Part shown: positions 1 to 64,000 of the stretch, piece after piece
How the letters are laid out: each line of letters starts with the position of its first letter
How positions within the stretch are numbered: position 1 is the stretch's first letter
NCBI GenBank assembly: GCA_035293125.1
Contig: DATDOS010000158.1
Location: 8,963-72,962, forward strand
Origin: Gaiellaceae bacterium
GTDB lineage: Bacteria; Actinomycetota; Thermoleophilia; Gaiellales; Gaiellaceae
Length of the DNA stretch: 64,000 nucleotides
Reading direction: 5' to 3'
The notes under the pieces: generated by a model
Databases searched by the model: none
What the model was told of the DNA's origin: nothing
What the model saw: the letters and a program-made list of their open reading frames with translations, nothing else
Made by a program: the position numbers and the translations under genes

Positions 1-801
1 CTGCCCTCCATACAGCCGTGGAGCGGTACCGTCGACCAGCCCGAGCTTCTGCAGCTCCGCGAAGCCCTGATGGACCTTCGCGAAGAGTGCGCCCGACGCG
101 ATCGGACAGACGACCGCGTCGGGGAGACGCCATCCGAGCTGCTCCGCGATCTCGAAGGCGACGGTCTTCGAGCCCTCGGCGTAGTAGGAGCGGAGGCCGA
201 CGTTGACGAACGCCCAGTCGAGCTCGAAGGAGAGCTCGACTGTGAGCCGGCTGCAGTCGTCGTAGGTGCCGTCGACGGCATAGATCGTCGCCCCGTAGAC
301 GGCGGTCGCCGCGAGCTTCTCGGGCTCGAGGTCGGCGGGGCAGAGGACGACCGCCTCGATCCCCTCCGCGGCAGCTCGTGCAGCGACTGCGTTCGCGAGG
401 TTCCCCGTCGACGAGCAGGCGAGCGTCTCGCACCCGAGCTCGAGCGCCTTGGCGGCCGCGACGGCGACGACGCGGTCCTTGAACGAATGGGTCGGGTTGG
501 CGGTGTCGAGCTTGAGGTACAGCTCGCGGATCCCGAGCAAGCTCGCGAGCCGCGGCGCAGCGACGAGCGGCGTCAGGCCAGGGGCGAGACGCGGCTCGGC
601 CGGCGGCTCCACGGGCAAGAGCGGCGCGTAGCGCCAGATCGAGCGTGGGCCCGCCTCGATCGCCGCTCGTGTCAGGGTCGTACGGAGCCCGTCCTCGTCG
701 TACACGGGATCGAGGGGGCCGAAGCAGCGGGCACAGATTCCGATCGGCTCGAGCGCATACTCCCGCTCGCAGGCCCGACAACGAAGAGATTGAGCTGGCA
801 C
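1..801 (-). CDS. Threonine synthase-family PLP enzyme with N-terminal Cys4 zinc ribbon (5' part only; gene runs off the window start); candidate MetM-like homocysteine synthase
   Basis: Own reverse translation from GTG at 801-799: VPAQSLRCRACEREYALEPIGICARCFGPL...LYLKLDTANPTHSFKDRVVAVAAAKALELGCETLACSSTGNLANAVAARAA. It has the PLP-lysine motif SFKDR and STGN as in ThrC, with GGAGG 6 nt upstream. It is absent from the ORF track because it leaves the window. Confidence 0.85.
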   Translation of the reverse strand, partial: MPAQSLRCRACEREYALEPIGICARCFGPLDPVYDEDGLRTTLTRAAIEAGPRSIWRYAPLLPVEPPAEPRLAPGLTPLVAAPRLASLLGIRELYLKLDTANPTHSFKDRVVAVAAAKALELGCETLACSSTGNLANAVAARAAAEGIEAVVLCPADLEPEKLAATAVYGATIYAVDGTYDDCSRLTVELSFELDWAFVNVGLRSYYAEGSKTVAFEIAEQLGWRLPDAVVCPIASGALFAKVHQGFAELQKLGLVDGTAPRLYGGQ

Positions 802-811
802 GACGACCTCC

Positions 812-945
812 TTCTCTCGCTCGACACATCCGTCCGGGCTTGGCACCTTGCTCGAGCGAAAAGGCCCGTCCGAGTAGGTTGCCGAGGCTTCACAGGGCCG
901 GTCCCTCAGCCTCTCTCGATGCGGAGCGAGGCGTGCCTCGCTTCC
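812..945 (-). promoter_or_regulatory. SAM-I (S-box) riboswitch in the 5' leader of the ThrC-like gene
   Basis: The reverse complement reads CAUCGAGAGAGGCUGAGGGACCGGCCCUGUGAAGCCUCGGCAACC...AAGGUGCCAAGCCCGGACGGAUGUG, which matches the conserved SAM-I core. P1 is CGCAUC/GAUGUG. The 3' flank GAGCGAGAGAAGGAGG contains the RBS of the GTG at 801. Confidence 0.85.
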
Positions 946-967
946 GGTCGTCAGTATACAAAGTGAA

Positions 968-2215
968 GTGACGTCGCTCCGGGAACAAGTCGAGACGGAG
1001 GCCGCCGCCGCCAACCGCGCGACGGGGGCGCTGCGCGACGACCTCGTCGCCGATGCGCTGCGACACGCCGCGACCCTCGTGCGAGAGCGGCGGCAGGCGA
1101 TCCTCGGCGCAAACGCGGTCGATTGCGAAGCCGCCGCGGGCCGCCTGGACGAAGGCACGCTCGACCGCCTGCGCCTCGACGAGGCCCGCATAGACGACCT
1201 CGCCCAGCAGGTCGCGGCCATGGCAGGCATCGAGCCGCTCGAGCGCGAGGTCGCCTCGTGGACGCTTCCGAACGGGCTCCGCGTGAGCGAGCGCCGGATT
1301 CCGATCGGAACGGTCGGCGCGAACTTCGAAGCTCGCCCCAACGTCGCGCTCGACGTCGCCGGACAGCTTCTGAAGAGCCTGAACACGGCGGTGCTGCGGA
1401 CCGGCGGGGCCGCGCTTCGGACCGTCACGACTCTCGTCGACGACGTCCTCCGGCCCGCGCTCGAGACCGCCGGTCTGCCGCCGGGTGCGGTCGGGCTCGT
1501 TCGCTCGCCCGATCGCGAGGGTGCGCGGGTTCTCGTGTCACTCCCGCGACGCGTCCCGCTCGTGATCCTTCGCGGCAGCGGTGAGACGACGGCCGCGCTC
1601 GCGCGGCTTGCGGCCGAGCAGGGCGTGCGAACACTCGCTCACGCCGAGGGTGGAGGTGTCCTGTACGTGCATGGCTCGGCCTCGCTCGAGAAGGCGCTCG
1701 CGCTCGTCGAGGCGAGCCTCGACCGGCTCGGCGTGTGCAATCGGCTCAACCTCCTCCTCGTCGACCGAGAGGCCGCCGGCCTGCTGCCGGCCCTGCTATC
1801 AGCCTTCGCCGACAGAGGGCTCGAGGCGCGCGGCGCCCTCGACGGCGCCCTCCCGCTCGATCGCGCACTCGGGTACGAGTGGGCCAACGATCCCGAGCGC
1901 GTCGCGACCGTGACGATTGCGTTCGTCGACGGGCTCGACGAGGCGGTGCGCCTCGCGAACGAGGAGACGTCCGGCCTCGCGGCGGGCATCGTCGCGGAAG
2001 ACGAGGAGGCGGCGCAACGCTTCCTCGGCGGCTATCGCGGCACGACGGCGTTCTGGCACGCGACGACGCGGTTCACGGACGGCTTCGAGCTGACGGGCGC
2101 TCCGGAGACCGGGATCAACGTCGACTGGGCGCCCGGACCGCGAGGGCCTGTCACCTATCGCGACCTCTGGCTGCGGCAGTACCGAGTCGTCGGAGACGGC
2201 ACCCAGAGCCGGTGA
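968..2215 (+). CDS. proA: Gamma-glutamyl phosphate reductase
   Basis: 415-aa ORF with IPIGTVGANFEARPNVALDVAGQLLKSLNTAVLRTGG and catalytic-Cys region GVCNRLNLLLVD typical of ProA. GTG start. The stop overlaps the proB start (GTGA). Confidence 0.92.
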   Translation: MTSLREQVETEAAAANRATGALRDDLVADALRHAATLVRERRQAILGANAVDCEAAAGRLDEGTLDRLRLDEARIDDLAQQVAAMAGIEPLEREVASWTLPNGLRVSERRIPIGTVGANFEARPNVALDVAGQLLKSLNTAVLRTGGAALRTVTTLVDDVLRPALETAGLPPGAVGLVRSPDREGARVLVSLPRRVPLVILRGSGETTAALARLAAEQGVRTLAHAEGGGVLYVHGSASLEKALALVEASLDRLGVCNRLNLLLVDREAAGLLPALLSAFADRGLEARGALDGALPLDRALGYEWANDPERVATVTIAFVDGLDEAVRLANEETSGLAAGIVAEDEEAAQRFLGGYRGTTAFWHATTRFTDGFELTGAPETGINVDWAPGPRGPVTYRDLWLRQYRVVGDGTQSR

Positions 2216-3255
2216 CCGTCGTCGTCAAGCTCGGGTCGAGCCTCGTCGTGGGACGGAAAGGGGCCGTCAGGCGGAGCGTCCTCCGTCGGCGGGCGCAAGA
2301 GATCGCGGCGGTCGTCGGACGTGGCGAATCCGTCGCGGTCGTCTCGTCGGGCGCGATTGCGCTCGGGCTTCCGCTCCTGGGGCTCGAACGGCGACCACGT
2401 GCGGTGCCGAGGCTCCAGGCGGCGTCGGCGCTCGGCCAGGCGCGACTCCACCGCGCATGGGAGCACGCGCTCACACGGGAGGATCTCCTCGCGGCGCAGG
2501 TCCTGCTCACGGCCGGAGACATCGCCGACCGTGGCGCCTATGTGAACGCGCGCAACGCGCTCCTAGCCCTCTTCGCCGCCGGCGCCGTCCCGATCGTCAA
2601 CGAGAACGACGCCACGGCGACCGACGAGATCACATTTGGCGACAACGACGCACTCGCGGCCCACGTGGCCATCCTCGTCCGTGCCCGCCTCCTCGTGCTC
2701 CTCACAGAGGTCGAAGGCGTGTTCACCCGCAGTCCGGGGACGCTCGGCGCGGAGCTCGTCGACGACGGATCGGCTGCAGGCGACGTCGTCCTCGGCGAGG
2801 TCTCGCGCCTGGGTCGTGGCGGGATGCGGAGCAAGGTCCTCGCGGCGAGGATGGCGGCGGCGGCTGGAATCCCGACGGTCATCGCCGGTGGCGCCTCCGA
2901 CGCCGTGCTCGCACCCATCCTCGCGGGCGAGCGTCGCGGGACGCGCTTCCACGGAGCGGAGTCGGGCCGCGGCCTCTCCGCCTACAAGCTCTGGCTGCGC
3001 TTCGGCAAGCCGGCTGCCGGAAGGCTGCACGTCGACGAAGGCGCTCGCCGGGCGGTCGCGGTCGAGGGACGTAGCCTGCTCGCCGTCGGGGTCGTGTCGT
3101 GCGAGGGTCGTTTCGAGCCCGGGGATGCAGTCGAGCTCGTCGGAGTCGACGGCAACATCTTCGCGAAGGGAGTTGCATCGGCTGCGCTCTCCGAGATCGC
3201 GTCGCGGCCTCGGGGCCTCGAGGCCGTGCACCGCGATCGGCTCGTCGTCTTCTGA
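2212..3255 (+). CDS. proB: Glutamate 5-kinase
   Basis: In-frame GTG at 2212 inside track ORF 1735..3255. Motifs VVVKLGSS and NENDATATDEITFGDNDALAA (glutamate 5-kinase signature), plus a C-terminal PUA-like segment. Confidence 0.92.
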   Translation: MTVVVKLGSSLVVGRKGAVRRSVLRRRAQEIAAVVGRGESVAVVSSGAIALGLPLLGLERRPRAVPRLQAASALGQARLHRAWEHALTREDLLAAQVLLTAGDIADRGAYVNARNALLALFAAGAVPIVNENDATATDEITFGDNDALAAHVAILVRARLLVLLTEVEGVFTRSPGTLGAELVDDGSAAGDVVLGEVSRLGRGGMRSKVLAARMAAAAGIPTVIAGGASDAVLAPILAGERRGTRFHGAESGRGLSAYKLWLRFGKPAAGRLHVDEGARRAVAVEGRSLLAVGVVSCEGRFEPGDAVELVGVDGNIFAKGVASAALSEIASRPRGLEAVHRDRLVVF

Positions 3256-3367
3256 CTCGCGCACGGCGGGTACGGCGACCGCTCGATTTGCGGCCGTCGA
3301 GCTGCTCCGGTACCGTGCCCGTCTTCACGCCGCCGGCGAAGGCTGCGTGAGTCGGCACTGTTGCCTC

Positions 3368-3396
3368 AGGACTGTCCGGAGTCCTGGGGCTTTTTT
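3368..3396 (+). terminator. Possible intrinsic terminator after proB
   Basis: AGGACT-GTCCGG-AGTCCT hairpin followed by GGGGCTTTTTT. The stem is short (6 bp), so the call is weak. Confidence 0.35.
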
Positions 3397-3429
3397 GATG
3401 GTCCCGCGAGGTCGAGGAGGTGGAATCGA

Positions 3430-4821
3430 ATGACGACGGTCGACCTGACCATCGCCGCGAGCACCGTGTGGGTTGTCGTTGCGGCCATCCTGGTGATGTT
3501 CATGCAGGCGGGCTTCTCGTTCCTCGAGGCCGGCCTGACGCGGATGAAGAACGTCGGCCACGTGGCCGCCAAGAACGTCCTCATCTTCGCGATCTGCTCG
3601 CTCGTGTACTACCTCGTCGGCTATGGCATGGCATTCGGCGACGGGGGGAACGGCTTCGTGGGCGGCTCCGGCTTCGCTCCGTCGGTCGAGGCGCTGCTCG
3701 CCGTCGGCGAGGCGCCGTTCTCGTGGTTCTCGACGATTCCTGCGGGTGCCGGCTATCTCTTCGAGGTCGTCTTCGCGGGCGTCTCTCTCGCGATCGTGTG
3801 GGGCGCAATGGCCGAACGGACGAAGCTGTGGGTGTACTTCGCCTTCGGGGTCTTCTTCACGCTCGTCTACTCGATCGTCTCGCACTGGATCTGGTCCCCG
3901 GACGGGTGGCTGTTCGAGCGCGGCATGCAGGACTTCGCCGGCTCGACGGTCGTCCACTACCAGGGAGCGCTCGCCGCGCTCGCGGGCGCGATCCTGCTCG
4001 GCGCCCGCATCGGGAAGTTCGGCGCCGACGGCAGGCCGAACGCGATCCCCGGGCACAACATGGCCTACGTCACGCTCGGCGTGCTCGTCCTCTGGTTCGG
4101 GTGGTTCGGCTTCAACCCCGGGTCGACGCTCGGCGTCGTCACCGGCGACGAGATCGGCTACTTCGCGTACGTCGCTCTCACGACGAACGTCGCCGCCGCC
4201 GCGGGCGCCCTCGGAGCGGTCGCGACATCGTGGCTCGTCCTGCGGAAGCCCGACCTGTCGATGATGCTGAACGGCGTCGTCGCCGCCCTCGTGGCCATCA
4301 CGGCCGCTTCTGGGTTCGTCGCTCCCTGGGCCGCGATCGTGATCGGCCTCGTCGCCGGCGCGATCGTCGTGCTCGGCGTGCAGGCGGTGGAGCGCGCACG
4401 TGTCGACGACCCGATCGGCGCCGTCGCCGCGCACGGGATGGCAGGCGTCTGGGGCACGCTCGCCACCGGGCTCTTCGCCGTGCCCGCACTCGCGGAGAAC
4501 CTCGCGACCGGCACCGGGGGCCTCGTCTACACGGGCAGCTTCCATCAGGTCGGCGTGCAGGCTCTCGGGCTCCTGGTCGTCGGCGTGTTCACGTTCACGA
4601 CCTCGTTCGCGGCGCTCTGGCTGATGAAGGCGACCTTCGGAATCCGCGTCGAGCCCGAGGTCGAGACCGCCGGCCTCGACGTCTCCGAGCACGGGATGTG
4701 GGGCTACCCCGAGTTCTACACCGAGGTTCCCGGCGGGTACGGGACCGAGGGCCACGAGCCCCCGCATCTCGCGCGCCACGCACCGGCGCAGACCGGCGTC
4801 CCCCTGCCCGGGACGACCTAG
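3430..4821 (+). CDS. amt: Ammonium transporter (Amt/MEP family)
   Basis: ATG 3430 after GAGGAGGTGG. Motifs FMQAGFSFLEAG, AGSTVVH and DDPIGAVAAHGMAGVWGTLATG, with about 11 hydrophobic helices. Confidence 0.93.
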   Translation: MTTVDLTIAASTVWVVVAAILVMFMQAGFSFLEAGLTRMKNVGHVAAKNVLIFAICSLVYYLVGYGMAFGDGGNGFVGGSGFAPSVEALLAVGEAPFSWFSTIPAGAGYLFEVVFAGVSLAIVWGAMAERTKLWVYFAFGVFFTLVYSIVSHWIWSPDGWLFERGMQDFAGSTVVHYQGALAALAGAILLGARIGKFGADGRPNAIPGHNMAYVTLGVLVLWFGWFGFNPGSTLGVVTGDEIGYFAYVALTTNVAAAAGALGAVATSWLVLRKPDLSMMLNGVVAALVAITAASGFVAPWAAIVIGLVAGAIVVLGVQAVERARVDDPIGAVAAHGMAGVWGTLATGLFAVPALAENLATGTGGLVYTGSFHQVGVQALGLLVVGVFTFTTSFAALWLMKATFGIRVEPEVETAGLDVSEHGMWGYPEFYTEVPGGYGTEGHEPPHLARHAPAQTGVPLPGTT

Positions 4822-4839
4822 TCGAGCCGGCGTACACGC

Positions 4840-4877
4840 GGGCCCGTCCGCCGTTCGCTCTCCGCGGCGGGCGGGCC
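4840..4877. terminator. Bidirectional GC-rich hairpin between convergent amt and ilvD
   Basis: GGGCCCGTCCGCCG ... CGGCGGGCGGGCC inverted repeat in the 72-nt convergent gap. Confidence 0.6.
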
Positions 4878-4893
4878 GGCGCCGGCTTTAGCT

Positions 4894-6597
4894 TTAGCCT
4901 GGCCGCGTGACGGCGCCCTCGGAGGCGGAGGAGACGAGCGCCGCGTACTTCGCGAAGACGCCCTCGGTGTAGCGCGGTGGTGGGGCAGTCCAGCTTCGGA
5001 GACGGGCGGCGAGCTCGTCCTCGGCGAGCTCGACTCGAAGCTCGCGCGCCTCGACGTCGACGACGACGATGTCGCCGTCCTCGAGCGCGGCGATCGGTCC
5101 ACCGCGCACGGCCTCCGGAGAGACATGTCCGACCATGAGCCCGTGCGTCGCGCCCGAGAACCGCCCGTCGGTGACGAGTGCGATCTCGTCGCCGAGCCCC
5201 TCGCCGACGATCGCGGCCGTCACGTGCAGCATCTCGCGCATTCCAGGCCCGCCCGCGGGGCCCTCGTACCGGATGACGACGACGTCGCCGGCGCGCAGGC
5301 TTCGCTGCTTCACCGCTGCGAAGCACGCTTCCTCGGAGTCGAAGACGCGTGCGGGGCCGCGATGGAGGAGGCGCTCGTGCCCGGCGAGCTTCACGACGCA
5401 GCCTTCGGGCGCCAGGTTCCCGCGGAGGACGGCGAGGCCTCCCGTCGGCTTGAGCGGCGTCTCGATCGGGACGACGACCTCCTGCCCCGGGCGCTCGACG
5501 ACTGCGGCGGCGACCTCTCCCAGCGTGCGACCGTCGACGTTCGGTGCCTCGCCGTGGACGAGACCGGCCTTCACGAGCTCCCGCGCGACGAGCGCGACAC
5601 CGCCGGCTTCGTGGACGTCTGTGGCCACGAACCGACCGCTCGGCTTGAGGCTCGCGACGACCGGCGTTCGTGAAGCGATCCGGTCGAAGTCCTCGAGCTC
5701 GAACGGGATCCCGAGCTCCCGTGCGATGGCGAGCAGGTGGAGGACGCCGTTCGTCGAGCCGCCCGTCGCGGCGACGGAGGCGGCGGCGTTCTCGAGCGCC
5801 TCGCGCGTCACGATCTCGGATGGGCGGACACCTCGGCGGACGAGGTCCATCGCCAGCCGGCCCGCCTGCTCGGCTGCCTCGTCCTTTGCCGGGTCGAGCG
5901 CGGGGATCCCGTTCAGGCCCGCGGGACTGATGCCGAGGAACTCGAGCGCGGTCGACATGGTGTTCGCCGTGAACTGGCCCCCGCAGGCGCCCGCGCCGGG
6001 GCAGGCCACGCCTTCGAGCTCGTGCAGGTCGTGGGCGCTGAGGGTTCCCGCGGCGTGCGCTCCGACCGCCTCGAACACGTCCTGAATCGTCACGTCGCGC
6101 CCGTGGAAGCGGCCCGGTGCGATCGAGCCCGAGTAGAGCACGAGCGCCGGGATGTCGAGCCGGCACAGCGCCATCACGGCGGCGGGGATCGTCTTGTCGC
6201 AGCCAACGAGGCAGACGAGGCCGTCGAAGAGGTGGCCACGCGCGACGAGCTCGATCGAGTCAGCGATCACCTCGCGCGAGACGAGGGACGCACGCATGCC
6301 CTCTGTCCCCATCGAGACGCCGTCGGACACCGAGACGGTGTTGAACTCGAGAGGCGTGCCCCCCGCAGCCCGAATGCCACGCTTGACGTGCTGCGCGAGC
6401 TCCCGCTGGTTGAGATTGCAGGGCATCGTCTCGATCCACGTGGTGGACACGCCGACGAGCGGCCGTGCGAGGTCGTCGTCCGTGAGCCCGATTCCTTTCA
6501 ACATCGCGCGCGCGGGCGCGCGGTCTGGGCCGTCCGTAAGGGCGGCGCTTCGGCGCTTGGCGGGGTCGGACGGGCGGTCGTACGGGTTGCTGCTCAC
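4894..6597 (-). CDS. ilvD: Dihydroxy-acid dehydratase
   Basis: 567 aa with ILVD/EDD motifs [23 protein letters not shown] and [14 protein letters not shown]. The GTG start overlaps the thrB stop (GTGA). Confidence 0.95.
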
Positions 6598-7409
6598 AGT
6601 ACGTGGGCTCCTTTCGGCGAGGCGGGGAGAGGGAGGACGCGGACCTCGGGGTGGCGGCGGGCGAGCTCTTCGGCGCAGTCGGCGACCGCCCCCGGACGGG
6701 CCCAGACGACGACGGACGGCCCCGAACCCGAGAGGGTCGCTCCGAGAGCTTCGGCGGGGAGGTGCGCTCGGACCTCGTCGAGGAGAGGCGCGTTCCGCTT
6801 CCGGAACGGCTCGTGCAGGCGGTCGTGGAGCGCTTCCGCGAAGAGCTCCTCCGAGCTCGACGCCAAAGCGGCGCCGAGCAGCGTTGCTCGGGAGGCGGTG
6901 AAGGCAGCGTCCGTGTGAGACACCTGAGCGGGAAGGGACGCGCGCGCCGCGACGGTCGAGACGGTCGCCTCCGGGACGAGGACGACCGGAGCGGCGGGCG
7001 GGCGGTCAGCGAGCCGCGCGATGCGCGTTCCCCACGTCAGGCAGACGCCGCCGGCGAGCGCGGCCGCGAGGTTGTCGCCGTGCCCCTCGAGCTCGAGCCC
7101 CGCCGCGAGGAGCTCCTCCGCGCCGGCTTCGCGGCCCGAGACGGCGGAGGCCGCGACGAGGCCGAGCGCGATGACCGCCGCGCTCGACCCGAGCCCGCGC
7201 TCGCGCGGGATCCGGTCGGTGAAGGCAAATCGCTTCCCCTCCGGTGGGGCAAGACGCGCGAACGCGCGGACGCCGAGGTGATCGAGGTCCACCTCTTCGT
7301 CTCCCTCGCTGACCTCGAGCTCGTTCCAGAGGTCGAGCGCGACCGCCGCGCAGTCGAAACCGGGGCCGAGGTTGGCCGTGCTCGCAGGCGCACGCACGCG
7401 GACGATCAC
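6594..7409 (-). CDS. thrB: Homoserine kinase
   Basis: GTG 7409 (GTGA overlap with the thrC stop) inside track ORF 6594..7622. GHMP kinase motifs [15 protein letters not shown] and [11 protein letters not shown]. Confidence 0.9.
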
Positions 7410-8386
7410 GCCGCCGCCTCGGAGATCTCGTCGGGATCCGGGTCGACCACGACGGGTTGCGGGCTCAGGCGGGCTGCGGTCTCGGGATCCTTCAACCCGT
7501 GGCCGGTGACCACGCACACGACGCGCGTGCCGGGCGCGATGCCGGCGGAGGCGAGGGCCGCGAGGCCAGCTGCCGAGGACGGCTCGCAGAGGATTCCCTC
7601 GTACAGCGCCAGGTCGCGCCACGCCTCGAGGATCTCGTCGTCCGAGAGAGAGACCACCGCTCCGCCCGAGGTCCGCACCGCCTCTTCGACCTCGCTGGAA
7701 TGCGCAGGCTTCGCGATGCGGATTGCGGACGCGACCGTCGTCTCACGCTCCACCGCCTGGGCGGCGATGTAGCGCGGTGTCCCCGCACCGGCCTCGCTGA
7801 AGCCGCGGGCGTAGGAGGACAGGTTCCCGCCGCCGCCGTACGGGAGCGCCAGGGCATCCGGCGCGCCGCCGAGCTCCTCGACGATCTCGAACGCCGCCGT
7901 CTTCTGTCCCTCGAGGCGGTTCGGATTGAGCGAGTTGACGAGTACGTGCGTCCCGCGGTCGGCGAGGGCACGTGCGGCGTCGAGCGCCTGGTCGAAGGTC
8001 CCGCGCACCTCGACGACGCGGGCGCCGAGCGCACCCGCCTGGGCCAGCTTGGCTGAGGCCACGGCCCCCGCCGGGGAGACGACGACCGCCTGGAGCCCGG
8101 CTCGTGCCGCGTAGGCGGCCGCCGACGCAGCCGTGTTCCCCGTCGAGGCACAGATGACACCGCCTGCGCCCTGCTCGAGCGCCTTCGAGATCGCGACGGC
8201 CATGCCCCGGTCCTTGAAGCTGCCGGTCGGGTTTGCGCCCTCCCACTTCACGAAGACGTCGGCGCCCAGCCGCTTCGAGAGCCGTGGCGCGGGCAGGAGC
8301 GGCGTCGAGCCCTCGCCGAGGGACACGATCGGGGTGGAGTCGTCGACCGGCAGGCGATTGCGATACCGCTCGATCAGTGGGCGCAT
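7406..8386 (-). CDS. thrC: Threonine synthase (short actinobacterial type)
   Basis: 326 aa with FVKWEGANPTGSFKDRG (PLP lysine), CASTGNTAASAAAYAA and NSLNPNRLEGQKT. Confidence 0.93.
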   Translation of the reverse strand: MRPLIERYRNRLPVDDSTPIVSLGEGSTPLLPAPRLSKRLGADVFVKWEGANPTGSFKDRGMAVAISKALEQGAGGVICASTGNTAASAAAYAARAGLQAVVVSPAGAVASAKLAQAGALGARVVEVRGTFDQALDAARALADRGTHVLVNSLNPNRLEGQKTAAFEIVEELGGAPDALALPYGGGGNLSSYARGFSEAGAGTPRYIAAQAVERETTVASAIRIAKPAHSSEVEEAVRTSGGAVVSLSDDEILEAWRDLALYEGILCEPSSAAGLAALASAGIAPGTRVVCVVTGHGLKDPETAARLSPQPVVVDPDPDEISEAAA

Positions 8387-8424
8387 GGACGTGTTTTAGA
8401 TGATTGATGCCACGATCGAGCGCG

Positions 8425-9735
8425 TCAGGCCCAGCCGAGCTCGACAACGCCTCGGTCCGAGACGACGGGCAGGACGCACGGCGGGGCGTGGACCTGCGGC
8501 AGCTGTCCGATCTCGTGCAGCGCAGCGTCGACCTCACGTTGCGGAGACTCGTGGAGGACGATGTGCAACGCGGCTCCCGCGCCGACGGGGACCTGCGTCA
8601 GCCTGGCCACGGAGATGCCGTGAGCGGCGAGCCGGTGAGACACGTCGGCTAGGACACCGGGCAGATCGTCCACCTCGAGCTGGACGTAGAACGGCGAGCG
8701 CAGCTCGCCTGGTGGCAGCCGTTCGAGCGTGCGCCAGCAGGGATCGTTGTGCAGGAACCCGGTCCCGGTGGTCCCGATGATGCTGACCATGTCGGCGACC
8801 ACCGCCGAGGCTGTCTCGATCCCTCCGGCGCCGGGCCCCTCGAGCGTGATCTCTCGGATCGCGTCCCCCTGGAGCATGACGGCGTTGAACGCGCCGTCGA
8901 CGGCAGCGAGCGGATGGTGCAGGTCGACGAGCGCGGGGCGGACGCGCACGTCGACCTTGTCGTCGAGCAGGGTCGCCGCGCCGACGAGTCGAACGACCAT
9001 CTCCAGCTCTCGGGCGGCCACCGGAAGTCCCTGCGGGATCTCGTCGAGCCCTCGGTAGTCGACGTCCTCGAGCGCCACGCGCGATCCGAAGGCGATCGTG
9101 GCGAGGATCGCCATCTTGGCCGCCGCGTCCGCGCCGGAGATGTCGTCGGAAGGGTCGGCCTCGGCGAAGCCCCGCCTCTGCGCCTCGGCGAGCGCCGCGT
9201 CGAACGTCGCTCCCGACTCCATCTCGGTGAGGATGAAGTTGGTCGTCCCGTTCACGATCCCGAGGATGCGGTGCACGTTCGTCGCGACCAGCGACTCTCG
9301 GAGCACCTTGATGACCGGAATCGCCGCGCAGACACTTGCCTCGAAGCGGAGCTGAACTCCGGCGGCCGCCGCGGCGGCGAAGAGCTCCGACCCGCGCCGA
9401 GCGACGAGCTGCTTGTTGGCGGTCACGACGGGCTTGCCCACCCCGAGTAGCTCGAGCACGTGCGAGCCGGCGGGCTCGACCCCGCCCATGACCTCCGCGA
9501 CGACGCCGATCGCCGGGTCGTCCCGGATCTCCGCAGGGTCCGTGGTCAGGACGCCTGCTCCCGGCGGGAGCTCGCGCTCCCGCTCGAGGTCACGGACGAG
9601 CGCCCGTACGACGCGCAGCCGGTGCCCCGTCGCGCGCTCGATGTCGTCCGCGTTCTCGACGAGCAGTCGGTTGACCGCCGAGCCGACCGTCCCGTAGCCG
9701 AGGAGGCCGACGCCGACCTCGACGCTAGCCGCCAG
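8425..9735 (-). CDS. hom: Homoserine dehydrogenase (probable CTG start)
   Basis: Track ORF 8425..9489 gives the catalytic and ACT parts (TANKQLVA...). The Rossmann N-terminus [19 protein letters not shown] lies in frame upstream with no ATG/GTG/TTG. The only near-cognate start is CTG at 9735, 6 nt after GGAGG. Confidence 0.85.
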
Positions 9736-10726
9736 CCTTCACCTCCGAGCTCTCACGTCGCATCAGCGCCCGGAGCTCACGGCCGACCTGCTCGAGCACC
9801 TGGCCCGAGGCCTGCTCCCGGAGCTCGGCCAGGTGCGGCTCGCCGGCGTTCATCTCGGCGATCCACTCCTTCGCGAACACGCCTGAGCGGACGTCGGCGA
9901 GGAGCGCTCGCATGGTCTCGCGAACGTGGTCGTCGATCACGCGCGGGCCGCGCGTGAGGTCGCCGTACTCCGCGGTGTCGGAGACGGAGTGACGCATCCC
10001 GGAGAGTCCGCCCTCCCAGATGAGGTCGACGATGAGCTTGAGCTCGTGGAGGCACTCGTAGTACGCGATCTCGGGTTGGTATCCCGCCTCGACGAGCGTC
10101 TCGAACCCGGCGCGGATCAGCTCCGTCACGCCGCCGCAGAGGACAGCCTGCTCGCCGAAGAGATCCGTCTCGGTCTCTTCCGCGAAGGTCGTCTCGATCA
10201 TCCCGGCCCGAGCGGCGCCGATACCCGCTCCATAGCCGAGTGCGAGCTCGAGCGCACCGCCGCTCGCGTCCTGGGCGACGGCCACGATCGCCGGTGTCCC
10301 GAAGCCCTCCTCGAAGAGGCGGCGGACGATGTGACCCGGGCCCTTCGGCGCGACCATGATCACGTCGTGTCCGGCCGGCGGACGAATTCGGCCGTAGTGG
10401 ACGTTGAAGCCGTGCGCGAAGAGCAGGGCCGCTCCGGAAGCGAGGCTCGGCGCAACGTCCTCCTCGTACACGCGCGGCTGCACCTGGTCGGGGAGGAGGA
10501 GAGAGACGATCTGCGCGCCCCGCACGGCCTCCTCGACGGTTGCCACGGCGAGGCCGGCGTCCTCGGCCGCCGCGCGGGAGGGGCTCCCGTCGCGCAGGCC
10601 GACTTCGACCTCGACCCCTGAGTCGCGGAGGTTGAGCGCGTGGGCGTGACCCTGGCTGCCGTAGCCGACGATGGCGACTTTGCCGGAGAGGAGGTCGAGG
10701 TTGCCTTCGCGGTGGATCGTGGCCAT
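9725..10726 (-). CDS. ilvC: Ketol-acid reductoisomerase (class I)
   Basis: 333 aa with [21 protein letters not shown] and [14 protein letters not shown]. Confidence 0.95.
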
Positions 10727-10746
10727 GGGCTCTCCTTTGTATCGGG

Positions 10747-11262
10747 TTAGCGGAGGACGTGCTGGGGGCGATGGTTCTGCTTCGGAGACGACGCACGACC
10801 GAGCCCGATTCTCCCGGTCCGCACGAGCTCCTCGAGCCCGTGCGGGCGGACCAGCTCTTCGAACGAGTCGACCTCCTCGGGGTGACCCACGATCTCGAAC
10901 ACGATCGCGTCGGCGCCGAGATCTGCGACACGGGCGTTGAACGCCTGTGCCAGCGAGATGAGCTCGCTGCGTCTGGAGGCCGGCGCCGAGACCTTGAGGA
11001 GCGCGAGCTCTCGCTCGACCGCCTCGTCGGGCTCGAGCTCGCTGACCCGGAGAACGTTGACGAGCTTGTGCATCTGCTTCTCGATCTGCTCGAGGGGGTG
11101 CTGCTCGCAGTCAACCCGGAGGGTGATGCGCGACACGTCGTGTCGCTCGGTCGGGCCCACCGCGAGGCTCTCGATGTTGAAGCCTCGACGGGCGAACATG
11201 CTCGCGATGCGCATGAGCGCACCCGGCTTGTTCTCGAGCAGGACGGACAGCGTGTGCCTCAC
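10747..11262 (-). CDS. ilvN: Acetolactate synthase small (regulatory) subunit
   Basis: 171 aa with an ACT domain, [31 protein letters not shown]. Confidence 0.93.
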
Positions 11263-11299
11263 GTCCCCGGAAGCCTCCTGACTTCGATGAGACGATCCC

Positions 11300-13030
11300 T
11301 CATACGGCCTCGACCGCCTCGCGGTCGTTCGAGTACTCGACGAGGTCGACCGCCGCAGCGCCGGCCGGGATCATCGGGAAGCAGTGCTCACGGGGATCGA
11401 CCCGCACGTCGACGACGGCGGTCCGACCGCAGGAAAGGGCTTCCTCGAGTGTGCCGCCGAGGTCGTCTTCGCTCTCGACCGTGAGGCCGACCGCGCCGTA
11501 GGCCTCGGCCAGTCGGGCGTAGTCCGGAACGTGATGGCTGAGGTGGACCTCCGAGAAGCGCTCCTCGTAGAACATGTCCTGCCACTGGCGGACCATTCCG
11601 AGGTGGCCGTTGTTGACGATGACGACGACGATCGGGAGGTTCTCGAGAACCGACGTCGCGAGCTCCTGCCCGGTCATCTGGAAGCAGCCGTCACCGTCGA
11701 CGCAGACGACCGTCGCCTCCGGCCGAGCGGCCTTCGCGCCGATTGCGGCGGGTACGCCGTACCCCATCGTCCCGAGGCCTCCCGAGGTGATGAAAGAGCG
11801 TGGGCGGTCACAGAGCAGGTACTGCATCGCCCACATCTGGTGCTGGCCGACCCCCGTGGTCCAGACGACGTCCCGTCCTGCGCCGAGCTCCTGGAGCGTC
11901 TCGAGCACCAGCTGCGGCTTCGGCATGCCGTCGCTCGATCCGTAACGGAGCGGGAACTCGTCCCGCCAGGCGGCGAGCTGGCGCAACCATGGCTCGGTTC
12001 GCGGGACGGTGGCCTCGGTTCCGTGGAGTGCGCGCAGCTCGTCCGCGAGGTCGGCAAGCACCTGCTTCAGGGGGCCGACCACGGGGATGTCCGCCCGGCG
12101 GAGCTTTCCGATCTCGGCGGAGTCGACATCGAGATGGACGACGGTCGCTCCCGGCGCGAAGGCCGAGAGCTTGCCGGTGACGCGGTCGTCGAAACGGGCG
12201 CCCACGGCGACGAGGAGGTCGCACTTGTTCATGCCCCAGTTCGACCACTTCGGCCCGTGCATGCCGGGCCAGCCGAAGTGAAGCTCGTGCGTCTCCGGGA
12301 ACGCGCTCTTGCCCATGAGCGTGGTCACGACGGGAAGCCGTCCGACCTCGGCGAGCTCGAGCAGCTCTGCGCAGGCGTGGGCGTTGAGCGTGCCTCCGCC
12401 GACGTAGAGCATCGGTTTCTCTGCAGCCGCGATCGCTTTGGCCGCCAGCTTGATCTGCCGTGGGTGACCTCGCCGGGGCGGCTTCCAGCCGGGCAGCTCG
12501 ACCGCGTCCGGGTACTCGAAGTCGAGCGACGCCTCCTGGACGTCGCGCGGGATGTCGATGAGCACCGGGCCGCACCGTCCCGTTCTCGCGACGTGGAAAG
12601 CGGACTTCAGCACGTGCGGCAGCTCCTCGACGTCCTGGACGAGCCACGAGTGCTTGACCACGGGGATCGTGATGCCGGTGATATCGCACTCCTGGAATGC
12701 GTCCGTCCCGATCAGGCTCGATCGCACCTGGCCGGTGATGCAGACGAGCGGCGTGGAGTCCAGCCACGCGTCGGCGATCGGCGTCACGAGGTTCGTGGCG
12801 CCCGGCCCGGAGGTGGCGATCGCGACTCCGACTCGTCCGGTCGCCCTCGCGTAGCCCTCGGCCATGTGCCCCGCTCCCTGCTCGTGCCGGGCGAGGACGT
12901 GACGCACGGTCGTCCCACGGGCGAACGCGTCGTACGTCGGAAGGATCGCGCCGCCCGGGATCCCGAACACGACGTCGACGCCCTCGGCCTCGAGCGAGCG
13001 AAGCACCGCGTCCGCGCCCAGCATCCTCAT
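11300..13030 (-). CDS. ilvB: Acetolactate synthase large subunit
   Basis: 576 aa ThDP enzyme with VFGIPGGAILP, GGLGTMGYGVPAAIGAK and CVDGDGCFQMTGQEL. Confidence 0.95.
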   Translation of the reverse strand: MRMLGADAVLRSLEAEGVDVVFGIPGGAILPTYDAFARGTTVRHVLARHEQGAGHMAEGYARATGRVGVAIATSGPGATNLVTPIADAWLDSTPLVCITGQVRSSLIGTDAFQECDITGITIPVVKHSWLVQDVEELPHVLKSAFHVARTGRCGPVLIDIPRDVQEASLDFEYPDAVELPGWKPPRRGHPRQIKLAAKAIAAAEKPMLYVGGGTLNAHACAELLELAEVGRLPVVTTLMGKSAFPETHELHFGWPGMHGPKWSNWGMNKCDLLVAVGARFDDRVTGKLSAFAPGATVVHLDVDSAEIGKLRRADIPVVGPLKQVLADLADELRALHGTEATVPRTEPWLRQLAAWRDEFPLRYGSSDGMPKPQLVLETLQELGAGRDVVWTTGVGQHQMWAMQYLLCDRPRSFITSGGLGTMGYGVPAAIGAKAARPEATVVCVDGDGCFQMTGQELATSVLENLPIVVVIVNNGHLGMVRQWQDMFYEERFSEVHLSHHVPDYARLAEAYGAVGLTVESEDDLGGTLEEALSCGRTAVVDVRVDPREHCFPMIPAGAAAVDLVEYSNDREAVEAV

Positions 13031-13070
13031 GGGCCGATCTCACTCGGTGAGAGCTGGAAGCCGGCGTTCG

Positions 13071-14012
13071 TCACGCCACGGCCTCTCGATAGAACTCGGC
13101 ATTCGTCAGGGCGCCGGGCAGCTCCGACAGGACCACGTCGGCGAACTCCCGCGTGGTCGCCCCGACCCCCGACGTGACCATGTCGGGGGTGCGCACGCTG
13201 TTGGCGCATGCCTCCAGAACCGCTCCGGTGAGCGTCTCGGCCGCACGGCGCTCGCCCAGTCCCTCGCCGAGCAGGAGCGCAGCTGCGAGCAGCATCGATG
13301 CCGGATTCGCGACGCCCTGTCCCGCGATGTCCTCCGCCGCGCCGTGCGCGGGCGCGAAGACGCTCGGGCCCGTACGTGCAAGGCGACCCGACGCGACGAT
13401 CCGTGGACGGTGGCCGTGCGCGACGAGGCCGACGAGCGGCTCGGCGAACGGCGCGGGAGTGACGACGACGTCGAAACGGCCCGGATCGAAGGCGAGCCCC
13501 GAGACAGCCGTCGTCATCGGCCGCAGCTCGACGACGACGCCTGCGTGTCGCGCCGCCTCGGCCTCGACGAGGGACCTCCACTGTGCATCTCCGCCGACGG
13601 AGGTGACGCGTGCCCGGCTCGAGCGAGCGACGTCGAACGCCTGCGCGAGCGCCCATTCCGCGGAGGCCTCTCCCAGCGGGCTGAGCACGGTGATCGCACC
13701 TCGCGGCGCGAAGACGACGCGATCGACGCGCGCGTGGAGGTCGAGCTCGGACTCGACGCCGGCGAGAGCGGGCTCGTTGCCGGCCGCGACGAGAATGGCC
13801 TGCGCGGCGAGCGTGGCCTGCCTCGTCTCCGTCGGCAGCGCGTGGCCCGACTGCGTGAACGCTCCCGCGCCGAAGGGTGGGTGGATCTCGTCCACCTGGA
13901 ACCCGTGCAGCCGCGAGACGCGAGCGAGCGCGCGACTCGCTTGGGCCATGACCTCGGGGCCGACGCCGTGCCCGCAGAGGCAGGCGACGACGTATCGCAT
14001 GCGACTCGTCAT
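13071..14012 (-). CDS. leuB: 3-isopropylmalate dehydrogenase-like (isocitrate/isopropylmalate DH family, compact ~313 aa)
   Basis: ATG 14012 (ATGA overlap with the leuA stop) inside track ORF 13071..14828. Motifs CGHGVGPEV and FAPAHGAAEDIAGQGVANPASMLLAAALLL. Substrate is inferred from the leuA neighbour. Confidence 0.7.
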   Translation of the reverse strand: MTSRMRYVVACLCGHGVGPEVMAQASRALARVSRLHGFQVDEIHPPFGAGAFTQSGHALPTETRQATLAAQAILVAAGNEPALAGVESELDLHARVDRVVFAPRGAITVLSPLGEASAEWALAQAFDVARSSRARVTSVGGDAQWRSLVEAEAARHAGVVVELRPMTTAVSGLAFDPGRFDVVVTPAPFAEPLVGLVAHGHRPRIVASGRLARTGPSVFAPAHGAAEDIAGQGVANPASMLLAAALLLGEGLGERRAAETLTGAVLEACANSVRTPDMVTSGVGATTREFADVVLSELPGALTNAEFYREAVA

Positions 14013-15253
14013 TGGTTTGCCTCCACACCCGCCGTTGCCGGCGTCCGCTGGGGGAACCTCCTTGTTCCAGGCCCCCTCCAGTGGTCCGCTTCGCGGACCA
14101 GGCGCTCCGCGCCTTCTTCGAAGACGTCGTAGAGCGTGACCGCGCGCCTCGAGTCCGCGAGCGCCTTGAAGCGCTGGAACGCCGAAGCAAGCTCCTCGTC
14201 GCTCAGATGGAGTCCCGCCTGCTCGCACGCGCGGCGGAACGCATGCCGGCCCGAGTGCTTGCCGAGCGGCAGGGTCATCGTGAGCCCGAGCTCCTCGGGA
14301 TCCATGATCTGGTACGTGGCGGCATCCTTGAGCATGCCGTCCTGGTGGATGCCGGCCTCGTGTGCGAAGGCGCTCGCTCCGACGATCGCCTTGTTTCGCT
14401 GCACCGCGTACCCGGTGAGTTGCGACACGAGCTGGGAGACGCGGCCGATCTCGCCCACGTTGACCCCAGTCTCGAACCCAAGTGTCTCCGAGCGGACGCG
14501 GAGTGCCATGACGATCTCCTCGAGGGCGGCGTTTCCGGCGCGCTCGCCGAGGCCGTTGATCGTGCACTCCACCTGCGTCGCACCCGCCCCGATTCCCGCG
14601 AGCGTGTTCGCGACGGCGAGCCCGAGGTCGTTGTGGCAGTGGACGGACAGAGTCGCGCGCTCGAGCTCGGGGCACCGGCGTCGGACGTCGAGGAGGAAGG
14701 CGGCGTGCTCCTCGGGCAGCGAGTAGCCGACGGTGTCCGGGAGGTTGACCGTCGTCGCTCCTGCCTCGATGGCGGTGCGGCATACCTCTGCGACGAACGC
14801 CGGATCGGAGCGCGTCGCGTCCTCGCACGAGAACTCGACCTCGTCGACGCGGTTGGCGACGTGGGAGACGGCGAAGCGCGTCTCCTCGACGACCTCCGCC
14901 GGCTCGAGGCCGAGCTTGCGTTCCATGTGGATGGGACTCGTGGCGATGAAGACATGGACTCGCGTGCGCCCGCGTGCGCCCGCGAGCGCCTCGACGGCGG
15001 CATCGAGGTCCTCGACTCGCGTTCGTGCGAGAGAGGCGACCGTCGGCCCGCTCACCGCTGCCCCGACTGCGCGGATGCCCTCGAAGTCACCCGGTGAGGA
15101 GATCGCGAAGCCCGCCTCGATCACGTCCACGCCCAGGCTCTCGAGCGCTTGGGCGATCTCGGCCTTCTCGTCAGGCGAAAGAACGATGCCCGGGGATTGC
15201 TCACCGTCCCGAAGCGTCGTATCGAAGATCATGATCCTGCGGCGATGTGCCAC
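14009..15253 (-). CDS. leuA: 2-isopropylmalate synthase, short form lacking the C-terminal regulatory domain
   Basis: 414 aa with IFDTTLRDGEQSPG, VHCHNDLGLAVANTLAG and AFAHEAGIHQDG. It ends about 30 aa after the ...FKALADSRRAVTLYDV linker. GTG start 9 nt after AGGAGG. Confidence 0.85.
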   Translation of the reverse strand: MAHRRRIMIFDTTLRDGEQSPGIVLSPDEKAEIAQALESLGVDVIEAGFAISSPGDFEGIRAVGAAVSGPTVASLARTRVEDLDAAVEALAGARGRTRVHVFIATSPIHMERKLGLEPAEVVEETRFAVSHVANRVDEVEFSCEDATRSDPAFVAEVCRTAIEAGATTVNLPDTVGYSLPEEHAAFLLDVRRRCPELERATLSVHCHNDLGLAVANTLAGIGAGATQVECTINGLGERAGNAALEEIVMALRVRSETLGFETGVNVGEIGRVSQLVSQLTGYAVQRNKAIVGASAFAHEAGIHQDGMLKDAATYQIMDPEELGLTMTLPLGKHSGRHAFRRACEQAGLHLSDEELASAFQRFKALADSRRAVTLYDVFEEGAERLVREADHWRGPGTRRFPQRTPATAGVEANQ

Positions 15254-15486
15254 TTGTCTGCTCCTCCTGTCGGGCCGCCCGAGGGCGTACCTCTCGTGTG
15301 TTTCGGTGGACGTGTGCGCCTGTGCGGCGCGTGTGTCGCGTCTCCCCCTAGAGGGGGAGAATCAGGAGAAGCTCGATGCCGGCGCCGCAGGATACGCCCA
15401 CAATCGTGGCGTTGGCGGATGTGGATACGTGCATCCGGTCCGGCATCAGAAGTCCACAGTGTGCGGACGACGCGGAGGCCTGTCAA
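15254..15486 (-). promoter_or_regulatory. leuA leader region: candidate promoter (TTGACA 15486-15481, 17 nt, CACACT 15463-15458) plus GC hairpin UCUCCCCC-UCUA-GGGGGAGA (15341-15360)
   Basis: Perfect -35 hexamer and a perfect 8-bp inverted repeat, both seen directly. Function is inferred from position and the Leu-rich mini-ORF. Confidence 0.4.
15348..15446 (-). CDS. Candidate leucine leader peptide (32 aa)
   Basis: ATG 15446 ... TAG 15350-15348 encodes MPDRMHVSTSANATIVGVSCGAGIELLLILPL. Five Leu occur in the last seven codons, and the stop codon sits inside the 15341-15360 hairpin, 95 nt upstream of leuA. There is no SD, but the ATG lies about 11 nt after a candidate -10 (near-leaderless). Confidence 0.4.
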   Translation of the reverse strand: MPDRMHVSTSANATIVGVSCGAGIELLLILPL

Positions 15487-15724
15487 GTCGGGATGTGGTG
15501 AACCCGGAGGACTAGACCCTTGCCGACCGCGTTCGGAGCGACTAGTCTTCCGACTTCCATGCCGGGTGAGGCAGCGATCAAGTCGTTCCTTGCCGCGATC
15601 CTCGTGGTCGCGATTTTCGCGCTGCCCAGCTAGCCGGCGCTCCTCCCTCTCGCCGCCGCCGGACTAGCTCACAAGAACCGGCGGGAGATCACTTCGCTTC
15701 AGCGACCCGAAAGGTGACCCGGCA

Positions 15725-20062
<4,338 letters not shown>

Positions 20063-20068
20063 GCTCCG

Positions 20069-20314
20069 ATGCCGGACCGCGACCACGCAGTCACGACGTG
20101 CCACAGCTGCGGCTCGCAGCTTCCGGCCCGGAGACCGGCCGTCCATGCCTGTGACTGGTGGCGCTGGCTCGACCACCAGGTCGACCTGCGCCGAGAAGAG
20201 CTCGATCGATTCGAGCGTGAGCTCGGCGCCTATCTGCGCTCCCCGGACGGGCAGTTCGACCTCTGGTACGCCGCGCACCAGAGGCTGCAGCAGAAGCTTC
20301 CCGGGGACCCCTGA
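20069..20314 (+). CDS. Hypothetical 81-aa protein with CxxC...HxC and a helical tail
   Basis: ATG 7 nt after the gltB stop. Third-position GC is high throughout. Sequence MPDRDHAVTTCHSCGSQLPARRPAVHACDWW... Its TGA stop is in the same frame as ilvE. Confidence 0.5.
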   Translation: MPDRDHAVTTCHSCGSQLPARRPAVHACDWWRWLDHQVDLRREELDRFERELGAYLRSPDGQFDLWYAAHQRLQQKLPGDP

Positions 20315-20329
20315 GGACGGGAGCGAACG

Positions 20330-21241
20330 ACGAACGAGACCGCGAAGATCTGGCTCAACGGCGACCTCGTCGATTGGGGGGAGGCGAAGGTGCACGTCGG
20401 TGCCCACGCGCTGCATTACGGGAGCGGCGTCTTCGAAGGGATCCGGTGCTACGAGACGGCCGCCGGGCCGGCGGTCTTCCGGCTCCGCGATCACCTGCAA
20501 CGCCTCCACGACTCGGCCGGGATCCTGTCGCTGGACATCCCGTACTCGGTGGACGAGCTGGCCGAGGCGACGCGTGAGCTCGTGCGAGTGAACGGCCTCG
20601 TGTCGTGCTACATCCGCCCGATCGCCTTCCACGGCTACGGTGGGCTCAGCGTCGCCCCGACGGGGAACGCGGTCGACACGGCGATCTTGAGCTTCGCGTG
20701 GGGTGCCTACCTCGGAGACGGCAGTCTCGAGAACGGCATCACCGCGGCGATCTCCTCCTGGCGACGTGTCGGCCCGAACGTCATCCCGCACGCAGCGAAG
20801 GCGACCGGCGTGTACCTCAACTCGATGCTGGCGACGATGGAGGCACGGCGTGCGGGCTACGAGGAGGCGATCCTGCTCGATGCCGCCGGCAACGTCGCCG
20901 ACGGCCCGGGCGAGAACCTCTTCGTCGTCAGGGACGGCGTCGTTCGCACGCCGGCGCTCGCGGGCTCGATCCTCCCGGGCGTCACGCGCGACTCGGTCGT
21001 CGCGATCGCGCGGAGCCTCGGGTACGCGGTCGAGGAGGCGACCCTCATCCGGACCGACCTCTACCTCGCCGACGAGGTCTTCATGACGGGGACCGCCGCC
21101 GAGGTGACACCCGTTCGGGCGGTGGACGACGTCGAGCTCGGCGTCGGACCGATCACCCGCGAGCTGCAGGAGGTCTACCTCGGGGCAGTGCACGGCCGCG
21201 ACGAGCGCTGGGACGCCTGGCTCGACCGAATACCGACGTGA
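20330..21241 (+). CDS. ilvE: Branched-chain amino acid aminotransferase (start uncertain; first canonical start is GTG 20390)
   Basis: Class IV aminotransferase with EAKVHVGAHALHYGSGVFEGIRCY, AKATGVYLNSMLA and GENLFVV. The conserved N-terminal KIWLNGDLVDWGEAK is encoded at 20345-20389, upstream of GTG 20390, with only ACG/ATC codons available. GGGAG lies 6 nt before ACG 20330. Confidence 0.88.
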   Translation, partial: TNETAKIWLNGDLVDWGEAKVHVGAHALHYGSGVFEGIRCYETAAGPAVFRLRDHLQRLHDSAGILSLDIPYSVDELAEATRELVRVNGLVSCYIRPIAFHGYGGLSVAPTGNAVDTAILSFAWGAYLGDGSLENGITAAISSWRRVGPNVIPHAAKATGVYLNSMLATMEARRAGYEEAILLDAAGNVADGPGENLFVVRDGVVRTPALAGSILPGVTRDSVVAIARSLGYAVEEATLIRTDLYLADEVFMTGTAAEVTPVRAVDDVELGVGPITRELQEVYLGAVHGRDERWDAWLDRIPT

Positions 21242-21600
21242 GAACACCAGCGCGACCGGAATCCGCGCGAGCAGATTCCGGTCTTGCGCACTCAGCAGCG
21301 GTCGGATCGAGTACGACCAGCGCAGCGGCCGCGAAGCGGCCGCCTTCAGGGAAGGCGCGGAGCGCCTTGTCCGCGAAGCGGACCAGTGGAGGGGGTCTGG
21401 GGGAACCGGGAGGTTCCCCCAGCATCAACCGCGCGCCCCCAGCATCAACCAGCGAGTGGATCCGCGCTAGCGGATTCCGGTCTTGCGCACTCAGCAGCGG
21501 TCGGATCGAGTACGACCAGCGCAGCGGCCGCGAAGCGGCTGCCTTCAGGGATCTTCGCGCGACCGGAATCTGCGCGAGCAGATTCCGGTCTTGCGCACTA
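21242..21600. repeat. Composite REP/MITE-like repeat block filling the ilvE-tyrA convergent gap
   Basis: Hairpin unit GCGCGACCGGAATC(C/T)GCGCGAGCAGATTCCGGTCTTGCGCACT at 21250-21293 and 21557-21600, with a variant at 21455-21492. A ~76-nt direct repeat at 21276-21351 and 21475-21550 has 1 mismatch. A 70-nt module at 21351-21420 has a GGGGGAACC/GGTTCCCCC hairpin. A 15-nt direct repeat CCCCCAGCATCAACC occurs at 21416 and 21436. Confidence 0.85.
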
Positions 21601-22686
21601 CTCGTCGAGCACGGGCGCGGCGACGACGCCGTACCCCTGGGTCTCGAGCAATCGTGCCGCGAGCGCGGCGTCGACCTCCCCTGCGACCAGGATCGTCAGC
21701 GTGCCGCCGCGCTCAGGGGACAGGTGCTCCATGTCGAAGTCGGCCACGTTGATCCGCTCGGCTCCGAGCGCCTGGAAGATGCCGGCGAGAACGCCGGGTC
21801 GGTCGGGGACGTGGACCCGCAGCCGATGGAGCGCTCCGGCGTCCTCGTACGCCGTCTCGAGCATCCTGCGGCGGTTGCCGCTCGCCTCACCGATCCAGCG
21901 TGCGAGGAATCCCGCGTCTCCGCCCGCGAGTGCGGCTTCGAGCTGCTCGACGCGCCGCCGATGCTCGGCGAGCGTCGCTGCGAGGGCGACCCGGTTCTCG
22001 AGGAAGATGTCGACCCAGATCCGCGGGTTCGCGCCGGCGATCCGCGTCATGTCCCGAAGCGATCCTCCTGCCGTCGCAAGCGGATCGTGCCCCTCCACGC
22101 GGGACGATCCAGCCTGGTTGAGCAGGACGTTCGCGAGCGCGTGCGGGAGGTGGCTCGTCACTGCGACGAGCCGATCGTGAGCGTCCGGGTCGATGGCGAC
22201 TGGTCGCGCGCCGAGCCCGGCCACGAATGCATGGGCGGCGCGGTACCGGTCGGGCTCAGTCGTCGCGAGCGGCGTCAGGAACCACGTCGCGCCTTCGAAG
22301 AGGTCGGCGCTCGCCCGCTCGGGGCCGCGGGTCTCGGCACCGCAGATCGGATGGCCGCCGACGAAGCGCGGGTCGTCTCCGGCGGCCGCGCAGACCGCGC
22401 TCTTCGTCGAGCCGGCATCGACCACGGTGCTCGCGGGTGAGGCACACCCGAGAACCTCGCGCGTCACGGCGGGCAAGACCGCCACGGGCACCGCGACGAG
22501 CACGACATCCACATCTCGTACCGCTTCGGCGAGCGACTCGGCGGCGACGACCGCGCCCCGCTCCGCGGCGACCCCGAGCGCGGCCGGATCCTCGTCCCAG
22601 CCGGCGACGACCTCTATCCCGCCGCGCTTGCACGCCAGCGCCACGGAGGCGCCGATGAGCCCTGTCCCCACGACCGCGAGTCGCAT
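21598..22686 (-). CDS. tyrA: Prephenate dehydrogenase with C-terminal ACT domain
   Basis: ATG 22686 inside composite track ORF 21598..24573. Motifs MRLAVVGTGLIGASVA (Rossmann), GGHPICG and an ACT-like tail LRVHVPDRPGVLAGIF. Confidence 0.9.
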   Translation of the reverse strand: MRLAVVGTGLIGASVALACKRGGIEVVAGWDEDPAALGVAAERGAVVAAESLAEAVRDVDVVLVAVPVAVLPAVTREVLGCASPASTVVDAGSTKSAVCAAAGDDPRFVGGHPICGAETRGPERASADLFEGATWFLTPLATTEPDRYRAAHAFVAGLGARPVAIDPDAHDRLVAVTSHLPHALANVLLNQAGSSRVEGHDPLATAGGSLRDMTRIAGANPRIWVDIFLENRVALAATLAEHRRRVEQLEAALAGGDAGFLARWIGEASGNRRRMLETAYEDAGALHRLRVHVPDRPGVLAGIFQALGAERINVADFDMEHLSPERGGTLTILVAGEVDAALAARLLETQGYGVVAAPVLDE

Positions 22687-22697
22687 GGCGGGTGCCG

Positions 22698-24053
22698 TCA
22701 GGTGGCTCGCATGAGCTCGGCGACGCGGAAGGCGACGTCGAGCGACTGCCGGCCGTTCAGCCGTGGGTCGCAGAGCGTCTCGTAGCGGTGGTCGAGTTGC
22801 TCCTCGCGCACGGCCTCCGAGCCTCCGAGGCACTCGGTGACGTCCTCGCCCGTGAACTCGAGGTGGACTCCGCCAGGCCATGTGCCGACCTCGCGGTGCG
22901 CTGCGAAGAAGCCCTGCAACTCGGTCATGATCGAGTCGAAGTGGCGCGTTTTCGTCCCGGAGGGCATCCGGACGAGGTTCGCATGCATCGGGTCGCAGGC
23001 CCAGACCACGGGAACGTCCGCGGCCCGCACCGCCCTGAGGAGGGGCGGGAGGAGGTCCCGCACGCGCTCGGCGCCCATCCGCGCGATGAACGTCAGCCGT
23101 CCAGGCACGCGATCCGGATTGAGCCGCTTCGCAAGCGCGACCGCCTCGTCCCCGGTGGCAGTCGGGCCGAGCTTGACTCCGATCGGGTTGTCGACGCCAG
23201 AGAAGAACTCGACGTGCGCGCCGTCCAGCGCACGCGTGCGGTCTCCGATCCAGAGCATGTGAGCCGAGCAGTCGTACGGCTGTCCGGTCAGCGAGTCCGT
23301 GCGCGTCAGCGGCTCCTCGTACTCGAGCAGGAGCCCTTCGTGGCTCGTCCACACGTCGACCTCGTGGAGGGTCGGCTCGCGCGCGAGGTCGATCCCGATC
23401 GACTGCATGAAGTGGAGGGCGCGCTCGATCTCGTCCGCGAGCGCCTCGTAGCGCTGGCCCGAGGGAGAGCTGGCGACGAACTCTCGGTTCCACGTGTGTA
23501 CGCGCGTCAGGTCGGCGAAGCCGCCCTTCGTGAAGGCCCGCAGGAGGTTGAGGGTCGAAGCGGCTTGGTAGTACGCCTGCACGAGCCGCTCCGGCTCGGA
23601 GCGGCGTGCCTCCGGCGTCGGCTCGTCGGAGTGCACGATGTGCCCGCGAAACGACGGGAGCTCGATCCCGTCCACGATCTCGGTCGGTGCTGTCCGCGGC
23701 TTGGCGAACTGTCCGGCGATCCGACCCACTTTGACCACCGGGAGCGTCGCACCGTAGGTGAGCACCGCCGACATTTGCAGCAGGACCTTGAGCTTCTCGC
23801 GGATCGCCGGTGCGGAGACGTCTCGGAACGACTCGACGCAGTCCCCCGCCTGGAGCAGGAACGCTCGTCCCTCGCAAACCTCCCCGAGCGCCGTGAGGAG
23901 GGCTCGTGCCTCGCCGGCGAACACGAGTGGGGGAAGTGCGCGAAGTCTCTCCCGCGCCGCGGCGAGCGCCGCGAGGTCGGGCCACTCGGGCTGCTGGCCC
24001 GCCGGCAGCTCCCGCCACGAGGACGGTGTCCAGGTCGGCTCGGTGATCGCCAT
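22698..24053 (-). CDS. aroG: DAHP synthase, class II
   Basis: Motifs KVGRIAGQFAKPRT, WIGDRTR and WACDPMHAN typical of class II (plant/actinobacterial) DAHPS. ATG 24053 is preferred over the upstream start at 24092. Confidence 0.92.
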   Translation of the reverse strand: MAITEPTWTPSSWRELPAGQQPEWPDLAALAAARERLRALPPLVFAGEARALLTALGEVCEGRAFLLQAGDCVESFRDVSAPAIREKLKVLLQMSAVLTYGATLPVVKVGRIAGQFAKPRTAPTEIVDGIELPSFRGHIVHSDEPTPEARRSEPERLVQAYYQAASTLNLLRAFTKGGFADLTRVHTWNREFVASSPSGQRYEALADEIERALHFMQSIGIDLAREPTLHEVDVWTSHEGLLLEYEEPLTRTDSLTGQPYDCSAHMLWIGDRTRALDGAHVEFFSGVDNPIGVKLGPTATGDEAVALAKRLNPDRVPGRLTFIARMGAERVRDLLPPLLRAVRAADVPVVWACDPMHANLVRMPSGTKTRHFDSIMTELQGFFAAHREVGTWPGGVHLEFTGEDVTECLGGSEAVREEQLDHRYETLCDPRLNGRQSLDVAFRVAELMRAT

Positions 24054-24088
24054 CGGACAACGAGTGTAGACCGCGCCGGCCTGCGCCC

Positions 24089-24835
24089 TCAACGCGTGCC
24101 GGAGGCCGGCCCGTGTGCGAGAACCGACAGGGGCAGGACGCCGTCGAGGAGGGCGCGTCCGACGATGCCGCCCTCGCAGCCGGCGGCCTCGACTGCGGCC
24201 AGGTCGTCGAGTGAGCGAATCCCACCGGCTGCCAGCACGGGAATTCCCGAGTGGGCACGTACCCGCCCGAGGAGGTCGACGTCCGGGCCGGTGAGTGTTC
24301 CGTCTCGCTCGATGGCGGTGCAGAGAAGTCGCTGGGCTCCCGCTTCCCGGCAGCGCTCGGCGGCTTCCTCGGCTCGGAGCGACGTCGTGTCCTCCCAGCC
24401 GCGGACCGCCACGACACCGTCTCGGACGTCGATCGCGACGACGAGTCGATCCCCGAGCGCGACGGCGTAGCGCTCGACCGCGCGGTCGTCGACGAAGACG
24501 GCCGTTCCGACGACGACACGTGCCGCTCCCGCCTCGAGCACTCGCTCGGCGTCCACGAGCGAGCGGACACCACCCGCGGCCTGAACGGGAACGACGCCTG
24601 CGGCGGCGACCACCTGTCGCACGAGCTCCGGTCTGATCTTCCCGCTGCGAGCCGCGCCGAGGTCGACGAGGTGGATCAGCGCGGCCCCGGCCTTCACGAG
24701 CTGCTCGACGAAAACGAGCGGGTCTGCTCGTCGGCTCGTGATGCGGCTGAAGTCACCGCGCTCGAGGCGAACGACCTCGGCTTCGAGCACATCGACGGCG
24801 GGGATGACGCGAAATCGCTTCTCTTGTGTTAGCAC
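24089..24835 (-). CDS. hisA: ProFAR isomerase HisA (possibly bifunctional PriA type)
   Basis: 248 aa (beta/alpha)8 protein with VIPAVDVLEAEVVRL, AAGGVRS and LAAGGIRSLDDL. It lies with aroG-tyrA rather than in the his operon. Confidence 0.88.
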   Translation of the reverse strand: MLTQEKRFRVIPAVDVLEAEVVRLERGDFSRITSRRADPLVFVEQLVKAGAALIHLVDLGAARSGKIRPELVRQVVAAAGVVPVQAAGGVRSLVDAERVLEAGAARVVVGTAVFVDDRAVERYAVALGDRLVVAIDVRDGVVAVRGWEDTTSLRAEEAAERCREAGAQRLLCTAIERDGTLTGPDVDLLGRVRAHSGIPVLAAGGIRSLDDLAAVEAAGCEGGIVGRALLDGVLPLSVLAHGPASGTR

Positions 24836-24851
24836 GCTAACATGGTACTAT
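24824..24851 (+). promoter_or_regulatory. Candidate promoter (TTGTGT-16 nt-TACTAT) with embedded palindrome GTTAGC-AC-GCTAAC (24828-24841)
   Basis: A locally AT-richer divergent region between the hisA start (24835) and the YerC-like gene (24885). The hexamers and the perfect 6+6 palindrome were read directly. Confidence 0.35.
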
Positions 24852-24884
24852 GCTCTACTCGGAAGACGTCGACTCCGTCTCTCC

Positions 24885-25202
24885 ATGACCGAAGGGCTTC
24901 CACACGAATGGCGTACGAACGAGACCAGCGACCTGTTCGAGGCGATTCTCAGCCTCCGGACGCTCGACGAGGCCGAGCGCTTCTTCCGGGACCTGTGCAC
25001 GCTCGCGGAGATCGAGGCGATGACCCACCGGTGGCAGGCGGCGAGGCTGCTGGACGAGGGCCTGCCGTATCTCGAGGTGGCGACGCGAACGGGCGCGTCG
25101 ACGACGACCGTGACTCGCGTCGCACAGTGGCTCAAGCGCGGCGCCGACGGGTATCGGCTGGTGCTCGACCGCCGCAAGCGGGCTCGCGGCCGGACCGTCT
25201 GA
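24885..25202 (+). CDS. TrpR/YerC-YecD family DNA-binding protein
   Basis: 105 aa from ATG 24885. LFEAILSLRTLDEAERFFRDLCTLAEIEAMTHRWQAARLLDEGLPYLEVATRTGASTTTVTRV matches the YerC/TrpR-like pattern. Confidence 0.8.
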   Translation: MTEGLPHEWRTNETSDLFEAILSLRTLDEAERFFRDLCTLAEIEAMTHRWQAARLLDEGLPYLEVATRTGASTTTVTRVAQWLKRGADGYRLVLDRRKRARGRTV

Positions 25203-26038
25203 CCATCGCCGTCCCGGCAAAGGGGCGACTCCGGGAGCCCGCGGTCGGGCTGCTCGCCGAGGCCGGGCTCGGGCCCGAGCAACCCGGCGAGCGCGCGCTC
25301 GCGTTTCCGTGCCGGAACGCTCCCGTCGACGTCCTTCTCGTGCGCGCGGCGGATGTGCCCGAGTATGTGCAGGACGGGGTCGTCGAGTGCGGCGTCACCG
25401 GTGCGGATCTCGTTCGCGAGAGTGGCGCCGACGTCGAAGAGCTCCTTCGCCTCGGCTTCGGCGCGTGCACTCTCGAGGCTGCCGTCCCCGCCGAGACGCC
25501 GGCGCAGGTGCTCGATGACCTCGACGGGATGCGCATCGCGACCGTCTACCCTCGACTTGCGGCCGAGCTGCTCGGGGAGCACGGGGTGGAGGTCGAGCTC
25601 GTCCGCGTCACCGGCTCGGTCGAAGTTGCTCCGCGGCTCGGGCTCGCGGATGCGATCGTCGATCTCGTCTCGAGCGGGAGCACGTTGCGCACGAACGGGC
25701 TGCGCTCGCTGGGCGCCCTCTTCTCGTCCGAGGCGGTGCTTGTGGCGAGGCCGGACGCGAGCGGGCGGGCGCGAGAGCTCGCGACGGTCCTACGAAGCGT
25801 CGTCCAAGCCAGGGAGACGCGGTACCTCATGCTGAACGCACCGGAGAGCGCCCTCGAAGAGATCACGCGGCTCGTGCCGGGCTCCGGCTCACCGAGTGTC
25901 CTGCCGCTCGCGGAGCCCGGCATGGTTGCCGTCCACGCACTCGTGCCCGCGGCCGACGTGTGGCGGCTCCTGCCACGACTCGAAGCGGCCGGGGGATCGT
26001 CGATCCTGCTCGTCCCGGTCGAGCGGATGCTTGCATGA
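25199..26038 (+). CDS. hisG: ATP phosphoribosyltransferase, long form (start CTG 25199 or GTG 25127)
   Basis: LTIAVPAKGRL N-terminus, VDLVSSGSTLRTNGL signature and a C-terminal regulatory domain. CTG 25199 overlaps the upstream TGA (CTGA). Confidence 0.88.
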   Translation: MTIAVPAKGRLREPAVGLLAEAGLGPEQPGERALAFPCRNAPVDVLLVRAADVPEYVQDGVVECGVTGADLVRESGADVEELLRLGFGACTLEAAVPAETPAQVLDDLDGMRIATVYPRLAAELLGEHGVEVELVRVTGSVEVAPRLGLADAIVDLVSSGSTLRTNGLRSLGALFSSEAVLVARPDASGRARELATVLRSVVQARETRYLMLNAPESALEEITRLVPGSGSPSVLPLAEPGMVAVHALVPAADVWRLLPRLEAAGGSSILLVPVERMLA

Positions 26039-26132
26039 GGCACCCCAAGCCAACCCCAGCCATCATGCGCTTTCCTCGGACGTCGCTCGGAGGCCGGCTC
26101 CGCCCGCCGGGAGCCGTGGCCGGCCCAGGGGT

Positions 26133-26176
26133 GTTCGCGAGGCGTGATCCGCTCCTGCGGATCACGCCTCTGCGCA
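26133..26176. repeat. REP-like hairpin related to the 21.2-21.6 kb repeats
   Basis: GCGAGGCGTGATCCGC-TCCT-GCGGATCACGCCTCTGCGCA has a perfect 12-bp stem and the same GCGA...stem...TCTGCGCA frame as the 21455-21492 variant. The upstream CCCCAGCCATCA resembles CCCCAGCATCA. Confidence 0.6.
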
Positions 26177-26192
26177 AAGGCGAGGAGCGCGC

Positions 26193-27215
26193 ATGAGCGA
26201 AGTCGCCGCCATCCTTGCGGATGTCCGCGCTCGAGGTGACGAGGCTGTGCGCGAGTGGTCGCTCCGCCTCGACGGCGTCGAGCCGGCCCGCGCGGAGCCG
26301 GGCGCGGACGTGCCCACCGAGGCGGTTCTCGCACTCGCTGCCGCCGTCCGACGCTGGCATGCGCTCCAGCGGCCCGCCGACGTCTCGCTCGAGGTCCGGC
26401 CGGGCGTCGAGCTCGAGCGACGCTGGGTGCCACTTGCGTCGGTCGGGATCTACGTCCCGCGAGGCCTCGTCTCCTCGCTCGTTATGTGTGCGGTGCCGGC
26501 ACAGGTGGCCGGAGTCGGGCGGATCGTCGTCGCCACCCCCCCGAACGGCGCCGAGCGCGTGGCTGCCACGGCGCAGCTCCTCGGACTCGACGAGGTATGG
26601 GCTCTCGGCGGCCCCCCGGCGATCGCCGCCCTGGCGTACGGCACCGCGTCGATCTCTCGGGTGGACAAGATCTGCGGCCCTGGTGGCGCGATGGTGAACG
26701 AGGCGAAGCTCCTCGTGTCGCGGGACGTCGCCATCGACCTTCCGGCCGGGCCGTCGGAGGTCGTGGTGCTCGCCGGAAGTGGCGCCGACCCGCGCATCGT
26801 GGAGCTCGAGCTCGACGCGCAGGCCGAGCACGGGCCGGACTCGCTCTGCCGGCTCGTCGCGGCCGACGGCGACCTCGACGCCGCCCTGGCGGAGGTCGAG
26901 GCGATCGCTCCCGAGCACCTCGTGCTCCTCGGCGAGGACGCCGAAGCCACCGCGCCGCGCGTTCGAAACGCCGGCGCGGTGTTCGTGGGGCCGTGGTCGG
27001 CGGTCGCAGCAGGCGACTACGCGACCGGCGGGAACCACGTCCTCCCCACCGGAGGCTGGGCCCGCGCCATCGGGGGGCTCGGGCTCGAGTCCTTCCTCAA
27101 GCCGGTGACGATTCAACGGTTGACGGCCGAGGGGCTTGCGGGCCTTCGCCCGACCGTCGAGGCGCTCGCCGCGCTCGAGCGCATGCCTGCTCACGCACGG
27201 GCGGTGCGCAGGTGA
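26193..27215 (+). CDS. hisD: Histidinol dehydrogenase (compact, 340 aa)
   Basis: Motifs GGPPAIAALAYGT, DKICGPGGAMVNEAK, AGPSEVVV, QAEHGPDS and GDYATGGNHVLPTGG. Confidence 0.9.
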   Translation: MSEVAAILADVRARGDEAVREWSLRLDGVEPARAEPGADVPTEAVLALAAAVRRWHALQRPADVSLEVRPGVELERRWVPLASVGIYVPRGLVSSLVMCAVPAQVAGVGRIVVATPPNGAERVAATAQLLGLDEVWALGGPPAIAALAYGTASISRVDKICGPGGAMVNEAKLLVSRDVAIDLPAGPSEVVVLAGSGADPRIVELELDAQAEHGPDSLCRLVAADGDLDAALAEVEAIAPEHLVLLGEDAEATAPRVRNAGAVFVGPWSAVAAGDYATGGNHVLPTGGWARAIGGLGLESFLKPVTIQRLTAEGLAGLRPTVEALAALERMPAHARAVRR

Positions 27216-28741
27216 GGGCGCTTCCGGTCGACTTCTCCGCGTACGCGTGGGCGCCGTCGACCGAGGAGCTGGCGAGGCGCGTGGAGCTCGACCCGCTCCG
27301 GGTCGTGCGCTTCGACGGGAACGTCCCACCGCATCCGTCGCCGGCCGCCCGACCGGGGGCGATCGCGGCGGCGCTCGCCGAGGTGAACGCGTATGCGCAC
27401 GGCGGGTACCCGGCCCTCGTCGCTGCGATCGCGGACTACGCCGGATGCGAACCGGCGAACGTCGTGCTCGGCGCGGGCGCCGACGACCTCATTCTCCTCT
27501 GCGCGCGGACGTTTGCCGGGCCCGGGGACTCCGTCGCGATCGCCGAGGATCCGACGTATCCCCTCTACCGGATCGCAGCCCAGCTCGCCGGGGCGGAGAT
27601 CGACGGCGGCGAGCCCGCCGTCACCTTCTGCTGCCGTCCGAACAACCCGACGGGCGAGCTCGGCCAGCTTCCCCGCGAGCGGCCGCTCGTCGTCGACGAG
27701 GCGTACTTCGAGTATGCGGGCGAGACAGCGGTCGGTCTTCTCGAGGAAGGCGTCGTCGTTCTCCGTACGTTCTCGAAAGCGTTCGGACTCGCCGGAGCGC
27801 GGGTCGGCTATGCGCTCGCCGAGCTCGACACCGCGGCCGAGCTCAACCGCCGGCAGGCGCCGCTGCCCGTCTCGACGCTCTCGGCTGCCCTGGCGCTGGC
27901 GGCGCTCGGTGACCCGCCCGACGTCCGACCGCAGATCGAGGAGCGGGAGCGCTGCGCGCGTGCGCTTTCGGCGCTCGGCCTCGCTCCGCTCCCGTCCGCG
28001 ACGAACTTCCTGTTCGTGCCGGTCTCCCAACCCGACGCGTTCGCGGCCGAGCTGCTTCGCGCCGGGATCGTGGTCCGCGCCTTCTCGAACGGGATCCGCT
28101 TCAGCGTCCGGGATCGCGAGGATGACGACCTTCTGCTCGAGGCCGTCGCCCGCATCCTCGAGCGGCCTTCGCCCGTCGCGTCGCCGGCCGCACGTCGGGT
28201 ACGGCACCTGCGAGCGACTGCCGAGACGCGCATGCGTGTGCGGCTCGGGCTCGACGGCGCCGGGCGCGTGCGGGTCGATACGGGCGCAGGCCTCTACGAC
28301 CATCTGCTCGAGCAGCTTGCCTTCCACGCAGGATTCGATCTCGTTCTGGAGGGCGTCGGCGACCTCGAGACCGGGCTACACCACACCGCCGAGGATGCCT
28401 CGCTGGCGTTCGGAGAGGCGCTCGACGCCGTGCTCGGGGATCGCCGCGGCATTGCACGCTACGGAGATGCAGTGGTGCCGATGGACGACGCCCTGGCCCG
28501 GGTGGCGATCGACCTCGGCGGCCGGGCGGCCTCCGAGCTCCGGCTCGAGCGCGACCCGGGGCTCGCAGCCCACATGCTGCAGAGCCTCGCCCAGGCCGGG
28601 CGGCTCGCGCTTCACGTCGAAGCGGAGGGCCGCGACGAGCACCACGTTGCCGAAGCGGTCTTCAAGGCTGTCGGCCGTGCCTTGCGTGCGGCGGTCCGGA
28701 CGGAGGGCCCGGGTATACCGTCGACCAAGGGGCGCCTGTGA
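27212..28741 (+). CDS. hisC-hisB: Histidinol-phosphate aminotransferase fused in frame to imidazoleglycerol-phosphate dehydratase
   Basis: GTG 27212 (GTGA overlap with hisD). The N part has CRPNNPTG and LRTFSKAFGLAGARVGY. The C part has DTGAGLYDHLLEQLAFHAGFDL, HHTAEDASLAFGEAL, DEHHVAEAVFKAVGRAL and PSTKGRL. There is no stop codon between the domains. Confidence 0.85.
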   Translation: MRALPVDFSAYAWAPSTEELARRVELDPLRVVRFDGNVPPHPSPAARPGAIAAALAEVNAYAHGGYPALVAAIADYAGCEPANVVLGAGADDLILLCARTFAGPGDSVAIAEDPTYPLYRIAAQLAGAEIDGGEPAVTFCCRPNNPTGELGQLPRERPLVVDEAYFEYAGETAVGLLEEGVVVLRTFSKAFGLAGARVGYALAELDTAAELNRRQAPLPVSTLSAALALAALGDPPDVRPQIEERERCARALSALGLAPLPSATNFLFVPVSQPDAFAAELLRAGIVVRAFSNGIRFSVRDREDDDLLLEAVARILERPSPVASPAARRVRHLRATAETRMRVRLGLDGAGRVRVDTGAGLYDHLLEQLAFHAGFDLVLEGVGDLETGLHHTAEDASLAFGEALDAVLGDRRGIARYGDAVVPMDDALARVAIDLGGRAASELRLERDPGLAAHMLQSLAQAGRLALHVEAEGRDEHHVAEAVFKAVGRALRAAVRTEGPGIPSTKGRL

Positions 28742-29289
28742 ACGTCGCCGTCTGCGAATACGGCGCCGGCAACGTGCGCTCGGTCGTCGTCGCCTTCGAG
28801 CGTCTCGGTGTGGACGCGCGGGTGACGTCCAGCCCGGCCGATGTCGCCGCCGCGAAGCTCGCTGTGCTTCCGGGTGTGGGCTCCGCTGCGAGCGCCATGG
28901 AGGGGCTTCGCGAGCGAGGGCTCGATGCCGCCTTGCGCGAGCGGGTCGCGGCCGCCGGCTCCACCCTGGGGATCTGCCTCGGCCTCCAGCTCGCACTCGA
29001 GGAATCGGAGGAGGACGGCGGCGTTCCCGGGCTCGCGATTATCCCCGGCCGCGCCGTTCGCCTCAGCGCGGGTCGGGTGCCGCGGATCGGGTGGGCGCCG
29101 GTCGAGCCGGGCGGGGATGTCTTCTACTTCGCCCACTCGTACGCTGCGGAGACGACCGCCGCCGTCTCTCGCTCGGAGGGCATCGTGGCGGTCGCCGCAC
29201 GAGGCAGCTTCGTCGGCGTCCAGTTCCATCCGGAGAAGAGCGGCGCCGCGGGTGCCCGCTTCCTCGCACGATGCCTCTCCCGCGCCTGA
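28738..29289 (+). CDS. hisH: Imidazole glycerol phosphate synthase, glutaminase subunit
   Basis: 183 aa with LAVLPGVGS, LGICLGLQL (nucleophile Cys) and GVQFHPEKS. GTGA overlap with the preceding ORF. Confidence 0.9.
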   Translation: MNVAVCEYGAGNVRSVVVAFERLGVDARVTSSPADVAAAKLAVLPGVGSAASAMEGLRERGLDAALRERVAAAGSTLGICLGLQLALEESEEDGGVPGLAIIPGRAVRLSAGRVPRIGWAPVEPGGDVFYFAHSYAAETTAAVSRSEGIVAVAARGSFVGVQFHPEKSGAAGARFLARCLSRA

Positions 29290-30014
29290 TCCCCTGCCTC
29301 GACGTCGCCGGAGGGCGCGTCGTGAAAGGCGTCCGCTTCGCGGGCCTCGCCGAGGTGGGGGATCCCGTCGAGCTCGCGGAGGCCTACTCGGACGCCGGCG
29401 CCGACGAGCTCGTGTTCCTCGACGTCGAGGCCACCCTCGAAGGGCGCGCCGCGCTGAAGGGTCTGGTCGCGCGCGTTGCAGATCGGCTCGCCATCCCGCT
29501 CATGGTCGGCGGCGGGGTGCATTCGGTGGGCGACGCGGAGGCGCTCCTGTCGTGTGGCGCCGACAAGGTCTCGGTGAACAGCGCGGCGCTCGCCCGGCCG
29601 GTGCTCGTGAGTGAGCTCGCGGCTCGCCTCGGCTCGCAGGCCGTCGTCGTCGCGATCGACACGGCTGCCGGCGAGGTCTGGTCGCGCGCGGGCACGGAAC
29701 GAGCGGGACGTGAGGTCGTCTCCTGGGCCCGGGAGGCCGAGCAATGCGGCGCCGGCGAGATCCTGCTCACCTCGATCGACGCGGACGGTACCCGTGAGGG
29801 CTATGACCTCGAGGTGACTCGAGCGGTTGCCGACGCGGTCTCGATCCCCGTCATCGCCTCGGGCGGTGCCGGCTCCGCTCGGCATGTGGCGGACGTGCTG
29901 CAAGTGGCACAGGCGGCGCTCCTGGCTTCGATCCTGCACGAGAACCCGGCGCGGCTGACGGCGCTGCGTCACGAGCTGAGGAAGCTCGGGGTCCCGCTTC
30001 GCGATGCAGCCTGA
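29271..30014 (+). CDS. hisF: Imidazole glycerol phosphate synthase, cyclase subunit
   Basis: ATG 29271 with [26 protein letters not shown] and VIASGGAGS. Confidence 0.93.
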
Positions 30015-30594
30015 CCTACGTGCAGCGATCGTCCAGGATGCGGCGACGAACCGCGTGCTCATGCTCGCGTGGATGGACGAGGAGGCGCTTCGCCTGACCC
30101 TCGAGACCGGTGAGGCGCACTTCTTCTCTCGCGCGCGAGGAACGCTCTGGCGGAAGGGTGAGACGTCCGGCAACACGCTCGCGGTCGAAGAGGTGCGAGA
30201 CGACTGTGACGGCGACGCGGTGCTGGTGCGCGTTCGGCCGGCTGGCCCCGCGTGCCACACGGGCTCTGTCTCCTGCTTCGCTCCCTGGCTCTGGCGACGT
30301 GTCGTCGAGCGTGCGTCGACGCGACAGCGAGGCTCGTACGTCGCCCGACTCGTTGCCGAGGGGCCCGCCGCCGCGGCGCGCAAGGTTGGTGAGGAGGGCC
30401 TCGAGGCGGCGCTCGCAGGCGCCGGAGAGAGCGACGAGCGGCTCGTCTCGGAGATCGCCGACCTCTGGTTCTCGAGCTACGTGCTGCTCGCTGCGCGGGG
30501 TCTCGACCTGGCCGCCGTCGAAGACGAGCTCGTGCGCCGTGCACACGAGGCCGATCGGATGCTCGCCTCGGCGGATGCTCGGAGCGCCCCGTGA
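30004..30594 (+). CDS. hisIE: Bifunctional PR-AMP cyclohydrolase / PR-ATP pyrophosphatase
   Basis: 196 aa. The N part has WMDEEAL...[23 protein letters not shown]...DCDGDA. The C part is MazG-like (EIADLWF). Confidence 0.9.
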
Positions 30595-31023
30595 GGGCTC
30601 GAAGCGGCACTCTGTGTCCGTGCGCGCCGCGTGCGGTGGACCCGTCCGGCCCTATCTGGCGGCGCGCATCAGTCTCTCCGCGGGCGTGGCAACGCAGGCC
30701 TCGGCATACTCGGCGGTGCTGGCGCAGGAGCGCGTAAGGGTCGCGACGAAGGCGCGCTCGCCCGCGCGCCAGGTTGAGCAGAACCTCGACGCCGCGCTCG
30801 GTTAGGCCGTATGCAGCCGTTTCTTCGCCGATCGCGGCGGCGAGGCGCTCGGCCGCCTCTGATGTCACTCGTACATGTGCGCGACCGTGCGCGCCTTGCC
30901 GGGGGGAAGTCATACGTACTTTCCCGAACCGACGCTGGGGGTGACCGCGGATGACGGTGGATCGGCAGGCCCGGAGACTCCCGCCCAACATCCGGCATTC
31001 GGCACGGCTCGGCGGGAGGTTCT

Positions 31024-33618
31024 ATGGCGAGATTCAGCCGCAAGACGTTCCTCGTGGGTGCCGGGGCCGGAGCGGGAACCCTCGTCGGCGCCTCGCATCT
31101 CGTCTCCCCCGGTCGTGGCGCTGGGCAGAGCGCGGCCCCAGCGCCGGTCGAGGAGTGGGTGCCGACGGCCTGCTGGATCGGGAAGCAGGATTGCGGCATG
31201 CTCGCCCGCCGCATCGACGGGCGGGTCGTGAAGTTCGAGGGCCACCCGGCGCACCCCCGGAACCTCGGGACCCTCTGCCCGAAGGGGATGGCGCAGATCA
31301 TCTCCGTCTACGACCCGAATCGAGTGAAGGCGCCGCTCGTGCGGACGAACGCGAAAGGGCAGACCGGCGAGTGGCGTCAGGTCTCCTGGGACGAGGCGCT
31401 CGACCGCGTGGCCCGGAAGATCAAGGAGGTCTCGAGCGACGATCCGGGTCTGATCCTCTGGCAGAAGGGACGCAGCAAGACCAAGGAGTTCTACGACACG
31501 GCGTTCGTCAAGGCGCTCGGGGCGACGAAGCTCGGCCACGGCGCCTACTGCTCCGACGCGGGCTACCGGGCCTGCGAGTTCACCGTCGGGGTAGAGGGTG
31601 TGCTGCACCCCGACTTCAGGCACACGCGCTACCTGCTCTCCTGGGGCTGGAACATCACCAACGCGGGCGGGAACAAGCTCTGCTGGATCACGTGGAACCG
31701 CCAGTTGCTCGAGGCCAGAGAGCGGGGCGTGAAGGTCGTCGTCATCGATCCGCGCCTGCGCGGGGCCGGTCCCTTCGCAGACGAGTGGCTCCCGATCAGG
31801 CCGGCGACCGACCTCGCGCTCGCGCTGGCGCTCGCACGCGAGCTCGTGCGGCAGGGTTATGTCGACCGTGAGTACCTGAGGCGGTTCACGAACGCGCCGT
31901 TCCTCGTCCAAGAGGACGGCTTCTTCCTGCGCGCGGGCGACAAGGAGCAGGTCTGGGACACGGCCACGAACAGTGCGGTGCCGTTCGACGCCGCGAAGAA
32001 ACCCGCGCTCGTCGGCGAGTACACCGTCGGAGGCGAGAAGGTGAAGCCGGCATTTCAGCTCTTCACGGAGCACCTCGACACGTACACGCCGGACTGGGCT
32101 GCGGAGGTCACCGGCCTGCCGGCCGAGAAGATCCGCGCCGTCGCCGAGGAGCTCGGCCGGAACGCCATGATCGGGGCGACCATCGAGGTGGAGGGCGTCT
32201 CGCTCCCGTACCGGCCGGTGAGCGCGATGGCGTACCACATGTGTCAGCAGGAGCTCGGGTTCGAGGCGATCCGGGCCATGGTGATGGTCTTCATGCTGCT
32301 CGGCGCCGTGGGCGCAGTCGGCGGCCAGAGCATCGATCTCGGAGGCTGGAAGGTCGAGGCGGAGAAGTTCGACAAGTGGGGCGAGGTCGAGATCGGAGAC
32401 CCGCCGTACAACTTCTATTTGAAGGACAGCAAGTTCTTCCCGATCAACACGGGCAGCCCGTCCATCGTCGCGAAGGTGATGGAGGACCCGAAGCGCTACG
32501 GGGTCGAGAAGCTGCCCGAGATGGTGATCCTGCACATGCACAACCCGCTCGGCGCCGTGCCCGACCGGAAGCTGATCTCGTCGATGTACGCGAAGATCCC
32601 GTTCGTTGTCGACATCAACGCGTGGTTGTCGGAGACAGCCGACTACTACGCGGACGTCGTACTCCCCGCCGCGACGGTCGAGAAGTACGAGGGCCCGCTC
32701 GGGGCGACCGACCAGTACGTCGACGCGGTCGCCCTCCGGGTGCCCGCGATGAAGCCGCTCTTCGAGTCGCGCGGGGAGATCGACATCTACCTCGACCTGA
32801 CGGAGAAAGCGGGTCTCCTGTACGGCGAGGAGGGCTACCTCGAGCAGATCAACGAGGCGCTCAAGCTCGTCGAGGTGGACGAGGAGACCGGCGAGGTGAC
32901 GAGAGGCCCCTACGCGCTGCCGCTCGACCGAAAGCCGAAGGTGCGGCAGATCTTCGATCGGTGGGCCAAGAGCCAGGGAATCGAGGGGGGCGTTGCCTAC
33001 TTCGAGAAGCACGGCGTCTACGTCAAGGGTCCGATCGAGGCTGCGAAGTACTTCGGATTCGCGATGGACCCGCCCTTCGGGGGCCTCGTCCACCGCCTCT
33101 ACGGCGAGCCCCTCCTCCGCTACCAGGAGGAGATGAAGGCGAAGGGGGCCGCCGAGATCTACTGGCAGGACTACACGCCGTTCCCCACGTGGCGCGTCCC
33201 GACGATGGACCGCTCGCCGTCCGAGTACGACCTCTACCTGATCAGCTACAAGCTGATCGAGCACAAGCAGAGCCGGTCGAGCTTCATCCCGCTGCTCGCC
33301 GAGATCGCACGCCGGCAGGAGCTCTCCATCAACCCGAAGACGGCGAAGGAGCGCGGCATCGACGACGGGGACGAGGTGTGGGTGGAGTCGCACAACGCCG
33401 TCACGGGCGAGACACGGAAGGTCGAGGTGCAGGCTCGCTACACCGAAACGATCCGGCCTGACACCGTCGGCATGGCGCACCACTTCGGGACCTGGACGCA
33501 CCCGGAGGCGGAGGGGCAGGGCCCGAGCCCGAACGAGATCTTCTTCAGCGGAGAGGGCTACGTCGCCAACACGGCGGACCAGTCCTTCCACGTCAAAGTT
33601 CGCGTCTTCAAGGCGTAG
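31024..33618 (+). CDS. Molybdopterin oxidoreductase catalytic subunit, Tat-exported (PsrA/PhsA/TtrA-like; substrate unknown)
   Basis: 864 aa with a Tat-like signal MARFSRKTFLVGAGAG, the N-terminal Cys group ACWIGKQDCGM...LCPKG, a probable Mo-ligand Cys in HGAYCSDAGY and a C-terminal MGD-binding barrel. GGGAGG RBS. Confidence 0.9.
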   Translation: MARFSRKTFLVGAGAGAGTLVGASHLVSPGRGAGQSAAPAPVEEWVPTACWIGKQDCGMLARRIDGRVVKFEGHPAHPRNLGTLCPKGMAQIISVYDPNRVKAPLVRTNAKGQTGEWRQVSWDEALDRVARKIKEVSSDDPGLILWQKGRSKTKEFYDTAFVKALGATKLGHGAYCSDAGYRACEFTVGVEGVLHPDFRHTRYLLSWGWNITNAGGNKLCWITWNRQLLEARERGVKVVVIDPRLRGAGPFADEWLPIRPATDLALALALARELVRQGYVDREYLRRFTNAPFLVQEDGFFLRAGDKEQVWDTATNSAVPFDAAKKPALVGEYTVGGEKVKPAFQLFTEHLDTYTPDWAAEVTGLPAEKIRAVAEELGRNAMIGATIEVEGVSLPYRPVSAMAYHMCQQELGFEAIRAMVMVFMLLGAVGAVGGQSIDLGGWKVEAEKFDKWGEVEIGDPPYNFYLKDSKFFPINTGSPSIVAKVMEDPKRYGVEKLPEMVILHMHNPLGAVPDRKLISSMYAKIPFVVDINAWLSETADYYADVVLPAATVEKYEGPLGATDQYVDAVALRVPAMKPLFESRGEIDIYLDLTEKAGLLYGEEGYLEQINEALKLVEVDEETGEVTRGPYALPLDRKPKVRQIFDRWAKSQGIEGGVAYFEKHGVYVKGPIEAAKYFGFAMDPPFGGLVHRLYGEPLLRYQEEMKAKGAAEIYWQDYTPFPTWRVPTMDRSPSEYDLYLISYKLIEHKQSRSSFIPLLAEIARRQELSINPKTAKERGIDDGDEVWVESHNAVTGETRKVEVQARYTETIRPDTVGMAHHFGTWTHPEAEGQGPSPNEIFFSGEGYVANTADQSFHVKVRVFKA

Positions 33619-33633
33619 CGAGGGAGCCGACGG

Positions 33634-34377
33634 ATGCCGCGATACGGAATGGTCATCGATCTCGAGCGGTGCATGGGCTGCAGGGCCTGCATGGAGGCGT
33701 GCAAGGTCGAGAACAACACACCGGAGGGCGCCTTCTGGATGCACGTGTTCCGGTTCGAGGAGGGCGAGTACCCGGATACCAAGGTGGGCTTCCTCCCGCG
33801 GCCGTGCCAGCACTGCGAGAACGCGCCATGCGTCAAGGTCTGCCCGGTTCAGGCGAGATACATGCAGGACGACGGCGTCGTCCTGACCGACTTCAAGCGC
33901 TGCATCGGCTGCCGCTACTGCATCGTCGCGTGCCCGTACGGGGTCAACCACTTCAACTGGACGCCACCCGAGGACGCGTACTACCTCGACTGGGACGATC
34001 CGGACCTCGAGAAGGCCACGGGCGGCGCAGTCCCACCGTACGACAACCCGGACCTCGACCAGCCCCACGGAGACCGCGGCACGCTCGTCGCCGGGGGGGG
34101 CCACTACGACGGCACCACCGAGAAGTGCACGTTCTGCGTCCAGCGGCTGGAGAAGGACTTGCTGCCGGCGTGTGTCTCCAACTGCCCCGTCGACGTCTTC
34201 AGCTTCGGCGACCTCGACGACCCCGAGAGCGCGCCGTCTCAGGCCCTGCGCTCGAGACGGGCCTTCCGTCTCAAGGAGGAGCTGAACACGTCACCCAAGG
34301 TCTTCTACGTCGGTCAGCCGCCGCCCAGCGAGGAGATTCGGCCGATCGACATCGTCTCGAGCACCGGAGGCCAGTGA
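33634..34377 (+). CDS. 4Fe-4S ferredoxin-type electron-transfer subunit (PsrB/DmsB/NrfC-like)
   Basis: 247 aa with CMGCRACMEAC, CQHCENAPCVKVCP, CIGCRYCIVACP and CTFCVQRL...CVSNCP. Confidence 0.9.
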   Translation: MPRYGMVIDLERCMGCRACMEACKVENNTPEGAFWMHVFRFEEGEYPDTKVGFLPRPCQHCENAPCVKVCPVQARYMQDDGVVLTDFKRCIGCRYCIVACPYGVNHFNWTPPEDAYYLDWDDPDLEKATGGAVPPYDNPDLDQPHGDRGTLVAGGGHYDGTTEKCTFCVQRLEKDLLPACVSNCPVDVFSFGDLDDPESAPSQALRSRRAFRLKEELNTSPKVFYVGQPPPSEEIRPIDIVSSTGGQ

Positions 34378-34379
34378 CG

Positions 34380-35618
34380 ATGGCGACCAGCGCACGGACG
34401 GCTGGGCAAGGACTGCTCTCGAGGTACGGCTGGACCATCTGGATCGGGATCCTGGCCGTGCTCGTCGCGCAAGGGCTCTACAGCTTCGCCCGGCAGCGGA
34501 TCGACGGACATCAGCTCGCGGGCCTCGACGACACAGCGCCGTGGGGCTTGTACATCGCCGGGTTCGTCTTCTTCGTCGGTGCAAGCGCAGGCTCGACCGT
34601 GATCGGCCTGACGGTTCACGGGTTTGGTCGCAAGGACTACGAGCCACTTGCGACGCGGGCGATTCTCATCGGGCTCCTCTCCCTGGCAGCCGCTGTCACC
34701 TTCATCGCCGTAGACGTCGGGCGGATCGAGCGGATGTTCCTGTTGCCGTGGTTCTGGCACAACCCGACCTCGATGTTCTTCTACACGTCGATCACGTACT
34801 ACGTGTTCGCCGCCATCCTGCTCGCCGAGCTCTACTACACCGTGAGACTCACCCGAGGGAGCACCGAGCCCCGCGATCGGTGGATGGCGAAGTGGCTGGC
34901 CATCATGGCCGTGCCGTTCGCGCTCGTCGTCCTGCATGCGCCGCACGGAGCGCTTTTCGCGGTCGTCAAGGCGCGGGAGTTCTGGGCCAATCCGCTGCTG
35001 CCGCCCCACTTCGCCGTCGTCGCCCTCGTCAGCGGCCTGGCGCTCGTGATCCCGGTGACGATCGTCACGTCCTGGTTGAAGAAGCGGGAGCTCGTCGGGA
35101 CGCACACGCTGGCTCACATGGGGGCGCTGCTGGCTCTCTTGATCTCCGTCACTGCGGTCCTCGACTTCTTCGACTGGCTGGTCTTCGCCTACAGCGACAA
35201 GGCAGCGGGTGTCGCCGCGTGGGACATCCTGTTCGGCTCCCACCTCGTCCTCTCCGTCATTCACGTGGGGGGGTATATGGCTGCTCTTGCAACCCTGTTC
35301 TTCGTCCTCAGGTTCCGGCGTGAGTGGCTCGTCCCGGGACTCGTCGTCGCGTGTGCGATCACGCTCCTGGCCGTGGCCGGCTACCGCTACAACCTCGTGA
35401 CGGTGGGCCAAGCGGTCTCCCTGCTCCCCGTGATCCCAGTGAATGAGTACTGGCCGAGCGGGACCGAGATCTCGATCGCCGTCGGCATCGTCGCGCTGAC
35501 CGCCCTCTCCTACTCGATCCTGACGAAGGTTCTGCCCCTGGAGGAGGATGCCCCAGCGCAGCGCGAGGAGCCGGCGGTTGTCACGGGGAGACTTGCCCCG
35601 GCGGGGGAGAGCACCTGA
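34380..35618 (+). CDS. NrfD/PsrC-like polytopic membrane anchor subunit
   Basis: ATG 34380 inside track ORF 33669..35618, giving about 412 aa. About 9-10 hydrophobic helices. It sits directly after the FeS subunit. Confidence 0.85.
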   Translation: MATSARTAGQGLLSRYGWTIWIGILAVLVAQGLYSFARQRIDGHQLAGLDDTAPWGLYIAGFVFFVGASAGSTVIGLTVHGFGRKDYEPLATRAILIGLLSLAAAVTFIAVDVGRIERMFLLPWFWHNPTSMFFYTSITYYVFAAILLAELYYTVRLTRGSTEPRDRWMAKWLAIMAVPFALVVLHAPHGALFAVVKAREFWANPLLPPHFAVVALVSGLALVIPVTIVTSWLKKRELVGTHTLAHMGALLALLISVTAVLDFFDWLVFAYSDKAAGVAAWDILFGSHLVLSVIHVGGYMAALATLFFVLRFRREWLVPGLVVACAITLLAVAGYRYNLVTVGQAVSLLPVIPVNEYWPSGTEISIAVGIVALTALSYSILTKVLPLEEDAPAQREEPAVVTGRLAPAGEST

Positions 35619-36334
35619 GCGGAGGCGCGGACGGGCGAGGGAGCCTGGCAGACCTCGCCCAGGCTCGCCACAGTGCGTATGAGCTGCTCGGCTCGCTCTT
35701 CTTCTATCCAGAGAGGGACGAGGTCGACGGATGGGTCGAGCTCGCCCAGGAGCTCAGGGACCGGTCCGGGCCGCTCCGCGACTTCCCCTTCTTTCCTCGC
35801 CTCGAGCTGGCTCTCGACTCCCTTCTCGAGCTCAGTCGGGAGCAGACGGTGGGGCTGGAGCAGGAGTACCTCGAGCTGTTCGGGCGCGGCAGCTCCAAGG
35901 CGCGGTGCCCGCTCCACGAGTCGGACTACGTCGATCGTACGGGCCTACGGCGCGGGTTGGTTGCCGTCGCGGTCGAGCAGGCTTACGCCGCCGCAGGGCT
36001 GACGCTGTCCTCGGCGACGCGCGGGGAGCTCCCGGACCACGCCGCTTTCGAGCTCGAGTTTCTGTCGCACCTCTGCGCGAAGGAGGCGAAGGCGAGGGAG
36101 GACGATCGGCCCGAGGAGGTCGCCGGCCTCCTGCGTGTTCAGAGGAACTTCCTCGACCGGCACCTTCTCCTCTGGTTCCCCGCCCTCGTGCACAACGTGC
36201 GGCTCGCCGCTCCCGTGGGCTTCTACCGAGACATCGCCGACGTCGCCCATGCATTAGTCGTCCACGACCGCGATCTGATTGCCGTCCTCGAGGTTGATTG
36301 CAACGAGCCGGCAGTCGCCGCCTTCGCGCCGTGA
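35615..36334 (+). CDS. TorD/DmsD-like redox-enzyme maturation chaperone (probable CTG start)
   Basis: Motifs YELLGSLFFYPE, EQEYLELFG and DHAAFELEFLSHL. The conserved N-terminal third precedes the first canonical start (GTG 35849). CTG 35615 overlaps the upstream TGA (CTGA), with an alternative CTG at 35645. Confidence 0.7.
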   Translation: MSGGADGRGSLADLAQARHSAYELLGSLFFYPERDEVDGWVELAQELRDRSGPLRDFPFFPRLELALDSLLELSREQTVGLEQEYLELFGRGSSKARCPLHESDYVDRTGLRRGLVAVAVEQAYAAAGLTLSSATRGELPDHAAFELEFLSHLCAKEAKAREDDRPEEVAGLLRVQRNFLDRHLLLWFPALVHNVRLAAPVGFYRDIADVAHALVVHDRDLIAVLEVDCNEPAVAAFAP

Positions 36335-36335
36335 C

Positions 36336-37922
36336 GTGAGTGCGCCGCCGCACGTCTGCGTCGGGTTGTGCGGCGACCTCGAGCAGGACGCCGGGCTCGA
36401 GCTCGCCGCTGTCGCCAACGCGTTGGAGGGGTTTTCCTCGAACGTCGGTGTAGCGGTCGTGCCGGGCCTGTGCCACTCGCCTGATCTTGTGGCCTCCCTC
36501 GCTGCCACCACCCACGCGACCCGTATGGCGCTCGGCCTCTGCGCACAGTCGACGCGAAGCGACGAGTTCCAGGCCTGGGCGCGAAAGGCCGGGCTCGACC
36601 CGTTCGCGGTCGAGCTCGTCAACCTCGACGGCGCCGAGAGCGCGGACACGGCTGTACTCGTCCTCGCAGGCGCAGTGGCTCGGCTGAGGGCGCTCCCGGG
36701 AAGCAGGCCTGAGGAGCTCAAGCTACGACTCGTCTCTTTCGAGCAGCGACGGACCCGGCGGTCCTTGTTCAGTCTCCCCCCAACCACCTACGAGGCCGTC
36801 GCCGGCATCGAGGAAGCGAGCTGCCTCGGACCGCAGCACTGCGGGCGCTGCATCAGCACCTGTCCGTTCTCGGCCATCAGGGCAGTCGGTGTGAAAGTGA
36901 CCGTCGACAGAGACCGATGCGAGTCCTGCGGGTTGTGCGTCACGGCGTGCCCGACCAACGCGATCGGGTTACCCGGCTCCGCCCTCTCTCAGTACGAGGC
37001 CGAGATGGCGACTCTCCTCTCGGCAGATCAACCCAGCCTGCTCCTTACCTGCCGACGGTCCGCCTCCACCGTTGCCGGAGGCAACGGCCGAGCGCCACTC
37101 TCGGCGGGGTGGCTCCCGGTCACGGTGCCCTGTCTCGGCATGGTGACTCCCGGATGGATCTTGCAGGCGCTCGCGCGTGGAGCCTCGACGGTCGCGCTCC
37201 TCGGCTGCGGCGAACGCTGTCGTTCGGACCGGGCGACCATCAGCCGAGAGCGTGTGGACTTCGTTCGCGAGCTCCTCGGCCTCCTCGGCGAGAGCGCTCC
37301 TTCGCAGAGGGTGCTGTGGATGGACCCGGACTCCGCGCTGACCCGAGCGGACGCGTTCCCATCACGCACGAGAGACCGCACAGACGACCGAGCGCTGTCC
37401 CTTCTCGAACCCGCCGCCACGACGGCGGGCGCCGTCGAGCTCGCTGAGCGCTACGGAGCACGTCCCGACGTCTCTCTGCCCCACGCGGGTTCTCCGCTCG
37501 GGATGGTCAGGCTCCGGGAGGAGACCTGCACAGCCTGCGGCGCGTGTCCCGCCGTCTGCCCCACCGAGGCTCTGCTCTACGAGGAGGGGCCACAAGGCGA
37601 AGCGATCATCTCCTTCGAGGCCGCGCGCTGCGTCTCCTGTGGGAATTGCGCGCGCGTGTGCCCGGAAAGTGCGAGCGACACCTTGAGCGTCAGCCCGCGC
37701 ATCGATCTTGCCGCTCTCGCTCATGGACGAGTCGCCCTCAAGCGGGCTGCTTCTGCGCGCTGCCGCAAGTGTGGGCGTGCGATCGCGCCAGACGCAATGC
37801 TGAGGAGAATCAGAGCACTGCTCGAGGGCGACGAGGCGTCCGAGCCGCTGATCGCGATCCTGACCCAACTCTGCAGCGATTGCCGAGCGCTCGACTCCAC
37901 CCCGTCAGTGGGCGACCACTAG
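36336..37922 (+). CDS. Cytoplasmic polyferredoxin with MvhD/FlpD-like domain
   Basis: GTG 36336, 2 nt after the chaperone stop. Motifs CGRCISTCP, CESCGLCVTACP, CTACGACPAVCP and CVSCGNCARVCP. The central segment LPVTVPCLGMVTPGWILQALARGASTVALLGCGERC resembles MvhD. The C terminus has a CRKCG...CSDC ribbon. Confidence 0.75.
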   Translation: MSAPPHVCVGLCGDLEQDAGLELAAVANALEGFSSNVGVAVVPGLCHSPDLVASLAATTHATRMALGLCAQSTRSDEFQAWARKAGLDPFAVELVNLDGAESADTAVLVLAGAVARLRALPGSRPEELKLRLVSFEQRRTRRSLFSLPPTTYEAVAGIEEASCLGPQHCGRCISTCPFSAIRAVGVKVTVDRDRCESCGLCVTACPTNAIGLPGSALSQYEAEMATLLSADQPSLLLTCRRSASTVAGGNGRAPLSAGWLPVTVPCLGMVTPGWILQALARGASTVALLGCGERCRSDRATISRERVDFVRELLGLLGESAPSQRVLWMDPDSALTRADAFPSRTRDRTDDRALSLLEPAATTAGAVELAERYGARPDVSLPHAGSPLGMVRLREETCTACGACPAVCPTEALLYEEGPQGEAIISFEAARCVSCGNCARVCPESASDTLSVSPRIDLAALAHGRVALKRAASARCRKCGRAIAPDAMLRRIRALLEGDEASEPLIAILTQLCSDCRALDSTPSVGDH

Positions 37923-38013
37923 GTTGCCCCACCTCCCGGAGCAGACTGGGGAGCGGCGGAACGTCAGCCGCTTCCCAGCGAAAGCTTCATCGGCCAGGGA
38001 GCGACGTGGCGAG

Positions 38014-38059
38014 CGGGAGCGACGGGACTCGAACCCGCGACCTCCGGCGTGACAGGCCG
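38014..38059 (-). repeat. tRNA-Asp(GTC) 3'-half fragment, copy 1 (att-like direct repeat)
   Basis: The reverse complement CGGCCTGTCACGCCGGAGGTCGCGGGTTCGAGTCCCGTCGCTCCCG covers the anticodon arm (loop CTGTCAC), variable loop, T-arm and 3' acceptor strand. There is no D-arm or 5' acceptor upstream. Confidence 0.85.
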
Positions 38060-38328
38060 AATCGGCTGCGACGAAGGGCGTGGACGCGCTGCTCGGAACA
38101 GGCGTATTTGCCGCGCCTTTTCGATGAGAAACCCTTCCCGTTCCGCATTGCTCCGTGGACGTCTTGCAGGCGTTTGGGCCACGAATGGGCCGGGGTGTTG
38201 TCAACCAAGCACAAGATTCGGCACCGGAGGGGCCATCTGGAAGATGAGGCTCAAGGCGTTGTCGACCGCCTCTCTACCACGCGCTCCGAGCGGCAACAGT
38301 TCCCGACGACTGCGCTGGAAACGGTCAG

Positions 38329-40740
38329 TCATGCGCTCCCCGCTCGGCTGCGAAGGGAGCTGTACTGCGGCCTGGAGAGGGACCTGTCCATCGAGCCAGG
38401 GGCGTACGCGCATGCGGGATCCTCGCCGAGCGCGTCTCCGGACGCCGCGAACGCTCGCGCGCGCGAGCCTCCGCAGAGGTCTGCGTATTCGCACTCGCCG
38501 CAGCGCCCGTGGAAGCGGGCCGCGCGGATGTCCCGGAGCAGCGGGTGGCTCCTGTAGATGTCGACGATGCTCTTCACCCTGACGTTCCCCAGCGGCAGGG
38601 GAAGGAAGCCGGCTGGGAAGACGTCCCCATTGTGGGCGACGAAGACAACGCCCTTGCCATCGCGGGTTCCGCCTGTCTGCGCCCGCGGCTCGGAGCTCGC
38701 CTCGCCAAGCTGCTCTCGCAGGCGTGCGGCGAGCACGTCGTACAGCGGTCCGAGACCGTACGTGCTCCTCGGGTCGGCGCCACTTTCGTCCTTGCTGCGC
38801 CAGGCGACGACGCGTCGGAAGAAGGGTGCCTCGACGGTCCGGACGACGAGTCCGTACGACGAGGCGTCGAACAGGAAGTGGCACACGTCCTCGCTCTCGT
38901 CCGGGGTGAGGTCCACGAGGTTTCGCCCCCTGCCCACGCGCACGAGGAAGAAGAGCTCCCAGACCGACGCCTCATGCTCTTTGACGAGCCTCGCGACGTC
39001 AGCCAGCTCGTGCGCGGTCTCACGCATGACGAGGGTGTTGACCTGTACGTTGAGGCCGCAGCTCCGGGCGAGACGAAGCGCATCGAGCGTCGCCTGGAAG
39101 TGCCCCTCTGCTTGTCTGACCCGCTCGTGCGTCTCGGCGCTGCCGCCGTCGAGACTGATGGAGACGGTCGTGACGCCCCGCTCCCGCAACGCTGTCAGCG
39201 CCTCCGCCGTGAGCGACGGCGTGACTGCCGGCGCGACCGCGATACGGAGGCCGAGCGCCGAGGCATGGCCCACGAGCTCCGGGAGATCGGGCCGCTGCAG
39301 CGGGTCGCCGCCGGTGAAGATGGTGATGGGCCGGGGCTCACCAAACGAGGCCACAGCCTCGAGCAGGGAGCGCGCCTCGTCGTGGCCGAGCTCACCCGGG
39401 AGCGGGCTCGGGATCGCCGCCGCCCGGCAATGGCGGCAGGAGAGGGTGCATGCCCTCGTGGCCTCCCAGAAGACGAGACGCGGATGCGCGTCGAAATCAA
39501 GGTGTGCCGGGGCCGGGGTACGAGCCGACGGCCGGCGGAACGGGAGCCTTCGGCCTACGCTTGCCAGCGTCGCGGTCAGCTCGTCGACCGTGATCTCCGT
39601 GAGCCCACGGCGGCGCGCGGCCTGCTCGACGGCCAGCCTCACGCGGTCTCGGACGAAGGGCGGGATTCGCTCCACCCGCTCGTCTGCCTCCCGCGTCCAG
39701 CGGAGCCGCGGATCCCCCACCTCGGCGGCGCGGCCGAGGGGCCGGTAGGCGCACCACGGGTCCTCGCCGGAGAGGTCTCCGGAGAGGGCGAAGGATCGCG
39801 CGCGGCAGCCGCCGCAGAGCTCGCGGAACTCGCACGTCCCGCAGTGGCCGGTCGGTGTCTCGTCGCGGAGACGGCTCAGGATCGGTGCGTGCTGCCAGAT
39901 CTCCTTGAAAGGGCGCTCGCGGATCGAGCCCGCCTCGAGCGGCAGGTACGGGCACGGGGTTACCTTGCCGTCCGCGGTGATCCGGCAGTACTGTCTCCCG
40001 GCGAGGCAGCCCGCGGAGGCGACGAGCGCCGAACCTCGCCGGGAGGCGATACGGGCGATCTGGGGCGCGCAGCGCGCACGAATCATCAGCCGCGGGTGGC
40101 GCGCCTGCGCGTCGGTCAGTGCTCCGAGCGCCCGCTCGTACTGCGCGGGCGAGATGTCGCTCAGCGTCTCGGCCCGTCCGGTGCAGACGAGGAAGTAGAG
40201 CGTGAAGCCTGCGGCCGACTCTGCCTCTGCGAACCTGATCAGCGCCTCGACCTCGCCGTAGTTCCAGGACAGGGCTGTCGTCTGCACGATCACCGGCACG
40301 TCCTCGGCGACGCAGGCGCGGATGCCGCGAACGGCGCGGCGCCAGGCACCCCGGGCGCCGCGAAAGCGGTCGTGCTTTTCCGGGTCGATCGAGTCGAGGC
40401 TGATCGCTGCCCCCGCCAGACCGAGCTCCTTCAGGCGGCGGGCCCGGGTGCGCGTCAGCAGCAGCCCGTTCGTGCCGAGAACGGGGAGGAGGCCGCGACC
40501 GGCGGCGTGGTCGACGAGCTCGTCGAGGTCGGGACGCAAGAGCGGCTCCCCGCCAGAGAGGATGAGCATCTGTGTCCCAAGGCCGGCCAGCTCGTCGATC
40601 AGCCGCCGTCCCTCGTCGAGCGTGAGCTCCCCGCTCGCCGCCCGCCCGGCGGCGAGGTAGCAATGGCCACAGCGAAGGTTGCAGCGCTGAGTCGTGTTCC
40701 ACGACACGATCTCGGGGTGCCACGTGCGCTCGCTCGTCAT
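38329..40740 (-). CDS. Fused twin radical SAM/SPASM enzyme (AhbC/AhbD/NirJ-like) with a BchB-C-terminal-like linker
   Basis: ATG 40740 (ATGA overlap with the upstream gene), 803 aa. Domain 1 has WNTTQRCNLRCGHCY plus the SPASM motif CGTCEFRELCGGCRARSF. The linker is LRWTREADERVERIPPFVRDRV. Domain 2 has PRLVFWEATRACTLSCRHCRA plus CGECEYADLCGGSRARAF. Confidence 0.85.
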   Translation of the reverse strand: MTSERTWHPEIVSWNTTQRCNLRCGHCYLAAGRAASGELTLDEGRRLIDELAGLGTQMLILSGGEPLLRPDLDELVDHAAGRGLLPVLGTNGLLLTRTRARRLKELGLAGAAISLDSIDPEKHDRFRGARGAWRRAVRGIRACVAEDVPVIVQTTALSWNYGEVEALIRFAEAESAAGFTLYFLVCTGRAETLSDISPAQYERALGALTDAQARHPRLMIRARCAPQIARIASRRGSALVASAGCLAGRQYCRITADGKVTPCPYLPLEAGSIRERPFKEIWQHAPILSRLRDETPTGHCGTCEFRELCGGCRARSFALSGDLSGEDPWCAYRPLGRAAEVGDPRLRWTREADERVERIPPFVRDRVRLAVEQAARRRGLTEITVDELTATLASVGRRLPFRRPSARTPAPAHLDFDAHPRLVFWEATRACTLSCRHCRAAAIPSPLPGELGHDEARSLLEAVASFGEPRPITIFTGGDPLQRPDLPELVGHASALGLRIAVAPAVTPSLTAEALTALRERGVTTVSISLDGGSAETHERVRQAEGHFQATLDALRLARSCGLNVQVNTLVMRETAHELADVARLVKEHEASVWELFFLVRVGRGRNLVDLTPDESEDVCHFLFDASSYGLVVRTVEAPFFRRVVAWRSKDESGADPRSTYGLGPLYDVLAARLREQLGEASSEPRAQTGGTRDGKGVVFVAHNGDVFPAGFLPLPLGNVRVKSIVDIYRSHPLLRDIRAARFHGRCGECEYADLCGGSRARAFAASGDALGEDPACAYAPGSMDRSLSRPQYSSLRSRAGSA

Positions 40741-42101
40741 GGTCGGTGGAAGCGTCCCGTCTCCGCCCAGTGGCGCCGGGCCTGATCGACGAGATCCGGC
40801 GTGACCTCGGACGTGCCTCGCTCCCGGGCGTACGCCTCGAGCGCGTTGACGATCATGCCGCGAACGAACTCTGGGATGCGGGCGATCCGTCGTGACGCCT
40901 CGTCCGTCCATGTGAGCTCGCTCGTTGCTCTCGCCGAGCCCTCGGCCCATTGCCGGTACTTCTTGTCGAGCACTTCGGCCGTCACCGACGGCAGGCCGAG
41001 ACGGCGGGCGAGCACCTCGACGCGCTGCCTTGTCAGCTCGCGCAACGGCCCCGCCGGTACCTGCTCGAGTTGCGCCTCCGCATCGGGCGCCCAGGACAGC
41101 CGGTCTTCGAGCGGGAGAACCTCGCCGGTGACGACGAGGACGCTACAGGTCGCAAGCCGGGCGATGTTCTCAGCCGTGCTGCCGAGGTCGGCGTGCTCGG
41201 TGCGGTGGCGGCCGAAGCGCCCGGCGACGAGGAGCGCCGGCCTCCGCTCGTCGGCGTGGTCGAGGATCCGCTGGAACGGCTTGCCCTCGAGGAGGGTCGT
41301 CTCGACTCGCTGACCGGCCGTCTCCGCCATGCGTGCAGCCGTCTCCAGGTAGCCGCCGTAGAGCTTCTCGAGGCCGCCGTCGATGATCTGCTCGTGGAGC
41401 TTGCGCTGCTCGTCGAAGCGGAAGCGCTGAGCCTGCTCCTCCGCTAGGACGCCGGAGATGCTCTTGAAGGCGGCGACGTGGAACTGCGGGTCGAAGACGC
41501 TGACGATCTCGACAGGTTCGTCCAGGGCTCGGCCCAGCCGGAGTGCGGAGTCGACCGCCTTCGTGGCTGCGGCGCTGCCGTCGGTGAGGGCGAACACGCC
41601 GCGGCTACCGGGCGGGCGCTTCCGAACGAGGAGAACGTCGATCGGCGCGCGGCGCAGGACCCGCTCGCTCACGCTTCCGATCAGGCTTCGCCGCCTCGCC
41701 CCGAGCCCGAGCGCGCCGAGCGCGACGAGGTCGCAGCCGTCCCGGGCGATCTCCTCGAGGATCTTCACGTAGTTCGTCCCCTCGGCGAGGCGGCGCTCGA
41801 AGGTGACCTTTAGGCGGCAGAGCTTCTCGGCGTGATCGAGGTACGACTCGGAGATGATGCGCAGGCCGTCGGAGATGAGCGTCCCGTGCACGGCGCGCGA
41901 GCCGCTCAGCTTCTCGGGGCTGGAGTAGGGGGCCGGCAGGGCGGGCTCCATCTGGCGGAACCGCGTCTCGTGGAGCCGCGCCGCATAGGCGTGGAAGGCG
42001 ACGACCGTCCCGTCGGCACGCCCCGCGAGCGCCGCCGCTTGCAGTACCGCCTCGTCGCTGTGTTGCGAGTTATCGACCGGGACGAGGATGCGCGCGTACA
42101 T
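40737..42101 (-). CDS. Tandem universal stress protein domains plus two BchB-C-terminal-like (PCP_red-like) repeats
   Basis: 454 aa with MYARILVPVDNS...GSVSERVLRRAPIDVLLV and a second USP unit. The C-terminal repeats are LSWAPDAEAQLEQVP... and LTWTDEASRRIARIPEFVRGMIVN. Confidence 0.8.
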   Translation of the reverse strand: MYARILVPVDNSQHSDEAVLQAAALAGRADGTVVAFHAYAARLHETRFRQMEPALPAPYSSPEKLSGSRAVHGTLISDGLRIISESYLDHAEKLCRLKVTFERRLAEGTNYVKILEEIARDGCDLVALGALGLGARRRSLIGSVSERVLRRAPIDVLLVRKRPPGSRGVFALTDGSAAATKAVDSALRLGRALDEPVEIVSVFDPQFHVAAFKSISGVLAEEQAQRFRFDEQRKLHEQIIDGGLEKLYGGYLETAARMAETAGQRVETTLLEGKPFQRILDHADERRPALLVAGRFGRHRTEHADLGSTAENIARLATCSVLVVTGEVLPLEDRLSWAPDAEAQLEQVPAGPLRELTRQRVEVLARRLGLPSVTAEVLDKKYRQWAEGSARATSELTWTDEASRRIARIPEFVRGMIVNALEAYARERGTSEVTPDLVDQARRHWAETGRFHRP

Positions 42102-42102
42102 G

Positions 42103-42474
42103 TCAGACGGGGGAGTCGTGGCGCCGCCAGGCGCGCGTCCGGCTCCACATCGACGGGTAGAGGGCGCGCATGGCCGGGGTCTGGAGGTAGAGGACGATCG
42201 CGACGTCGACTGCCAGAGGAAGTGGATGGCCGAGGTGGACGGAGCGGACTGCGTCGAACGTGGCGAAGACGTAGCCGGCCATACGCGCTCTCGGACTGCG
42301 GCGCGAGAGGGTGTACGCCGCCCAGGGCGCCGCGACGCAGTAAGCGAGCACGCCGGTCGATCCGTGCCCGTAGTTGAGTCCCGGGAGGGATCCCGTGACG
42401 ATCGCCCACACCTCGAGCGCCGGCGCGACGCTCAACAGAAGGACGAGAGGGAGGGCCGGCCGGAGCGGGCTCAT
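42103..42474 (-). CDS. Small hypothetical membrane protein (123 aa)
   Basis: ATG 42474 (ATGA overlap) inside track ORF 42103..42759. It has 3-4 hydrophobic helices and ends 2 nt before the USP gene start. Confidence 0.55.
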   Translation of the reverse strand: MSPLRPALPLVLLLSVAPALEVWAIVTGSLPGLNYGHGSTGVLAYCVAAPWAAYTLSRRSPRARMAGYVFATFDAVRSVHLGHPLPLAVDVAIVLYLQTPAMRALYPSMWSRTRAWRRHDSPV

Positions 42475-42875
42475 GGTGTCCTCCGAGTGGCCGCCTTGCC
42501 GCCGATCATGCTGCCGACGAAGCTCGTGACGAGGATGAGGAGGGGCCAGACGAAGAAGAAGGTCGAATCGCCCGTGGCGAGTCCGGGAAGCGGGTCGGGC
42601 AGGGCCTCCGCCAACTCGGCTCCGAAGAGGACGCCGGCGACGATTCCGAAGTAAAGCGTGCCGAGGACGGCGCCGTAGAGCGGCTCCGGCTCGCGTGCGT
42701 ACCAGCCGAGGAGAAAGCCCGCAGCGAGCAGCGAGGGCACGCTCGCCAGCGCGAGCCACCAGACATTGTCCGTCAAGAGCAACGGCGCGGCTCCGAGGGC
42801 GACCGTGCCGGCTGCGCTCGCGCCCAGCGCGAGGAGGAACACAGGTGTGCGGGGTGGTCTGTGGTGCCGCGACAT
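42471..42875 (-). CDS. Small hypothetical membrane protein (134 aa)
   Basis: ATG 42875, 4 nt after the cytochrome c stop. About 4 hydrophobic helices (VFLLALGASAAGTVALGAAPLLL...). Confidence 0.6.
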   Translation of the reverse strand: MSRHHRPPRTPVFLLALGASAAGTVALGAAPLLLTDNVWWLALASVPSLLAAGFLLGWYAREPEPLYGAVLGTLYFGIVAGVLFGAELAEALPDPLPGLATGDSTFFFVWPLLILVTSFVGSMIGGKAATRRTP

Positions 42876-42879
42876 GGCC

Positions 42880-43575
42880 CTAGTCCCCGACCTCGCCGTC
42901 CTCGACCTCATCGGTAGGTCTCCCCGTCAGCGTCGTCAGGTAGGCGACGAGATCCTCGAGCTGTTCCGCGGAGACGAGCGCTTTGTAGCGAGGCATGATC
43001 GGCGCGTACTTCGGGATCTTGAAGTCGTACGCCGATCCGGCCTTCAGCTTCTCGAACAGGTAGTCACGCGCTGTCAATCCGGGCACGCGGCCGCCGGCCC
43101 TCGACGCGACTTGCGTTAGGTCGGGGCCGCGGATGCCCCCCTGGCCCGCGATGGAGTGGCAGCGGAAACACCCGACCGTGGGGTTGCTGAAGAGCTCCCG
43201 CCCGCGGTCGGCGGCTTGCTCCTTCTGCGCGGGAGCCTTCTCCGCCTTCGGCGGGGAGAACTGTGGGTAGACGACGCCAACGGCGACGAGCAACCCGACC
43301 GTGACGAGGTAGACGGCTGCCACGCTCCCCACTACTGAAGCCGGGCGTTCCGGCGTGCGGATCCGCTCCCTGCCGAGAAACCAGAAGAACAGGCCGGCGA
43401 GGAGAGCCATGACCGTGAAGAACACCCGGTAGACCCAGCCGAACTGGAGTCCCGTCTCCTCCGGGACGAAAGGCAGACCGACCCAGATCGCCACGAGCAC
43501 GACGAGCAGCACCGCGCCCTTGCTTCGGATCAGGCGACGCAGCGACGGGGCTTTCTGCTGTGGCGCGACGGCCAC
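42880..43575 (-). CDS. Membrane-anchored monohaem cytochrome c
   Basis: 231 aa with three N-terminal hydrophobic helices and then CFRCH (CxxCH). GTG start 2 nt after the CydA-like stop. Confidence 0.8.
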   Translation of the reverse strand: MAVAPQQKAPSLRRLIRSKGAVLLVVLVAIWVGLPFVPEETGLQFGWVYRVFFTVMALLAGLFFWFLGRERIRTPERPASVVGSVAAVYLVTVGLLVAVGVVYPQFSPPKAEKAPAQKEQAADRGRELFSNPTVGCFRCHSIAGQGGIRGPDLTQVASRAGGRVPGLTARDYLFEKLKAGSAYDFKIPKYAPIMPRYKALVSAEQLEDLVAYLTTLTGRPTDEVEDGEVGD

Positions 43576-43577
43576 TT

Positions 43578-44996
43578 CTACGCCTCCTGCTCCGGTTTAC
43601 CAAGCTTGAATCCGATCCAAAATATGAATGCCATGAACGTGAAGAAAATCATCGTGATGATTCCGACCATGATGCTCGTGTGGCCGAGCGGGGTCGTGTA
43701 CCACTGCGGCGTCGTATCGCGGAGGACGCGATACACATGCCAGTCCTGGCGGGACAGCTCGCGGATCGCCCCCATCAACCCCATCAGGTAGACGACGACA
43801 GCGGGCACGAAGACGAGCGCATACTGGGCCTGAGGCGCGATCTCTCCCCAGCGGACGGCCCCGAGGGCCATCGCTCGGCGGTAGACCATGTACGTGACGA
43901 AGGTGAGGAGGATGATCGCCGTGACGGCCAGGGCTTTCGCCATCATCAGCCCCAGAAAGCCCGCCCGCTCGGGCAGCACGATGTCCTCGAGCGCGACACC
44001 AGGCGTCTGCGTCGTCAAGTCCGGATAGAAGTTCTGCGGGATGATCCAGACGATGCCGCCCGCGACGATCACGCCGAAGATCGGGCGCATGTAACCGGAA
44101 AAGCGCTCCGCTCCGTCGATGCGGCGGATACTCATCCACATGTAGTAGTTGACACCGAGGAAGAGGAGGCTGACGAGCAGCCCCTGCATGACGAAGAAGC
44201 TCGAAAGCTTGTCCGCCATCTGAAACGTGGCGATGTTCGCGTCGTAGAGGAAAATCTCCTTCGCGTAGATGTAGCCGGCAAGCGGCAACAGGATGAGCGT
44301 GGCGACGCCGATGAAGTTGCCGATGAACCCCATCCAGTCGTAGAAGGCGCGGTCCTCCCGGCTCTTCGCCGTCAGGAACATGAAGGCAGCGAAGAGCGCG
44401 ATCATGAACCCGCCGAAGGTGATGTTCGCGATGAAGCGGTGCAGGTTGAGCCCGCTGAACGTGTCGTTGTTGACGAGCGCCCAGACGCTCGCCGTCGCCG
44501 CGTTCTCCGGCGGCGTCAGCATGTAGGAGCCGACCGCATTCATCATCACCATCGTCGCGGTGCCGGTGACGTTGAGGGCCACGCCGATGGAGAGATGCAG
44601 CCTCTTCCGGTCGGCGAGGGGCTCCCACGAGTACCAGTAGACGTACATGAGCGCTGTCTCGACGAAGAAGAGCCCGCCGTAGATCGCGAAGACCGGCCCC
44701 ATCCGGTCGAGCAGATGGGTTGCGACCTCGTGGTAGGGGCCCATCAGCACGAACGCGAACGCGGCCCCCGAGAGCGCCGTGAAGCTGTAGGCGATCGCCA
44801 CCACTTTCATCGCTTCCCTCGCCAGCCGCTCGTAGCGCTGGTCCCTACGCCGGTGCCCCAGCCACTCGCAGACGACGATGAAGATCGGCGCGCCAAGGAC
44901 GAAGGCGGCAAAGAGGAGGTGGATCTGCGCGACGAGCCAGACCAGCGACCGGGCGTCGATCGCCGCGAGTGGGAGAAGGACCGAGCCCGCCTCCAC
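43578..44996 (-). CDS. Cytochrome bd subunit I (CydA)-superfamily membrane haem protein; no CydB partner present
   Basis: 472 aa. VWLVAQIHLLFAAFVLG (N-terminal His), MMNAVGSYMLTP and LHRFIANITFGGFMIA resemble CydA. It abuts the cupredoxin stop with a 0-nt gap. Confidence 0.8.
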   Translation of the reverse strand: MEAGSVLLPLAAIDARSLVWLVAQIHLLFAAFVLGAPIFIVVCEWLGHRRRDQRYERLAREAMKVVAIAYSFTALSGAAFAFVLMGPYHEVATHLLDRMGPVFAIYGGLFFVETALMYVYWYSWEPLADRKRLHLSIGVALNVTGTATMVMMNAVGSYMLTPPENAATASVWALVNNDTFSGLNLHRFIANITFGGFMIALFAAFMFLTAKSREDRAFYDWMGFIGNFIGVATLILLPLAGYIYAKEIFLYDANIATFQMADKLSSFFVMQGLLVSLLFLGVNYYMWMSIRRIDGAERFSGYMRPIFGVIVAGGIVWIIPQNFYPDLTTQTPGVALEDIVLPERAGFLGLMMAKALAVTAIILLTFVTYMVYRRAMALGAVRWGEIAPQAQYALVFVPAVVVYLMGLMGAIRELSRQDWHVYRVLRDTTPQWYTTPLGHTSIMVGIITMIFFTFMAFIFWIGFKLGKPEQEA

Positions 44997-45470
44997 CTAC
45001 TTCACCACCAGCGTTCCGGTCATCCCCCGCTTGTTGTGGTTGCTGATCGGGCAGGAGATGCGATAGGCGCCCGGCTTCAGGTCGATCTTCCACTCGCGGT
45101 CGCGTCCCTGCCCGACCTTGGGCGCCTTCTCGTCGACGCCCTCGCCCTCGACTCGGAAGTCGTGCGTATAGCGCCCCTCGTTCACAAGGTGGAACGTGAT
45201 CGTTCCGGCCTTGCCCATGACTTTGTCCGGCACGAGCTTGAAGTCCTTGAGGCTCATCTGGATCGTCGCCTTGGGCGGCCCTACGGGGGGCTCGTCCTGG
45301 GTCTCGCTCGGCGCCGTCTCCTGCGGCGCGGCGGCCGTCGGAGAGAGGGCGCTCGTCCCCTTCGCTGCGAGCGGGTGGGGGACCGCCGGCTCGCCCGCGG
45401 CGAGGAAGAAGGCCCCACCCAGTCCAAGCATCCAGAGCAGAACCAGCGCCGATATCGCCCAAGCCCGCAC
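44997..45470 (-). CDS. Secreted/anchored cupredoxin-domain protein
   Basis: 157 aa with a signal/anchor helix. Type-1 Cu ligand pattern THDF ... SCPISNHNKRGMTGTLVV (C-x4-H-x4-M). Confidence 0.75.
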   Translation of the reverse strand: MRAWAISALVLLWMLGLGGAFFLAAGEPAVPHPLAAKGTSALSPTAAAPQETAPSETQDEPPVGPPKATIQMSLKDFKLVPDKVMGKAGTITFHLVNEGRYTHDFRVEGEGVDEKAPKVGQGRDREWKIDLKPGAYRISCPISNHNKRGMTGTLVVK

Positions 45471-45712
45471 CGTCTCTCTCCACCTCTCGCTAGTTCGCGA
45501 CCCTCATCGAGAACGTCATGCGGACGGCTCGACGCATGGGTTCACGGACTCGCCCACCCGTGCCGGCTTGGGTGGACGCACGCTCATCGTCATCCAGTGC
45601 CCGCCCATCGTCAGCCCCTTTCCGGCCGATCCGAGTCGGCGACCCGTGGGCCGCCGTGCGACAACGAGTCAGCGCAGACTCGAGAGCACGGCGGCCTGGG
45701 GGGTACGGGCCT

Positions 45713-46246
45713 CTAGCACGACGGGAATACCCGGATCAATGCCTTCATCGTCGGCTCGTGCTTGTTGCAGATGAGCGTGTAGACGCCCGACTGCTTCGCC
45801 TTGAAGCTCACGACGTACTCGCGGCCCCGGTTGTGGCTCTTCTCCTTCACGACCTCGTCGCCGTTCGGGGCCTCGACCCAGTCCTTGTGCTCGTCGCCGT
45901 TGACCGCGAAGAGCCTGAGCGCGACCGTGTCCCCCTTGCACGCGGTCATCGCACCCGGAGTTATGAACTGGTAGGCGGACACCTCCCACTTCGTCGGCGC
46001 CGCCGGGTCGGCGACACCGGGTGCCTTGTAGCCGTACGCGTCGGAGAGCTTCGACGGGTCCTTCGCGGGCGGCGCCAGCTTGTCCGTCGTGGTCGAGCCC
46101 TTGAGCTCGGCCTGGATGATGTTGAACTCGACCTTCTGCGGCTTCGCTGCGTCGCCGCCGGACGCGGTGCCGACTGCGACCGCGAGAGCCGCTGCGGCAG
46201 TCATGCCAACGCCCCCCACGAGCAGCAGGCGAAAACGCTTCTCCAT
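45713..46246 (-). CDS. Secreted blue-copper (cupredoxin-like) protein
   Basis: 177 aa with signal peptide MEKRFRLLLVGGVGMTAAAALAVA. Motifs GDEHKDW ... LICNKHEPTM (C-x2-H-x3-M). Confidence 0.7.
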   Translation of the reverse strand: MEKRFRLLLVGGVGMTAAAALAVAVGTASGGDAAKPQKVEFNIIQAELKGSTTTDKLAPPAKDPSKLSDAYGYKAPGVADPAAPTKWEVSAYQFITPGAMTACKGDTVALRLFAVNGDEHKDWVEAPNGDEVVKEKSHNRGREYVVSFKAKQSGVYTLICNKHEPTMKALIRVFPSC

Positions 46247-46379
46247 CTCGGCGTCTCCTTTGAGTCGGTTACGTGCCTCAGCTGCTTGTACTGCCGGAAG
46301 GCGTCACGGTTCCATATCGCCGCCGTCCCAATTCCGTCACAGGTCCTAGCGGCTGGGCGACGCGCCGCGGGCCTCCATA

Positions 46380-47075
46380 TCAGCCCGGGGGCGCGAGCAT
46401 GTAGCCGACACCGGACCTCGTGACGATGTAGCGGGGGTCAGAAGCGTGCTCCTCGAGCTTCTGCCGGAGCCGCCAGAGAGTCACGCGCAGCATGTGGTAG
46501 TCGCCGCGGCTGGTGCCTCCCCACACCCTCTCGAGCAGCTCGTCCCGAGTGAGGACGACCCCCACGCTCGTCGCGAGGCAAGCCAGGACGCGGAACTCAG
46601 TCGGCGAGAGACGCACCTCGCGTCCACGCACGGTCACCCGCTGCGCGAGCAGGTTGATCTCGAGGTCGCCCACCGTCAGCGCCGACTGACTCGGCGGGGG
46701 CGAGGTGGGATGCGCTCGCCGCAGGACGGCGCCGACGCGCGCGACGAGCTCCTGCGCCGAGAACGGCTTCGTCACGTAGTCGTCGGCTCCAAGGCCGAGT
46801 CCCCTGACCTTCTCTTCGTCGGCTCCCTTCGCGGTGAGGATGATGATCGGCGTCGTCGAGACCTCGCGGATCCGGCGGCAGACCGCGAAGCCGTCGAGGC
46901 CGGGCAGCATCACGTCCAGCACGACGAGGTCCGGCTCGCCCTGGGCGAGAAGCGCCAGCGCATGCTCGCCGGTGGCGGCGCACGTCACGCGGTACTTCCT
47001 TGCCTCGAGATTGAACCGGATGATCTGGAGGTAGCGCGGCTCGTCGTCGACGACGAGGATGTGCTCGCCTGCCAT
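46380..47075 (-). CDS. OmpR-family response regulator
   Basis: ATG 47075 with ILVVDDEP...DLVVLDVMLPGLDG...LTAKG receiver and a winged-helix output (LSPTEFRVL...GVGYML). ATGA overlap with the kinase gene. Confidence 0.92.
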   Translation of the reverse strand: MAGEHILVVDDEPRYLQIIRFNLEARKYRVTCAATGEHALALLAQGEPDLVVLDVMLPGLDGFAVCRRIREVSTTPIIILTAKGADEEKVRGLGLGADDYVTKPFSAQELVARVGAVLRRAHPTSPPPSQSALTVGDLEINLLAQRVTVRGREVRLSPTEFRVLACLATSVGVVLTRDELLERVWGGTSRGDYHMLRVTLWRLRQKLEEHASDPRYIVTRSGVGYMLAPPG

Positions 47076-49540
47076 CAGCGCCCCTCCTCGTGCGGCGACG
47101 CGCCGTCTTCGAAGAGCGGGAGCGAGAAGAGGAACGTGCTGCCGCTCCCGGGCCCGCTCTCGACCCAAAGCCGACCCCCCTGCGCCTCGACGATCGCCCT
47201 GCAGATCGCGAGCCCGAGGCCGGTTCCGCGGACACGGCGGCGCCGCGAGTTCTCGCCGCGGTAGAAGGGCTCGAAGATCGCCTCTCGCTCGTCTTCGGGA
47301 ATCCCGTCTCCACGGTCGGTGACGCTGACGACCGCCTCATCGGTTTCCCGGTGGACGACGAGCTCGACTCGAGTCTCCGGCTCGGAGTAGCGAGCGGCAT
47401 TATCGAGCAGGTTCCGCAGCACCTGCTCGATCCGTAGCGGGTCGACGAGCACCCGCAACTCGCCGTCGTGGTGGAAGGTCGACAGCGCATGCCCCGTCTC
47501 CTCGAGCATCGGTCGGGCTCGCGCCCCGACGTCCTCCACGAGCGCGTCGAGAGCCACGAGCTCGGTCTCGAGGGAGAGGCGACCGCTCTGGAAACGGGAG
47601 GCGTCGAGCAGATCGTCGATCATCTGCTGCAGCTTTGCAGCCTCCTCGTCGATGATCCGGACGAACGTCTGGCGCGTCGCGAGGTCGATCGGAGCGATGT
47701 CGTCGGAGAGCAGGGTCGTTGCGTAGCTGCGGATGAAGCCGAGCGGAGTCCGCAGCTCGTGGGACACGGCCGAGATGAGCTCCGCCTTGACCCGTTGCGC
47801 CTCGCGCTGCGTTTCGACCCGCCGGAGCTCGTCGAACAGACGCGCGTTCTCGATCGCCAGCGCGACCTCGTTTCCGATCGCGTGCAGCATCCGCCGCTCC
47901 CCGGGCGGGAGAGCATCGCCGCCATGCGAGAGGAGAAGGACTCCCAACGTCCGCCCACGGGCCTGGAGCGGAAGGATGGCGAGACTGCGTCCGGCGGGCG
48001 CCCGGCACGGTGGGCGGAATGTCCTGCGGGCGTCCGGGTCGAGGAAGAGGGCGTGCCCGCTCGCGGCCACGACCGCGCAGGGGCAGCGGTCCGCGCCGAC
48101 GTTCTGGTCTCGGCAGGGAAAGCCTGCTGAGTCGCCGCGAAAGATGGGTGGCTCCAGCTTCCCCGATCTCTCGTCCAGTAGCCGTACTGCGCCTGCGTCC
48201 ATATTGGTGTGCTCGAGGGCCACGTCGAGGCAGCGCCGCAACGTCGTTTCAACGTCGCGAAGCTCACTGGCGGCCGTCGCGACGGCCGCGAGGCCGGCGA
48301 GTTGGCGGTTGCGCATGCGGAGCTCGGTCGTCCGCTGCTCCACTTTCGCCTCGAGCTCCTCTCCCCAGCGCGTCACCTTTTCCAGCGAGTCGCGCAGCTG
48401 GGTCCGCATCGTCTCGAGGCTCGTCGCAAGGGCGCCGATCTCGCCGCCTTCCGCGACACGGACCGGCTCGTCGAGGTCTCCAGCCGCCATCCCCCCCGCC
48501 GCATGCGTCAACGTGCGCACCGGCCGTACGAGGAGCCGCGCGCCGACGAGCGTGACGACCCAGAGGAAGGCGAGCGCAAGCGCTCCCGCGAGCAGGAGGG
48601 TATTCCGAAGCCGCGCCACCGGGGCGAAGGTCTCGCGCGTCGATCCGCCCACGGACACGCCCCAAGGCGCGTTGGTCAGAGGCGCGAACGCCATCACGTG
48701 GTGCTCGCCCTCTCGATTCGCAGGCACCTGATGCCACGGCGTGTACGGGACGTCCTCGACGCCCGCCTCCCTCGCGCGGAGCTTTTGAAGGTAGAAGTCG
48801 AGGTGCTCGCCCGGCTTCAGGAACCCGCCGTAGCCGGTGGAGGCGACGATGAGTCCTCCCTCGCCTACCAGCTCCGCGTGACCCGTGTGCCCGACATCCT
48901 TCGCGTGGCTGAGCGGCTTCGAGACATCGGCACCGGCCACGTTCAGGAGTCCCACGAGGAGCGAGCGAACCGTGCCGTCGCGATTGAGGAGCGGTCTCGT
49001 GAGAGCGACGGCCGGCGCGCCCGTCGACGGATCGCGGAAGGGCGGCGAGACAGTGCGCCGCCTCGTGACGATCGCCTGTCTGACGTAGGGAGCGCGCGAG
49101 AGGTCGGCGCCCCGCTGCAGCTTGCCCGGCGGCTGCGAGAGGACGATTCTCCCGCGCGCGTCGAGGAAGTAGACGCCGAGGGAGAGAGTGCCGACGCGGC
49201 CGTACGCGTGGTTCAGCATGTGCACTTCCGCGGAGAGCGAGGGGGCAGCCGGATCGAAGCGGGCGAACCGCGTTGCCTGCTCGAGCTCGTAGAAGCCGCG
49301 CTCGAGCAAGCGATCGATGTCGCGTGCCGCCATCTTGGCGATGACGAGCCGCTCTTCCAGGATGCGGTCCGTGCTGTCCTCGACCGCGCGCAGGGCCAGC
49401 AGCGTGAAGACGGCGAACAGGAGGAGGAAGCCGCCTGTTACGGCGATGACGAGCCGCGGCCAGAGGTTGAGCCGACGCCACGTGGCGAGGAGCTTCACGG
49501 CCTTCAACCTCCTTGGTGCCTGCTGAGGGTGGATTCGCAT
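47075..49540 (-). CDS. Sensor histidine kinase (TM - extracytoplasmic Cache-like - HAMP - GAF - HisKA - HATPase)
   Basis: H-box AELISAVSHELRTPL, N/G boxes LLDNAARYS and GTGLGLAICRAIVEAQGG, and a GAF segment with a CPC motif. The start is uncertain (ATG 49540 or the upstream start at 49633). Confidence 0.88.
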   Translation of the reverse strand: MRIHPQQAPRRLKAVKLLATWRRLNLWPRLVIAVTGGFLLLFAVFTLLALRAVEDSTDRILEERLVIAKMAARDIDRLLERGFYELEQATRFARFDPAAPSLSAEVHMLNHAYGRVGTLSLGVYFLDARGRIVLSQPPGKLQRGADLSRAPYVRQAIVTRRRTVSPPFRDPSTGAPAVALTRPLLNRDGTVRSLLVGLLNVAGADVSKPLSHAKDVGHTGHAELVGEGGLIVASTGYGGFLKPGEHLDFYLQKLRAREAGVEDVPYTPWHQVPANREGEHHVMAFAPLTNAPWGVSVGGSTRETFAPVARLRNTLLLAGALALAFLWVVTLVGARLLVRPVRTLTHAAGGMAAGDLDEPVRVAEGGEIGALATSLETMRTQLRDSLEKVTRWGEELEAKVEQRTTELRMRNRQLAGLAAVATAASELRDVETTLRRCLDVALEHTNMDAGAVRLLDERSGKLEPPIFRGDSAGFPCRDQNVGADRCPCAVVAASGHALFLDPDARRTFRPPCRAPAGRSLAILPLQARGRTLGVLLLSHGGDALPPGERRMLHAIGNEVALAIENARLFDELRRVETQREAQRVKAELISAVSHELRTPLGFIRSYATTLLSDDIAPIDLATRQTFVRIIDEEAAKLQQMIDDLLDASRFQSGRLSLETELVALDALVEDVGARARPMLEETGHALSTFHHDGELRVLVDPLRIEQVLRNLLDNAARYSEPETRVELVVHRETDEAVVSVTDRGDGIPEDEREAIFEPFYRGENSRRRRVRGTGLGLAICRAIVEAQGGRLWVESGPGSGSTFLFSLPLFEDGASPHEEGR

Positions 49541-49958
49541 CGGACCGGAACCCTGTAGGCGGTCAGCGGCCCTGCTCCGACCCCGGGCAGTGTCGCGCGC
49601 CCCTTCGAGCCCGGAATGAGCAACATTGACCACCTTCCTGGTAGGCCGGTGGGCGCCCTCGTAGAGGGCATCCGCCGCACTCGCCCAGCGTGATCCCCTC
49701 CCCGCTCACTGTCAACCCGATCTCGTCGAGGTGAGCGGCACCGTCGTCGACGCCCGCCGGCTTCTCCGGAGGTACAGGCGCCCGAACGCAGCGGAGGAGT
49801 CACATCCCCTACCTGCCGGCGGCGGTCGAGGCAGCGTGGCTACGTCGAGCCACCCACCAAAGAGATGACCCTTCCGCCTGCAGCCGACGGCGGCTGCTCG
49901 GACTCACATGTCGAGGAGTTGAACCCCATACCGCATATGGCGATTCCAGGGCTCTCAG

Positions 49959-50004
49959 CGGGAGCGACGGGACTCGAACCCGCGACCTCCGGCGTGACAG
50001 GCCG
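49959..50004 (-). repeat. tRNA-Asp(GTC) 3'-half fragment, copy 2
   Basis: Identical core CGGGAGCGACGGGACTCGAACCCGCGACCTCCGGCGTGACAGGCCG on the plus strand. There is no 5' tRNA half. Confidence 0.85.
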
Positions 50005-50285
50005 GTACGGGCCCGACCGGTACAGCGGCTGCGACCGGGAGTTGCCGGCTGAAGGAGGCATTTCCTCGCCGAGCGAACCGGCGCTGACCGGCTACGACCC
50101 GCTGCCGCCCGGCCGAGCCTGTGTGGTACGCGTGTGGTCCCTCTAGTTACGAATTAGCAACAGAGCTATCGATGGGCGATCGCAACCCCTTACGTCGCGC
50201 GCAGCCACATCGCTTGAGGCATCCGCTGCTTCGTGCGCAACGGCCACGCACCGATCTCCGATCCACCCCGCGAGCAGGCAAACGC

Positions 50286-50329
50286 GGTTACACGCCTGAA
50301 ACAGTGCTGTAACGCCGGTTCCTTACAAG
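50286..50329 (+). promoter_or_regulatory. Candidate SARP-dependent promoter (a): GGTTACAC-N3-TGAAACAG-N3-TGTAACGC-8 nt-TACAAG
   Basis: 11-bp-phased repeats at 50286/50297/50308 and a hexamer at 50324-50329, 56 nt upstream of the kinase GTG. Confidence 0.5.
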
Positions 50330-50384
50330 GACTCCCGAGTCGTCCTATCGTTCCGGCAGGGCCCCCGAAAGCGAGGATGCGTAC

Positions 50385-53300
50385 GTGCAAGTGAGCGACG
50401 ACCCGCGGGTCGGCACCGAGCTCGCCGGCTACCGGATCGAGTCGCTGCTGGGCTGGGGCGGCATGAGCGTCGTCTACCTGGCCGAGGATTTGCGGCTCAA
50501 GCGGAGGGTTGCGCTCAAGCTGCTGGCTGCCAGCCTCGCCGAGGACGAATCGTTCCGTGGCCGCTTCCTGCGCGAGTCGGAGCTGGCCGCGTCTATCGAC
50601 CATCCGAACATCGTCCCGATCTACGAGGCCGGGACGACCGAGGACCTCCTCTTCATAGCCATGCGCTACGTCGAGGGGCGTGACCTGAAAGAGCGCCTCC
50701 AGCGCGGCCGTCTGGACCCGGCGGACGCGATAGGCATCCTCGCACAGGTGGCGAGCGCGCTGGATGCGGCCCACGCGCGCGGTCTCGTGCATCGCGACGT
50801 GAAGCCCTCCAACGTGCTGCTCGACACGGGTGCCCGCCCCGACGGCTCCGACCACGTCTACCTCGCGGACTTCGGCCTCACGACGCGGGTTTCCGAGGAG
50901 GCAGGAATCGGCGACGACGGCCGCCTCATGGGCACCATCGACTACGTCGCACCCGAGCAGATCGCCGGAGAGGAGATCGACGGACGGGCGGACGTGTACT
51001 CGCTCGGCTGCGTGCTCTACGAGTGTCTCGTCGGGCAGCCGCCATTCCGGAGTGATTCGGACCTCGCGGTGGTGTTCGCGCACCTCGAAACCGAGTCGCC
51101 GCCGCCGAGCGCCGGGCGGCCCGAGCTGCCGGCGGCGCTCGACGCCGTGATCGCCAGGGCGCTGGCGAAAGAGCCGGAGCAGCGCTACCCGAGCTGCCGC
51201 GAGTTCGTCCGAGCGGCGCTCGCGGTCGCGGTCGACGAGGCGAGCCGCGTGCTCGTCGACGTCGCCTCTCGCGCCGCCGCCGGCAGAAGTGACCTGGGCG
51301 AGGTCGAGGCCGAGCTGGCCGGGAAGGTGATCGACCTCCAGCTGGTGCGCGAGCAGGCGCGGGTCCTCTCGGGCCCGGACACCCCGACCCGCGTGGCGAC
51401 CGAGGGGGTATGCCCGTTCAAGGGGCTCGCAAGCTTCGAGCCGGTCGACGCCGACTACTTCTTCGGCCGGGAGCGGCTCGTGGCCGAGCTCGTCGCCCGC
51501 CTCGTCGGAGCCGGTTTCCTCGGCATCGTCGGCCCGTCGGGCAGCGGCAAGTCGTCGGTCCTCCGCGCCGGTCTCCTCCCGGCCCTCGCCGGAGGAGTGC
51601 TGCCGGGCAGCGGGGGCTGGCGGCGTCTGCTCCTGCGTCCCGGCGAGCGGCCGCTGGAGGAGCTTCGCCGCGTGCTCGTGTCGGGAGCGAAGGATCCTCT
51701 CGCCGAGGCCCTCGACACGCTGCCCCCGGGCGCGCGCCTTCTCCTCGCCGTCGACCAGCTCGAGGAGCTCCATACCGCCTGCCGCTCCGACGCCGAGCGC
51801 GCCGCATTCGCCGACACCCTTGCCCGCGCGGCTGCTGATCCGGAGGGTCGAGCAGTCGTGGTGGTCGCGCTGCGCGCCGACTTCTACGGGCGCTTCGCCG
51901 CGTACCCGGGGCTCGCCGAGCTGCTGGGCGCGAACCAGGTGCTGGTCGGGCCAATGCAGGCCTCCGAGTTGCGGCGCGCCGTCGAGCTGCCCGCCGGCCG
52001 GGTGGGGCTGCGGGTGGAGCCCGAGCTGGCCGACGCGCTGGTCCACGACGTCGAAGGTGAGCCAGGAGCGCTGCCGTTGCTGTCCACGGCCCTGCTCGAG
52101 CTCTGGCAGAAGAGGGAGGACGACGCGCTCACTTTGGCTGCCTATCGCGAATCCGGCGGCGTCCACGGCGCCGTCGCGCGGCTGGCGGAGGGCACGTACG
52201 CTCGCGTCCCGGACGAGCGCAGGCAGCTCGTACGCGCCGTCATGCTGCGTCTGGTCGGCGAGGACGACGGCGACGCGCCGGTGCGCCGCCGCGCTCCACT
52301 CGGGGAGCTCGACCTGGAGCGCAACGAAGACGTGGCCGACGTGCTCGCGACGCTGGCCGACAGCCGTCTCGTCACCGTGTCGGAAGGGAACGTCGAGGTC
52401 GCCCATGAGGCACTGCTGCGCGAGTGGCCGCGCCTGCGCGACTGGATCGAAGAGGACACCGAAGGGCGCCGGCTTCGCCGTCACATCACTCAGGCGGCGA
52501 CCGAGTGGGATGCGGCAGGGCGCGATCAGGGCGAGCTCTATCGCGGCGCCCGACTCGCCGCCGCCCTCGACTGGACCGCCGATCACGCGCTCGACGTCAA
52601 CGAGCTCGAGCGCGAGTTCGTCACCGAGAGCCGCGAGGCCTCGGAGAAAGAGACCAAACGGGTCCGGCGCACGAATCGCCGCCTCCGAGTCCTGCTCGCC
52701 GGAGTCGTGGTGTTGCTCGTCGCGGCCGTCGCCGGCGGGATCTTCGCGCTCGTCCAGCGCAGCGAAGCCCGAGACGCGGAGGCTGCACAGCTAGTGCAGC
52801 GCCTGGGCGCGCAGGCGCTCGTCGAGGACGACCTCGACCTCTCGCTCCTGCTCGCCCGGCAGGCAGTTGCGATCGACGACTCGCCGCAGACCCGCGGCTA
52901 CCTGCTCGCCGCACTCCGGCGCAGCCCCGCTGCGATCGGGGTCATGCATGGTCCCGCCGGGCGGCACGGCGTGCTCACGGGAGTCACAATCAGTCCCGAC
53001 GGGAAGACGCTGGCGGTGCTCTCCGGCGGCGGCGAGGTTCTGTTCTTAGATGCGCGAACCTACGCGCAGATCGGGGACCCGCTGACGGCGACGAATTCCG
53101 GCGAGTCGAGCCTTTCGTATAGCCCCGACGGGCGAACGCTCGCGGTCGGCGGCGACCACCTCGTTCGCCTCATCAGCGCGCGAACGCGTGCCCAGTTGGC
53201 CGAGACAGCCGTCGAAGGGGTCGCCACGCATCTGGCCTTCACGAAAGACGGGTCGCAGTTGGTCGTCGTTGTCGCCCCAGGCAGCTCCGCAAGCGACCTC

Positions 53301-54884
53301 GGCAGCAGAGGCGACGCGGAGATCACCGTCCGAGACGCCGTCAGGCTGAAGGCGATCGGTCCCTCGATCGAGCCGGACGCCTTCGTCGGCGCGTACGTCG
53401 GCTTCTGGTACGCGTCTCCTCAGTTTGCACCCACACCCGACGGTCGCTCCCTCATCACCGCGTCCGAGGACGGTGAGCTGGCGCGGTGGGATCTCGAGAG
53501 CCGCAAGAAGACCCGGACGTGGAGGATCGAGCCCGGCACCGCGCCCGCGCTCGCCATCAGCCCGGACGGTCTCACCGCGGCGGTCGGCATCAAGCACGGG
53601 GTGCAGCTGGTCGACCTCCGTGCCGGCACCGTGCGAACGGCAACCGCCGATCTCGCCGGGAGCCCGAACTGGGTGCTCTTCAGCCCGGACGGCAAGATGG
53701 TCGTGTCGACGAACCGTGACAAGACGGTGACTCGCTGGGACGTCGAGTCAGCGACCCCCCTCGAGACGCTGCGCGGCCACTCGAACTTCGTTCAGCAGCC
53801 CGTTTCCAGTCCCGACGGAGAGACGCTCTACACCGTGAGTCACGACGGCACTGCCATCGCCTGGGATCTCGCAGGCGACCGCAGGCTCGGGCGGCCTTTC
53901 ACGTTCACGCACGACCGGACGTTCTCCGCCGCCGGCTTTGACGGCCATCCGGGGAGATTCAGCCCGGACGGCCGGCTGATCGCGGTCGGCCTGAAGGAGC
54001 AGGGCGTCGCGCTTTGGGACGCGCGCAAGCTCAGGCCGGTCGGGGGACCGCTTCTCCACACGGGCGGCGAGGTCAAGAATCTCGCCTTCTCGCCAGATGG
54101 ACGAAAGCTTGCTGCAGTGACCGACGGAGGCTCTCTCACACTCTGGGACGTTGATTCGCGATCGCGGCTCCATGGTCCGCTCGGCGCGGGCGAGGCCCTT
54201 CTGCCCGGCGTCGGCTTCAACCCGAACGGGTCGACGCTCGCCACGGCGAGCGTGTTCGGCGTGACGCTCTGGGACGTGGCAACCGGAGCCAGTCTCAGCG
54301 AGTTCGGTAGGAACGCGAGCGACCTCGCCTTCAGCGCTGACGGGGCGACGATCGCGTTCGCCGACCCAAACGGAGGCGGCGCGGAGATCTGGGATGTGGC
54401 CAAGCGCTTGCTGGTCGCCGCCATGTTGGGAGACGAGGACTTCTCCGTCGCCCTCAGCCCCGGCGACCGGTTACTCGCGGTCGGTGGCTTCGGCAGAGTC
54501 GTACGCGTCTGGGACGTCCGCACCCGGAAGCTCCTCCACGAGCTCGACCAGGGTGGCAACGGAGCGTTCACCCTCGAGTTCACTCCGGATGGCCGGACTC
54601 TCGCCATCTCCGGATTCGAGCAGGCCGCGTCTCTTTGGGATGTGGCAACCGGAACGCAGATCGGCCCGCCGCTCACCGCCGGAGACCGCAGGACGATGAT
54701 CGACCTCTCGGCCGACGGACGGCAGATGTTGGAGACCCACGGCAACGGCAAAGGGGCAGTCTGGGACGTCGACCCCGAATCCTGGAAGCGCCGGGCTTGT
54801 GTCCTCGCCAACCGCACGCTGACCCGCGAGGAGTGGGACGAGTTCCTCCCAGGGCGGCCCTACGAGCCGGCTTGCGCGAGCTGA
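50385..54884 (+). CDS. Ser/Thr protein kinase - STAND P-loop NTPase - TM helix - WD40 beta-propeller protein (1499 aa)
   Basis: Kinase motifs VALKLL, HRDVKPSNVLL and DFG. P-loop context FFGRERLVAELVARLV...GIVGPSGSGKSSVLRAGLLPAL. TM helix LRVLLAGVVVLLVAAVAGGIFALV. Many SPDG...LWD WD40-like repeats follow. Confidence 0.9.
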   Translation: MQVSDDPRVGTELAGYRIESLLGWGGMSVVYLAEDLRLKRRVALKLLAASLAEDESFRGRFLRESELAASIDHPNIVPIYEAGTTEDLLFIAMRYVEGRDLKERLQRGRLDPADAIGILAQVASALDAAHARGLVHRDVKPSNVLLDTGARPDGSDHVYLADFGLTTRVSEEAGIGDDGRLMGTIDYVAPEQIAGEEIDGRADVYSLGCVLYECLVGQPPFRSDSDLAVVFAHLETESPPPSAGRPELPAALDAVIARALAKEPEQRYPSCREFVRAALAVAVDEASRVLVDVASRAAAGRSDLGEVEAELAGKVIDLQLVREQARVLSGPDTPTRVATEGVCPFKGLASFEPVDADYFFGRERLVAELVARLVGAGFLGIVGPSGSGKSSVLRAGLLPALAGGVLPGSGGWRRLLLRPGERPLEELRRVLVSGAKDPLAEALDTLPPGARLLLAVDQLEELHTACRSDAERAAFADTLARAAADPEGRAVVVVALRADFYGRFAAYPGLAELLGANQVLVGPMQASELRRAVELPAGRVGLRVEPELADALVHDVEGEPGALPLLSTALLELWQKREDDALTLAAYRESGGVHGAVARLAEGTYARVPDERRQLVRAVMLRLVGEDDGDAPVRRRAPLGELDLERNEDVADVLATLADSRLVTVSEGNVEVAHEALLREWPRLRDWIEEDTEGRRLRRHITQAATEWDAAGRDQGELYRGARLAAALDWTADHALDVNELEREFVTESREASEKETKRVRRTNRRLRVLLAGVVVLLVAAVAGGIFALVQRSEARDAEAAQLVQRLGAQALVEDDLDLSLLLARQAVAIDDSPQTRGYLLAALRRSPAAIGVMHGPAGRHGVLTGVTISPDGKTLAVLSGGGEVLFLDARTYAQIGDPLTATNSGESSLSYSPDGRTLAVGGDHLVRLISARTRAQLAETAVEGVATHLAFTKDGSQLVVVVAPGSSASDLGSRGDAEITVRDAVRLKAIGPSIEPDAFVGAYVGFWYASPQFAPTPDGRSLITASEDGELARWDLESRKKTRTWRIEPGTAPALAISPDGLTAAVGIKHGVQLVDLRAGTVRTATADLAGSPNWVLFSPDGKMVVSTNRDKTVTRWDVESATPLETLRGHSNFVQQPVSSPDGETLYTVSHDGTAIAWDLAGDRRLGRPFTFTHDRTFSAAGFDGHPGRFSPDGRLIAVGLKEQGVALWDARKLRPVGGPLLHTGGEVKNLAFSPDGRKLAAVTDGGSLTLWDVDSRSRLHGPLGAGEALLPGVGFNPNGSTLATASVFGVTLWDVATGASLSEFGRNASDLAFSADGATIAFADPNGGGAEIWDVAKRLLVAAMLGDEDFSVALSPGDRLLAVGGFGRVVRVWDVRTRKLLHELDQGGNGAFTLEFTPDGRTLAISGFEQAASLWDVATGTQIGPPLTAGDRRTMIDLSADGRQMLETHGNGKGAVWDVDPESWKRRACVLANRTLTREEWDEFLPGRPYEPACAS

Positions 54885-54891
54885 GCTCGAC

Positions 54892-56493
54892 TCAAGGTCG
54901 GATCGACCAGGTGAAGCGCGTCAGGGCGGCCGGAGGAGCGAGGCCGCCGGGGCGCAGACCCCGCCGCACGAGCAGCGTTGGTGGGGCGGCGTCTCTGGCG
55001 AGTCTGAGGCGAGCCGGGCCGAGGCCCTCGTGGTGCCACCTCGTCGACAGCCCGACGACGAGCAGTCCCGCGTAGCGGCTCGCCTCCAGCATGCCCTCCT
55101 CGCCGGGCGAGATCAGCAGCGGCTCGGCCGAGATGCCCAGGACGCGCTGAACTGCGAGCGCGCCGTGCGAGAGCAGGCGGCTCGCATCGCGCTTGCCTCG
55201 CTCCGGCACCGCTGCGACACCCGCGAGCCGGAGCGGCGCGCCACTTGCCCGCGCGAACCATGCGCCGAGCTCGACGGCCGCCCAGTCGTGGTCGGCTCCT
55301 CCGAACGGGACGAGCACCGGGCCTTGGGAGGTCGCCTCCCGGGGAACGAGCAGCGCGACGTCGCATGGCGCCTCCTCGAGGAGGGCGGTGAGCTGCTCGT
55401 CGGGAGCGCCCTCGGCCAGAAGCTCCTCGGGAGCGTCGGTAAGCAGGAAATCGACGTCGAGCTCGGTGGCGAACCGAGCCAGCTCCGCACCCGGCGCCGT
55501 CGACGTGAACGAGGCAGCACGAGCCACGACACCGCGCGCTTCGAGTGCGGACCGGCGCTCTTCGAGCCAGGCTGACGTGGGCCGGAGCTCGGCTGCGTCC
55601 GACAGGACCCTGGTCAGGATCATGACGCGAGGCGGATGTCGCACGAGCGGCTCGGCCACCGTGAGCAGCGCGTCGATGCGCGTCTCCTGGGCGATGGCAA
55701 CGAGAATCGACCGCTCCGCGACCTCCCGGACACCTGCAGTTGCCGTCGCTTCGCCATCCAGCGACGGGTCCTGTCGAAGGATCGCGCGCTCCAGCTCCTG
55801 GAGCGCCGGACTCGGATCGATCCCGAGCCCGTCGACGAGCGCGCGGCGCGCGTCCTGGTACGCCTCCAGGGCTTCCGCCTGCCGGCCCGACCGGTACAGC
55901 GCGGTCATCAGATACCCCCGCAGGCGCTCGCGGAGCGGGTGCTCCGCGACGAGTGCCTCGAGCTCTCCGACCAGCTCATCGTGGCGTGCGAGCGCGAGAT
56001 CGGCGTCGATCCGGAGCTCGACTGCTGCCAGCCTGATTTCCTCGAGCCGGGCGATGGCGGCCTGGGCGAAGCTTTCGTAGGCGAAGTCCGCGAGCGCCGG
56101 GCCTCTCCACAGCGACAGCGCGTCGCGGAGCCGCCCCGACGCGTCCGCTGCCAGGCTGCGAGCCAGCAGCCCCCTCCCTTCGTCCACCAGGCGCTCGAAG
56201 CGGTGGAGGTCGAGCTCGTCGGGCTCGACGCGGACGACATAGCCCGGGGATCTGGTCGTCAGTACGTCTGCGGGAAGCGCCTTGCGAAGTCGCGAGACGT
56301 TGACCCGCAGCGCGGCGGCGGCGCCCTCGGGCGAGTCCTCACCCCAGAGCTCGTCGATCAGCCGGTCAGCAGGAACGACCTCGTTGAGGTGAAGGAGGAA
56401 CAGGGCGAGAAGCGCACGCGGCTTGGGCCCACCCAGTGACACCTCGTGGTCCCCGTCCCACACCTCGAGCGGGCCCAGGATCCGGAACTCCAT
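54892..56493 (-). CDS. SARP-family transcriptional activator (OmpR-type wHTH + BTAD) with C-terminal USP-like tandem domain
   Basis: ATG 56493, 5 nt after GGAGG. MEFRILGPLEVWDGDHEVSLGGPKPRALLALFLL..., BTAD LDLHRFERLV...ALSLWRGPALADF...RLAAVELRIDADLALARHDELVGELEALV, then alpha/beta USP-like repeats. Confidence 0.88.
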   Translation of the reverse strand: MEFRILGPLEVWDGDHEVSLGGPKPRALLALFLLHLNEVVPADRLIDELWGEDSPEGAAAALRVNVSRLRKALPADVLTTRSPGYVVRVEPDELDLHRFERLVDEGRGLLARSLAADASGRLRDALSLWRGPALADFAYESFAQAAIARLEEIRLAAVELRIDADLALARHDELVGELEALVAEHPLRERLRGYLMTALYRSGRQAEALEAYQDARRALVDGLGIDPSPALQELERAILRQDPSLDGEATATAGVREVAERSILVAIAQETRIDALLTVAEPLVRHPPRVMILTRVLSDAAELRPTSAWLEERRSALEARGVVARAASFTSTAPGAELARFATELDVDFLLTDAPEELLAEGAPDEQLTALLEEAPCDVALLVPREATSQGPVLVPFGGADHDWAAVELGAWFARASGAPLRLAGVAAVPERGKRDASRLLSHGALAVQRVLGISAEPLLISPGEEGMLEASRYAGLLVVGLSTRWHHEGLGPARLRLARDAAPPTLLVRRGLRPGGLAPPAALTRFTWSIRP

Positions 56494-56524
56494 CTCGCCT
56501 CCTGGCGCGAACGCTAACACCGAC

Positions 56525-56568
56525 TGTTGCGCGCCTGAAACGGGGCTGAAACGAGTCAGGGGGAGGAT
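56525..56568 (+). promoter_or_regulatory. Candidate SARP-dependent promoter (b): TGTTGCGC-N3-TGAAACGG-N3-TGAAACGA-8 nt-GAGGAT
   Basis: Repeats at 56525/56536/56547. It lies in the divergent gap between the SARP gene and secreted paralog 1. Confidence 0.6.
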
Positions 56569-56605
56569 CGGGCTTCACAAACGGGTCTCCAGAAAGGAGC
56601 GACCG

Positions 56606-57040
56606 ATGAAGACTCACTACGTCGTGCTCGTCGCGCTCATTGCGGCAGTCACGCTGGCCTCCGTGGCGGCGGCAACACCCGGCGCCGTCAAGCAGCGGGT
56701 CGCGATCGCGTCAAAGCTGTACCCGGAGCGCACATTCGTATTCACCCCGGTCACAGCCGGACCGCTCAAGCGCGACTCCGGCACCGTAGGTTTCGATGCC
56801 GGTACCTTCACGTTCAAGGGAAAGCGGGGCACTCTCACGATTCGCGAGTTGTACGAAAACTGGGTGAACTGCGGGAGCGAGGAACACAAGGGCGTCATTC
56901 CTGCGGTCGACATCGGCCCCTGGAAGGTCGTGCGCGGGACTGGCCAGTACAAGGGCGTCACCGGAGGCGGGGAGAGTGCGCAAGCGGGGCTCGGCAACCC
57001 GTGGTACGCGCGCCAAGAGGGGTACCTCGCGTCTCCGTAG
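56606..57040 (+). CDS. Small secreted protein, paralog 1 (144 aa)
   Basis: AAAGGAG RBS and signal peptide MKTHYVVLVALIAAVTLASVAAA. Shared family motifs KGKRGTLTIRE and WKVVRGTGQYKGVTGGG...GYL. Confidence 0.75.
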   Translation: MKTHYVVLVALIAAVTLASVAAATPGAVKQRVAIASKLYPERTFVFTPVTAGPLKRDSGTVGFDAGTFTFKGKRGTLTIRELYENWVNCGSEEHKGVIPAVDIGPWKVVRGTGQYKGVTGGGESAQAGLGNPWYARQEGYLASP

Positions 57041-57053
57041 CGCGTACTCCAAC

Positions 57054-57088
57054 GAGACGGGCGGGCGCTCCGGTGCGCCGCCCGTCTC
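57054..57088 (+). terminator. GC-rich hairpin after paralog 1
   Basis: GAGACGGGCGGGCGC-TCCG-GTGCGCCGCCCGTCTC. Confidence 0.6.
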
Positions 57089-57108
57089 GGCCCACGGCCG
57101 CCGTCACC

Positions 57109-57152
57109 TGTTGCGCGACTGAAACGGATCTGAAACGGGCCGGCTCGATAGT
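57109..57152 (+). promoter_or_regulatory. Candidate SARP-dependent promoter (c): TGTTGCGC-N3-TGAAACGG-N3-TGAAACGG-8 nt-GATAGT
   Basis: Repeats at 57109/57120/57131, 37 nt upstream of ATG 57189. Confidence 0.6.
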
Positions 57153-57188
57153 GGGGTTCGAGCAAAGAGCAGAACGCGAGGAAAGGAG

Positions 57189-58253
57189 ATGGGGACGATG
57201 CCCAGGAATCGAGTTCAACGCCTCGGCGCGATCGGCCTCATCTCGGCAGTCGGGCTCGTAGCGACAGCCGGTGCCGCATCGGCACCGGCCACGGGGTCTC
57301 AGCTCGCTGCGAACTCTGCGCGAGCGAGCTCGCAGATCGCCTTCATCAGCGAGCCTCCGGCCGGCGGCTACTGCGGCCTTGTCTACGTCATGAACGCCGA
57401 CGGGAGCAGGCGGCACAGGCTGGCCGATGGCCCGGCGGATGAGTGCGCGCAGGAGTGGGGTCCAGCCTGGGCGCCCGACGGGCGGACGATCGCCTTCGTC
57501 GGCAATTCCAAGATCTACGTCACGAACGCCAACGGGAGCGGGCAGCGGCGGCTGACGCACACCGCTGCCTCGGAAGGTTCTCCGGCCTGGTCGCCCGACG
57601 GGCGGAGGATCGCCTTCACGAGATACCGCCAGAGCACTGGCGAGATCTACATCGTGAACGCCGACGGCACTGGGCAGCGGAGGCTGACACGCAACGGGGC
57701 GGGCAACTTCGCTCCGGTCTGGGGATACTTCGCTCCGGTCTGGTCGCCCGACGGGCAGAGGATCGCCTTCGTCAGCCGACGTGACGGCAACTTGGAGGTC
57801 TACGTCATGAACGCCGACGGGAGCAGGGAGCGGAGGCTGACACACAACGCTGTGCGCGACGAATACCCACTCTGGTCGCCCGACGGGCGAAGGATCGCCT
57901 ACGTCAACAATTTGCGACAGGTCTACGTCATGAACGCCGATGGCAGCGGGCAGCGGAGCCTGACAGGCAACGCTGCGCGCAGCGTCGCTCCTGCCTGGTC
58001 TCCCGACGGACAGAGGATCGCCTTCGTCAACGACGGCGTCAACGTCATCAACGCCGACGGGAGCGGGCAGCGGAGGCTGTCGCAAGACGGCGCGCAACCT
58101 TCCTGGTCGCCCGATGGCCAGAAGATCGCGTTCGCGAAGAACTCCGACATCTACGTCATGAACGCCGACGGAAGCGGACAGCGGAACTTGACGCGCAGCA
58201 ACCGTCGCGAAAGCTCGCCTCTCTGGTCGCCCGGACGGAGCAGCGCAGGATGA
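57189..58253 (+). CDS. Secreted PD40/TolB-like beta-propeller repeat protein
   Basis: 354 aa with a signal peptide. Seven or more repeats of the form IYVMNADGSGQRRLT...P.WSPDG.RIAF. Confidence 0.85.
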   Translation: MGTMPRNRVQRLGAIGLISAVGLVATAGAASAPATGSQLAANSARASSQIAFISEPPAGGYCGLVYVMNADGSRRHRLADGPADECAQEWGPAWAPDGRTIAFVGNSKIYVTNANGSGQRRLTHTAASEGSPAWSPDGRRIAFTRYRQSTGEIYIVNADGTGQRRLTRNGAGNFAPVWGYFAPVWSPDGQRIAFVSRRDGNLEVYVMNADGSRERRLTHNAVRDEYPLWSPDGRRIAYVNNLRQVYVMNADGSGQRSLTGNAARSVAPAWSPDGQRIAFVNDGVNVINADGSGQRRLSQDGAQPSWSPDGQKIAFAKNSDIYVMNADGSGQRNLTRSNRRESSPLWSPGRSSAG

Positions 58254-59191
58254 GCACGCCGAGGAAGATCGGCGTGCTCGCCGTGGCAGCGGCGATCAGC
58301 CTTGCGGCGCTGGCCGTCGTCCTGATGGCACGCCCCGAAACTGCGACAACTCGAGGTGCGAACGCTCCGCTCGAGCCGAGAACCGCGGTGACGAAGCCCG
58401 GCGCGCCGAAGTTCGACTACGTGTTCGACCTGAACACCGGCGTCAAGACACCGCTGCCCAGCGCCATCATCCGATCGGCGGCCAAGCTGGGGCAGTATGC
58501 GGCCTCACCCGACGGATCCCTGCTCGCCTACGTCGGGGACGACAACGACGGAACCCCTCAGATCTTCGTTGCACGCGTCGACGGCAGCGGGATCCGACAG
58601 TTGACCCACGATCCGGTGCGTGCCGCGTCGCCCGCTTGGTCGCCGGATGGGACCAAGATCGCGTACGGGGGATTCGGGAGTCTCTTCGTGCTCGATGTCG
58701 CCACGGGCGAATCCACACCGACTGCTGGCGCAGGCGGACCCTGGGCTCAGCCCCAGTTCACGCCGGACGGCTCGTCACTCCTGTACACCGACCCTGGCCC
58801 GTCTGACTATGGCTCGGTACTCCGGACCGTCCCGATCGAAGGCGGGAAGAGCACGGTCCTGATCGGCCCGGACGAGGGAATGGGCCACGCGGGGAACGGC
58901 TCGCTGTCACCTGACGGCTCGCTCGTGACCATGATGGGCAACGAGATCAACGGTCCCGGGGCGATCCGCTTTGTCGCCAACGTCGACGGCACGGAGCTGC
59001 GATCCATCCCCGAAGGCAGCTCGAATCCGGCGGGGACATGGTCTCCCGACGGAGACCGGATCGTCTGCTCGGACTACGCACGGAGGAACATCCTCGTCGT
59101 CGACATCGCGACGGGCAGCGCTTCGCGCGTCGCCAAAGGCCGTGCGGCGATCTGGCTGGGTGCGCACGCGTTGCTCGTCGACGTCGCCTGA
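58250..59191 (+). CDS. Membrane-anchored PD40-like beta-propeller protein
   Basis: 313 aa, ATGA overlap with the upstream gene. N-terminal TM IGVLAVAAAISLAALAVVLM and repeats SPDGSLLAY and WSPDGTKIAY. Confidence 0.8.
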   Translation: MSTPRKIGVLAVAAAISLAALAVVLMARPETATTRGANAPLEPRTAVTKPGAPKFDYVFDLNTGVKTPLPSAIIRSAAKLGQYAASPDGSLLAYVGDDNDGTPQIFVARVDGSGIRQLTHDPVRAASPAWSPDGTKIAYGGFGSLFVLDVATGESTPTAGAGGPWAQPQFTPDGSSLLYTDPGPSDYGSVLRTVPIEGGKSTVLIGPDEGMGHAGNGSLSPDGSLVTMMGNEINGPGAIRFVANVDGTELRSIPEGSSNPAGTWSPDGDRIVCSDYARRNILVVDIATGSASRVAKGRAAIWLGAHALLVDVA

Positions 59192-59237
59192 GGATCGCGT
59201 CGAGCGCTCCCGTCGGGGCAGAACGGACGCCGTCAGC

Positions 59238-59281
59238 TGTAGCTCGACTGAAACGGACCTGAAACGGCTCGGGTCGATCAT
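59238..59281 (+). promoter_or_regulatory. Candidate SARP-dependent promoter (d): TGTAGCTC-N3-TGAAACGG-N3-TGAAACGG-8 nt-GATCAT
   Basis: Repeats at 59238/59249/59260, 37 nt upstream of ATG 59318. Confidence 0.6.
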
Positions 59282-59317
59282 CCGCTTCCGACAGATGACC
59301 ATCGAGAGGAGGCACCG

Positions 59318-59764
59318 ATGAACGTCCGATACACCGTGCTCGTCGCCGTCGCGGCGGCGGTCGCACTGGCGTCTGTCGCCACTGCGGCACCCGACGCCGG
59401 CAGACAGCAGATCACGATCATGTCGCGGCTGTATCCGGGTGGGACATTCGTGTTCACACCGCTGGTACCCGGAGCGCTGAAGCGTGACTCCGGCAAGGTC
59501 GGCGTCGAGGACTCCGGCTACGACACCAGCGACTTCACGTTCAGGGGGAAGCGCGGCACCCTCACGCTTCGCGAGCAGACCGAGTGGGTGGACATCTGGA
59601 ACGAGGAAGTGAACGGCGTCACTCCAGGGGTGTCCATCGGCCCATGGAAGGTCGTGCGGGGGACCGGCCAGTACGCCAAGGTCACCGGAAGCGGCCGGAG
59701 TGTCCAGGTCGGGCTCGGCAACATCTGGTACGCGCGCCACGAGGGGTACCTCAAGGTCCCGTAG
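59318..59764 (+). CDS. Small secreted protein, paralog 2 (148 aa)
   Basis: GAGGAGG RBS and signal peptide. Motifs RGKRGTLTLRE and WKVVRGTGQYAKVTGSG...GYL. Confidence 0.75.
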   Translation: MNVRYTVLVAVAAAVALASVATAAPDAGRQQITIMSRLYPGGTFVFTPLVPGALKRDSGKVGVEDSGYDTSDFTFRGKRGTLTLREQTEWVDIWNEEVNGVTPGVSIGPWKVVRGTGQYAKVTGSGRSVQVGLGNIWYARHEGYLKVP

Positions 59765-59817
59765 CGCCCTGCGACGCGACGGGCGGCGCGCACTCGTGTG
59801 CCGCTCGTCTCCGCACT

Positions 59818-59861
59818 TGTTGCGCAGGTGAAACGGACCTGAAACGGGCCGGGTCGACCAT
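59818..59861 (+). promoter_or_regulatory. Candidate SARP-dependent promoter (e): TGTTGCGC-N3-TGAAACGG-N3-TGAAACGG-8 nt-GACCAT
   Basis: Repeats at 59818/59829/59840, 40 nt upstream of ATG 59901. Confidence 0.6.
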
Positions 59862-59900
59862 CGAATTCGACAGTCGAGTCTCCCGACCAGGAGGTACCCC

Positions 59901-60371
59901 ATGAAAGCTCGATATGCCGTGCTCGTCGCGATCGTCGCGGCGGTCACGCTCACGTCCGTTGCGGCGGCCGGCCCTGACGCGGCGAAGCAGCGCGTGGCGA
60001 TCGTGATGAATGACTTGCCCGACGGCAAGTTCTTGCTCAGCCCATTCCAGCTCGGAGCGGTCAAGAGCGACTCGGGCAGGACCAGCGTCGCCCTGAGCGG
60101 CCCGAACGTCGTGATGCGCGAGGGGCAGACGATCGAGGTCTGGCGCAATACCTGGACGCTCACGGGAAAGCGGGGGAGCCTCACGATTCGAGAGCGCGTC
60201 GAGTGGATCGACGCCGGGCAGCCCTTTATCGGCACCGGCACCTGGAAGCTCGTGCGGGGAACGGGCCAGTACGCCGGGATCGCGGGTAGCGGGCGGAGTG
60301 CCTCTGCGGGGCTCAATCGTGCGAATGGGGCCTGGTTCGTGCGCTACGAAGGCTTCCTCATCCTGCCGTAG
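59901..60371 (+). CDS. Small secreted protein, paralog 3 (156 aa)
   Basis: CAGGAGG RBS and signal peptide. Motifs TGKRGSLTIRE and WKLVRGTGQYAGIAGSG...GFL. Confidence 0.75.
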   Translation: MKARYAVLVAIVAAVTLTSVAAAGPDAAKQRVAIVMNDLPDGKFLLSPFQLGAVKSDSGRTSVALSGPNVVMREGQTIEVWRNTWTLTGKRGSLTIRERVEWIDAGQPFIGTGTWKLVRGTGQYAGIAGSGRSASAGLNRANGAWFVRYEGFLILP

Positions 60372-60386
60372 CGCACTGCCCGAGAC

Positions 60387-60414
60387 GGGCGGCGCGTCCC
60401 CGGGCGCGCCGCCC
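60387..60414 (+). terminator. GC-rich hairpin after paralog 3
   Basis: GGGCGGCGCG ... CGCGCCGCCC, a perfect 10-bp stem. Confidence 0.55.
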
Positions 60415-60496
60415 ACCACCGGTGGAGTTGACGGGGTAAGGGGACGCGCGTCAGCGTCGAGGGATCTATCCACGTCCCCTCCGAAAGGAGCGACGC

Positions 60497-61405
60497 ATGA
60501 AGCACCAATCGAAGGTCGGAGTCTCCGCCGCAGTCGTGCTCGTCGCGCTGCTGGCCACGACGGTCGCATCTGCGATGAACTTCTCGCCCTGGGCGCCCGC
60601 ACAGGCCGTGGCCGAACTGAACACTGCGTCGAGTGACGGCTGCCCGATCCAGTCACCCGACGGTCTGAGCTTCTACCTGGCCTCGAACCGCACGGGCACA
60701 CTCGGCGGTCTCGACATCTGGGTCGCGACACGGGAGGACGCCGACGATCCTTGGTCGACGCCCGTGAATCTCGGGGCGCCGATCAACTCGGCGGCTGACG
60801 ACTTCTGCCCGACGCCAATCCGCGGGGGCGGTCTCTTCTTCGCGAGCAGGCGGGAGCCCGCAAGCTGTGGCACGAATGACAGCGACCTCTACTTCACCCG
60901 CCTCAACCCGGCCCACGGGTGGAGCGAGCCGCTGCACCTCGCGTGCGCGGTCGATGGAGGCCCGAACAGCACCCTCGACGAGATGGGCCCCTCGTACGTG
61001 GAAGTCGATGGACGGGGGCTCCTCTTCTTCTCGAGCGGCCCCGACATCTACATGAGCGAGCGGGGTTCGGGCTGGAGCTTCGGCCCGGCGCAAGCCGTCA
61101 CGGAGCTCAACAGCGCGTCGAGCGACATTCAGCCGAACGTCCGCAAGGACGGGCGCGAGGTCGTCTTCGCCTCGAACCGCGTGGACACGCTGGGCGGCCA
61201 GGACATCTGGATCGCTACACGGGAGGACGCCGACGATCCGTTCTCGACGCCCGTGAACCTCGGCTCGGCTGTCAACACCACGGCCAACAATGAGACACGC
61301 CCCTCGTTCTCCCGGGACGCCAAGATGCTCTACTTCGGTCGCGCGCCGACCGCCGGAGGACCGGGCGACATCTACATGACGACGCGGGAGAAGCTCGCAG
61401 GCTGA
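60497..61405 (+). CDS. Secreted PD40/TolB-like repeat protein
   Basis: 302 aa with AAAGGAG RBS and a signal peptide. The repeated module ELN(T/S)ASSD..P..S.DG...(F/Y).ASNR...LGG.DIW(V/I)ATREDADDP(W/F)STPVNLG occurs twice. Confidence 0.8.
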   Translation: MKHQSKVGVSAAVVLVALLATTVASAMNFSPWAPAQAVAELNTASSDGCPIQSPDGLSFYLASNRTGTLGGLDIWVATREDADDPWSTPVNLGAPINSAADDFCPTPIRGGGLFFASRREPASCGTNDSDLYFTRLNPAHGWSEPLHLACAVDGGPNSTLDEMGPSYVEVDGRGLLFFSSGPDIYMSERGSGWSFGPAQAVTELNSASSDIQPNVRKDGREVVFASNRVDTLGGQDIWIATREDADDPFSTPVNLGSAVNTTANNETRPSFSRDAKMLYFGRAPTAGGPGDIYMTTREKLAG

Positions 61406-61427
61406 TCCAGCTGTCAGGCGAGATCGA

Positions 61428-61457
61428 GGCGAGGGCCCGCGAACCCGGGCCCTCGCC
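61428..61457 (+). terminator. Strong GC hairpin after the PD40 gene
   Basis: GGCGAGGGCCCG-CGAACC-CGGGCCCTCGCC, a perfect 12-bp stem. Confidence 0.7.
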
Positions 61458-61658
61458 GAGTCTCACAGCGCTTCACCGTCCACCTCGCGGGCCCGGGGTG
61501 GTGCCGCGCCCGAGTGCGAATTGGGGTCAGGTCTCGAGTGTTGCGTGATGGGCGTGCAACGAGAGGGACCTGACCCCGTTGCGGATGCCGTGATTGAGCG
61601 GGCCACGGATGACGGGGTACTGTCCAGACCCCATCGCCTGGTCCTCGAGGAGGAGATC

Positions 61659-62141
61659 ATGAGCGTCCCACGTGAGGGTGGCTGCGCCTGCGGAGCGGTT
61701 CGCTATCGGCTTACGTCCGATCCGCTCTTCACGCATTGCTGTCACTGCCTGAACTGCCAGCGCCAGACCGGAAGCGCCTTCGTTATCAACCTGCTGATCG
61801 AGACCGACCGCGTGGAGCTGCTCGCTGGCGACCCCCAGCCGGTCGACGTGCCTCGCGACGACGGCAGCAAACAGACGATCTTCCGCTGTCCGACCTGCCA
61901 GGTCGCGGTCTTCAGCCAGTACGGACGCCCTGAGCTGCGGTTCGTTCGCGGCGGTACGCTCGACGACCCATCGGGAGTCACTCCAGACGTTCATATCTTC
62001 ACCAGGTCCAAGCTCCCCTGGATCACGCTGCCGGAGTCGGTGCCGGCGTTCGAGGTCTACTACGACATGAAAGCCTTGTGGCCGGCCGCGAGTCTCGAGC
62101 GGCTCGAGGCGATCATGGCGCCGGCCGGCTCGGACGACTGA
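61659..62141 (+). CDS. GFA/CENP-V family zinc protein
   Basis: ATG 61659 after GGAGGAG. Motifs GGCACGAVRY...HCCHCLNCQRQTGSAF...FRCPTCQ typical of the GFA domain. Confidence 0.85.
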   Translation: MSVPREGGCACGAVRYRLTSDPLFTHCCHCLNCQRQTGSAFVINLLIETDRVELLAGDPQPVDVPRDDGSKQTIFRCPTCQVAVFSQYGRPELRFVRGGTLDDPSGVTPDVHIFTRSKLPWITLPESVPAFEVYYDMKALWPAASLERLEAIMAPAGSDD

Positions 62142-62180
62142 GGCCGACAAGAAACGGGCCTCGTTGCAGCGGCTACGAGA

Positions 62181-62224
62181 CGGGAGCGACGGGACTCGAA
62201 CCCGCGACCTCCGGCGTGACAGGC
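62181..62224 (-). repeat. tRNA-Asp(GTC) 3'-half fragment, copy 3
   Basis: Same core CGGGAGCGACGGGACTCGAACCCGCGACCTCCGGCGTGACAGGC. The 5' strand of the anticodon stem is not preserved, and there is no 5' half. Confidence 0.85.
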
Positions 62225-62472
62225 TTGCGGCGCGCACCAGCGGCCAGAACCGATGGCTAAGAAACGGGCTTAGCTATCCCCAACAAGGCTGTTTCGAGCT
62301 TCGCGATACCCGTTGGCTCGTGTGAGTACTTGCCAAAGACTTGCCAAGAGAACCGGGCGGGGCGAGAAGCCGTGCCGCTCGGACGCAAGAAGTGCTCGTC
62401 CCAGCGCGCCACCTTCGCGGGATCGCCGTCGTCGAGCAGCGTCCAGGACCTCGCCCTCGGGCGTGAGGGCGA

Positions 62473-63615
62473 TCAGCCGGTCGGCGTTGACTCGACCCGG
62501 CGGAGGTCGTAGTTCCTGCCGATCTCCATCCACGCCTCGCCATCGATCTCGGCCACCGGCCCCGTCTGTCCGTCGAGGGAGATCTGCCGATGCTCTACCA
62601 CCATCGGATCGTTCGCCCGGAGAACCTCGAACCGCCCCGCCTCAAGCAGCACGCCGAAGGCTCCGTCCATAGGACCCAGGTACCAGATCTCTCCCGGAGA
62701 GACGGTGTCGAGAACTTCTCCATCGACGATCGAGGTCACCTGGTAGCGGGTCGCGACATAGGCCACATCACCGTCGAACGCGACACTCAGCACCTCGTGG
62801 CCGATGTCATCGACCGGGATCACCGTCACCTCGAGGGTGTCGGCGTCGATCATCGCCACCCCGCCCTCGCCGAGAGGAACCCAGATCGCGCCGGCCCCTG
62901 CCTCGGGAGCATCGAGGCCGCTGTCACGTTGGTGGTGGACGGGTGGGATCTCGATGCTGGTCGTCGACAGATCCGGATCGATCCGGACCAATCGCCCCCG
63001 AACCAGTGCTCCAGGGCCGGATGGCTCTACGGGCGCGACCCACACCGATCCGAACGCCCACGGTCCGAACTCCACCGGTCCGGACACCCCCAACGCATGA
63101 CCGTCCTCGTCCTTGATCGTGACGTGGTCGAGTATCCGTCCATCGGAGGCGTTGATCCGTGACACCGTCCAGTCTTCACGAGCAACCCAGGGATCACCGT
63201 CCACGACCACGACGTCGGTCGACTTTCCATCCAGTTCGGTTCGCCACAGCTCGACGCCGGCGTCGTCGAAGGCCGCCAGCACCGCGGTCTCCGTCTGGAT
63301 GAGGTCGTACTCACCGTGTTCGGGCACCTCGTCAATCTGGCCGGGCAGCACGTAGAGGTGACCCCCGTCCTTGGCAGCTCTTCCGACGAATCCGACCAGG
63401 CGGTCACCGAACTGGATGAGGTCGGGAGTGACGGTGATCTCCTCCCCCTGCGGCGGCGCGGTCCGTTGGTCAACCGTCGAACCAGGATCGCGACTGTTGT
63501 TGATCAGCGCGACTCCCCCGACGACAAGCAGTGTGCACGCGGCGGCCGCGGCGGCGAACCAAAGCGTGGAGCGTCGTCCACGCTTCGTGCCGTGAGGTTG
63601 CTGCGTGCCGGCGAT
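62473..63615 (-). CDS. Hypothetical protein with predicted N-terminal membrane anchor (start uncertain; first canonical start is GTG 63351)
   Basis: Track ORF 62473..63351. The same frame stays open to a TAA at 63624-63622 and encodes RRSTLWFAAAAAACTLLVVGGVALINN upstream of GTG 63351. Only ATC (63615) or ACG codons are available there. Confidence 0.55.
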   Translation of the reverse strand: MAGTQQPHGTKRGRRSTLWFAAAAAACTLLVVGGVALINNSRDPGSTVDQRTAPPQGEEITVTPDLIQFGDRLVGFVGRAAKDGGHLYVLPGQIDEVPEHGEYDLIQTETAVLAAFDDAGVELWRTELDGKSTDVVVVDGDPWVAREDWTVSRINASDGRILDHVTIKDEDGHALGVSGPVEFGPWAFGSVWVAPVEPSGPGALVRGRLVRIDPDLSTTSIEIPPVHHQRDSGLDAPEAGAGAIWVPLGEGGVAMIDADTLEVTVIPVDDIGHEVLSVAFDGDVAYVATRYQVTSIVDGEVLDTVSPGEIWYLGPMDGAFGVLLEAGRFEVLRANDPMVVEHRQISLDGQTGPVAEIDGEAWMEIGRNYDLRRVESTPTG

Positions 63616-63645
63616 CGGGTCTTATACCGCCTGCTCGCAGCCGGG

Positions 63646-63978
63646 TCAAGACGGCGGCCGTCGCGCCCCCACTGCTTGCCGAACAGGTACGCGGCACAGG
63701 CGTTGCCGAGCTCGGCGACCAGCGTCTCCCAGGCCACCTCGTGGTGCGACTCGAACGTCGGCCAGTACTGACCTGCCGCGCCATGGTGCCCCACGCCATG
63801 CGGAACGCCACGTCGAGTCCACGAATTGGGGGTCGTCGCGCATTGTCTGTGCGCCGAGAAGCCGGATCCGGCCCCGCTTGTACCAGTACTCCCGCTCGAT
63901 CAGCGGCTCATCCCAACCCGCGCTGTGCAGCCGCGGGTCGATCAACTTCACTCTCATGTCAGCCTCGGAAAGCCCCAT
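63646..63978 (-). pseudogene. Fragment of an HsdR_N-type (type I restriction R-subunit N-terminal, PD-(D/E)xK) protein; likely degenerate
   Basis: MGLSEADMRVKLIDPRLHSAGWDEPLIEREYWYKRGRIRLLGAQTMRDDPQFVD matches the HsdR N-terminal pattern (SEA.tR.kLIdP.L..aGW...I.rE...). After that the frame turns into Arg/Trp-rich text, while another frame carries protein-like sequence (QYWPTFESHHEVAWETLVAELGNA). Confidence 0.45.
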
Positions 63979-64000
63979 CGCCCAGCTCAGTGGCCAAGGG

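Follow-up and report, generated by a model that had tools for sequence, protein, structure and literature searches.

Among actinobacteria, pSAM2 and mycobacteriophage L5 are well-known elements that target the 3′ half of a tRNA gene (tRNA-Pro and tRNA-Gly, respectively); both use tyrosine integrases and an att core of about 40–60 bp that covers the tRNA between its anticodon loop and 3′ end, and in both the integrase gene adjoins the att site and points towards it. Islands in tRNA genes (tDNAs) with anticodon-centred ('A') attP sites fall under the Islander/TIGER definition, and in the Islander survey arrays of three or more were rare, at 4 of 3919 (Hudson, Lau & Williams, 2015; PMC4383910). 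Island arrays at ssrA have been described in Dehalococcoides, where 15 islands lacking an integration module were proposed to be cis-mobilizable elements (McMurdie et al., 2011; PMC3146451). CIMEs and the accretion of ICE/IME-derived islands have likewise been described (Pavlovic 2004; Bellanger 2011; Zhang & Loria 2017 for Streptomyces; reviewed in PMC5704250).

Here we analyse a window of 64,000 nucleotides (the whole stretch of DNA under study) from an uncultured member of the Gaiellaceae (Thermoleophilia), a soil actinobacterium, in which part of tRNA-Asp(GTC) occurs three times. We suggest that these repeats are very probably displaced 3′ fragments of the tRNA gene, that is, attR-type scars of repeated integration, and that they delimit tandem islands devoid of integrases. 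The process is known, textbook biology, and the array is a new instance of it.

The tRNA-Asp fragments and the intact gene

An exact 43-mer is present three times on the plus strand of the window (38015–38057, 49960–50002 and 62182–62224), as compared with no match in 100 shuffles of the sequence. Read on the opposite strand, it corresponds to tRNA-Asp from the anticodon loop (CTGTCAC, anticodon GTC) through the variable loop and T arm to the 3′ acceptor strand with the discriminator base, and the first-pass annotation was correct in describing three co-oriented copies of the 3′ part of this tRNA, from the anticodon arm to the 3′ end, at spacings of 11945 and 12222 bp. With their limits set by identity to the intact tRNA-Asp gene found beyond the window (Table 1), the copies match that gene perfectly over 44–47 nt. 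Copy 1, which we read as an attR-type site, extends from about position 29 in the anticodon stem to the discriminator, and to the left of copy 3 a further 6 nt (CGAGAC) are common to the trailer of the intact gene. All three copies are intergenic and terminal, reaching the discriminator base, and none overlaps a conserved CDS. ARAGORN detected no complete tRNA in the 64-kb window, as had been stated from the sequence at the outset; no other tRNA-Asp remnants were detectable there, and a SAM riboswitch was the sole match in an Rfam scan.

The region past the window was read from near-identical metagenome contigs (e.g. L002), and an intact tRNA-Asp(GTC), predicted beforehand to lie on this side, was found on the minus strand at window-equivalent 64194–64267 (L002 8279–8352), 194 bp past the window end. 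The three fragments are on its strand and downstream of it in the tRNA sense, giving the order molybdoenzyme flank, copy 1, block C, copy 2, block B, copy 3, island A, tRNA-Asp and a conserved CvpA gene. The proposed stacking of islands to the left of the tRNA gene is thereby supported, although copy 3 and the tRNA gene enclose a further, innermost island of 2 kb (island A) that had been overlooked; the integrase that was to be looked for next to the tRNA gene is absent from the source genome, where the 7 kb to the right of tRNA-Asp is conserved core.

At the outer end, the boundary had been placed at 38014, after the molybdoenzyme operon (genes for a Mo-oxidoreductase, 4Fe-4S, NrfD, a chaperone and FlpD/Fer4). 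Supporting this placement, a related contig (L112) has 91.9% nucleotide identity over exactly 30890–38021, its homology stopping 8 nt into copy 1. In that contig, the molybdoenzyme block is itself bordered on either side by unrelated sequence.

The array junctions were recovered at 99.6–99.9% identity in independent assemblies of four samples, three from ENA (ERZ27254795, ERZ27254861 and ERZ27254865) and one from JGI (3300002124), and one 35-kb contig (ERZ27254861:k141_1414014) covers the array from the molybdoenzyme operon to past tRNA-Asp, so that misassembly is excluded. The junction at copy 1 is also present in L109–L111.

Table 1. Features of the tRNA-Asp array, in window coordinates.
Feature	Position	Strand	Remarks
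Molybdoenzyme operon block	30890–38013	+	Flank left of outermost scar
Copy 1	38014–38059	-	Outermost scar; 46 nt identical to 3′ part of tRNA-Asp(GTC)
Block C	38060–49958		11.9 kb; respiratory cargo
Response regulator (block C)	46380–47075	-	
Histidine kinase (block C)	47075–49633	-	
Copy 2	49959–50005	-	47 nt identical to the tRNA, including entire 5′ strand of anticodon stem
Block B	50006–62180		12.2 kb; regulatory and beta-propeller cargo
Beta flank	50006–50160		Right of copy 2; read as P arm of attP
STAND Ser/Thr kinase-WD40 (block B)	50385–54884	+	
SARP regulator (block B)	54892–56520	-	
GFA (block B)	61548–62141	+	
Copy 3	62181–62224	-	44 nt identical to the tRNA
Island A	62225–64000, on to window-equivalent 64193		Innermost; ~2 kb; no integrase
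Alpha flank	62225–62350		Right of copy 3; read as P arm
Secreted-protein ORF (island A)	62473–63351	-	292 aa

A conserved integration hotspot at tRNA-Asp

Comparison with relatives identifies the tRNA-Asp beside the CvpA-protease gene as a hotspot of integration that is conserved in uncultured Gaiellaceae and Thermoleophilia. At 46 loci, this one included (~45 relatives), tRNA-Asp lies 60–140 bp upstream of a conserved CvpA/trypsin (protease) gene; the right (tRNA 5′) side of the relatives' loci is syntenic and the left (3′) side is hypervariable, consisting mostly of singleton gene families. Sixteen further partial tRNA-Asp copies were found in 15 relatives, and all 19 copies, counting the three here, are co-oriented on the 3′ side within roughly 26 kb of tRNA-Asp, with one limit always at the tRNA 3′ end and the other always within the 5′ strand of the anticodon stem. 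The 5′ side and the other strand have no partial copies in about 1.4 Mb of relatives' loci. Of the relatives, L005 (JAOUHF01) is the closest.

At the homologous position, tyrosine integrases (PF00589) converge on the tRNA-Asp 3′ end in at least 14 relatives: L032, L074 and L017 have full-length versions, and another 11 loci have fragments. An IMG/VR sequence (L094) has a complete 9.7-kb phage-like element at tRNA-Asp, in the order tRNA-Asp, integrase, DUF3631, Prim-Pol, TerL, protease-capsid, portal and partial copy, and its att identity block of 48 nt has the same boundaries as the copies in the window; phage gene families of this type were found in L094 and L032. Along with the intact tRNA, these converging integrases and the att core of L094 support the initial interpretation of the repeats as att scars of site-specific integration. 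Of the 24 core-bearing IMG/VR contigs, most represent ordinary tRNA-Asp genes or tRNA arrays of phages, and none matches the flanks of copies 1–3.

The GFA gene is close to tRNA-Asp in five relatives, as it is to the left of copy 3 here, and its nucleotide identity is 80–85% versus 70–72% and 76–80% for neighbouring core genes. Were GFA part of the ancestral flank and not cargo, simple accretion at the tRNA gene would not account for the presence of copies 1 and 2 on its left. Homologues of window genes at 6.6–8.4 kb sit to the left of CvpA in Solirubrobacterales loci; these genes were considered as the ancestral left neighbour of the hotspot and dropped because their order and orientation differ.

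Cargo, missing integrases and conserved flanks

The islands are 11.9, 12.2 and 2.0 kb long, lengths within the 2–200 kb of Islander, and have GC contents of 0.66–0.69 versus 0.711 for the core part of the window. The lower GC reported from the first look to the right of each copy is present (0.62–0.65 versus 0.696 for the window) but is ordinary for intergenic DNA. Besides its two-component genes, block C encodes a double radical-SAM/SPASM protein, Usp/PCP_red, cytochrome c, a cytochrome-bd-I-like protein and cupredoxins, a module that is kept as a unit elsewhere with differing flanks and has a counterpart (P0072) at 90% amino acid identity. Block B further contains PD40 beta-propeller proteins and three small paralogues. 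Apart from its secreted-protein ORF, island A holds frameshifted ORF remnants, and Pfam gave no match for these pieces or for its 382-aa ORF. Look-ups of exact proteins had no match for the ATG-start form of GFA, the 873-aa radical-SAM ORF, the 1499-aa STAND kinase and P0071, owing to start-codon choice or strain variants.

The cargo had been described as free of integrase, excisionase and transfer genes, and this is borne out both by Pfam, which detected none of the three (PF00589 for the integrase) in the ORFs of 38–64 kb, and by tblastn with three integrases from relatives, which returned only noise (E = 8–10) from the window and L002. Genes of the L094-type prophage or satellite (integrase, Prim-Pol/DUF3631, terminase, portal, capsid) have no Pfam match in the window, no functional element is adjacent to the array in the source genome, and none of the blocks, taken singly, was matched by an empty site. 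Every block keeps intact att cores at both ends, which together with the lack of int and tra genes is the configuration of a CIME, and island A also has conserved arms on both sides. An integron was considered and rejected, as there is no IntI, the repeats are pieces of a tRNA rather than attC hairpins, and the blocks are multi-gene with their own regulators. Weighing against the origin by integration are the lack of an integrase or remnant in the window and the 7 kb beyond it, the lack of mobile-element hallmark genes in blocks B and C, a copy 1 flank that matches nothing else, and two relatives of block C (L283, L282) in which no scar stands beside the module.

To the right of copies 2 and 3, homology to scar flanks of other genomes begins with the very next base beyond the core, which is what P arms would show. 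L015 and L020 have partial copies whose flanks are 76–77% identical to the beta flank, the L015 copy belonging to an element with a fragment of an L032-type integrase, and the alpha flank is 76–86% identical to flanks in L033, L013, L022 and L008. A tandem motif, ACTTGCCAA, is found in the alpha flank at 62328–62336 and 62339–62347 (2 matches in 64 kb versus 0.03 expected), and a second pair is located 73–93 nt from the 3′ end of the intact tRNA-Asp in the same orientation, so that both ends of island A have one; we read these pairs as putative arm-type sites. A scan of IMG/VR and metagenomes for ACTTGCCAA(N2-3)ACTTGCCA gave mostly chance matches, and among the matches listed only L201, L208 and L228 also have the tRNA core. 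For blocks B and C, the k-mers common to the putative P and P′ ends are single 9–10-mers (CGGCTACGA, GCTGCTCGGA), not clearly above chance.

Such arms raise the possibility that the islands are still mobile, as integrase-less, att-flanked, CIME-like cassettes that would be excised and moved by an integrase encoded elsewhere or incoming, with island A as one member of the cassette family. This seems unlikely to us. It would fit the undiminished identity of all three scars to the tRNA and the proposal that integrase-less islands of tandem arrays elsewhere are CIMEs (PMC3146451; PMC5704250), but neither an excised circle nor an empty site nor a cognate integrase is seen in the assembled sequence, and the frameshifted ORFs of island A suggest decay. 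Alpha arms with paired motifs are present at both ends of islands of 1.9–4.8 kb in at least four genomes, with unrelated cargo and no integrase among the matches listed, and the alpha P arm is 82–86% identical between this genome and L033 though the L033 CvpA protein is only 49% identical; this conservation could instead reflect an unsampled alpha element that bears an integrase. A more specific proposal, to which we give still less credence, is that there is an alpha family of integrase-less att-flanked cassettes of 2–5 kb at the Gaiellales/Thermoleophilia tRNA-Asp hotspot, with the paired motif in conserved P/P′ arms and freely exchangeable cargo, moved by a trans-acting tyrosine integrase between lineages diverged to family level. 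If that were true, the hotspot would capture genes in the manner of an integron anchored at a tRNA, and the larger blocks B and C might date from earlier captures.

Origin of the array and comparison with known systems

It is most improbable that the 44-mer is a dispersed tRNA-derived repeat (MITE- or SINE-like) spreading independently of integration at tRNA-Asp: units of about 170–200 bp, comprising the core and a conserved flank, do recur in several genomes, but the partial copies are confined to one side and one strand of tRNA-Asp as described above, and terminal inverted repeats and target duplications are absent. Relics of a tandem tRNA-Asp gene array with deleted 5′ halves can be set aside almost entirely, for although tandem tRNA-Asp genes exist in some sequences (L093), the 12-kb spacers here are packed with protein genes, the truncation point in the anticodon stem is the same in all copies and all genomes, and the flanks at that point group into conserved families.

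As to how repeated integration may have built the array, we envisage that elements with tyrosine integrases recombined their attP, in which the tRNA sequence between the anticodon stem and the 3′ end is duplicated, with tRNA-Asp at or near the anticodon loop. Every integration would restore the tRNA from the element's copy and displace the earlier 3′ half outward, and repeated integrations, into the tRNA gene or an existing scar, would pile islands on its 3′ side. Blocks B and C would have entered in this order of events as integrative elements and later lost their integrases and mobility genes, leaving cellular-type cargo between intact att cores. About 26 kb of the window would then be accessory DNA gained at one tRNA gene, including a cytochrome-bd-like/cupredoxin respiratory module with a two-component system and a STAND-kinase/SARP regulatory module. 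In MAGs of this little-known soil lineage, the copies offer precise landmarks for telling accessory genes from core genes, and the 44–48-nt attB, the candidate integrases (L032, L074, L017, L094) and the candidate arm-site motif are possible integration tools.

Compared with pSAM2 and L5, the array differs in its Thermoleophilia host, its tRNA-Asp target and a window without int, xis, rep or tra genes. It resembles the tDNA islands of Islander in having an intact tRNA gene with co-oriented displaced 3′ fragments on its 3′ side and islands in between, and their 'A' sites in an identity block that spans the tRNA between the anticodon stem and the 3′ end, and tandem arrays are known there as well; Islander, however, requires an integrase in every island, and no island here has one. 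As in CIMEs, integration and transfer genes are absent, attL and attR are kept, and stacking would be by integration into a resident att site; unlike CIMEs, the array has no adjacent ICE or IME, and the only intact relative found (L094) is phage-like. The Dehalococcoides islands use a tmRNA target, a 20 bp repeat and a serine integrase (DsiB), in contrast to tRNA-Asp, 44–48 nt and the tyrosine integrases of relatives here, but like this array they lie in tandem downstream of a single small-RNA gene, have direct repeats of that gene's 3′ end as their borders and a conserved flank next to the repeat, and carry cargo that is both respiratory and regulatory.

Partial tRNA-Asp copies and the intact gene

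The 43-nt core shared by the three partial copies of tRNA-Asp(GTC), numbered 1 to 3 from left to right, has exactly three occurrences in the whole window, as the first-pass annotation had claimed, all on the plus strand, and no match in 100 dinucleotide-preserving shuffles. Its reverse complement comprises the anticodon loop (CTGTCAC; GTC, Asp), variable loop, T arm, 3' acceptor strand and discriminator. Each copy is intergenic, and comparison of the window with the intact gene detected no further tRNA-Asp remnant. ARAGORN returned no tRNA from the window, consistent with the claim that none is intact there, and the sole Rfam match was a SAM riboswitch, which from its minus-strand position would control a gene to its left, extending to the vicinity of the window start or beyond it. 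The first 10 nt of the core, GGGAGCGACG, occur again 8 bp left of copy 1, with a counterpart, TGGAGCGACG, in L112 (a 224-kb contig from another sample); this could be chance or the vestige of an older scar.

An exact-protein look-up with the GFA-family gene immediately left of copy 3 yielded four metagenome contigs 99.6–99.9% identical to the window, three of which reach beyond its end. On these contigs lies the intact tRNA-Asp(GTC) that had been predicted to the right, 194 bp past base 64000 and holding a fourth copy of the core; the expected neighbouring tyrosine integrase was absent, no integrase being found within 7 kb to the right of the gene. The copy-1 junction is reproduced by contigs from three samples, and one 35-kb contig covers the whole array, the length between its two fetched parts equalling that in the window. 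These independent assemblies rule out misassembly as the source of the structure and its repeats.

Features of the array and its surroundings from left to right, in window coordinates or their equivalents beyond its end
Feature	Position	Strand	Description
SAM (S-box) riboswitch	823-925	-	62.7 bits, above gathering score
Molybdoenzyme operon	30890-38021		Five genes: Mo-oxidoreductase, 4Fe-4S, NrfD, chaperone, FlpD/Fer4
Second GGGAGCGACG	37997-38006		
Copy 1	38014-38059	-	Core start 38015; 46 nt identity block with intact tRNA-Asp
Block C (copies 1-2)	38.06-49.96 kb		Double radical-SAM/SPASM protein, Usp/PCP_red protein, cytochrome c, cytochrome-bd-I-like protein, cupredoxins, response regulator and histidine kinase
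Cytochrome-bd-subunit-I-like protein	43578-44996	-	In block C
Copy 2	49959-50005	-	Core start 49960; 47 nt identity block
Block B (copies 2-3)	50.0-62.2 kb		Ser/Thr-kinase-STAND-WD40 protein, SARP regulator, PD40 propeller proteins, GFA-family protein
Small paralogous proteins	56423-57040, 59318-59764, 59901-60371	+	205, 148, 156 aa; in block B
GFA-family gene	61548-62141	+	In block B
Copy 3	62181-62224	-	Core start 62182; 44 nt identity block
Island A (copy 3 to tRNA-Asp)			2.0 kb
First island A ORF with upstream extension	62473-63621	-	ORF of 292 aa, extended in frame
Second island A ORF	63615-63960		L002 (same-population contig) 7700-8045; starts MRVKLIDPRLHSAGWDEP
Intact tRNA-Asp(GTC)	64194-64267	-	74 nt
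Right side			CvpA/trypsin protease gene, MTHFR-type gene, further core genes

A tRNA-Asp hotspot in relatives

Scanning a genome collection with the CvpA protein placed the organism among the uncultured Gaiellaceae/Thermoleophilia bacteria and identified 80 loci, 46 of which (this one included) have tRNA-Asp upstream of the CvpA gene, at 60–140 bp and in the opposite orientation. Relatives share synteny on the 5' side of the tRNA (CvpA, MTHFR, dehydrogenase, peptidase, ABC transporter), and the 3' side consists almost entirely of singleton gene families that differ in each genome. Fifteen relatives carry 16 more partial copies of the core (0–3 mismatches), which, like the three in the window, lie on the 3' side and the same strand (19/19), with none found on the 5' side or the other strand of the relatives' loci. 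All partial copies have one end at the tRNA 3' end and the other inside the 5' strand of the anticodon stem. Recombination by a tyrosine integrase, centred on the anticodon loop, would give this constant, polar geometry, which is also that published for tDNA islands and their 'A' type attP sites (PMC4383910).

In relatives, Phage_integrase (PF00589) ORFs adjoin tRNA-Asp and are aimed at its 3' end. Three loci have full-length genes (L032, L074, L017) and 11 have fragments (L010, L026, L082, L023, L068, L038, L057, L030, L015, L020, L019), often just the C-terminal 50–100 residues abutting the tRNA, so that decayed integrases are the norm at this hotspot. A complete 9.7-kb integrated element occupies 144–9920 of the 10.1-kb IMG/VR contig IMGVR_UViG_3300047160_007881 (L094), in the order tRNA-Asp, integrase, DUF3631, Prim-Pol, large terminase, protease-capsid fusion, portal and partial tRNA copy. 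Its integrase is 69% identical to that of L032, and its attL/attR identity block of 48 nt has the same boundaries as the window copies. The element has no tail genes, and its size and content are like those of a capsid-forming phage satellite.

We consider it probable that decayed islands are arrayed here in tandem, having entered one after another by site-specific integration at tRNA-Asp or at existing scars and having later lost their integrases. The earlier reading of the copies as att scars, with islands stacked to the left of tRNA-Asp, is thus supported by the intact gene, the polarity, the hotspot and the integrases of relatives. The GFA gene bears on this model. It lies near tRNA-Asp in five relatives (L029, L028, L021, L020, L009), with a scar directly after it in the first two, and its nucleotide identity is 80–85%, versus 70–72% for CvpA and 76–80% for the MTHFR-type gene. 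The integration model holds if the gene travels with a widespread element, as cargo at the end nearest the integrase, whereas an ancestral flank would call for a further rearrangement to account for copies 1 and 2.

Scar flanks, cargo and outer boundary

An integration model assigns the sequence that adjoins a displaced fragment on its anticodon side to the attP of the element, as its P arm. The flank right of copy 3 (alpha type, 62225–62350) is 76–86% identical to DNA right of partial copies in L033, L013, L022 and L008, and that right of copy 2 (beta type, 50006–50160) is 76–77% identical to its counterpart in L015 and L020, an element of which L015 retains part of an L032-type integrase. 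The similarity always begins at the first base past the core and fades after about 120–160 nt; the flank of copy 1 had no match among the compared sequences. In L015 (78–158) ARAGORN takes a beta-type partial copy with its flank for a 'tRNA-Asp' of 81 nt, which shows that the beta flank can mimic a tRNA 5' half; it makes no such call on window copy 2.

Tandem pairs of ACTTGCCAA stand at both ends of island A, 104–123 nt right of copy 3 and, in the same orientation, 73–93 nt left of the intact tRNA-Asp. The copy-3 pair accounts for the only two matches in the 64-kb window (0.03 expected), and the motif recurs at the same two positions in L013, L033, L005, L049 and at least three metagenome contigs, in surrounding DNA that is not conserved. 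We interpret the pairs, on sequence grounds, as putative arm-type integrase binding sites. Neither island A ORF has a Pfam match; the first has an in-frame upstream extension with a signal/TM-like segment that lacks a start codon, the second shifts frame midway, and both look like decaying genes.

Blocks B and C contain no integrase, excisionase, replication or transfer genes, in keeping with the coherent, integrase-free cargo first described. Block C is kept as a unit beside different neighbours in other contigs, at identities of 90% (aa), 78% (nt) and 73% (nt), and the available stretches of these contigs contain no scar. This pattern suggests a transferable module but does not imply movement of the att-bounded unit itself. 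The cytochrome-bd-like protein of block C has no adjacent subunit II gene, its neighbours being cytochrome c and cupredoxins. Close relatives apart, it is most similar to homologues in Chloroflexi and Dehalococcoidia MAGs (about 73–74% aa), which hints at transfer between phyla. The small block B paralogues, without Pfam match and interleaved with PD40 beta-propeller proteins, have homologues among the fetched loci only in same-population contigs.

In L112 the molybdoenzyme operon is 91.9% identical at the nucleotide level (L112 4545–11673), and its flanks are unrelated to the window on both sides, indicating that this 7.1-kb block has a history separate from that of the histidine operon to its left. 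The right breakpoint falls 8 nt inside copy 1, L112 retaining just CGGGAGCG (8 nt) of the tRNA 3' end, which supports 38014 as a real junction and as the outer boundary proposed from the sequence. The GC contents (1–30.9 kb, 0.711; molybdoenzyme block, 0.673; block C, 0.685; block B, 0.688; island A, 0.66) agree with this picture.

Possible residual mobility and known systems

For the array as a whole, it is unlikely that the units have kept the capacity to be mobilised, whether in trans or in cis, in the manner of cis-mobilizable elements (CIMEs). Three observations speak for mobility: perfect conservation of the cores, 82–86% identity of the alpha arms to those of L033 even though the CvpA proteins are only 49% identical, and the lack of an integrase in all alpha islands among the matches listed (1.9–4.8 kb, unrelated cargo). 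Against it stand the frameshifted ORFs of island A and the failure to observe a circle, an empty site or a cognate integrase. The polarity of the copies argues against a dispersed tRNA-derived repeat, the copies in the relatives' loci being confined to one side and strand of tRNA-Asp, and the constant truncation point argues against decayed tandem tRNA genes.

The locus is a further instance of a known phenomenon, and its added interest is modest, residing in a hotspot conserved across the family and in alpha cassettes without integrase. It has the geometry of an Islander-type tDNA island array, from which it departs only in lacking an integrase, and it matches the descriptive definition of a CIME (PMC5704250), with putative mobilisation. 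The closest described analogue is the ssrA island array of Dehalococcoides (PMC3146451), whose islands likewise stand in tandem with respiratory cargo and in many cases have no integration module, but differ in having a tmRNA target and a serine recombinase.

Follow-up and report, generated by a model that had tools for sequence, protein, structure and literature searches.

What does a CydA-type haem protein do when it is encoded without CydB, in one operon with copper proteins, a cytochrome c and a radical-SAM (rSAM) enzyme? We analysed an operon of this kind within a 64-kb window (the whole stretch of DNA under study, 64,000 nt in length).

Operon layout and conservation of the gene neighbourhood

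Seven ORFs on the minus strand, from 45470 down to 38329, follow one another with 0-4 nt between them or with ATGA overlaps, just as the first-pass annotation had described (Table 1). Reading the junctions from the sequence, the TAG of the cupredoxin gene cup1 abuts the GTG of the CydA-like gene with 0 nt between them, the CydA-like TAG and the cytochrome c GTG are separated by AA (2 nt), and the cytochrome c TAG is followed after GGCC (4 nt) by the ATG of mem1 at 42875. The mem1 and mem2 genes share an ATGA overlap that places the mem2 start at 42474, a single C (1 nt) separates the mem2 TGA from the ATG of the universal stress protein (USP) gene, and a further ATGA overlap joins the USP gene to the rSAM gene, which starts at 40740 and encodes 803 aa.

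The second cupredoxin gene reported upstream of the operon, cup2, is present with its end 242 nt from cup1, and upstream of cup2 lies the expected pair of OmpR-type regulator and GAF kinase, with domains identified by Pfam. The regulator probably starts at an ATG at 47075 that overlaps the kinase stop by 1 nt, in agreement with a 231-aa orthologue in a sister contig. Of 21 related loci, 5 have a kinase orthologue (54-61% identity) upstream of this gene set.

Table 1. Positions of the operon genes, protein domains, regulators and repeats, counted from the first letter of the window.
Feature	Coordinates	Strand	Evidence or remark
tRNA 3'-half-like 45-nt repeat, copy 1	38013..38057	-	block boundary
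Twin rSAM C-half, TIGR04053-family rSAM/SPASM	38329..39510	-	483.5 bits vs cutoff 395
PCP_red between rSAM halves	39571..39699	-	PF08369, 5e-12
Twin rSAM N-half, rSAM/SPASM core, NirJ2/AhbD-like group	39721..40740	-	motif CNLRCGHC
Tandem ATP-motif USP with two PCP_red (BchB C-terminal) domains, 454 aa	40737..42101	-	Pfam Usp 4e-44, PCP_red 3e-24
mem2, small membrane protein, 123 aa	42103..42474	-	orthologues in nearest lineages only
mem1, 4-TM protein, 134 aa	42471..42875	-	hydropathy, conservation
Membrane-anchored monohaem cytochrome c, 231 aa	42880..43575	-	three N-terminal hydrophobic segments and CFRCH
CydA-like haem subunit, 472 aa, putative OR-N-type 'bd-like'	43578..44996	-	PF01654, AF2/Foldseek, residue conservation
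cup1, membrane-anchored Cupredoxin_1 protein, 157 aa	44997..45470	-	PF13473
cup2, membrane-anchored putative type-1 copper protein, 177 aa	45713..46246	-	one N-terminal hydrophobic segment
OmpR-type response regulator	46380..47075	-	Response_reg and Trans_reg_C (Pfam)
Sensor histidine kinase, dCache_1-HAMP-GAF-HisKA-HATPase_c	47075..49633	-	Pfam
tRNA 3'-half-like 45-nt repeat, copy 2	49958..50002	-	block boundary

Gene neighbourhoods were surveyed in 43 species-representative genomes, with counts taken over the loci that have enough flank. The cytochrome c gene was found at 39/39 loci, cup1 at 36/37, the 4-TM protein mem1 at 35/41, the USP gene at 20/22 and the rSAM gene at 19/22, so that the last two do keep company with the CydA-like gene elsewhere, a point on which the first-pass annotation had staked its reading; cup2 is present in 13 of 31 related loci. 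Broad conservation extends to only five or six of the genes, the occurrence of mem2, cup2 and the two-component system being patchy. The arrangement goes far beyond what chance would give, since the gene order recurs in dozens of genomes spread over several phyla. At three marine Dehalococcoidia/SAR202 loci the oxidase genes are present with no rSAM gene within 10 kb, and at two of the three the USP gene is missing as well; one Nitrospira genome has no rSAM gene within 10 kb of its N1/N2 cluster.

Identical 45-nt tRNA-like repeats bracket 38329-49633, and a third copy is present at 62180-62224. No intact tRNA was detected at the repeats by ARAGORN or Rfam, and no integrase among the neighbouring genes scanned. 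The GC content across the block is 64-72%, with the minimum at the membrane-protein genes, against about 70% elsewhere. The proposal that the operon is carried on an island block is therefore doubtful, since what lies behind it is two 45-nt tRNA-like direct repeats and cross-phylum similarity.

The CydA-like protein and its probable electron donors

Placement of the haem protein in the CydA superfamily is borne out by Pfam, phmmer and Foldseek alike. PF01654 matches with an E value of 9e-20 over residues 15-249 only, which correspond to the N-terminal six helices; phmmer aligns the protein with 5doq_A (2.7e-10), H26 falling on His21; and the best ten PDB matches found by Foldseek for the AF2 model (pLDDT 87.9, 11 predicted TM helices) are all CydA chains (E 1e-9 to 1e-6, TM 0.5-0.6). 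PDB alignments pair H26 with His19/21 and H186 with the b558 His.

Residues H26, Y106, E113, Y118, Y120, H134, H186 and M260 show no variation across 68 homologues, and Y122 hardly any. Equivalents of His19, Glu107, His126, His186 and Met393 are kept, together with the four-helix architecture of the O2 site. E113 stands at the E107 position and Y106 at that of E99, and no equivalent of E445, the third haem ligand, could be aligned; with Tyr at the E99 position and no alignable E445, the active site differs from that of cytochrome bd. Alignment of the Q-loop and haem ligands had been put forward as a check. The ligands equivalent to His19, His186 and Met393 are retained, as described, and the Q-loop is absent: in the AF2 model TM6 (213-251) and TM7 (262-291) are linked by about 10 residues, and the Pfam match ends at 249.

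The reported absence of CydB was also confirmed. No operon ORF matches PF02322, the small membrane proteins mem1 and mem2 match no CydB/CydX model and no PDB CydB/CydX chain at E <= 10, mem1 has no PDB match, and mem2 matches no family or PDB entry at all; a second CydA-like gene was not found in the 64-kb window. A canonical cytochrome bd quinol oxidase (qOR) was ruled out by the missing Q-loop, the missing CydB/CydA' and the Tyr at the E99 position.

CydA homologues that lack the Q-loop and have alternative electron donors have been catalogued as the functionally uncharacterised families OR-C and OR-N (10.1101/2021.01.16.426971), and these correspond to the bd-superfamily clades with c-type cytochromes to which the first-pass annotation had pointed. 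The OR-N members include OR-N1 and OR-N2, the NIDE0901-like proteins of Nitrospira and TO_1 of Ca. Manganitrophus, and they are presumed in the literature to be oxygen reductases (10.1101/2021.01.16.426971; 10.1101/2021.11.15.468770; PMC12342949). Since the 472-aa CydA-like subunit contains no CxxCH motif, it is OR-N-like and not OR-C, and membership of the OR-C family was rejected. It has no quinol site, keeps the first four helices and His19, and shares its operon with a cupredoxin and a cytochrome c, all of which define OR-N. The OR-N2 reference row (Murali et al. Supplementary Table 6, 10.1101/2021.01.16.426971) reads Y183/E190/Y197/Y199/H213/H269/G155, matched here by Y106/E113/Y120/Y122/H134/H186/G77; the two thus share a Tyr-x6-Glu-x6-Tyr-x-Tyr signature and a Gly at the L71 position, with equal spacing for the first four residues and G77 and a shift of 2-4 residues at the two histidines. 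The Nitrospira paralogue with Glu aligns to the protein. By residue signature, fold and operon partners, the CydA-like protein is a bd-superfamily member in a short, cupredoxin-linked OR-N form.

The His/Cys/His/Met ligand sets of cup1 and cup2 identify both as predicted type-1 (blue) copper cupredoxins. In cup1 the Cu ligand set is H103 and C140-x4-H145-x4-M150, of which H103, C140 and H145 do not vary among 37 orthologues and M150 is present in 28/37; in cup2 the ligands H120, C160, H163 and M167 are invariant in 16 orthologues, and the Copper-bind Pfam match is weak. The cytochrome c (Pfam Cytochrom_C 5e-9) has the CxxCH and distal Met of a putative class I cytochrome, C136/C139/H140 being 98% and M194 95% conserved. 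Of the small membrane proteins, mem1 carries the motif LPxPLPGLxxGDSTFFFVWPL, and mem2 has orthologues at loci L006, L008, L009 and L065 and in the sister contig.

Such a protein might not be an O2 reductase but could reduce NO, nitrite, peroxide or chlorite, or relay electrons for a periplasmic partner. The Tyr at the E99 position and the uncertain third-haem ligand are compatible with this, and the genes of a 44-52%-identical sister clade come immediately downstream of Mo-bisPGD/Fe-S genes (NXR/Ebd-like), a position that hints at an anchor or relay role; the hosts include many groundwater or OMZ anaerobes, and the NirJ-like rSAM calls to mind the haem d1 of nitrite reductase. Against these points, the ligand and channel residues named above and the four-helix O2 site are kept, no conserved Mo enzyme adjoins the clade to which this CydA-like protein belongs, and the literature presumes OR-N enzymes to be oxygen reductases. 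We therefore consider a substrate other than O2, or a relay role, unlikely.

The USP, radical-SAM and PCP_red cassette

The tandem-USP protein and the twin rSAM/SPASM enzyme both have the architectures first ascribed to them, but PCP_red domains in both had been overlooked. The USP protein has ATP motifs (G-x2-G-x9-G-S) at residues 129 and 294 and a PCP_red region at approximately 40740-41114 with PDB matches to ChlB/BchB C-termini. The long rSAM ORF contains two CxxxCxxC motifs, CNLRCGHC and CTLSCRHC, at residues 90 and 501, and its Pfam matches (Radical_SAM 3e-50, SPASM 3e-16) are those of a radical SAM/SPASM enzyme. The rSAM-PCP_red fusion is present in thousands of homologues. The twin rSAM occurs in only five protein clusters and its C-half is 69% identical to a separate adjoining gene at L065; the twin enzyme is a lineage-specific fusion. 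One relative unites USP and rSAM in a single chain of 1066 aa, in the order USP-PCP_red-rSAM-PCP_red.

Description of the enzyme as an AhbC/AhbD/NirJ-like pair holds insofar as the best family matches are of the NirJ/AhbC/AhbD type, but neither half alone reaches the equivalog cutoff. Scored alone, the N-half gives 351 bits for NirJ2 (TIGR04055) and 285 for AhbD (TIGR04545), and the C-half 261 for AhbD and 184 for NirJ2, against a cutoff of 500 in each case; the whole-protein AhbD/NirJ2 scores of 540 and 530 are sums over the two halves. AhbD or NirJ2 equivalog status was accordingly rejected for either half.

Neighbouring genes and fusions point to tetrapyrroles. In other phyla the cassette gains a HemY-type porphyrinogen oxidase, an Mrp/ApbC-like ATPase and a small PCP_red protein, and a TIGR00562 protoporphyrinogen-oxidase gene (288 bits, cutoff 98) lies directly 3' of the rSAM gene at 7 distinct genome loci and at L062, L146 and L147. 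A 47%-identical rSAM relative without PCP_red adjoins a fused AhbA/AhbB sirohaem decarboxylase, and TIGR04053 rSAMs elsewhere are coupled to a cupredoxin and a haem a synthase beside a haem-copper oxidase. The earlier idea of a dedicated haem cofactor gains support from PCP_red on both the USP and rSAM proteins, from the HemY-type neighbour and from the USP-rSAM fusion relative. SPASM enzymes are typically peptide maturases, and the nearest solved structures by sequence are PqqE and SkfB, so that modification of a peptide or protein (the cupredoxin, the cytochrome or a small RiPP) might be entertained. MftC and PqqE score only 145 and 130 bits, however, against 351 for NirJ2, no conserved small precursor ORF was seen, and the PCP_red fusion, HemY neighbour and Ahb-cluster relative favour a tetrapyrrole substrate, which makes a peptide target very improbable.

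Longer CydA-like genes of 33-37% identity adjoin the cassette in a Thiodiazotropha MAG and in an unassigned metagenome contig; it is also found beside a longer OR-N-type CydA-like gene in a Nitrospirae MAG and beside a CydA-like gene in a Casimicrobiaceae MAG. Among metagenome loci, a CydA-like gene neighbours the rSAM gene at 8/21 of those where PCP_red is fused to it and at 0/59 of those where it is not (Fisher p = 7e-6). Since other rSAM-PCP_red cassettes lie away from any CydA-like gene, the cassette may serve other clients or be more general.

These solitary cassettes also fit a plainer account, in which the oxidase reading is right and the rSAMs are O2-independent housekeeping haem b synthases (AhbD-like coprohaem decarboxylases), co-expressed to secure a supply of ordinary haem b under hypoxia, with no dedicated delivery and no unusual cofactor. 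The top family matches are AhbD/NirJ2, a close rSAM relative lies within a true Ahb cluster, TIGR04053 is a very large stand-alone family, and HemY and an AhbD-like enzyme account for two of the last three steps in the coproporphyrin route. On the other side, the scores fall under the AhbD cutoff, PCP_red is common to three different cassette proteins, and the linkage of the cassette is tight, cross-phylum and specific to OR-N genes. The cassette is also present in Beta- and Gammaproteobacteria, where a duplicate housekeeping branch is hard to explain because these bacteria already have their own haem b route. We judge this account decidedly unlikely.

Proposed function and comparison with known systems

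On balance we favour the reading that this is an operon for a quinol-independent terminal reductase of the bd type (OR-N-like), fed by cytochrome c and cupredoxin, and for a tetrapyrrole-maturation cassette that serves it. On the outer face, the two membrane-anchored type-1 copper proteins and the monohaem cytochrome c would be the electron source for a low-spin haem on His186/Met260 of the 11-helix subunit, from which electrons would pass to a high-spin haem site around His26/Tyr106/Glu113. O2 reduction there is most probable, judging from homology and from the assumption made in the Nitrospira literature, and protons would enter via the retained channel residue Glu113. mem1 may act as a structural subunit in place of CydB/CydX. 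In the cytoplasm, the USP-PCP_red and rSAM/SPASM-PCP_red proteins, the latter fused in this lineage to the second, TIGR04053-type rSAM and the cassette being joined in other phyla by the three additional proteins named above, would process side chains of a coproporphyrin/coprohaem-type iron tetrapyrrole and pass the product, haem b or a modified haem, to the CydA-like subunit. The dCache-GAF kinase and OmpR regulator would turn the module on.

A more speculative extension, which we hold to be possible but doubtful, is that the cassette (with the HemY-type oxidase and Mrp-like ATPase in other phyla and the TIGR04053 rSAM here) makes and inserts an undescribed haem derivative from a coproporphyrin/coprohaem-type intermediate, and that this is the catalytic cofactor of OR-N 'bd-like' oxidases generally, including the presumed terminal oxidase of Nitrospira and Ca. 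Manganitrophus. The cassette could in that case reveal the cofactor of OR-N enzymes, among them the presumed oxidase of nitrifying Nitrospira. The OR-N literature that we consulted does not mention the rSAM/USP/PCP_red cassette, and we found no paper describing a link between the OR-N 'bd-like' enzyme and a tetrapyrrole cassette.

Both rSAM halves resemble AhbD, NirJ and AhbC enzymes in their rSAM and SPASM architecture and have these as best-scoring families, but they fall below every equivalog cutoff except that of TIGR04053 (C-half), the N-half has a C-terminal PCP_red, and they are encoded with a respiratory enzyme and not with Ahb/Nir genes. The PCP_red domains match the C-terminal domain of BchB/ChlB over about 45-60 residues, but here they lack the nitrogenase-like core and are fused to USP or rSAM or are free-standing. 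In published structures of DPOR a helical PCP_red-type domain lies over the bound tetrapyrrole. HemW-type haem chaperones, which are HemN-like and have neither SPASM nor PCP_red, are a precedent for an rSAM-family protein that supplies haem to a membrane respiratory enzyme.

With the OR-N family the CydA-like protein shares the CydA fold without Q-loop or quinol site, the His19/His186/Met equivalents and a c-type cytochrome gene in the operon, and it is 38-39% identical to two Nitrospira paralogues. It differs in having no second CydA-like subunit, in having 11 TM helices where OR-N2 has 14, and in lacking two insertions present in both the N1 and N2 paralogues of Nitrospira, and it combines an N2-like Glu113 with an N1-like MADKL motif. 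Whereas OR-N2 goes with multiple cytochromes c and a haem b protein of the EbdC-like kind, this protein is accompanied by a single monohaem cytochrome c, a 4-TM protein and either one or two cupredoxins, with no EB_dh protein among the operon ORFs by Pfam; in the longer OR-N-type relatives at L063, L146 and L147, both the multiple cytochromes c and the EbdC-like subunit are present. Canonical cytochrome bd (CydAB[X], qOR1-3) has the same subunit I fold and the five residues His19, Glu107, His126, His186 and Met393 in common with this protein, which departs from it in having neither Q-loop, CydB nor CydX, a Tyr for Glu99, two additional C-terminal helices and, as its probable electron donors, periplasm-facing copper and haem c proteins in place of quinol.

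A coupled operon around a CydA fold without a quinol site

All operon ORFs are present on the minus strand exactly where the first-pass annotation had placed them, in a window of about 70% G+C. The junction sequences bear out the tight coupling that it described for the seven ORFs, with gaps of 0-4 nt or ATGA overlaps (see table). The second cupredoxin gene, cup2, ends 242 nt upstream of the operon, and upstream of cup2 lie genes for a regulator of the OmpR type and for a histidine kinase with dCache-HAMP-GAF architecture. Pfam and NCBIfam searches recovered all of the domains called earlier and also detected three PCP_red domains that had been overlooked: two at the C-terminal end of the USP protein and a third between the two radical-SAM halves of the twin rSAM. 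PCP_red (PF08369) is the helical domain at the C-terminus of BchB/ChlB, a subunit of protochlorophyllide reductase.

Features of the window and of related loci, with the junctions of the operon genes
Feature	Sequence	Position	Strand	Detail
SAM riboswitch	window	823-925	minus	RF00162, 62.7 bits, full length
Convergent operon	window	31024-37922	plus	Mo-bisPGD oxidoreductase (864 aa), 4Fe-4S protein (247 aa), NrfD-type protein (412 aa), TorD-like chaperone (161 aa), polyferredoxin/FlpD-like protein (547 aa)
45-nt core, first copy	window	38013-38057	minus	GCCTGTCACGCCGGAGGTCGCGGGTTCGAGTCCCGTCGCTCCCG
45-nt core, second copy	window	49958-50002	minus	identical, GCCTGTCACGCCGGAGGTCGCGGGTTCGAGTCCCGTCGCTCCCG
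45-nt core, third copy	window	62180-62224	minus	identical, GCCTGTCACGCCGGAGGTCGCGGGTTCGAGTCCCGTCGCTCCCG
cup1/CydA-like junction	window		minus	TAG then GTG, gap 0 nt
CydA-like/cytochrome c junction	window		minus	TAG, AA, GTG, gap 2 nt
Cytochrome c/mem1 junction	window	mem1 start 42875	minus	TAG, GGCC, ATG, gap 4 nt
mem1/mem2 junction	window	mem2 start 42474	minus	ATGA overlap
mem2/USP junction	window		minus	TGA, C, ATG, gap 1 nt
USP/rSAM junction	window	rSAM start 40740	minus	ATGA overlap; rSAM 803 aa
Ser/Thr kinase - nSTAND1 NTPase - WD40 beta-propeller protein	window	50385-54884	plus	1499 aa
BTAD/Trans_reg_C regulator	window	54892-56520	minus	
USP-PCP_red protein with rubredoxin-like domain	L078	7469-9370		
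Small ferredoxin	L063	7610-7852		
USP-PCP_red-rSAM-PCP_red fusion	L064	10001-13201		1066 aa
AbiEi/AbiEii pair and methyltransferase/aldolase gene	L065	4203-8895		
GlutR_dimer ORF	L065	12924-13205		93 aa
Stand-alone TIGR04053 gene with cupredoxin and CtaA	L150	5695-8134		
Stand-alone TIGR04053 gene with cupredoxin and CtaA	L151	2654-5093		
Stand-alone TIGR04053 gene with cupredoxins and CtaA nearby	L152	6978-14796		

The closest genome locus belongs to a Gaiellaceae MAG, whose haem protein shows 96% amino-acid identity; the host is accordingly taken to be a Gaiellaceae-like actinobacterium. The PF01654 match of the CydA-like protein is confined to residues 15-249, which correspond to helices 1-6. 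In an alignment to solved CydA chains, H26 takes the place of the His19/His21 ligand, H186 that of the b558 histidine, and Y106 and E113 those of the first and second channel glutamates. Both histidines are invariant in 68 homologues, as are Y106, E113, Y118, Y120, W124, K131, H134 and M260, and Y122 is nearly so. In cytochrome bd the quinol-binding Q-loop lies between TM6 and TM7. A confident AlphaFold2 model from the 68-homologue alignment (pLDDT 87.9, pTM 0.87) has 11 transmembrane helices and a linker of about 10 residues at this place, and no Q-loop is present. All ten top-ranked Foldseek hits in the PDB are CydA subunits, with CydB chains far behind.

A hidden partner in the form of CydB, CydX or a second CydA was sought in the small ORFs and the whole window and rejected. 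No operon ORF is a CydB, neither mem1 nor mem2 matched any CydB or CydX chain, and the 64-kb window holds no second CydA-like gene, confirming the earlier description of a CydA-like protein without CydB. We propose that the outward-facing cupredoxins and the cytochrome c would deliver electrons to a His186/Met260 haem, from which they would reach a high-spin haem close to His26/Tyr106/Glu113, the proposed place of O2 reduction, with mem1 as a putative structural subunit.

Two of three identical 45-nt cores bracket 38329-49633 exactly, and the three copies, all on the same strand, are 11.9 and 12.2 kb apart. The cores resemble the 3' half of a tRNA, with a variable arm, a T-arm and an acceptor strand. 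Their identification as a tRNA or known RNA was rejected, as ARAGORN, Rfam at gathering thresholds and, for the third copy, Rfam at E <= 1 were all negative. The neighbouring ORFs that were scanned include no integrase. Proteins of the block are 54-73% identical to those of Chloroflexi loci, consistent with horizontal transfer. The cores may be att-like scars left behind by tandem insertions, or else copies of a tRNA-derived repeat that has dispersed. For the island proposed earlier, the bracketing repeats and the Chloroflexi identities speak in favour, but a tRNA at the repeats and an integrase among the scanned neighbours are missing, and the island reading stays weak. Just past the second core lies the gene of the 1499-aa kinase protein, followed by the BTAD/Trans_reg_C regulator and several PD40 beta-propeller proteins; a SAM riboswitch lies near the start of the window.

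The convergent Mo-bisPGD/NrfD operon is predicted to encode a Psr/Phs-like anaerobic respiratory complex. A functional tie between it and the oxidase operon was rejected, since it is not conserved beside this clade.

Co-occurrence of the oxidase genes and the PCP_red cassette

A neighbourhood scan with one genome per GTDB species gave 59 loci, mostly from groundwater, in Actinomycetota, Chloroflexota, Beta- and Gammaproteobacteria, Bipolaricaulia, Fraserbacteria, Acidobacteria, Methylomirabilia and Nitrospirota. Gene presence was counted in 43 loci, those with a CydA-like protein that shares at least 55% identity with that of the window, using for each gene only loci with enough flank. The cytochrome c gene was present in all 39 such loci, cup1 in 36 of 37, mem1 in 35 of 41, USP-PCP_red in 20 of 22 and rSAM in 19 of 22; cup2 (13/31) and the kinase gene (5/21) were found less often. 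The three loci without rSAM are marine Dehalococcoidia/SAR202, two of which also lack the USP gene. Copper ligands are kept in both cupredoxins, CxxCH and the distal Met are kept in the cytochrome c, and mem1 carries a striking conserved motif, LPxPLPGLxxGDSTFFFVWPL. Most of the seven-gene set that the first-pass annotation had wished surveyed is thus widespread (cup1, cytochrome c, mem1, USP and rSAM), but mem2 occurs in the nearest lineages only. The same annotation had weighed against its own reading a hidden cydB combined with USP and rSAM genes that do not travel with the CydA-like gene; this fails on both counts because no CydB match was found and these neighbours are conserved.

Several related loci vary in content. 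In one of them, L065, the two-component system is separated from the oxidase genes by an inserted AbiEi/AbiEii toxin-antitoxin pair and a methyltransferase/aldolase gene; this locus also has an ORF with a GlutR_dimer (HemA dimerisation) match between mem2 and the USP gene, and two additional cupredoxin genes after the rSAMs. A sister clade of CydA-like proteins, 44-52% identical (L039-L044, L047 and L056, from Caldilineales, Anaerolineae, Methylomirabilia and Nitrospirota), has a Mo-bisPGD and/or 4Fe-4S subunit gene 2-5 kb upstream and is missing the cupredoxin/cytochrome c set, which suggests that it partners a periplasmic NXR/Ebd-like molybdoenzyme.

The cassette is fuller at a betaproteobacterial locus, where the order is cupredoxin, CydA-like, cytochrome c, mem1, Mrp/ApbC-like ATPase, free PCP_red protein, USP-PCP_red, rSAM-SPASM-PCP_red and, last, a protoporphyrinogen oxidase family gene (TIGR00562, 288 bits, cutoff 98). 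A HemY-type gene directly follows rSAM in seven distinct genome loci, and an Mrp-like ATPase (at least 50% identity) is encoded in 17 distinct loci. Starting from the rSAM side, a longer CydA-like gene adjoins in four of five loci: a Thiodiazotropha MAG, an unassigned contig where it lies between two aa3-type oxidase operons, a Nitrospirae MAG and a Casimicrobiaceae MAG. The two of these longer proteins compared directly are 33-37% identical to that of the window, and three of the four loci have several cytochromes c and an EB_dh domain, the published OR-N2/TO_1 type (OR-N being a catalogued Q-loop-less family of the CydA superfamily). The fifth locus, L064, encodes a single USP-PCP_red-rSAM-PCP_red fusion protein, which links the USP and rSAM genes in Rosetta-stone fashion. 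No CydA-like gene lies within 10 kb of the fusion gene; the 496-aa gene that follows it was considered and is not CydA-like.

Among 80 metagenome loci fetched without bias by means of the rSAM core, a CydA-like gene was found at 8 of 21 loci whose rSAM has a fused PCP_red (3/7 among loci of at least 8 kb) and at none of 59 whose rSAM lacks it (0/30 among loci of at least 8 kb; Fisher p = 7e-6 over all loci). The linkage is incomplete: some cassettes have no CydA-like gene nearby, and no rSAM was found within 10 kb of one Nitrospira N1/N2 cluster. Some USP-PCP_red proteins bear a rubredoxin-like domain (as in locus L078) and some cassettes include a small ferredoxin (as in L063, a locus with a longer OR-N-type protein); both are plausible electron donors for rSAM.

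Radical-SAM enzymes and a probable tetrapyrrole cassette

Whole-protein scores above the AhbD and NirJ2 cutoffs were at first read as an AhbD/NirJ2 equivalog; these scores are sums over two domains, and the reading was dropped once the halves were scored singly. For NirJ2, AhbD and TIGR04053 (cutoffs 500, 500 and 395 bits), the N-half scored 351, 285 and 252 bits and the C-half 184, 261 and 483.5 bits. With 483.5 bits, above the cutoff, the C-half truly belongs to TIGR04053, which is large and has no assigned function. The best matches of both halves are all tetrapyrrole enzymes (NirJ, NirJ1/2, AhbC and AhbD), with far lower scores for peptide maturases; to this extent the AhbC/AhbD/NirJ-like character reported earlier stands, but neither half reaches the AhbD or NirJ2 cutoff. 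The gene for a fused AhbA/AhbB sirohaem decarboxylase comes immediately after that of a metagenomic relative of the N-half (47% identical, without PCP_red). Because of these matches and this neighbour, AhbD-like chemistry on an iron tetrapyrrole is a reasonable model, although the equivalog cutoff is not reached. The twin arrangement itself was rejected as a conserved feature: it occurs in only five protein clusters, and other loci have a single rSAM-PCP_red. In L065 the two rSAM genes are separate and adjacent, the second 69% identical to the C-half.

The context of stand-alone TIGR04053 genes is anecdotal, with three genes examined. One (L150, L151) is translationally coupled to a small cupredoxin and CtaA, the haem a synthase, next to an operon for a haem-copper oxidase, a second (L152) has cupredoxins and CtaA within 6 kb, and another is preceded by genes for ApbE, a haem protein of the Ferric_reduct type, a NuoF-like protein and a ferredoxin. 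These contexts tie the family to respiratory haem proteins and hint at a role in oxidase haem maturation.

For respiratory haems beyond b, o/a and d1, haem d of cytochrome bd among them, a biosynthetic route is not known to have been established. The set of genes described here is likely a dedicated tetrapyrrole cassette. The USP-PCP_red and rSAM-PCP_red proteins would tailor propionate side chains of a coproporphyrin/coprohaem-type intermediate and hand the product to the CydA-like subunit, with the TIGR04053 half as helper here and HemY, the Mrp-like ATPase and small PCP_red proteins as helpers elsewhere. That the product is a non-canonical haem, rather than ordinary haem b made without oxygen, is on sequence alone less likely than not. 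PCP_red is found on three different cassette proteins, often beside an Mrp-type ATPase. Speculatively, it either covers a tetrapyrrole as a lid, like its counterpart in BchB, or serves to dock an ATP-driven electron donor, much as BchL docks on BchNB.

Relation to the cytochrome bd superfamily

The bd-superfamily clades partnered with c-type cytochromes that the first-pass annotation mentioned have been catalogued. Murali, Gennis and Hemp (bioRxiv 10.1101/2021.01.16.426971) distinguish three families: qOR comprises quinol oxidases; OR-C, proteins whose subunit itself contains haem c motifs; and OR-N, named from Nitrospirota, proteins with no quinol site and alternative donors in the operon. 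The CydA-like protein is not OR-C because it has no CxxCH. Their OR-N2 signature, Y183/E190/Y197/Y199/H213/H269/G155 (Supplementary Table 6 of the same preprint), has the equivalents Y106/E113/Y120/Y122/H134/H186/G77, with the same spacing for the first four and G77 and a difference of 2-4 residues at the two histidines.

A search of about 15 billion proteins, with one representative per 50%-identity cluster, returned only 84 clusters at E <= 1e-30, and the OR-N-like group around the CydA-like protein is compact. In the literature on Nitrospira and Manganitrophus, OR-N proteins are treated as likely terminal oxidases on genomic and expression grounds; they are presumed to serve Nitrospira and manganese-oxidising Nitrospirota in this role.

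The literature searched, which took in a minority of subscription journals, contained neither the short cupredoxin-linked OR-N form, nor the conserved mem1 subunit, nor the systematic linkage of OR-N to a cassette of rSAM-PCP_red and USP-PCP_red (plus HemY, Mrp and TIGR04053); the last appears to be the most notable of the three. Within the same scope we found no paper treating bd-like or OR-N proteins together with radical SAM, NirJ or AhbD, nothing on TIGR04053 and nothing relevant on an oxygen-independent haem a synthase. PF08369 appeared only as two incidental mentions in unrelated trait-mapping papers.

Across phyla the rule emerges that genes for a NirJ/AhbD-like radical-SAM enzyme and PCP_red-domain proteins, and often one for a HemY-type oxidase, accompany those of OR-N enzymes. 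It offers a concrete, testable handle on the cofactor of OR-N enzymes. It places two large orphan families, rSAM-PCP_red and USP-PCP_red, in a functional context for the first time, adds context for TIGR04053, and turns the question of the cofactor and chemistry of bd-like oxidases into a defined experiment. Neither the protein family nor the general idea that bd-like enzymes can use alternative donors is new. Compared with two paralogues of a Nitrospira genome, to which it is 39% and 38% identical, the CydA-like protein has the Glu of the N2 type and the MADKL motif of the N1 type, whereas both paralogues are longer through separate insertions that it lacks; on this combination we assign it as an OR-N member of a short, 11-helix form. 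The window holds a compact, cupredoxin-fed version of OR-N in a small operon suited to heterologous expression.

Follow-up and report, generated by a model that had tools for sequence, protein, structure and literature searches.

Five promoters in one 64-kb stretch of Gaiellaceae DNA (hereafter the window, meaning the whole stretch analysed) carry similar arrays of direct repeats, and a gene for a SARP-family regulator lies among them. Are these arrays operators of that regulator, and how would it act on them? To our knowledge, work on SARPs has dealt almost exclusively with their role in switching on antibiotic pathways in streptomycetes. A SARP box has direct repeats one DNA turn (11 bp) or 22 bp apart, which overlap a poor -35 element or take its place. 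The SARP rule sets the repeats in 11-bp phase and leaves 8 bp between the 3' repeat and the -10 element downstream of it (PMC10936776); within each 11-bp repeat, a protomer contacts the first 8 bp (PMC10936776, PMC11301090). Our comparison of related loci suggests, with a probability of about 0.8, that the adjacent regulator, a SARP with tandem Usp domains, switches on -35-less, activator-dependent promoters that are read by the housekeeping sigma factor.

Results

Each window site consists of three direct repeats in 11-bp phase, a distal TGTTGCGC-like unit followed by two TGAAACGG units, and all five boxes are on the + strand. The repeat period is exactly 11 at all five sites and at 121 related ones, and exactly 8 nt separate every window box from a predicted -10 hexamer whose second position is A (A2; 5/5). 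Box (a), of class III (GGTTACAC-gcc-TGAAACAG-tgc-TGTAACGC; 50286–50315, + strand), precedes a kinase-STAND gene and is followed after 8 nt by the predicted -10-like hexamer TACAAG (50324–50329, +), which has the conserved TACA and lacks a T at position 6 (T6). Box (b) (TGTTGCGC-gcc-TGAAACGG-ggc-TGAAACGA; 56525–56554, +) is oriented divergently to the SARP gene; the predicted -10 that follows, GAGGAT (56563–56568, +), is assigned from A2 and T6 conservation. Motif matches define box (c) (TGTTGCGC-gac-TGAAACGG-atc-TGAAACGG; 57109–57138, +), box (d) (TGTAGCTC-gac-TGAAACGG-acc-TGAAACGG; 59238–59267, +) and box (e) (TGTTGCGC-agg-TGAAACGG-acc-TGAAACGG; 59818–59847, +), with the predicted -10 hexamers GATAGT (57147–57152, +), GATCAT (59276–59281, +; the commonest in the family, 38/121) and GACCAT (59856–59861, +), respectively. 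An earlier note had located these sites from the window alone, and its coordinates, its 8-nt spacer and the SARP-type geometry that it described were exact at all five, the same geometry recurring at the 121 related sites. Its distance from hexamer to start codon (37–56 nt) was close to the 36–55 nt that we measured, with one qualification: at site (a), the hexamer TACAAG lacks T6 and the box is a weak match, with three mismatches over its two proximal repeats.

The five-site pattern is far beyond chance. When up to three mismatches were allowed, TGAAACGG-N3-TGAAACGG matched these five sites alone in the 64 kb (shuffle mean 0.13; five matches in 0/100 shuffled windows), and the 30-nt pattern at the same tolerance gave four sites against 0.00 expected. 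The repeats occupy the -35 position; promoters of the canonical -35/-10 type were absent from a scan of the region, and no TTGACA-like hexamer was found there by scan or by eye. The PD40 gene at 60497 is the sole cluster gene for which the pattern search found no box, as the earlier note had reported, and it has its own TTGACG-N18-CAGCGT, read by eye.

The genes behind the boxes are of several kinds. Box (a) precedes a gene for a 1499-aa protein that combines a Ser/Thr kinase, an nSTAND1 NTPase and WD40 repeats by Pfam (50385–54884, +), a conserved partner that the SARP is predicted to control. On the other side of the SARP gene, par1 (56606–57040, +) encodes a secreted small protein of 144 aa with a signal peptide and is followed by a GC-rich hairpin that is terminator-like without a U-tract (57054–57088, +; -38.9 kcal/mol, z -4.2). 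Next are a two-gene PD40 beta-propeller operon (57189–58253 and 58250–59191, +; Pfam) with a stop/start overlap, par2 (148 aa; 59318–59764, +) with a GC-rich hairpin at 59778–59809, and par3 (156 aa; 59901–60371, +) with a hairpin at 60387–60414. The three par products are paralogous signal-peptide proteins, that of par3 being identical to P0271, a protein that is recorded by NCBI as hypothetical and from a Gaiellaceae bacterium. Structure modelling (pLDDT 85) predicts an 8-stranded beta-barrel for the family, with weak matches to DUF3224, dirigent proteins and AbyU barrels (best E 3e-3, TM 0.42–0.48). The hairpins after par1–3 are homologous and the cassettes look like duplicates including their flanks; since promoters (b), (d) and (e) lie in these duplicated cassettes, part of the box similarity within the window reflects common descent. 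An SD-sequestering hairpin (CTCC-N5-GGAG) in the par 5' UTRs was considered and rejected as weak and statistically insignificant (z -2.1, +0.1 and -1.6; one match versus 0.37 expected). No biosynthetic gene cluster was seen around the SARP gene in the gene tables of the window and related loci.

The regulator (533 aa; 54892–56493, - strand) is identical to protein P0001 of the homology search, and Pfam agrees with its earlier designation as a SARP (Trans_reg_C, 4.6e-12; BTAD, 3e-48). Residues 2–245, comprising the OmpR-type winged helix and the BTAD, match the SARP domain of AfsR (E 5e-52; RNA-polymerase complexes 8hvr, 8k60 and 8jke), while the match to EmbR (2fez; phmmer E 1e-40) covers only chain residues 12–276, which are the SARP part. 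According to an AF2 model (pLDDT 75, pTM 0.77), the C-terminal half (~250–533) is two tandem Usp-like alpha/beta folds: it matches UspE, TTHA0350 and Rv2623 with probability 1.0 and TM ~0.6, and the Pfam Usp match is sub-threshold (E 3e-4). Pfam gave no matches in this protein to NOD/NB-ARC, TPR or FHA domains. Clustered at 50% identity, the SARP-tandem-Usp subfamily numbers at least 297 clusters (E <= 1e-30), and we found no study of it in the literature. A candidate extended -10 for the SARP gene itself, TGT-TAGCGT (TGTTAGCGT; 56511–56519, -), abuts the distal repeat of box (b); 58 of 67 orthologous loci have the corresponding element, ACGCTA[AG]C, no more than 60 nt from the start of the SARP gene.

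Across related loci, the 121 unique sites that make up our profile show 8–9 conserved bases and 2–3 free ones in each repeat unit. The best-conserved bases downstream of the repeats are A28 and T32; in the hexamer after the fixed 8-nt gap, A2 occurs at 115 of the 121 sites, T6 at 98 and both at 97. An RBS and an ORF then follow 23–124 nt downstream at 113/130 sites (median 43). Most hexamers begin with G or C, not T, and T6 is missing from the kinase promoter, so it is A2/T6 conservation, together with spacing, that supports the -10 assignment. Binding by the same protein may be unequal across the array, because the distal repeat departs systematically from the proximal pair.

The box and the regulator gene are closely linked. 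In 63 of the 67 orthologous loci, a box stands at a fixed place beside the SARP gene, on the opposite strand and 30–36 nt from its start codon, and 59 of these 63 boxes have the A2+T6 hexamer. Overall, 132/135 box matches are on the strand opposite the SARP gene and point away from it. Cargo genes vary between strains, yet the box precedes each of them. As a control, genome contigs were scanned for exact matches to a 16-nt core. Most of the 120 matches listed were chance matches in unrelated phyla; in seven, the core was accompanied by the distal repeat and, at +8, by a hexamer with A2 (GAnnAT in five cases), and the full architecture was absent from the other 113 listed. All seven, among those listed, came from Gaiellaceae or other Actinomycetota MAGs and adjoined a SARP or kinase homolog (7/7).

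Box sequence also changes together with the regulator. Sister SARP-Usp homologs at 55–59% identity have triple 11-bp-phased repeats in the same position but with other sequences (CTCAGCG, CGTTACCG and CGTAACCG), significant against shuffles in 8/10 loci. When a single register is applied consistently within each clade, an A2/T6 hexamer stands 8 nt from these repeats, a gap that depends on the register chosen. The recognition helices differ in step with the repeats (RVNVSR, QYYVSQ and QVRVSQ), including at the positions that align with T88 and R92, two base-contacting residues of AfsR. Because of this covariation across clades, together with the linkage and strand bias, we assign the boxes to the adjacent SARP as their probable activator; these comparative data strongly support the reading that the earlier note had put forward.

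The kinase gene is convergent with the SARP gene in loci L001–L003, and a kinase-domain homolog lies near the SARP gene in distant clades too. Degenerate as it is, site (a) is kept in that form before the kinase gene in 17 orthologous loci, where conservation begins sharply at its distal repeat and the DNA upstream of the box is unalignable. Since the degenerate form is retained next to unalignable DNA, site (a) appears to reflect selection rather than cassette duplication, and the earlier argument to that effect holds. In the window, the kinase gene is preceded by one that encodes a sensor histidine kinase (47075–49633), not a SARP, and the idea of a second regulator there was rejected. Searches for a tRNA upstream of the kinase gene found none with ARAGORN and a sub-threshold remnant with Rfam. 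A defence role for the kinase-STAND protein was likewise set aside: PADLOC returned only generic kinase-domain matches, no complete defence-system model and no matches for SARP, par1 or PD40, and NCBIfam gave none above its cut-offs.

Discussion

In the mechanism that we propose, SARP protomers would sit side by side on the 11-bp-phased repeats, one per 8-bp core, on the two TGAAACGG units and the divergent distal TGTTGCGC. The promoter-proximal protomer, separated by 8 bp from the weak -10 (nAnnnT) downstream of it, would replace the -35 contact and recruit RNA polymerase, as structurally shown for AfsR on the afs box by cryo-EM of the SARP-RNA polymerase complex (PMC10936776, PMC11301090). 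Binding, transcription starts and activation at the boxes are predicted from comparative sequence data. The regulon would be local, made up of cassettes of one or two genes that encode exported proteins (here par beta-barrels and PD40 propellers; VCPO/PAP2-like and other families in other strains) and the neighbouring Ser/Thr-kinase-STAND-WD40 gene. A signal could enter through the Usp domain or the kinase, which by analogy with AfsK/AfsR and PknH/EmbR may phosphorylate the SARP, and the SARP gene may be autoregulated through its candidate extended -10 next to the distal repeat.

Alternatively, another winged-helix protein, either an OmpR/PhoB-type response regulator or a different SARP paralog, may bind the repeats, a reading that we consider unlikely. 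Direct repeats in 11-bp phase are general in the whole OmpR/PhoB class (PHO-box-like), and the sensor histidine kinase upstream of the kinase gene would fit a response regulator. In keeping with this reading, AfsR has itself been compared with OmpR-family regulators (PMC11301090). Further SARP paralogs are also encoded nearby in related genomes, beside the kinase gene in L002 (16474–19515) and again in L035, and such a paralog could contribute to box regulation. The helices of these paralogs are different, however, and the L035 paralog has distinct repeats of its own, whereas the box tracks the SARP-Usp gene in both the orthologous loci and the seven listed full-architecture matches and shifts in sequence with the SARP-Usp recognition helix. 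The 8-bp distance to the -10 is a SARP signature, and the gene tables of related loci show no response-regulator gene conserved in the neighbourhood.

It is much less probable that the TGAAAC units are -35 elements for an alternative (ECF-type) sigma factor rather than activator sites. TGAAAC is identical to the Bacillus subtilis sigma-W -35 consensus and TGTAAC resembles the sigma-X -35; a GTC follows the middle repeat by 18 nt in 49/121 sites, but it is confined to one promoter class, and CGT or GTT at N16–17 after either repeat occurs in at most six of the 121. With no ECF-type -10 present among these sites, we rejected this promoter reading; A28 and T32 instead follow the housekeeping -10 pattern. 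Three phased copies with a divergent distal one would be unexpected of a -35, sister clades combine unrelated repeats with the same phasing, and the gene tables of related loci show no sigma-factor gene within 10 kb. Least probable of all, and already contradicted by the comparative data, is that box similarity is a by-product of recent tandem duplication of cassettes with their flanks and has no regulatory meaning: par1–3 are paralogous with homologous downstream hairpins, and class I promoters also have sequence in common within the spacer and immediately after the -10, but boxes precede unrelated genes (kinase-STAND, PD40, VCPO-like and others), vary within repeats in a pattern of conserved and free bases, persist across loci whose surrounding DNA is unalignable, and differ in sister clades that keep the same geometry.

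The proposed activation by the adjacent SARP-Usp protein resembles that of afsS by AfsR in Streptomyces coelicolor, where AfsR has a Ser/Thr kinase partner, AfsK. The SARP domains are homologous, and both systems have 11-bp repeats with eight contacted bases each (predicted here), the 3' repeat lying 8 nt from a suboptimal -10 and the array overlapping the -35 position; the afsS -10, CACTGT, is likewise nAnnnT. In contrast, AfsR carries NOD (NB-ARC) and TPR domains where the window SARP has tandem Usp folds, the STAND NTPase here is on the kinase protein and not on the SARP, afsS has two repeats whereas there are three here with the distal one divergent, and the predicted targets are secreted-protein genes rather than afsS or antibiotic pathways. 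ActII-ORF4, DnrI and RedD are small cluster-situated SARPs with heptameric repeats, and this group shares with our locus an activator beside its targets and 11-bp repeats 8 bp from the -10. The window SARP differs in its extra sensor-like domain, the lack of a surrounding biosynthetic cluster and its host, a member of the Gaiellaceae (Thermoleophilia) and not a streptomycete.

Triple repeats between a regulator gene and a divergent target are also known for PimR, a SARP-LAL of Streptomyces natalensis that has three direct repeats with 4-bp spacers in this position (PMC3367932). The PimR site is far upstream and does not overlap the -35, whereas the array here adjoins the -10 at the usual 8-bp distance, and the C-terminal domains are unlike. 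The pairing of a SARP gene with a Ser/Thr kinase gene recalls EmbR and PknH of Mycobacterium tuberculosis, whose SARP domain is homologous to that in the window. There, embR and pknH are paired and the EmbR FHA domain docks on the phosphorylated kinase; the window SARP has tandem Usp folds in place of the FHA domain, and its kinase partner carries nSTAND1 and WD40.

Since the layout is kept in dozens of related genomes, the regulon is real and mechanistically ordinary, and the surprise is limited because the proposed mechanism is the textbook one for SARPs. An unstudied sensor domain and secreted-protein targets set it apart. The boxes provide a sequence-level, comparatively validated operator for the SARP subfamily with a tandem Usp domain, in abundant uncultured soil Gaiellaceae, where the SARP is predicted to control genes for secreted proteins and for a STAND kinase, not biosynthetic genes. 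The covarying sets of boxes and helices offer a direct way into the rules of SARP DNA recognition and, possibly, orthogonal activator-promoter parts.

More tentatively, and on balance doubtfully, SARP-Usp and kinase-STAND-WD40 may together constitute a self-contained signalling module that is widespread in soil Thermoleophilia and other Actinomycetota, a domain-shuffled counterpart of AfsK/AfsR. This module would drive fast-turnover portable cassettes (box promoter, secreted-protein gene and hairpin) as well as a box-controlled kinase gene, its operator and helix having co-diversified into several naturally orthogonal pairs. If so, box control of the kinase gene would give feedback, and these bacteria would have a strain-variable inducible secretome, possibly for conflict or envelope remodelling.

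Architecture of the predicted promoters

Five sites on the plus strand of the window appear to be promoters bound by the SARP encoded among them, a reading to which we give a probability of about 0.8. Each comprises three 8-nt cores 3 nt apart, an 8-nt spacer and a hexamer: (a) 50286-50315, with TACAAG at 50324-50329; (b) 56525-56554, with GAGGAT at 56563-56568; (c) 57109-57138, with GATAGT at 57147-57152; (d) 59238-59267, with GATCAT at 59276-59281; and (e) 59818-59847, with GACCAT at 59856-59861. Reading the window confirmed the positions proposed in the earlier note, whose gene assignments (kinase-STAND, SARP, secreted paralogs and PD40) were also right; start codons, which it placed 37-56 nt downstream, lie 36-55 nt after the hexamers. 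With up to three mismatches, TGAAACGG-N3-TGAAACGG matches exactly these five sites in 64 kb (0.13 expected from shuffles), and the 30-nt pattern has four matches in the window versus 0.00 expected. No canonical -35/-10 promoter was found in the region. The box promoters lack a -35. By contrast, PD40 at 60497 has its own sigma-70-like TTGACG-N18-CAGCGT upstream (60425-60470); this gene carries no box, as had been claimed, and is alone in the cluster in that respect.

The cluster contains genes for a Pkinase-nSTAND1-WD40 protein (kinase-STAND; 50385-54884) and the SARP (Trans_reg_C + BTAD; 54892-56493, minus strand), three paralogous genes for signal-peptide proteins (par1-3) and PD40 propeller genes. 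The SARP is identical to a protein from an ENA soil assembly (P0001), and par3 to P0271, listed by NCBI as a hypothetical protein from the MAG of a Gaiellaceae bacterium; soil metagenomes abound in SARP orthologs at 83-89% identity. Divergent from the kinase-STAND gene is a sensor histidine kinase gene (dCache-HAMP-GAF-HisKA-HATPase; 47075-49633, minus), not conserved at that position in comparison loci L002 or L003. Just upstream of the cluster, a tRNA-like remnant (49965-50024, minus; anticodon loop CUGUCAC) scores 27.4 bits against Rfam tRNA, below the gathering score of 29 and over model positions 6-65 only; ARAGORN found no tRNA there, and the sequence may derive from a decayed tRNA or from an attachment site.

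According to the AfsR cryo-EM papers, SARPs bind direct repeats that recur every 11 or 22 bp, the 3' copy overlaps the -35 and is separated from the -10 by 8 bp, and a protomer contacts the first 8 of the 11 bp in its repeat (PMC10936776, PMC11301090). The window sites obey this SARP rule, and the hexamers of sites (b)-(e) share with the afsS -10, CACTGT, both the nAnnnT form and a first base other than T (PMC10936776); PimR provides a precedent for three repeats (PMC3367932). The mechanism proposed here from sequence is the known SARP mechanism.

Conservation and alternative explanations

Our comparison set comprised three assembly loci plus 80 loci from metagenomes, with SARP relatives at 55-89% identity. 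At up to three mismatches the core pattern occurs 135 times in these 610 kb, 132 times on the strand opposite the SARP gene; once overlapping arrays are merged, 113 of 130 sites have a ribosome-binding site and ORF 23-124 nt (median 43) after the hexamer. Of the 67 loci with enough upstream DNA, 63 carry a box whose distance from the SARP start codon is 30-36 nt, and 59 of these 63 boxes have a hexamer with A at position 2 and T at position 6 (A2/T6) 8 nt after the last repeat. In a profile of 121 unique sites (L001-L003 and L124-L203), 8-9 bases are conserved in every core, a C stands in front of each, 2-3 free bases lie between them, and the distal core, TGTTGCGC, is systematically different. 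The best-conserved positions 3' of the array are A2 (115/121) and T6 (98/121); set at a fixed 8 nt, these two bases follow the housekeeping -10 pattern (-11A, -7T), and we predict the hexamer to be such a -10. The distal repeat (TGTTGCGC or GGTTACGC) is consistently unlike the two proximal ones, in the 121 sites as in window sites (c)-(e), and resembles the main repeat of a sister clade, CGTTACCG. Some arrays have four phased repeats rather than three (L171 2193-2215, L179 2711-2722 and L159 1460-1471, minus), the last still 8 nt from the hexamer.

The sites fall into three promoter classes with common geometry but different flanks. Class I (...ACCGGGTC-GATCAT...) precedes cargo genes, Class II (...CCGGAGCG-CAnCCT...) the gene that, in a subset of loci, is divergent from the SARP gene, and Class III (GGTTACGC..TGAAACnG..TGtAACGC-CGGTTCGT-TACAnn) the kinase gene. 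Class I promoters of unrelated genes share a block 3' of the -10, CGGaTTCGACAG. Promoters (b), (d) and (e) resemble one another partly through pure duplication: GC-rich hairpins after par1, par2 and par3 (57054-57088, 59778-59809 and 60387-60414; -38.9, -32.1 and -34.9 kcal/mol), which lack U-tracts, are homologous, so the par cassettes were probably duplicated together with their flanks. The rest of the similarity is left unexplained by duplication. At 17 loci the weak site (a) is kept, in the same degenerate form, ahead of the kinase-STAND gene. Conservation there is sharp from the box onward and DNA 5' of the distal repeat is unalignable, which supports the earlier argument for selection on the motif. 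The kinase-STAND 5'UTR (50330-50384; CGAGTCGTCCTATCGTTCC...GAAAGCGAGGATGCGCACGTGCAAGTG) is near-invariant in the 17 orthologous loci, well above expectation for a leader, and carries an out-of-frame ATG immediately 5' of the GTG start.

Box sequence and regulator change in step across clades. The TGAAACGG box is absent from loci of SARP-Usp homologs at 55-59% identity, which have triple 11-bp-phased repeats of other sequence at the same divergent position: CTCAGCG (L193, L199, L200, L198, L203), CGTTACCG (L195, L201, L202, L194) or CGTAACCG (L197). Compared with shuffled sequence, the repeats are significant at 8 of the 10 loci. An A2/T6 hexamer again follows 8 nt after the repeats, in one consistent register per clade (GATTGT, CATCTT, GAGATT, CACCGT, GACGAT, GAGGAT or CAGCCT). 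The recognition helix reads A-L-R-V-N-V-S-R-L-R-K with TGAAACGG, I/L-Q-Y-Y/H/F-V-S-Q-L-R-K with CTCAGCG and Q/R-V/M-R/H-V-S-Q-L-R-K with CGTTACCG. In an alignment with the AfsR SARP domain (E 5e-52), V64 and R68 of the window SARP, two positions that vary between clades, line up with T88 and R92, reported to contact bases (PMC10936776). Binding by a different winged-helix regulator is therefore unlikely, given this co-variation and the linkage of box to SARP gene; the recognition helices of nearby SARP paralogs are different, as are the repeats in L035. TGAAAC equals the sigma-W -35, but an ECF-sigma reading fails, since CGT or GTT occurs at N16-17 in at most 6 of 121 sites and the neighbourhood gene tables list no sigma gene.

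As an independent control, a scan for the exact 16-nt core, with one genome per species, gave at least 120 matches, those listed being mostly in unrelated phyla. Only seven of the 120 listed combine a distal TGTT repeat with an A2 hexamer at +8 (GAnnAT in five). All seven are from MAGs of Gaiellaceae, Solirubrobacterales or other Actinomycetota, and in each case a homolog of the SARP or of the kinase is encoded at most a few hundred bases away. Conservation, linkage and co-variation together support the SARP-box reading first made from the window alone.

Regulator and predicted regulon

SARP residues ~250-533 match Pfam Usp only below threshold, but their AlphaFold model (pLDDT 75, pTM 0.77) matches the tandem-type Usp structures UspE, TTHA0350 and Rv2623 (probability 1.0, TM ~0.6). 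At E <= 1e-3 this C-terminal domain has 1120 representative clusters, a number that falls to 297 at E <= 1e-30; among ten sampled members, eight carry it fused to Trans_reg_C + BTAD, in some cases together with a cyclase domain, and two are Na+/H+ exchangers. Assignments to AfsR-type SARPs (no NOD or TPR) and EmbR-type SARPs (no FHA) were rejected, and a full-text literature search returned nothing that connects SARPs to Usp domains in title or abstract. A candidate extended -10 of the SARP gene, ACGCTAACA (56511-56519, minus; TGT-TAGCGT on the SARP strand), lies 17 nt 5' of the start codon, is present in 58 of 67 orthologous loci and directly abuts the distal repeat (gap 8 nt in the window, 5 nt in most orthologs). 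This suggests that the SARP gene's own predicted promoter and its operator overlap, an arrangement that would permit autoregulation.

Genes associated with the sites encode par-family (28), kinase-STAND (about 20), secreted VCPO/PAP2-like (15) and PD40 propeller (about 10) proteins, members of a 140-aa family (7) and others, and nearly all products have a signal peptide or membrane anchor. Cargo varies between strains whose SARPs share 85% identity. The par3 model predicts an 8-stranded beta-barrel with weak DUF3224- or dirigent-like matches. Given the strong hairpins after par1-3, each cassette would consist of box promoter, gene and hairpin; no such hairpin follows the PD40 operon (59192-59237). 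A kinase-domain homolog lies near the SARP in six distant-clade loci, and in L198 it is the divergent gene directly 3' of the box. Further SARP paralogs occur in the same neighbourhoods: one (L002 16474-19515; 1013 aa, SARP + Peripla_BP_6) is divergent from the kinase gene, and the other (L035 1585-2346; SARP + membrane segment + propeller-like) adjoins a par-family gene and has its own, different phased repeats. Several secreted-protein cassettes under SARP control thus seem to be present in these genomes.

New here are the SARP-tandem-Usp subfamily, the co-variation of operator and recognition helix, the conserved pairing of the SARP with the kinase-STAND gene and its predicted control of that gene, and a predicted secreted-protein cassette regulon in uncultured Gaiellaceae.

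Follow-up and report, generated by a model that had tools for sequence, protein, structure and literature searches.

The window analyzed here, a 64,000-nucleotide stretch of a Gaiellaceae genome, contains a gene for a Ser/Thr protein kinase with WD40 repeats and, convergent with it, a gene for a SARP transcriptional regulator. This raises the question of whether the two proteins form a signaling pair, how the kinase might reach the regulator, and which genes the pair controls. The original prediction described them as an AfsK/AfsR-like pair with shuffled domains. Our results confirmed the observation itself and supported part of that interpretation: We regard the locus as a new variant of the kinase-to-SARP pair, for which phosphotransfer is what we infer.

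Domains and topology of the kinase

ORF calling and Pfam placed a Pkinase-nSTAND1-TM-WD40 gene encoding 1499 aa at 50385..54884 (+), as originally predicted. The gene is single-copy, its orthologues are 1490–1525 aa long, and the whole 2.96-Mb genome has only three Hanks kinase matches. The Hanks Ser/Thr kinase domain (aa 16–268; 50430..51188, +), located by Pfam and motif search, matched Pkinase with E 3e-45 and 155.1 bits (cut-off 31.7) and has the G-loop at 23, VALK at 42, HRDxKxxN at 136, DFG at 162, and APE at 189. The nSTAND1 NTPase module (aa 344–715; 51414..52529, +) scored 409.7 bits (cut-off 27.1) and covered positions 1–378 of the 379 in the model (PF20703), with Walker A GPSGSGKS at 383 and Walker B LLAVDQ at 453. 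In the WD40 propeller region (aa 851–1499; 52935..54881, +), PF00400 scored 100.3 bits (cut-off 27), and several propeller models matched between about 850 and 1470. The kinase, STAND, and WD40 assignments of the original prediction were thus all recovered with Pfam.

Based on hydropathy and flank charge, the protein has a single transmembrane helix at aa 769–790 (52689..52754, +). One helix had been expected and one was found, although its position had been given as about 775–797. The hydrophobic core consists of 22 uncharged residues (769–790) with an Arg-rich stretch on the N-side, and by the positive-inside rule the predicted orientation is N-in/C-out. A hydrophobic 19-mer followed nSTAND1 in 144 of 150 family representatives, and the six lacking it are 416–865 aa long. 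All 139 helices that were scored had an excess of K+R in the N-side flank (6.3 vs. 2.9); ten representatives were left out of this count because weak domain matches shifted the end of nSTAND1 past the helix, and five of these do show the helix. The helix directly follows nSTAND1 and is followed by the propeller, which is the nSTAND1+TM+BetaPropeller layout. The conserved helix and its flank bias agree with the earlier claim that the WD40 repeats are outside the cell, and we consider this region to be a predicted ectodomain. Over 96 orthologues, identity was 91% in the cytoplasmic parts and 69–71% in the WD40 ectodomain, which evolves about three times faster.

This architecture had been thought to be undescribed, but it is already cataloged and is therefore less new. 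Figure 2-source data 1 of Kaur, Iyer, Burroughs and Aravind (eLife 2021) contains Pkinase+nSTAND1+TM+BetaPropeller proteins (e.g., NDJ62327.1, NLF76559.1, and RMF76640.1) as well as single-chain SARP+Pkinase+nSTAND1(+TM)+BetaPropeller fusions. These nSTAND1+TM+BetaPropeller proteins have the same chassis as ours and are entered in that catalog as source data for conflict systems, without a stated regulon or function. The term "USP" is absent from supplement file 1 of that study, and among the "kinase+nSTAND1" rows examined in its source data, none shows a SARP neighbor. Membrane Ser/Thr kinases of Planctomycetota have a cytoplasmic Pkinase, a single TM, and periplasmic WD40 arrays; the passages describing them mention neither a STAND NTPase between kinase and membrane nor a SARP partner (PMC11032199), both of which are present here. 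Our literature search found no report on the combination of BTAD, WD40, and NTPase.

The SARP and its tandem USP module

The SARP-USP gene lies at 54892..56493 (−) and encodes 533 aa, as established by ORF calling, Pfam, orthologues, AF2, and Foldseek. The ORF spans 54892–56520 (−); in the orthologues, which are 533 aa long, translation begins at the ATG of position 56493, the end coordinate originally given. The head (aa 1–248; 55750..56493, −; Pfam and Foldseek) is an OmpR-type wHTH followed by a BTAD, with Trans_reg_C at 31–95 (46.2 bits vs. 26.2) and BTAD at 103–248 (164.3 bits vs. 22.1) in ORF numbering, both above the Pfam cut-offs, and the protein is a SARP as had been proposed. In Foldseek, the head was 48% identical to AfsR (8k60/8hvr, E 1e-21 to 5e-19), and EmbR (2ff4, E 1e-17) was among the top structural matches.

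Most of the rest of the protein is a tandem USP-like module (aa 262–510; 54964..55710, −), delimited by AF2, Foldseek, and the family alignment. A sequence search of PDB chains with this module gave no match at E ≤10, so a fold search was needed. In the AF2 model (mean pLDDT 86.5), the tail forms two consecutive USP α/β folds, the tandem type, and it matched the tandem USP TTHA0350 (3ab8; E 2e-10, TMt 0.68–0.76), as well as UspE and Rv2623; 27 of the 30 nearest Atlas clusters were Usp. The USP-like tail seen in the original prediction is thereby borne out at the level of the modeled fold. The module shares its two-domain α/β fold with these tandem USPs and with the C-terminal, USP-like domains of KCC/NKCC transporters, and it differs from known tandem USPs as a distinct subfamily with its own tail and invariant motifs (PFGGxxHDW, RDASRLL..VQ, and GLSxRWxxEGxG; 42 of 278 positions invariant). 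It scored 17 bits with Pfam Usp (PF00582), below the gathering score of 24, a cut-off that its Na_H_Exchanger-fused relatives pass (e.g., 45.3 bits).

The USP ATP-binding motif G-x2-G-x9-G-[ST] marks only the ATP-binding subclass, and a regex search did not find it in the 533-aa protein. There was also no Pfam match to an FHA domain, and the regulator is not an EmbR-type SARP in this sense. The protein ends in a conserved tail, RRGLRPGGLAP..LTRFTWS (aa 511–533; 54895..54963, −), recognized in alignments and AF2 and disordered in the model, whose Thr residues are candidate phospho-acceptors.

Heptad boxes and secreted-protein genes

SARP promoters carry direct heptad repeats with an 11-bp period near the −10 element. 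The search for CTGAAAC-N4-CTGAAAC with up to two mismatches revealed six matches over the whole window, each of them on the + strand, where 0.08 were expected; none of 100 shuffles reached this number. With up to one mismatch, the motif occurred genome-wide (2.96 Mb) at only five sites, all at this locus and all upstream of + strand genes, namely the gene for the kinase and four genes for secreted proteins. In each of these five boxes, a third heptad lies 11 bp upstream, giving the pattern CTGTTGC/CTGAAAC/CTGAAAC with an 11-bp period, and a −10-like hexamer lies 10 bp downstream, so that by sequence the five resemble SARP target promoters with 11-bp direct heptads beside a −10.

The repeat array that had been noticed upstream of the kinase gene was found again, with a pair match at 50296, 71 nt 5′ of the kinase start. 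This putative SARP box (CGGTTAC-N4-CTGAAAC-N4-CTGTAAC; 50285..50313, +; motif scan) departs from the motif by one mismatch, its third heptad is degenerate, and the hexamer TACAAG, read from the sequence, is 10 bp past the last heptad (50324..50329, +). For the remaining four boxes, the hexamers at this distance are GAGGAT, GATAGT, GATCAT, and GACCAT, and the −10 elements of all five are weak. The box upstream of the kinase was kept in four of four orthologous loci (the window, L013, L014, and L026). In paralogous SARP-USP loci (L015–L018), the triple heptads have a sequence of their own, CTGAGSC or CGGTAGC. Neither the paralogous nor the Na+/H+-exchanger loci contained CTGAAAC, and the scanned regions of L019, L022, L025, and L029 had no clear repeats.

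The other four putative boxes, also from the motif scan and on the + strand, precede genes for secreted or anchored proteins. CTGTTGC-N4-CTGAAAC-N4-CTGAAAC (56524..56552) lies in the 112 bp that separate the SARP gene from sec1 (56606..57040, +), which encodes a secreted small β-barrel of 144 aa, a paralogue of sec2 and sec3. The box at 57108..57136 precedes two overlapping PD40 (TolB-like) propeller genes identified with Pfam (57189..59191, +); the product of one (354 aa) has a signal peptide, that of the other (313 aa) a membrane anchor. CTGTAGC-N4-CTGAAAC-N4-CTGAAAC (59237..59265) is followed by sec2 (59318..59764, +), a 148-aa secreted β-barrel paralogue, and TTGTTGC-N4-GTGAAAC-N4-CTGAAAC (59817..59845) by sec3 (156 aa) and a third secreted PD40 protein of 302 aa (59901..61405, +). 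The last two genes may form an operon because no box separates them.

Sec3 is predicted to be a DUF3224-like, eight-stranded β-barrel. The small secreted protein had no Foldseek match at E ≤0.001, and its Z of 11.2 to DUF3224 (VIA-align) was nearly equaled by membrane β-barrels, so only the description "eight-stranded β-barrel" is safe. The window yielded no tRNA with ARAGORN and only a sub-threshold tRNA-like remnant with Rfam.

Proposed coupling of the kinase to the SARP

We examined 21 loci selected by a SARP or USP query alone, without using the kinase. A Hanks kinase was located at most 1.6 kb from the USP module in 19 of these 21 loci, which come from related genomes and are not independent samples. 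Of the other two, L023 breaks off 560 bp beyond the SARP, and L031 lacks a kinase within about 9 kb. The adjacency occurs in three contexts: a kinase-nSTAND1-TM-WD40 with a SARP-USP, a kinase-TM-propeller-like protein with a SARP-USP, and a Na_H_Exchanger-USP flanked by one or two kinases. In five of the 21 loci, the module is fused to a Na+/H+ exchanger and there is no SARP. What is new here is this USP module neighboring Hanks kinases, including on Na+/H+ exchangers.

Complex prediction placed the kinase C-lobe on the USP module with a median score of 0.68 versus 0.00 for the best control, a score that expresses model confidence and, with the custom alignments used, is uncalibrated. Among solved complexes, 116 of 157 attained the mark applied to this score; among mismatched pairs, 2 of 215 did. 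Runs had at least 53% of contacts in common, with partner pLDDT of at least 81. On the kinase side, the predicted interface comprises the activation segment and residues 223–235; on the USP side, 8 of the 20 contact residues are invariant, compared with 42 of 278 in the whole module. The conserved Thr-bearing tail of the SARP adjoins interface residues 514–515. These models suggest that the kinase and the SARP bind each other and that the USP module is a kinase-docking surface. Coupling is also favored by the cataloged single-chain fusions of SARP, Pkinase, and nSTAND1 and by the small number of Hanks kinases in this genome. The kinase–SARP–kinase loop of the original prediction gained support from this docking, from the adjacency, and from the conserved box.

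We put at about even the chances that the locus is an outside-in signaling circuit from a receptor kinase through the SARP to a private regulon. The kinase would be a type-II membrane receptor, whose kinase domain and nSTAND1 NTPase are cytoplasmic and whose two external WD40 propellers may sense something in the cell envelope or the surroundings. Clustering driven by a presumed ligand would bring about STAND switching and oligomerization and thereby activate the kinase, whose C-lobe would dock on the second USP domain of the neighboring SARP and phosphorylate it, the likeliest site being the conserved, disordered ..LTRFTWS tail. The SARP could then bind the triple heptads that replace the −35 region at five promoters, which would drive the kinase gene as well as the genes for three secreted β-barrels and for three PD40 propellers that are secreted or anchored. 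The pair appears to run a small private set of secreted-protein genes; because the kinase gene is among the targets, a feedback loop would be closed, whichever the sign of regulation may be.

This circuit has to be weighed against other explanations. A small ligand such as a nucleotide might control the SARP through the USP module, the kinase being only a target gene with other substrates. The structure of TTHA0350, the nearest match, was determined with ATP, USP domains of other proteins bind nucleotides, and the box upstream of the kinase is evidence of transcriptional control only. However, the USP ATP motif is absent, the docking prediction passes its controls, and a kinase-adjacent module on Na+/H+ exchangers is hard to explain through SARP targets; we consider control by a ligand rather doubtful. 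The direction could also be reversed, with the SARP-USP acting as a regulator or pseudosubstrate of the kinase and not being switched by phosphorylation. EmbR2 competes at PknH in this way without being phosphorylated (PMC4601284), and the predicted interface covers the substrate-docking region of the kinase. The Thr-bearing disordered tail next to the interface and the DNA-binding head with its private regulon favor an output role instead, which makes a reversed direction quite improbable.

The remaining alternatives concern the 1499-aa protein. It is unlikely, in our estimate, to be an NLR-like conflict or defense sensor against phage or epibionts, with the kinase as effector and the SARP regulon as defensive surface remodeling. 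In the framework of Kaur et al. (2021), nSTAND1 proteins count as conflict systems, the domain is defined within counter-invader systems, and kinases are among the N-terminal effectors; the ectodomain evolves fast, and an extracellular WD40 epibiont sensor of Actinobacteria is described as signaling through Thr phosphorylation (PMC13622651). On the other hand, the gene is single-copy with a highly conserved kinase and NTPase, no DGR, EAD, caspase, or TIR partner was found among the window ORFs scanned against Pfam, and the heads on the same body in relatives are mostly signaling outputs (SARP, LuxR, cyclase, and kinase). A defense role would bear on the nature of the signal and could coexist with the mechanism proposed above. 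It is highly improbable that the hydrophobic stretch does not span the membrane and that the protein lies entirely in the cytoplasm as a soluble STAND of the classical type with a WD40 sensor: Some rows of the Kaur et al. (2021) catalog are Pkinase+nSTAND1+BetaPropeller without TM, but "nSTAND1+TM" is annotated there 461 times, and the uncharged 22-residue core, kept in 144 of 150 representatives, has the positive-inside bias in 139 of 139.

Among known systems, AfsK/AfsR of Streptomyces resembles the proposed circuit in its propeller-bearing Ser/Thr kinase and its SARP, but AfsR carries its own ATPase and TPRs, whereas here the NTPase is an nSTAND1 on the kinase. To our knowledge, AfsK is not a transmembrane protein with an ectodomain. 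The NCBIfam models were rejected for both proteins (AfsR, NF053617: 224.8 bits vs. 1430, aligning residues 8–271 only, with the tandem USP as C-terminus; AfsK, NF053615: 100.7 bits vs. 1300, kinase domain only). The idea of a shuffled AfsK/AfsR pair is further weakened by the nSTAND1-TM-WD40 body, on which, in this family, SARP heads are no rarer than kinase heads. PknH/EmbR of Mycobacterium tuberculosis, encoded by adjacent genes, fits better as the closest paradigm. There too, a Hanks kinase that is a membrane receptor and has its sensor outside the cell targets a wHTH+BTAD SARP whose extra C-terminal domain mediates the interaction with the kinase, and phosphorylation raises DNA binding (PMC4601284). 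The systems differ in that EmbR couples through an FHA domain, in whose place the tandem USP module stands here, and in that PknH lacks the STAND NTPase and the WD40 ectodomain.

The C-terminal domains of CCC transporters are regulated by phosphorylation, and they are echoed by the USP fusions to cation transporters beside kinases. It is possible, and we propose it only tentatively, that the USP subfamily (PFGGxxHDW, RDASRLL..VQ, and the ..TRFxWS tail) is a portable Hanks-kinase receiver module on SARPs and Na+/H+ antiporters. It would be the Ser/Thr-kinase counterpart of the two-component receiver domain, each output having its kinase encoded next door. The nSTAND1-TM-propeller family would then consist of transmembrane NLR-like receptors, not cytosolic immune sensors, that relay outside signals to kinase, SARP, LuxR, and cyclase outputs. 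This family has about 52,805 representatives at E ≤0.001, a rough number as the query included the start of the WD40 repeats, and we found no tested function for any member in the literature. For one of them, the locus provides a compact circuit open to testing: a single receptor kinase where the genome has three Hanks kinases, one dedicated regulator, one DNA motif at five sites, and defined outputs. The tandem USP module may be the surface by which Hanks kinases reach a transcription factor and an ion transporter and, if this is true, would provide a rule for pairing bacterial Ser/Thr kinases with their substrates from genome sequence.

Domain composition of the two proteins and predicted membrane topology of the kinase

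The convergent pair lies in DNA of about 70% G+C. The kinase ORF (50385-54884, + strand) encodes 1499 aa, and the SARP ORF occupies 54892-56520 on the - strand; orthologues of the SARP place its start at the ATG at 56493, giving 533 aa. In the kinase protein, Pfam identified Pkinase (aa 16-268), nSTAND1 (aa 344-715; 409.7 bits, cut-off 27.1), and matches to WD40 and other propeller models over aa ~850-1470. All the Hanks catalytic motifs are intact, as are Walker A and Walker B.

Trans_reg_C and BTAD were matched in the SARP, and Usp remained below threshold (17 bits vs. 24). An AlphaFold2 model made from 23 homologues (mean pLDDT 86.5) predicted two alpha/beta domains, at aa 262-383 and 393-510. 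Foldseek related the head of the protein to AfsR (8k60 and 8hvr; 48% identity) and EmbR, and its tail to tandem-type USPs (TTHA0350, 3ab8, E 2e-10; UspE; Rv2623), as well as to the USP-like C-terminal domains of KCC/NKCC transporters. In agreement, Usp accounted for 27 of the 30 nearest clusters in a language-model atlas. The original prediction, a kinase-STAND-WD40 protein facing a SARP with USP-like repeats, therefore described the domains of both proteins correctly.

The same prediction had placed one TM helix after the STAND module and the WD40 repeats outside the cytoplasm. An uncharged core of 22 residues (aa 769-790) follows an Arg-rich stretch, RRTNRRLR. We searched 1.84 billion cluster representatives with aa 300-900 of the kinase protein and recovered 52,805 proteins at E ≤0.001, which is only a rough family size because the query takes in the first WD40 repeats, and 20,762 at E ≤1e-30. 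A hydrophobic 19-mer (Kyte-Doolittle mean ≥1.9) followed nSTAND1 in 144 of the 150 best representatives; the six without it were 416-865 aa long. K+R was richer on the N-side than on the C-side flank in every one of the 139 helices scored (means 6.3 vs. 2.9), a count that leaves aside ten others. The kinase and the NTPase must be cytoplasmic because both need ATP, and with a single span the WD40 region would lie outside the cell. Hydropathy and flank charge support the predicted topology.

Comparison of 96 full-length orthologues with the window's protein gave a mean identity of 91% for the kinase domain, 91% for nSTAND1 (biased upward because the search region overlapped this module), and 69% and 71% for the two WD40 halves. 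Column entropy in the WD40 region exceeded that of the cytoplasmic parts by a factor of two to four. Within this ectodomain (52935-54881, + strand), the entropy of the 96 orthologues peaked near aa 851-1000 and 1251-1350. Such rapid change in an exposed sensor is consistent with an external ligand that varies or with weaker constraint.

Co-occurrence and predicted contact of the kinase and the USP module

We searched 40 relatives with the SARP as query and 400 genomes of the phylum with the tandem USP module alone, which was present in 8 of the 400. A Hanks kinase lay within 1.6 kb of the module in 19 of the 21 loci fetched (L013-L033), a count from related genomes that is no statistical test. 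One of the two loci without a kinase, L023, stops 560 bp beyond the SARP gene; in the other, L031, no kinase was found within ~9 kb.

Three contexts were distinguished. The kinase-nSTAND1-TM-WD40 protein accompanies the SARP-USP in the window, L013, L014, and L026. In L015-L022, L024, L025, and L029, its place is taken by an ordinary receptor kinase composed of kinase, TM, and propeller-like repeats. The module is carried by a Na+/H+ exchanger in place of the SARP, with one or two flanking kinases, in L027, L028, L030, L032, and L033. With only three Hanks kinase matches and one nSTAND1 in the window's genome, chance adjacency of the kinase and the SARP-USP is unlikely there. SARP-fused and exchanger-fused modules share the invariant motifs PFGGxxHDW, RDASRLL..VQ, and GLSxRWRxEGxG and a tail, RRGxRPGxLAP..TRFxWS; the end of the SARP (520-533) is predicted to be disordered (pLDDT <50).

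The exchangers of L027, L028, and L030-L033, from other Actinomycetota, are 865-1126 aa long and bear the tandem-USP module and the tail at the C-terminus; five of these six loci, L031 being the exception, have one or two Hanks kinase genes immediately adjacent. The arrangement is a bacterial parallel to cation transporters regulated by phosphorylation. Kinase or SARP genes are split into differing frames in the assemblies of L013, L014, L020, and L024, through assembly indels or real decay. L026 (G223:C1) is listed under the same phylum but another family, and its whole locus has 78%-86% protein identity, which suggests lateral transfer or an odd taxonomic placement; a second nSTAND1-WD40 gene lies ~9 kb away (17344-19695).

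The kinase domain (aa 1-300, alignment A3) and the module (aa 256-533, alignment A1) were also folded together. The predicted complex had a median score of 0.68; the highest of the three control scores was 0.00. For reference, 116 of 157 solved complexes attain the mark, as do 2 of 215 mismatched pairs; these counts apply only roughly here because our own alignments were used. At least 53% of contacts were common to the runs, with partner pLDDT of at least 81. The modeled interface involves the activation segment (175-194) and residues 223-235 of the kinase, the latter taken to be the alphaG helix, and residues 399-408, 439-453, and 514-515 on the USP side. Eight of the 20 USP interface residues are invariant in A1, compared with 42 of 278 across the whole module. 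We know of no solved kinase-USP complex that the model could have remembered. The prediction supports binding of the USP module by the kinase.

The repeat array and its candidate regulon

A search for CTGAAAC-N4-CTGAAAC with up to two mismatches gave six matches in the window, all on the + strand, where 0.08 were expected. Every site aligns as three heptads repeating every 11 bp; a -10-like hexamer follows 10 bp later, and 52-71 bp farther along comes a start codon with its ribosome-binding site. Both strands of the whole 2.96-Mb assembly contain only five sites at up to one mismatch: upstream of the kinase gene, a 144-aa secreted protein, a PD40 propeller gene pair, and two paralogues of the 144-aa protein, the last of which is followed by a third PD40 gene. 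Judged by this distribution, the array is a putative private regulon of the locus.

The kinase gene carries the same array as the other box genes, as had been proposed, and the box upstream of it is kept in all four orthologous loci (window, L013, L014, and L026). Paralogous SARP-USP loci have triple heptads of other sequence with the period unchanged (CTGAGSC in L015-L017, directed at the SARP gene; CGGTAGC in L018), as would be expected of a box that co-varies with its regulator. The 112-bp gap containing the box at 56524-56552 must also accommodate the promoter of the SARP gene itself, so the SARP may regulate its own expression.

The small secreted proteins have 1032 homologues, and none of the 120 listed belongs to a Pfam family. 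Their predicted fold is an eight-stranded beta-barrel, nearest to DUF3224 (Z 11.2).

Several other features surround the locus. The 750-bp gap that precedes the kinase gene contains a tRNA-like remnant (49965-50024, - strand), which scored 27.4 bits in Rfam (gathering 29) and covers model positions 6-65 with GUC in the anticodon loop; ARAGORN called no tRNA there. The remnant may represent a tRNA in decay or a former integration site. A two-component pair lies directly upstream of the locus (46380-49633, - strand): its kinase (852 aa) has a dCache-HAMP-GAF-HisKA-HATPase layout, its regulator (262 aa) is of the OmpR type, and the two ORFs overlap. A 292-aa ORF (62473-63351, - strand) with a weak PQQ_2/BamB-like match (E 7.7e-4) is a further propeller-type protein in this propeller-rich neighborhood.

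Relation to known systems

The architecture of the kinase had been thought undescribed. This did not hold: Figure 2-source data 1 of Kaur et al. (2021) contains Pkinase+nSTAND1+TM+BetaPropeller rows, together with 461 entries of "nSTAND1+TM", 42 of "kinase+nSTAND1", and single-chain SARP+Pkinase+nSTAND1(+TM)+BetaPropeller fusions, the SARP being written wHTH-4stranded+TPRs. Passages of the main text name the architecture only in passing, among STAND-FGS conflict systems. The nSTAND1-TM-WD40 chassis is already known, and its heads are interchangeable. We scanned 30 of the 150 representatives with Pfam, hand-picked and deliberately including kinase-bearing ones; a SARP head (BTAD, and in most Trans_reg_C) was present in 11, often with an additional AAA_16/nSTAND5 ATPase, Pkinase in six, a LuxR HTH in two, and a nucleotide cyclase in one, and ten had none of these heads. 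Membrane kinases with periplasmic WD40 arrays are described in Planctomycetota (PMC11032199). The literature searches, and supplement file 1 of Kaur et al., yielded no account of a SARP fused to a tandem USP domain or of a kinase-USP gene pair.

A 2026 preprint reports that Actinobacteria possess a sensor with an extracellular WD40 propeller whose signal passes through Thr phosphorylation (PMC13622651); external WD40 sensing is therefore plausible in monoderms. The AfsK/AfsR framing of the original prediction is the more distant comparison, and both proteins fall far short of the NCBIfam equivalog cut-offs. The best analogue of the kinase/SARP-USP pair is PknH/EmbR, in which, as PMC4601284 describes, a membrane receptor kinase acts on a SARP, the C-terminal FHA domain is required for phosphorylation, and phosphorylation of EmbR raises promoter binding. 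The pair studied here differs in that the SARP has a tandem USP where EmbR has FHA, and the kinase carries a STAND switch.
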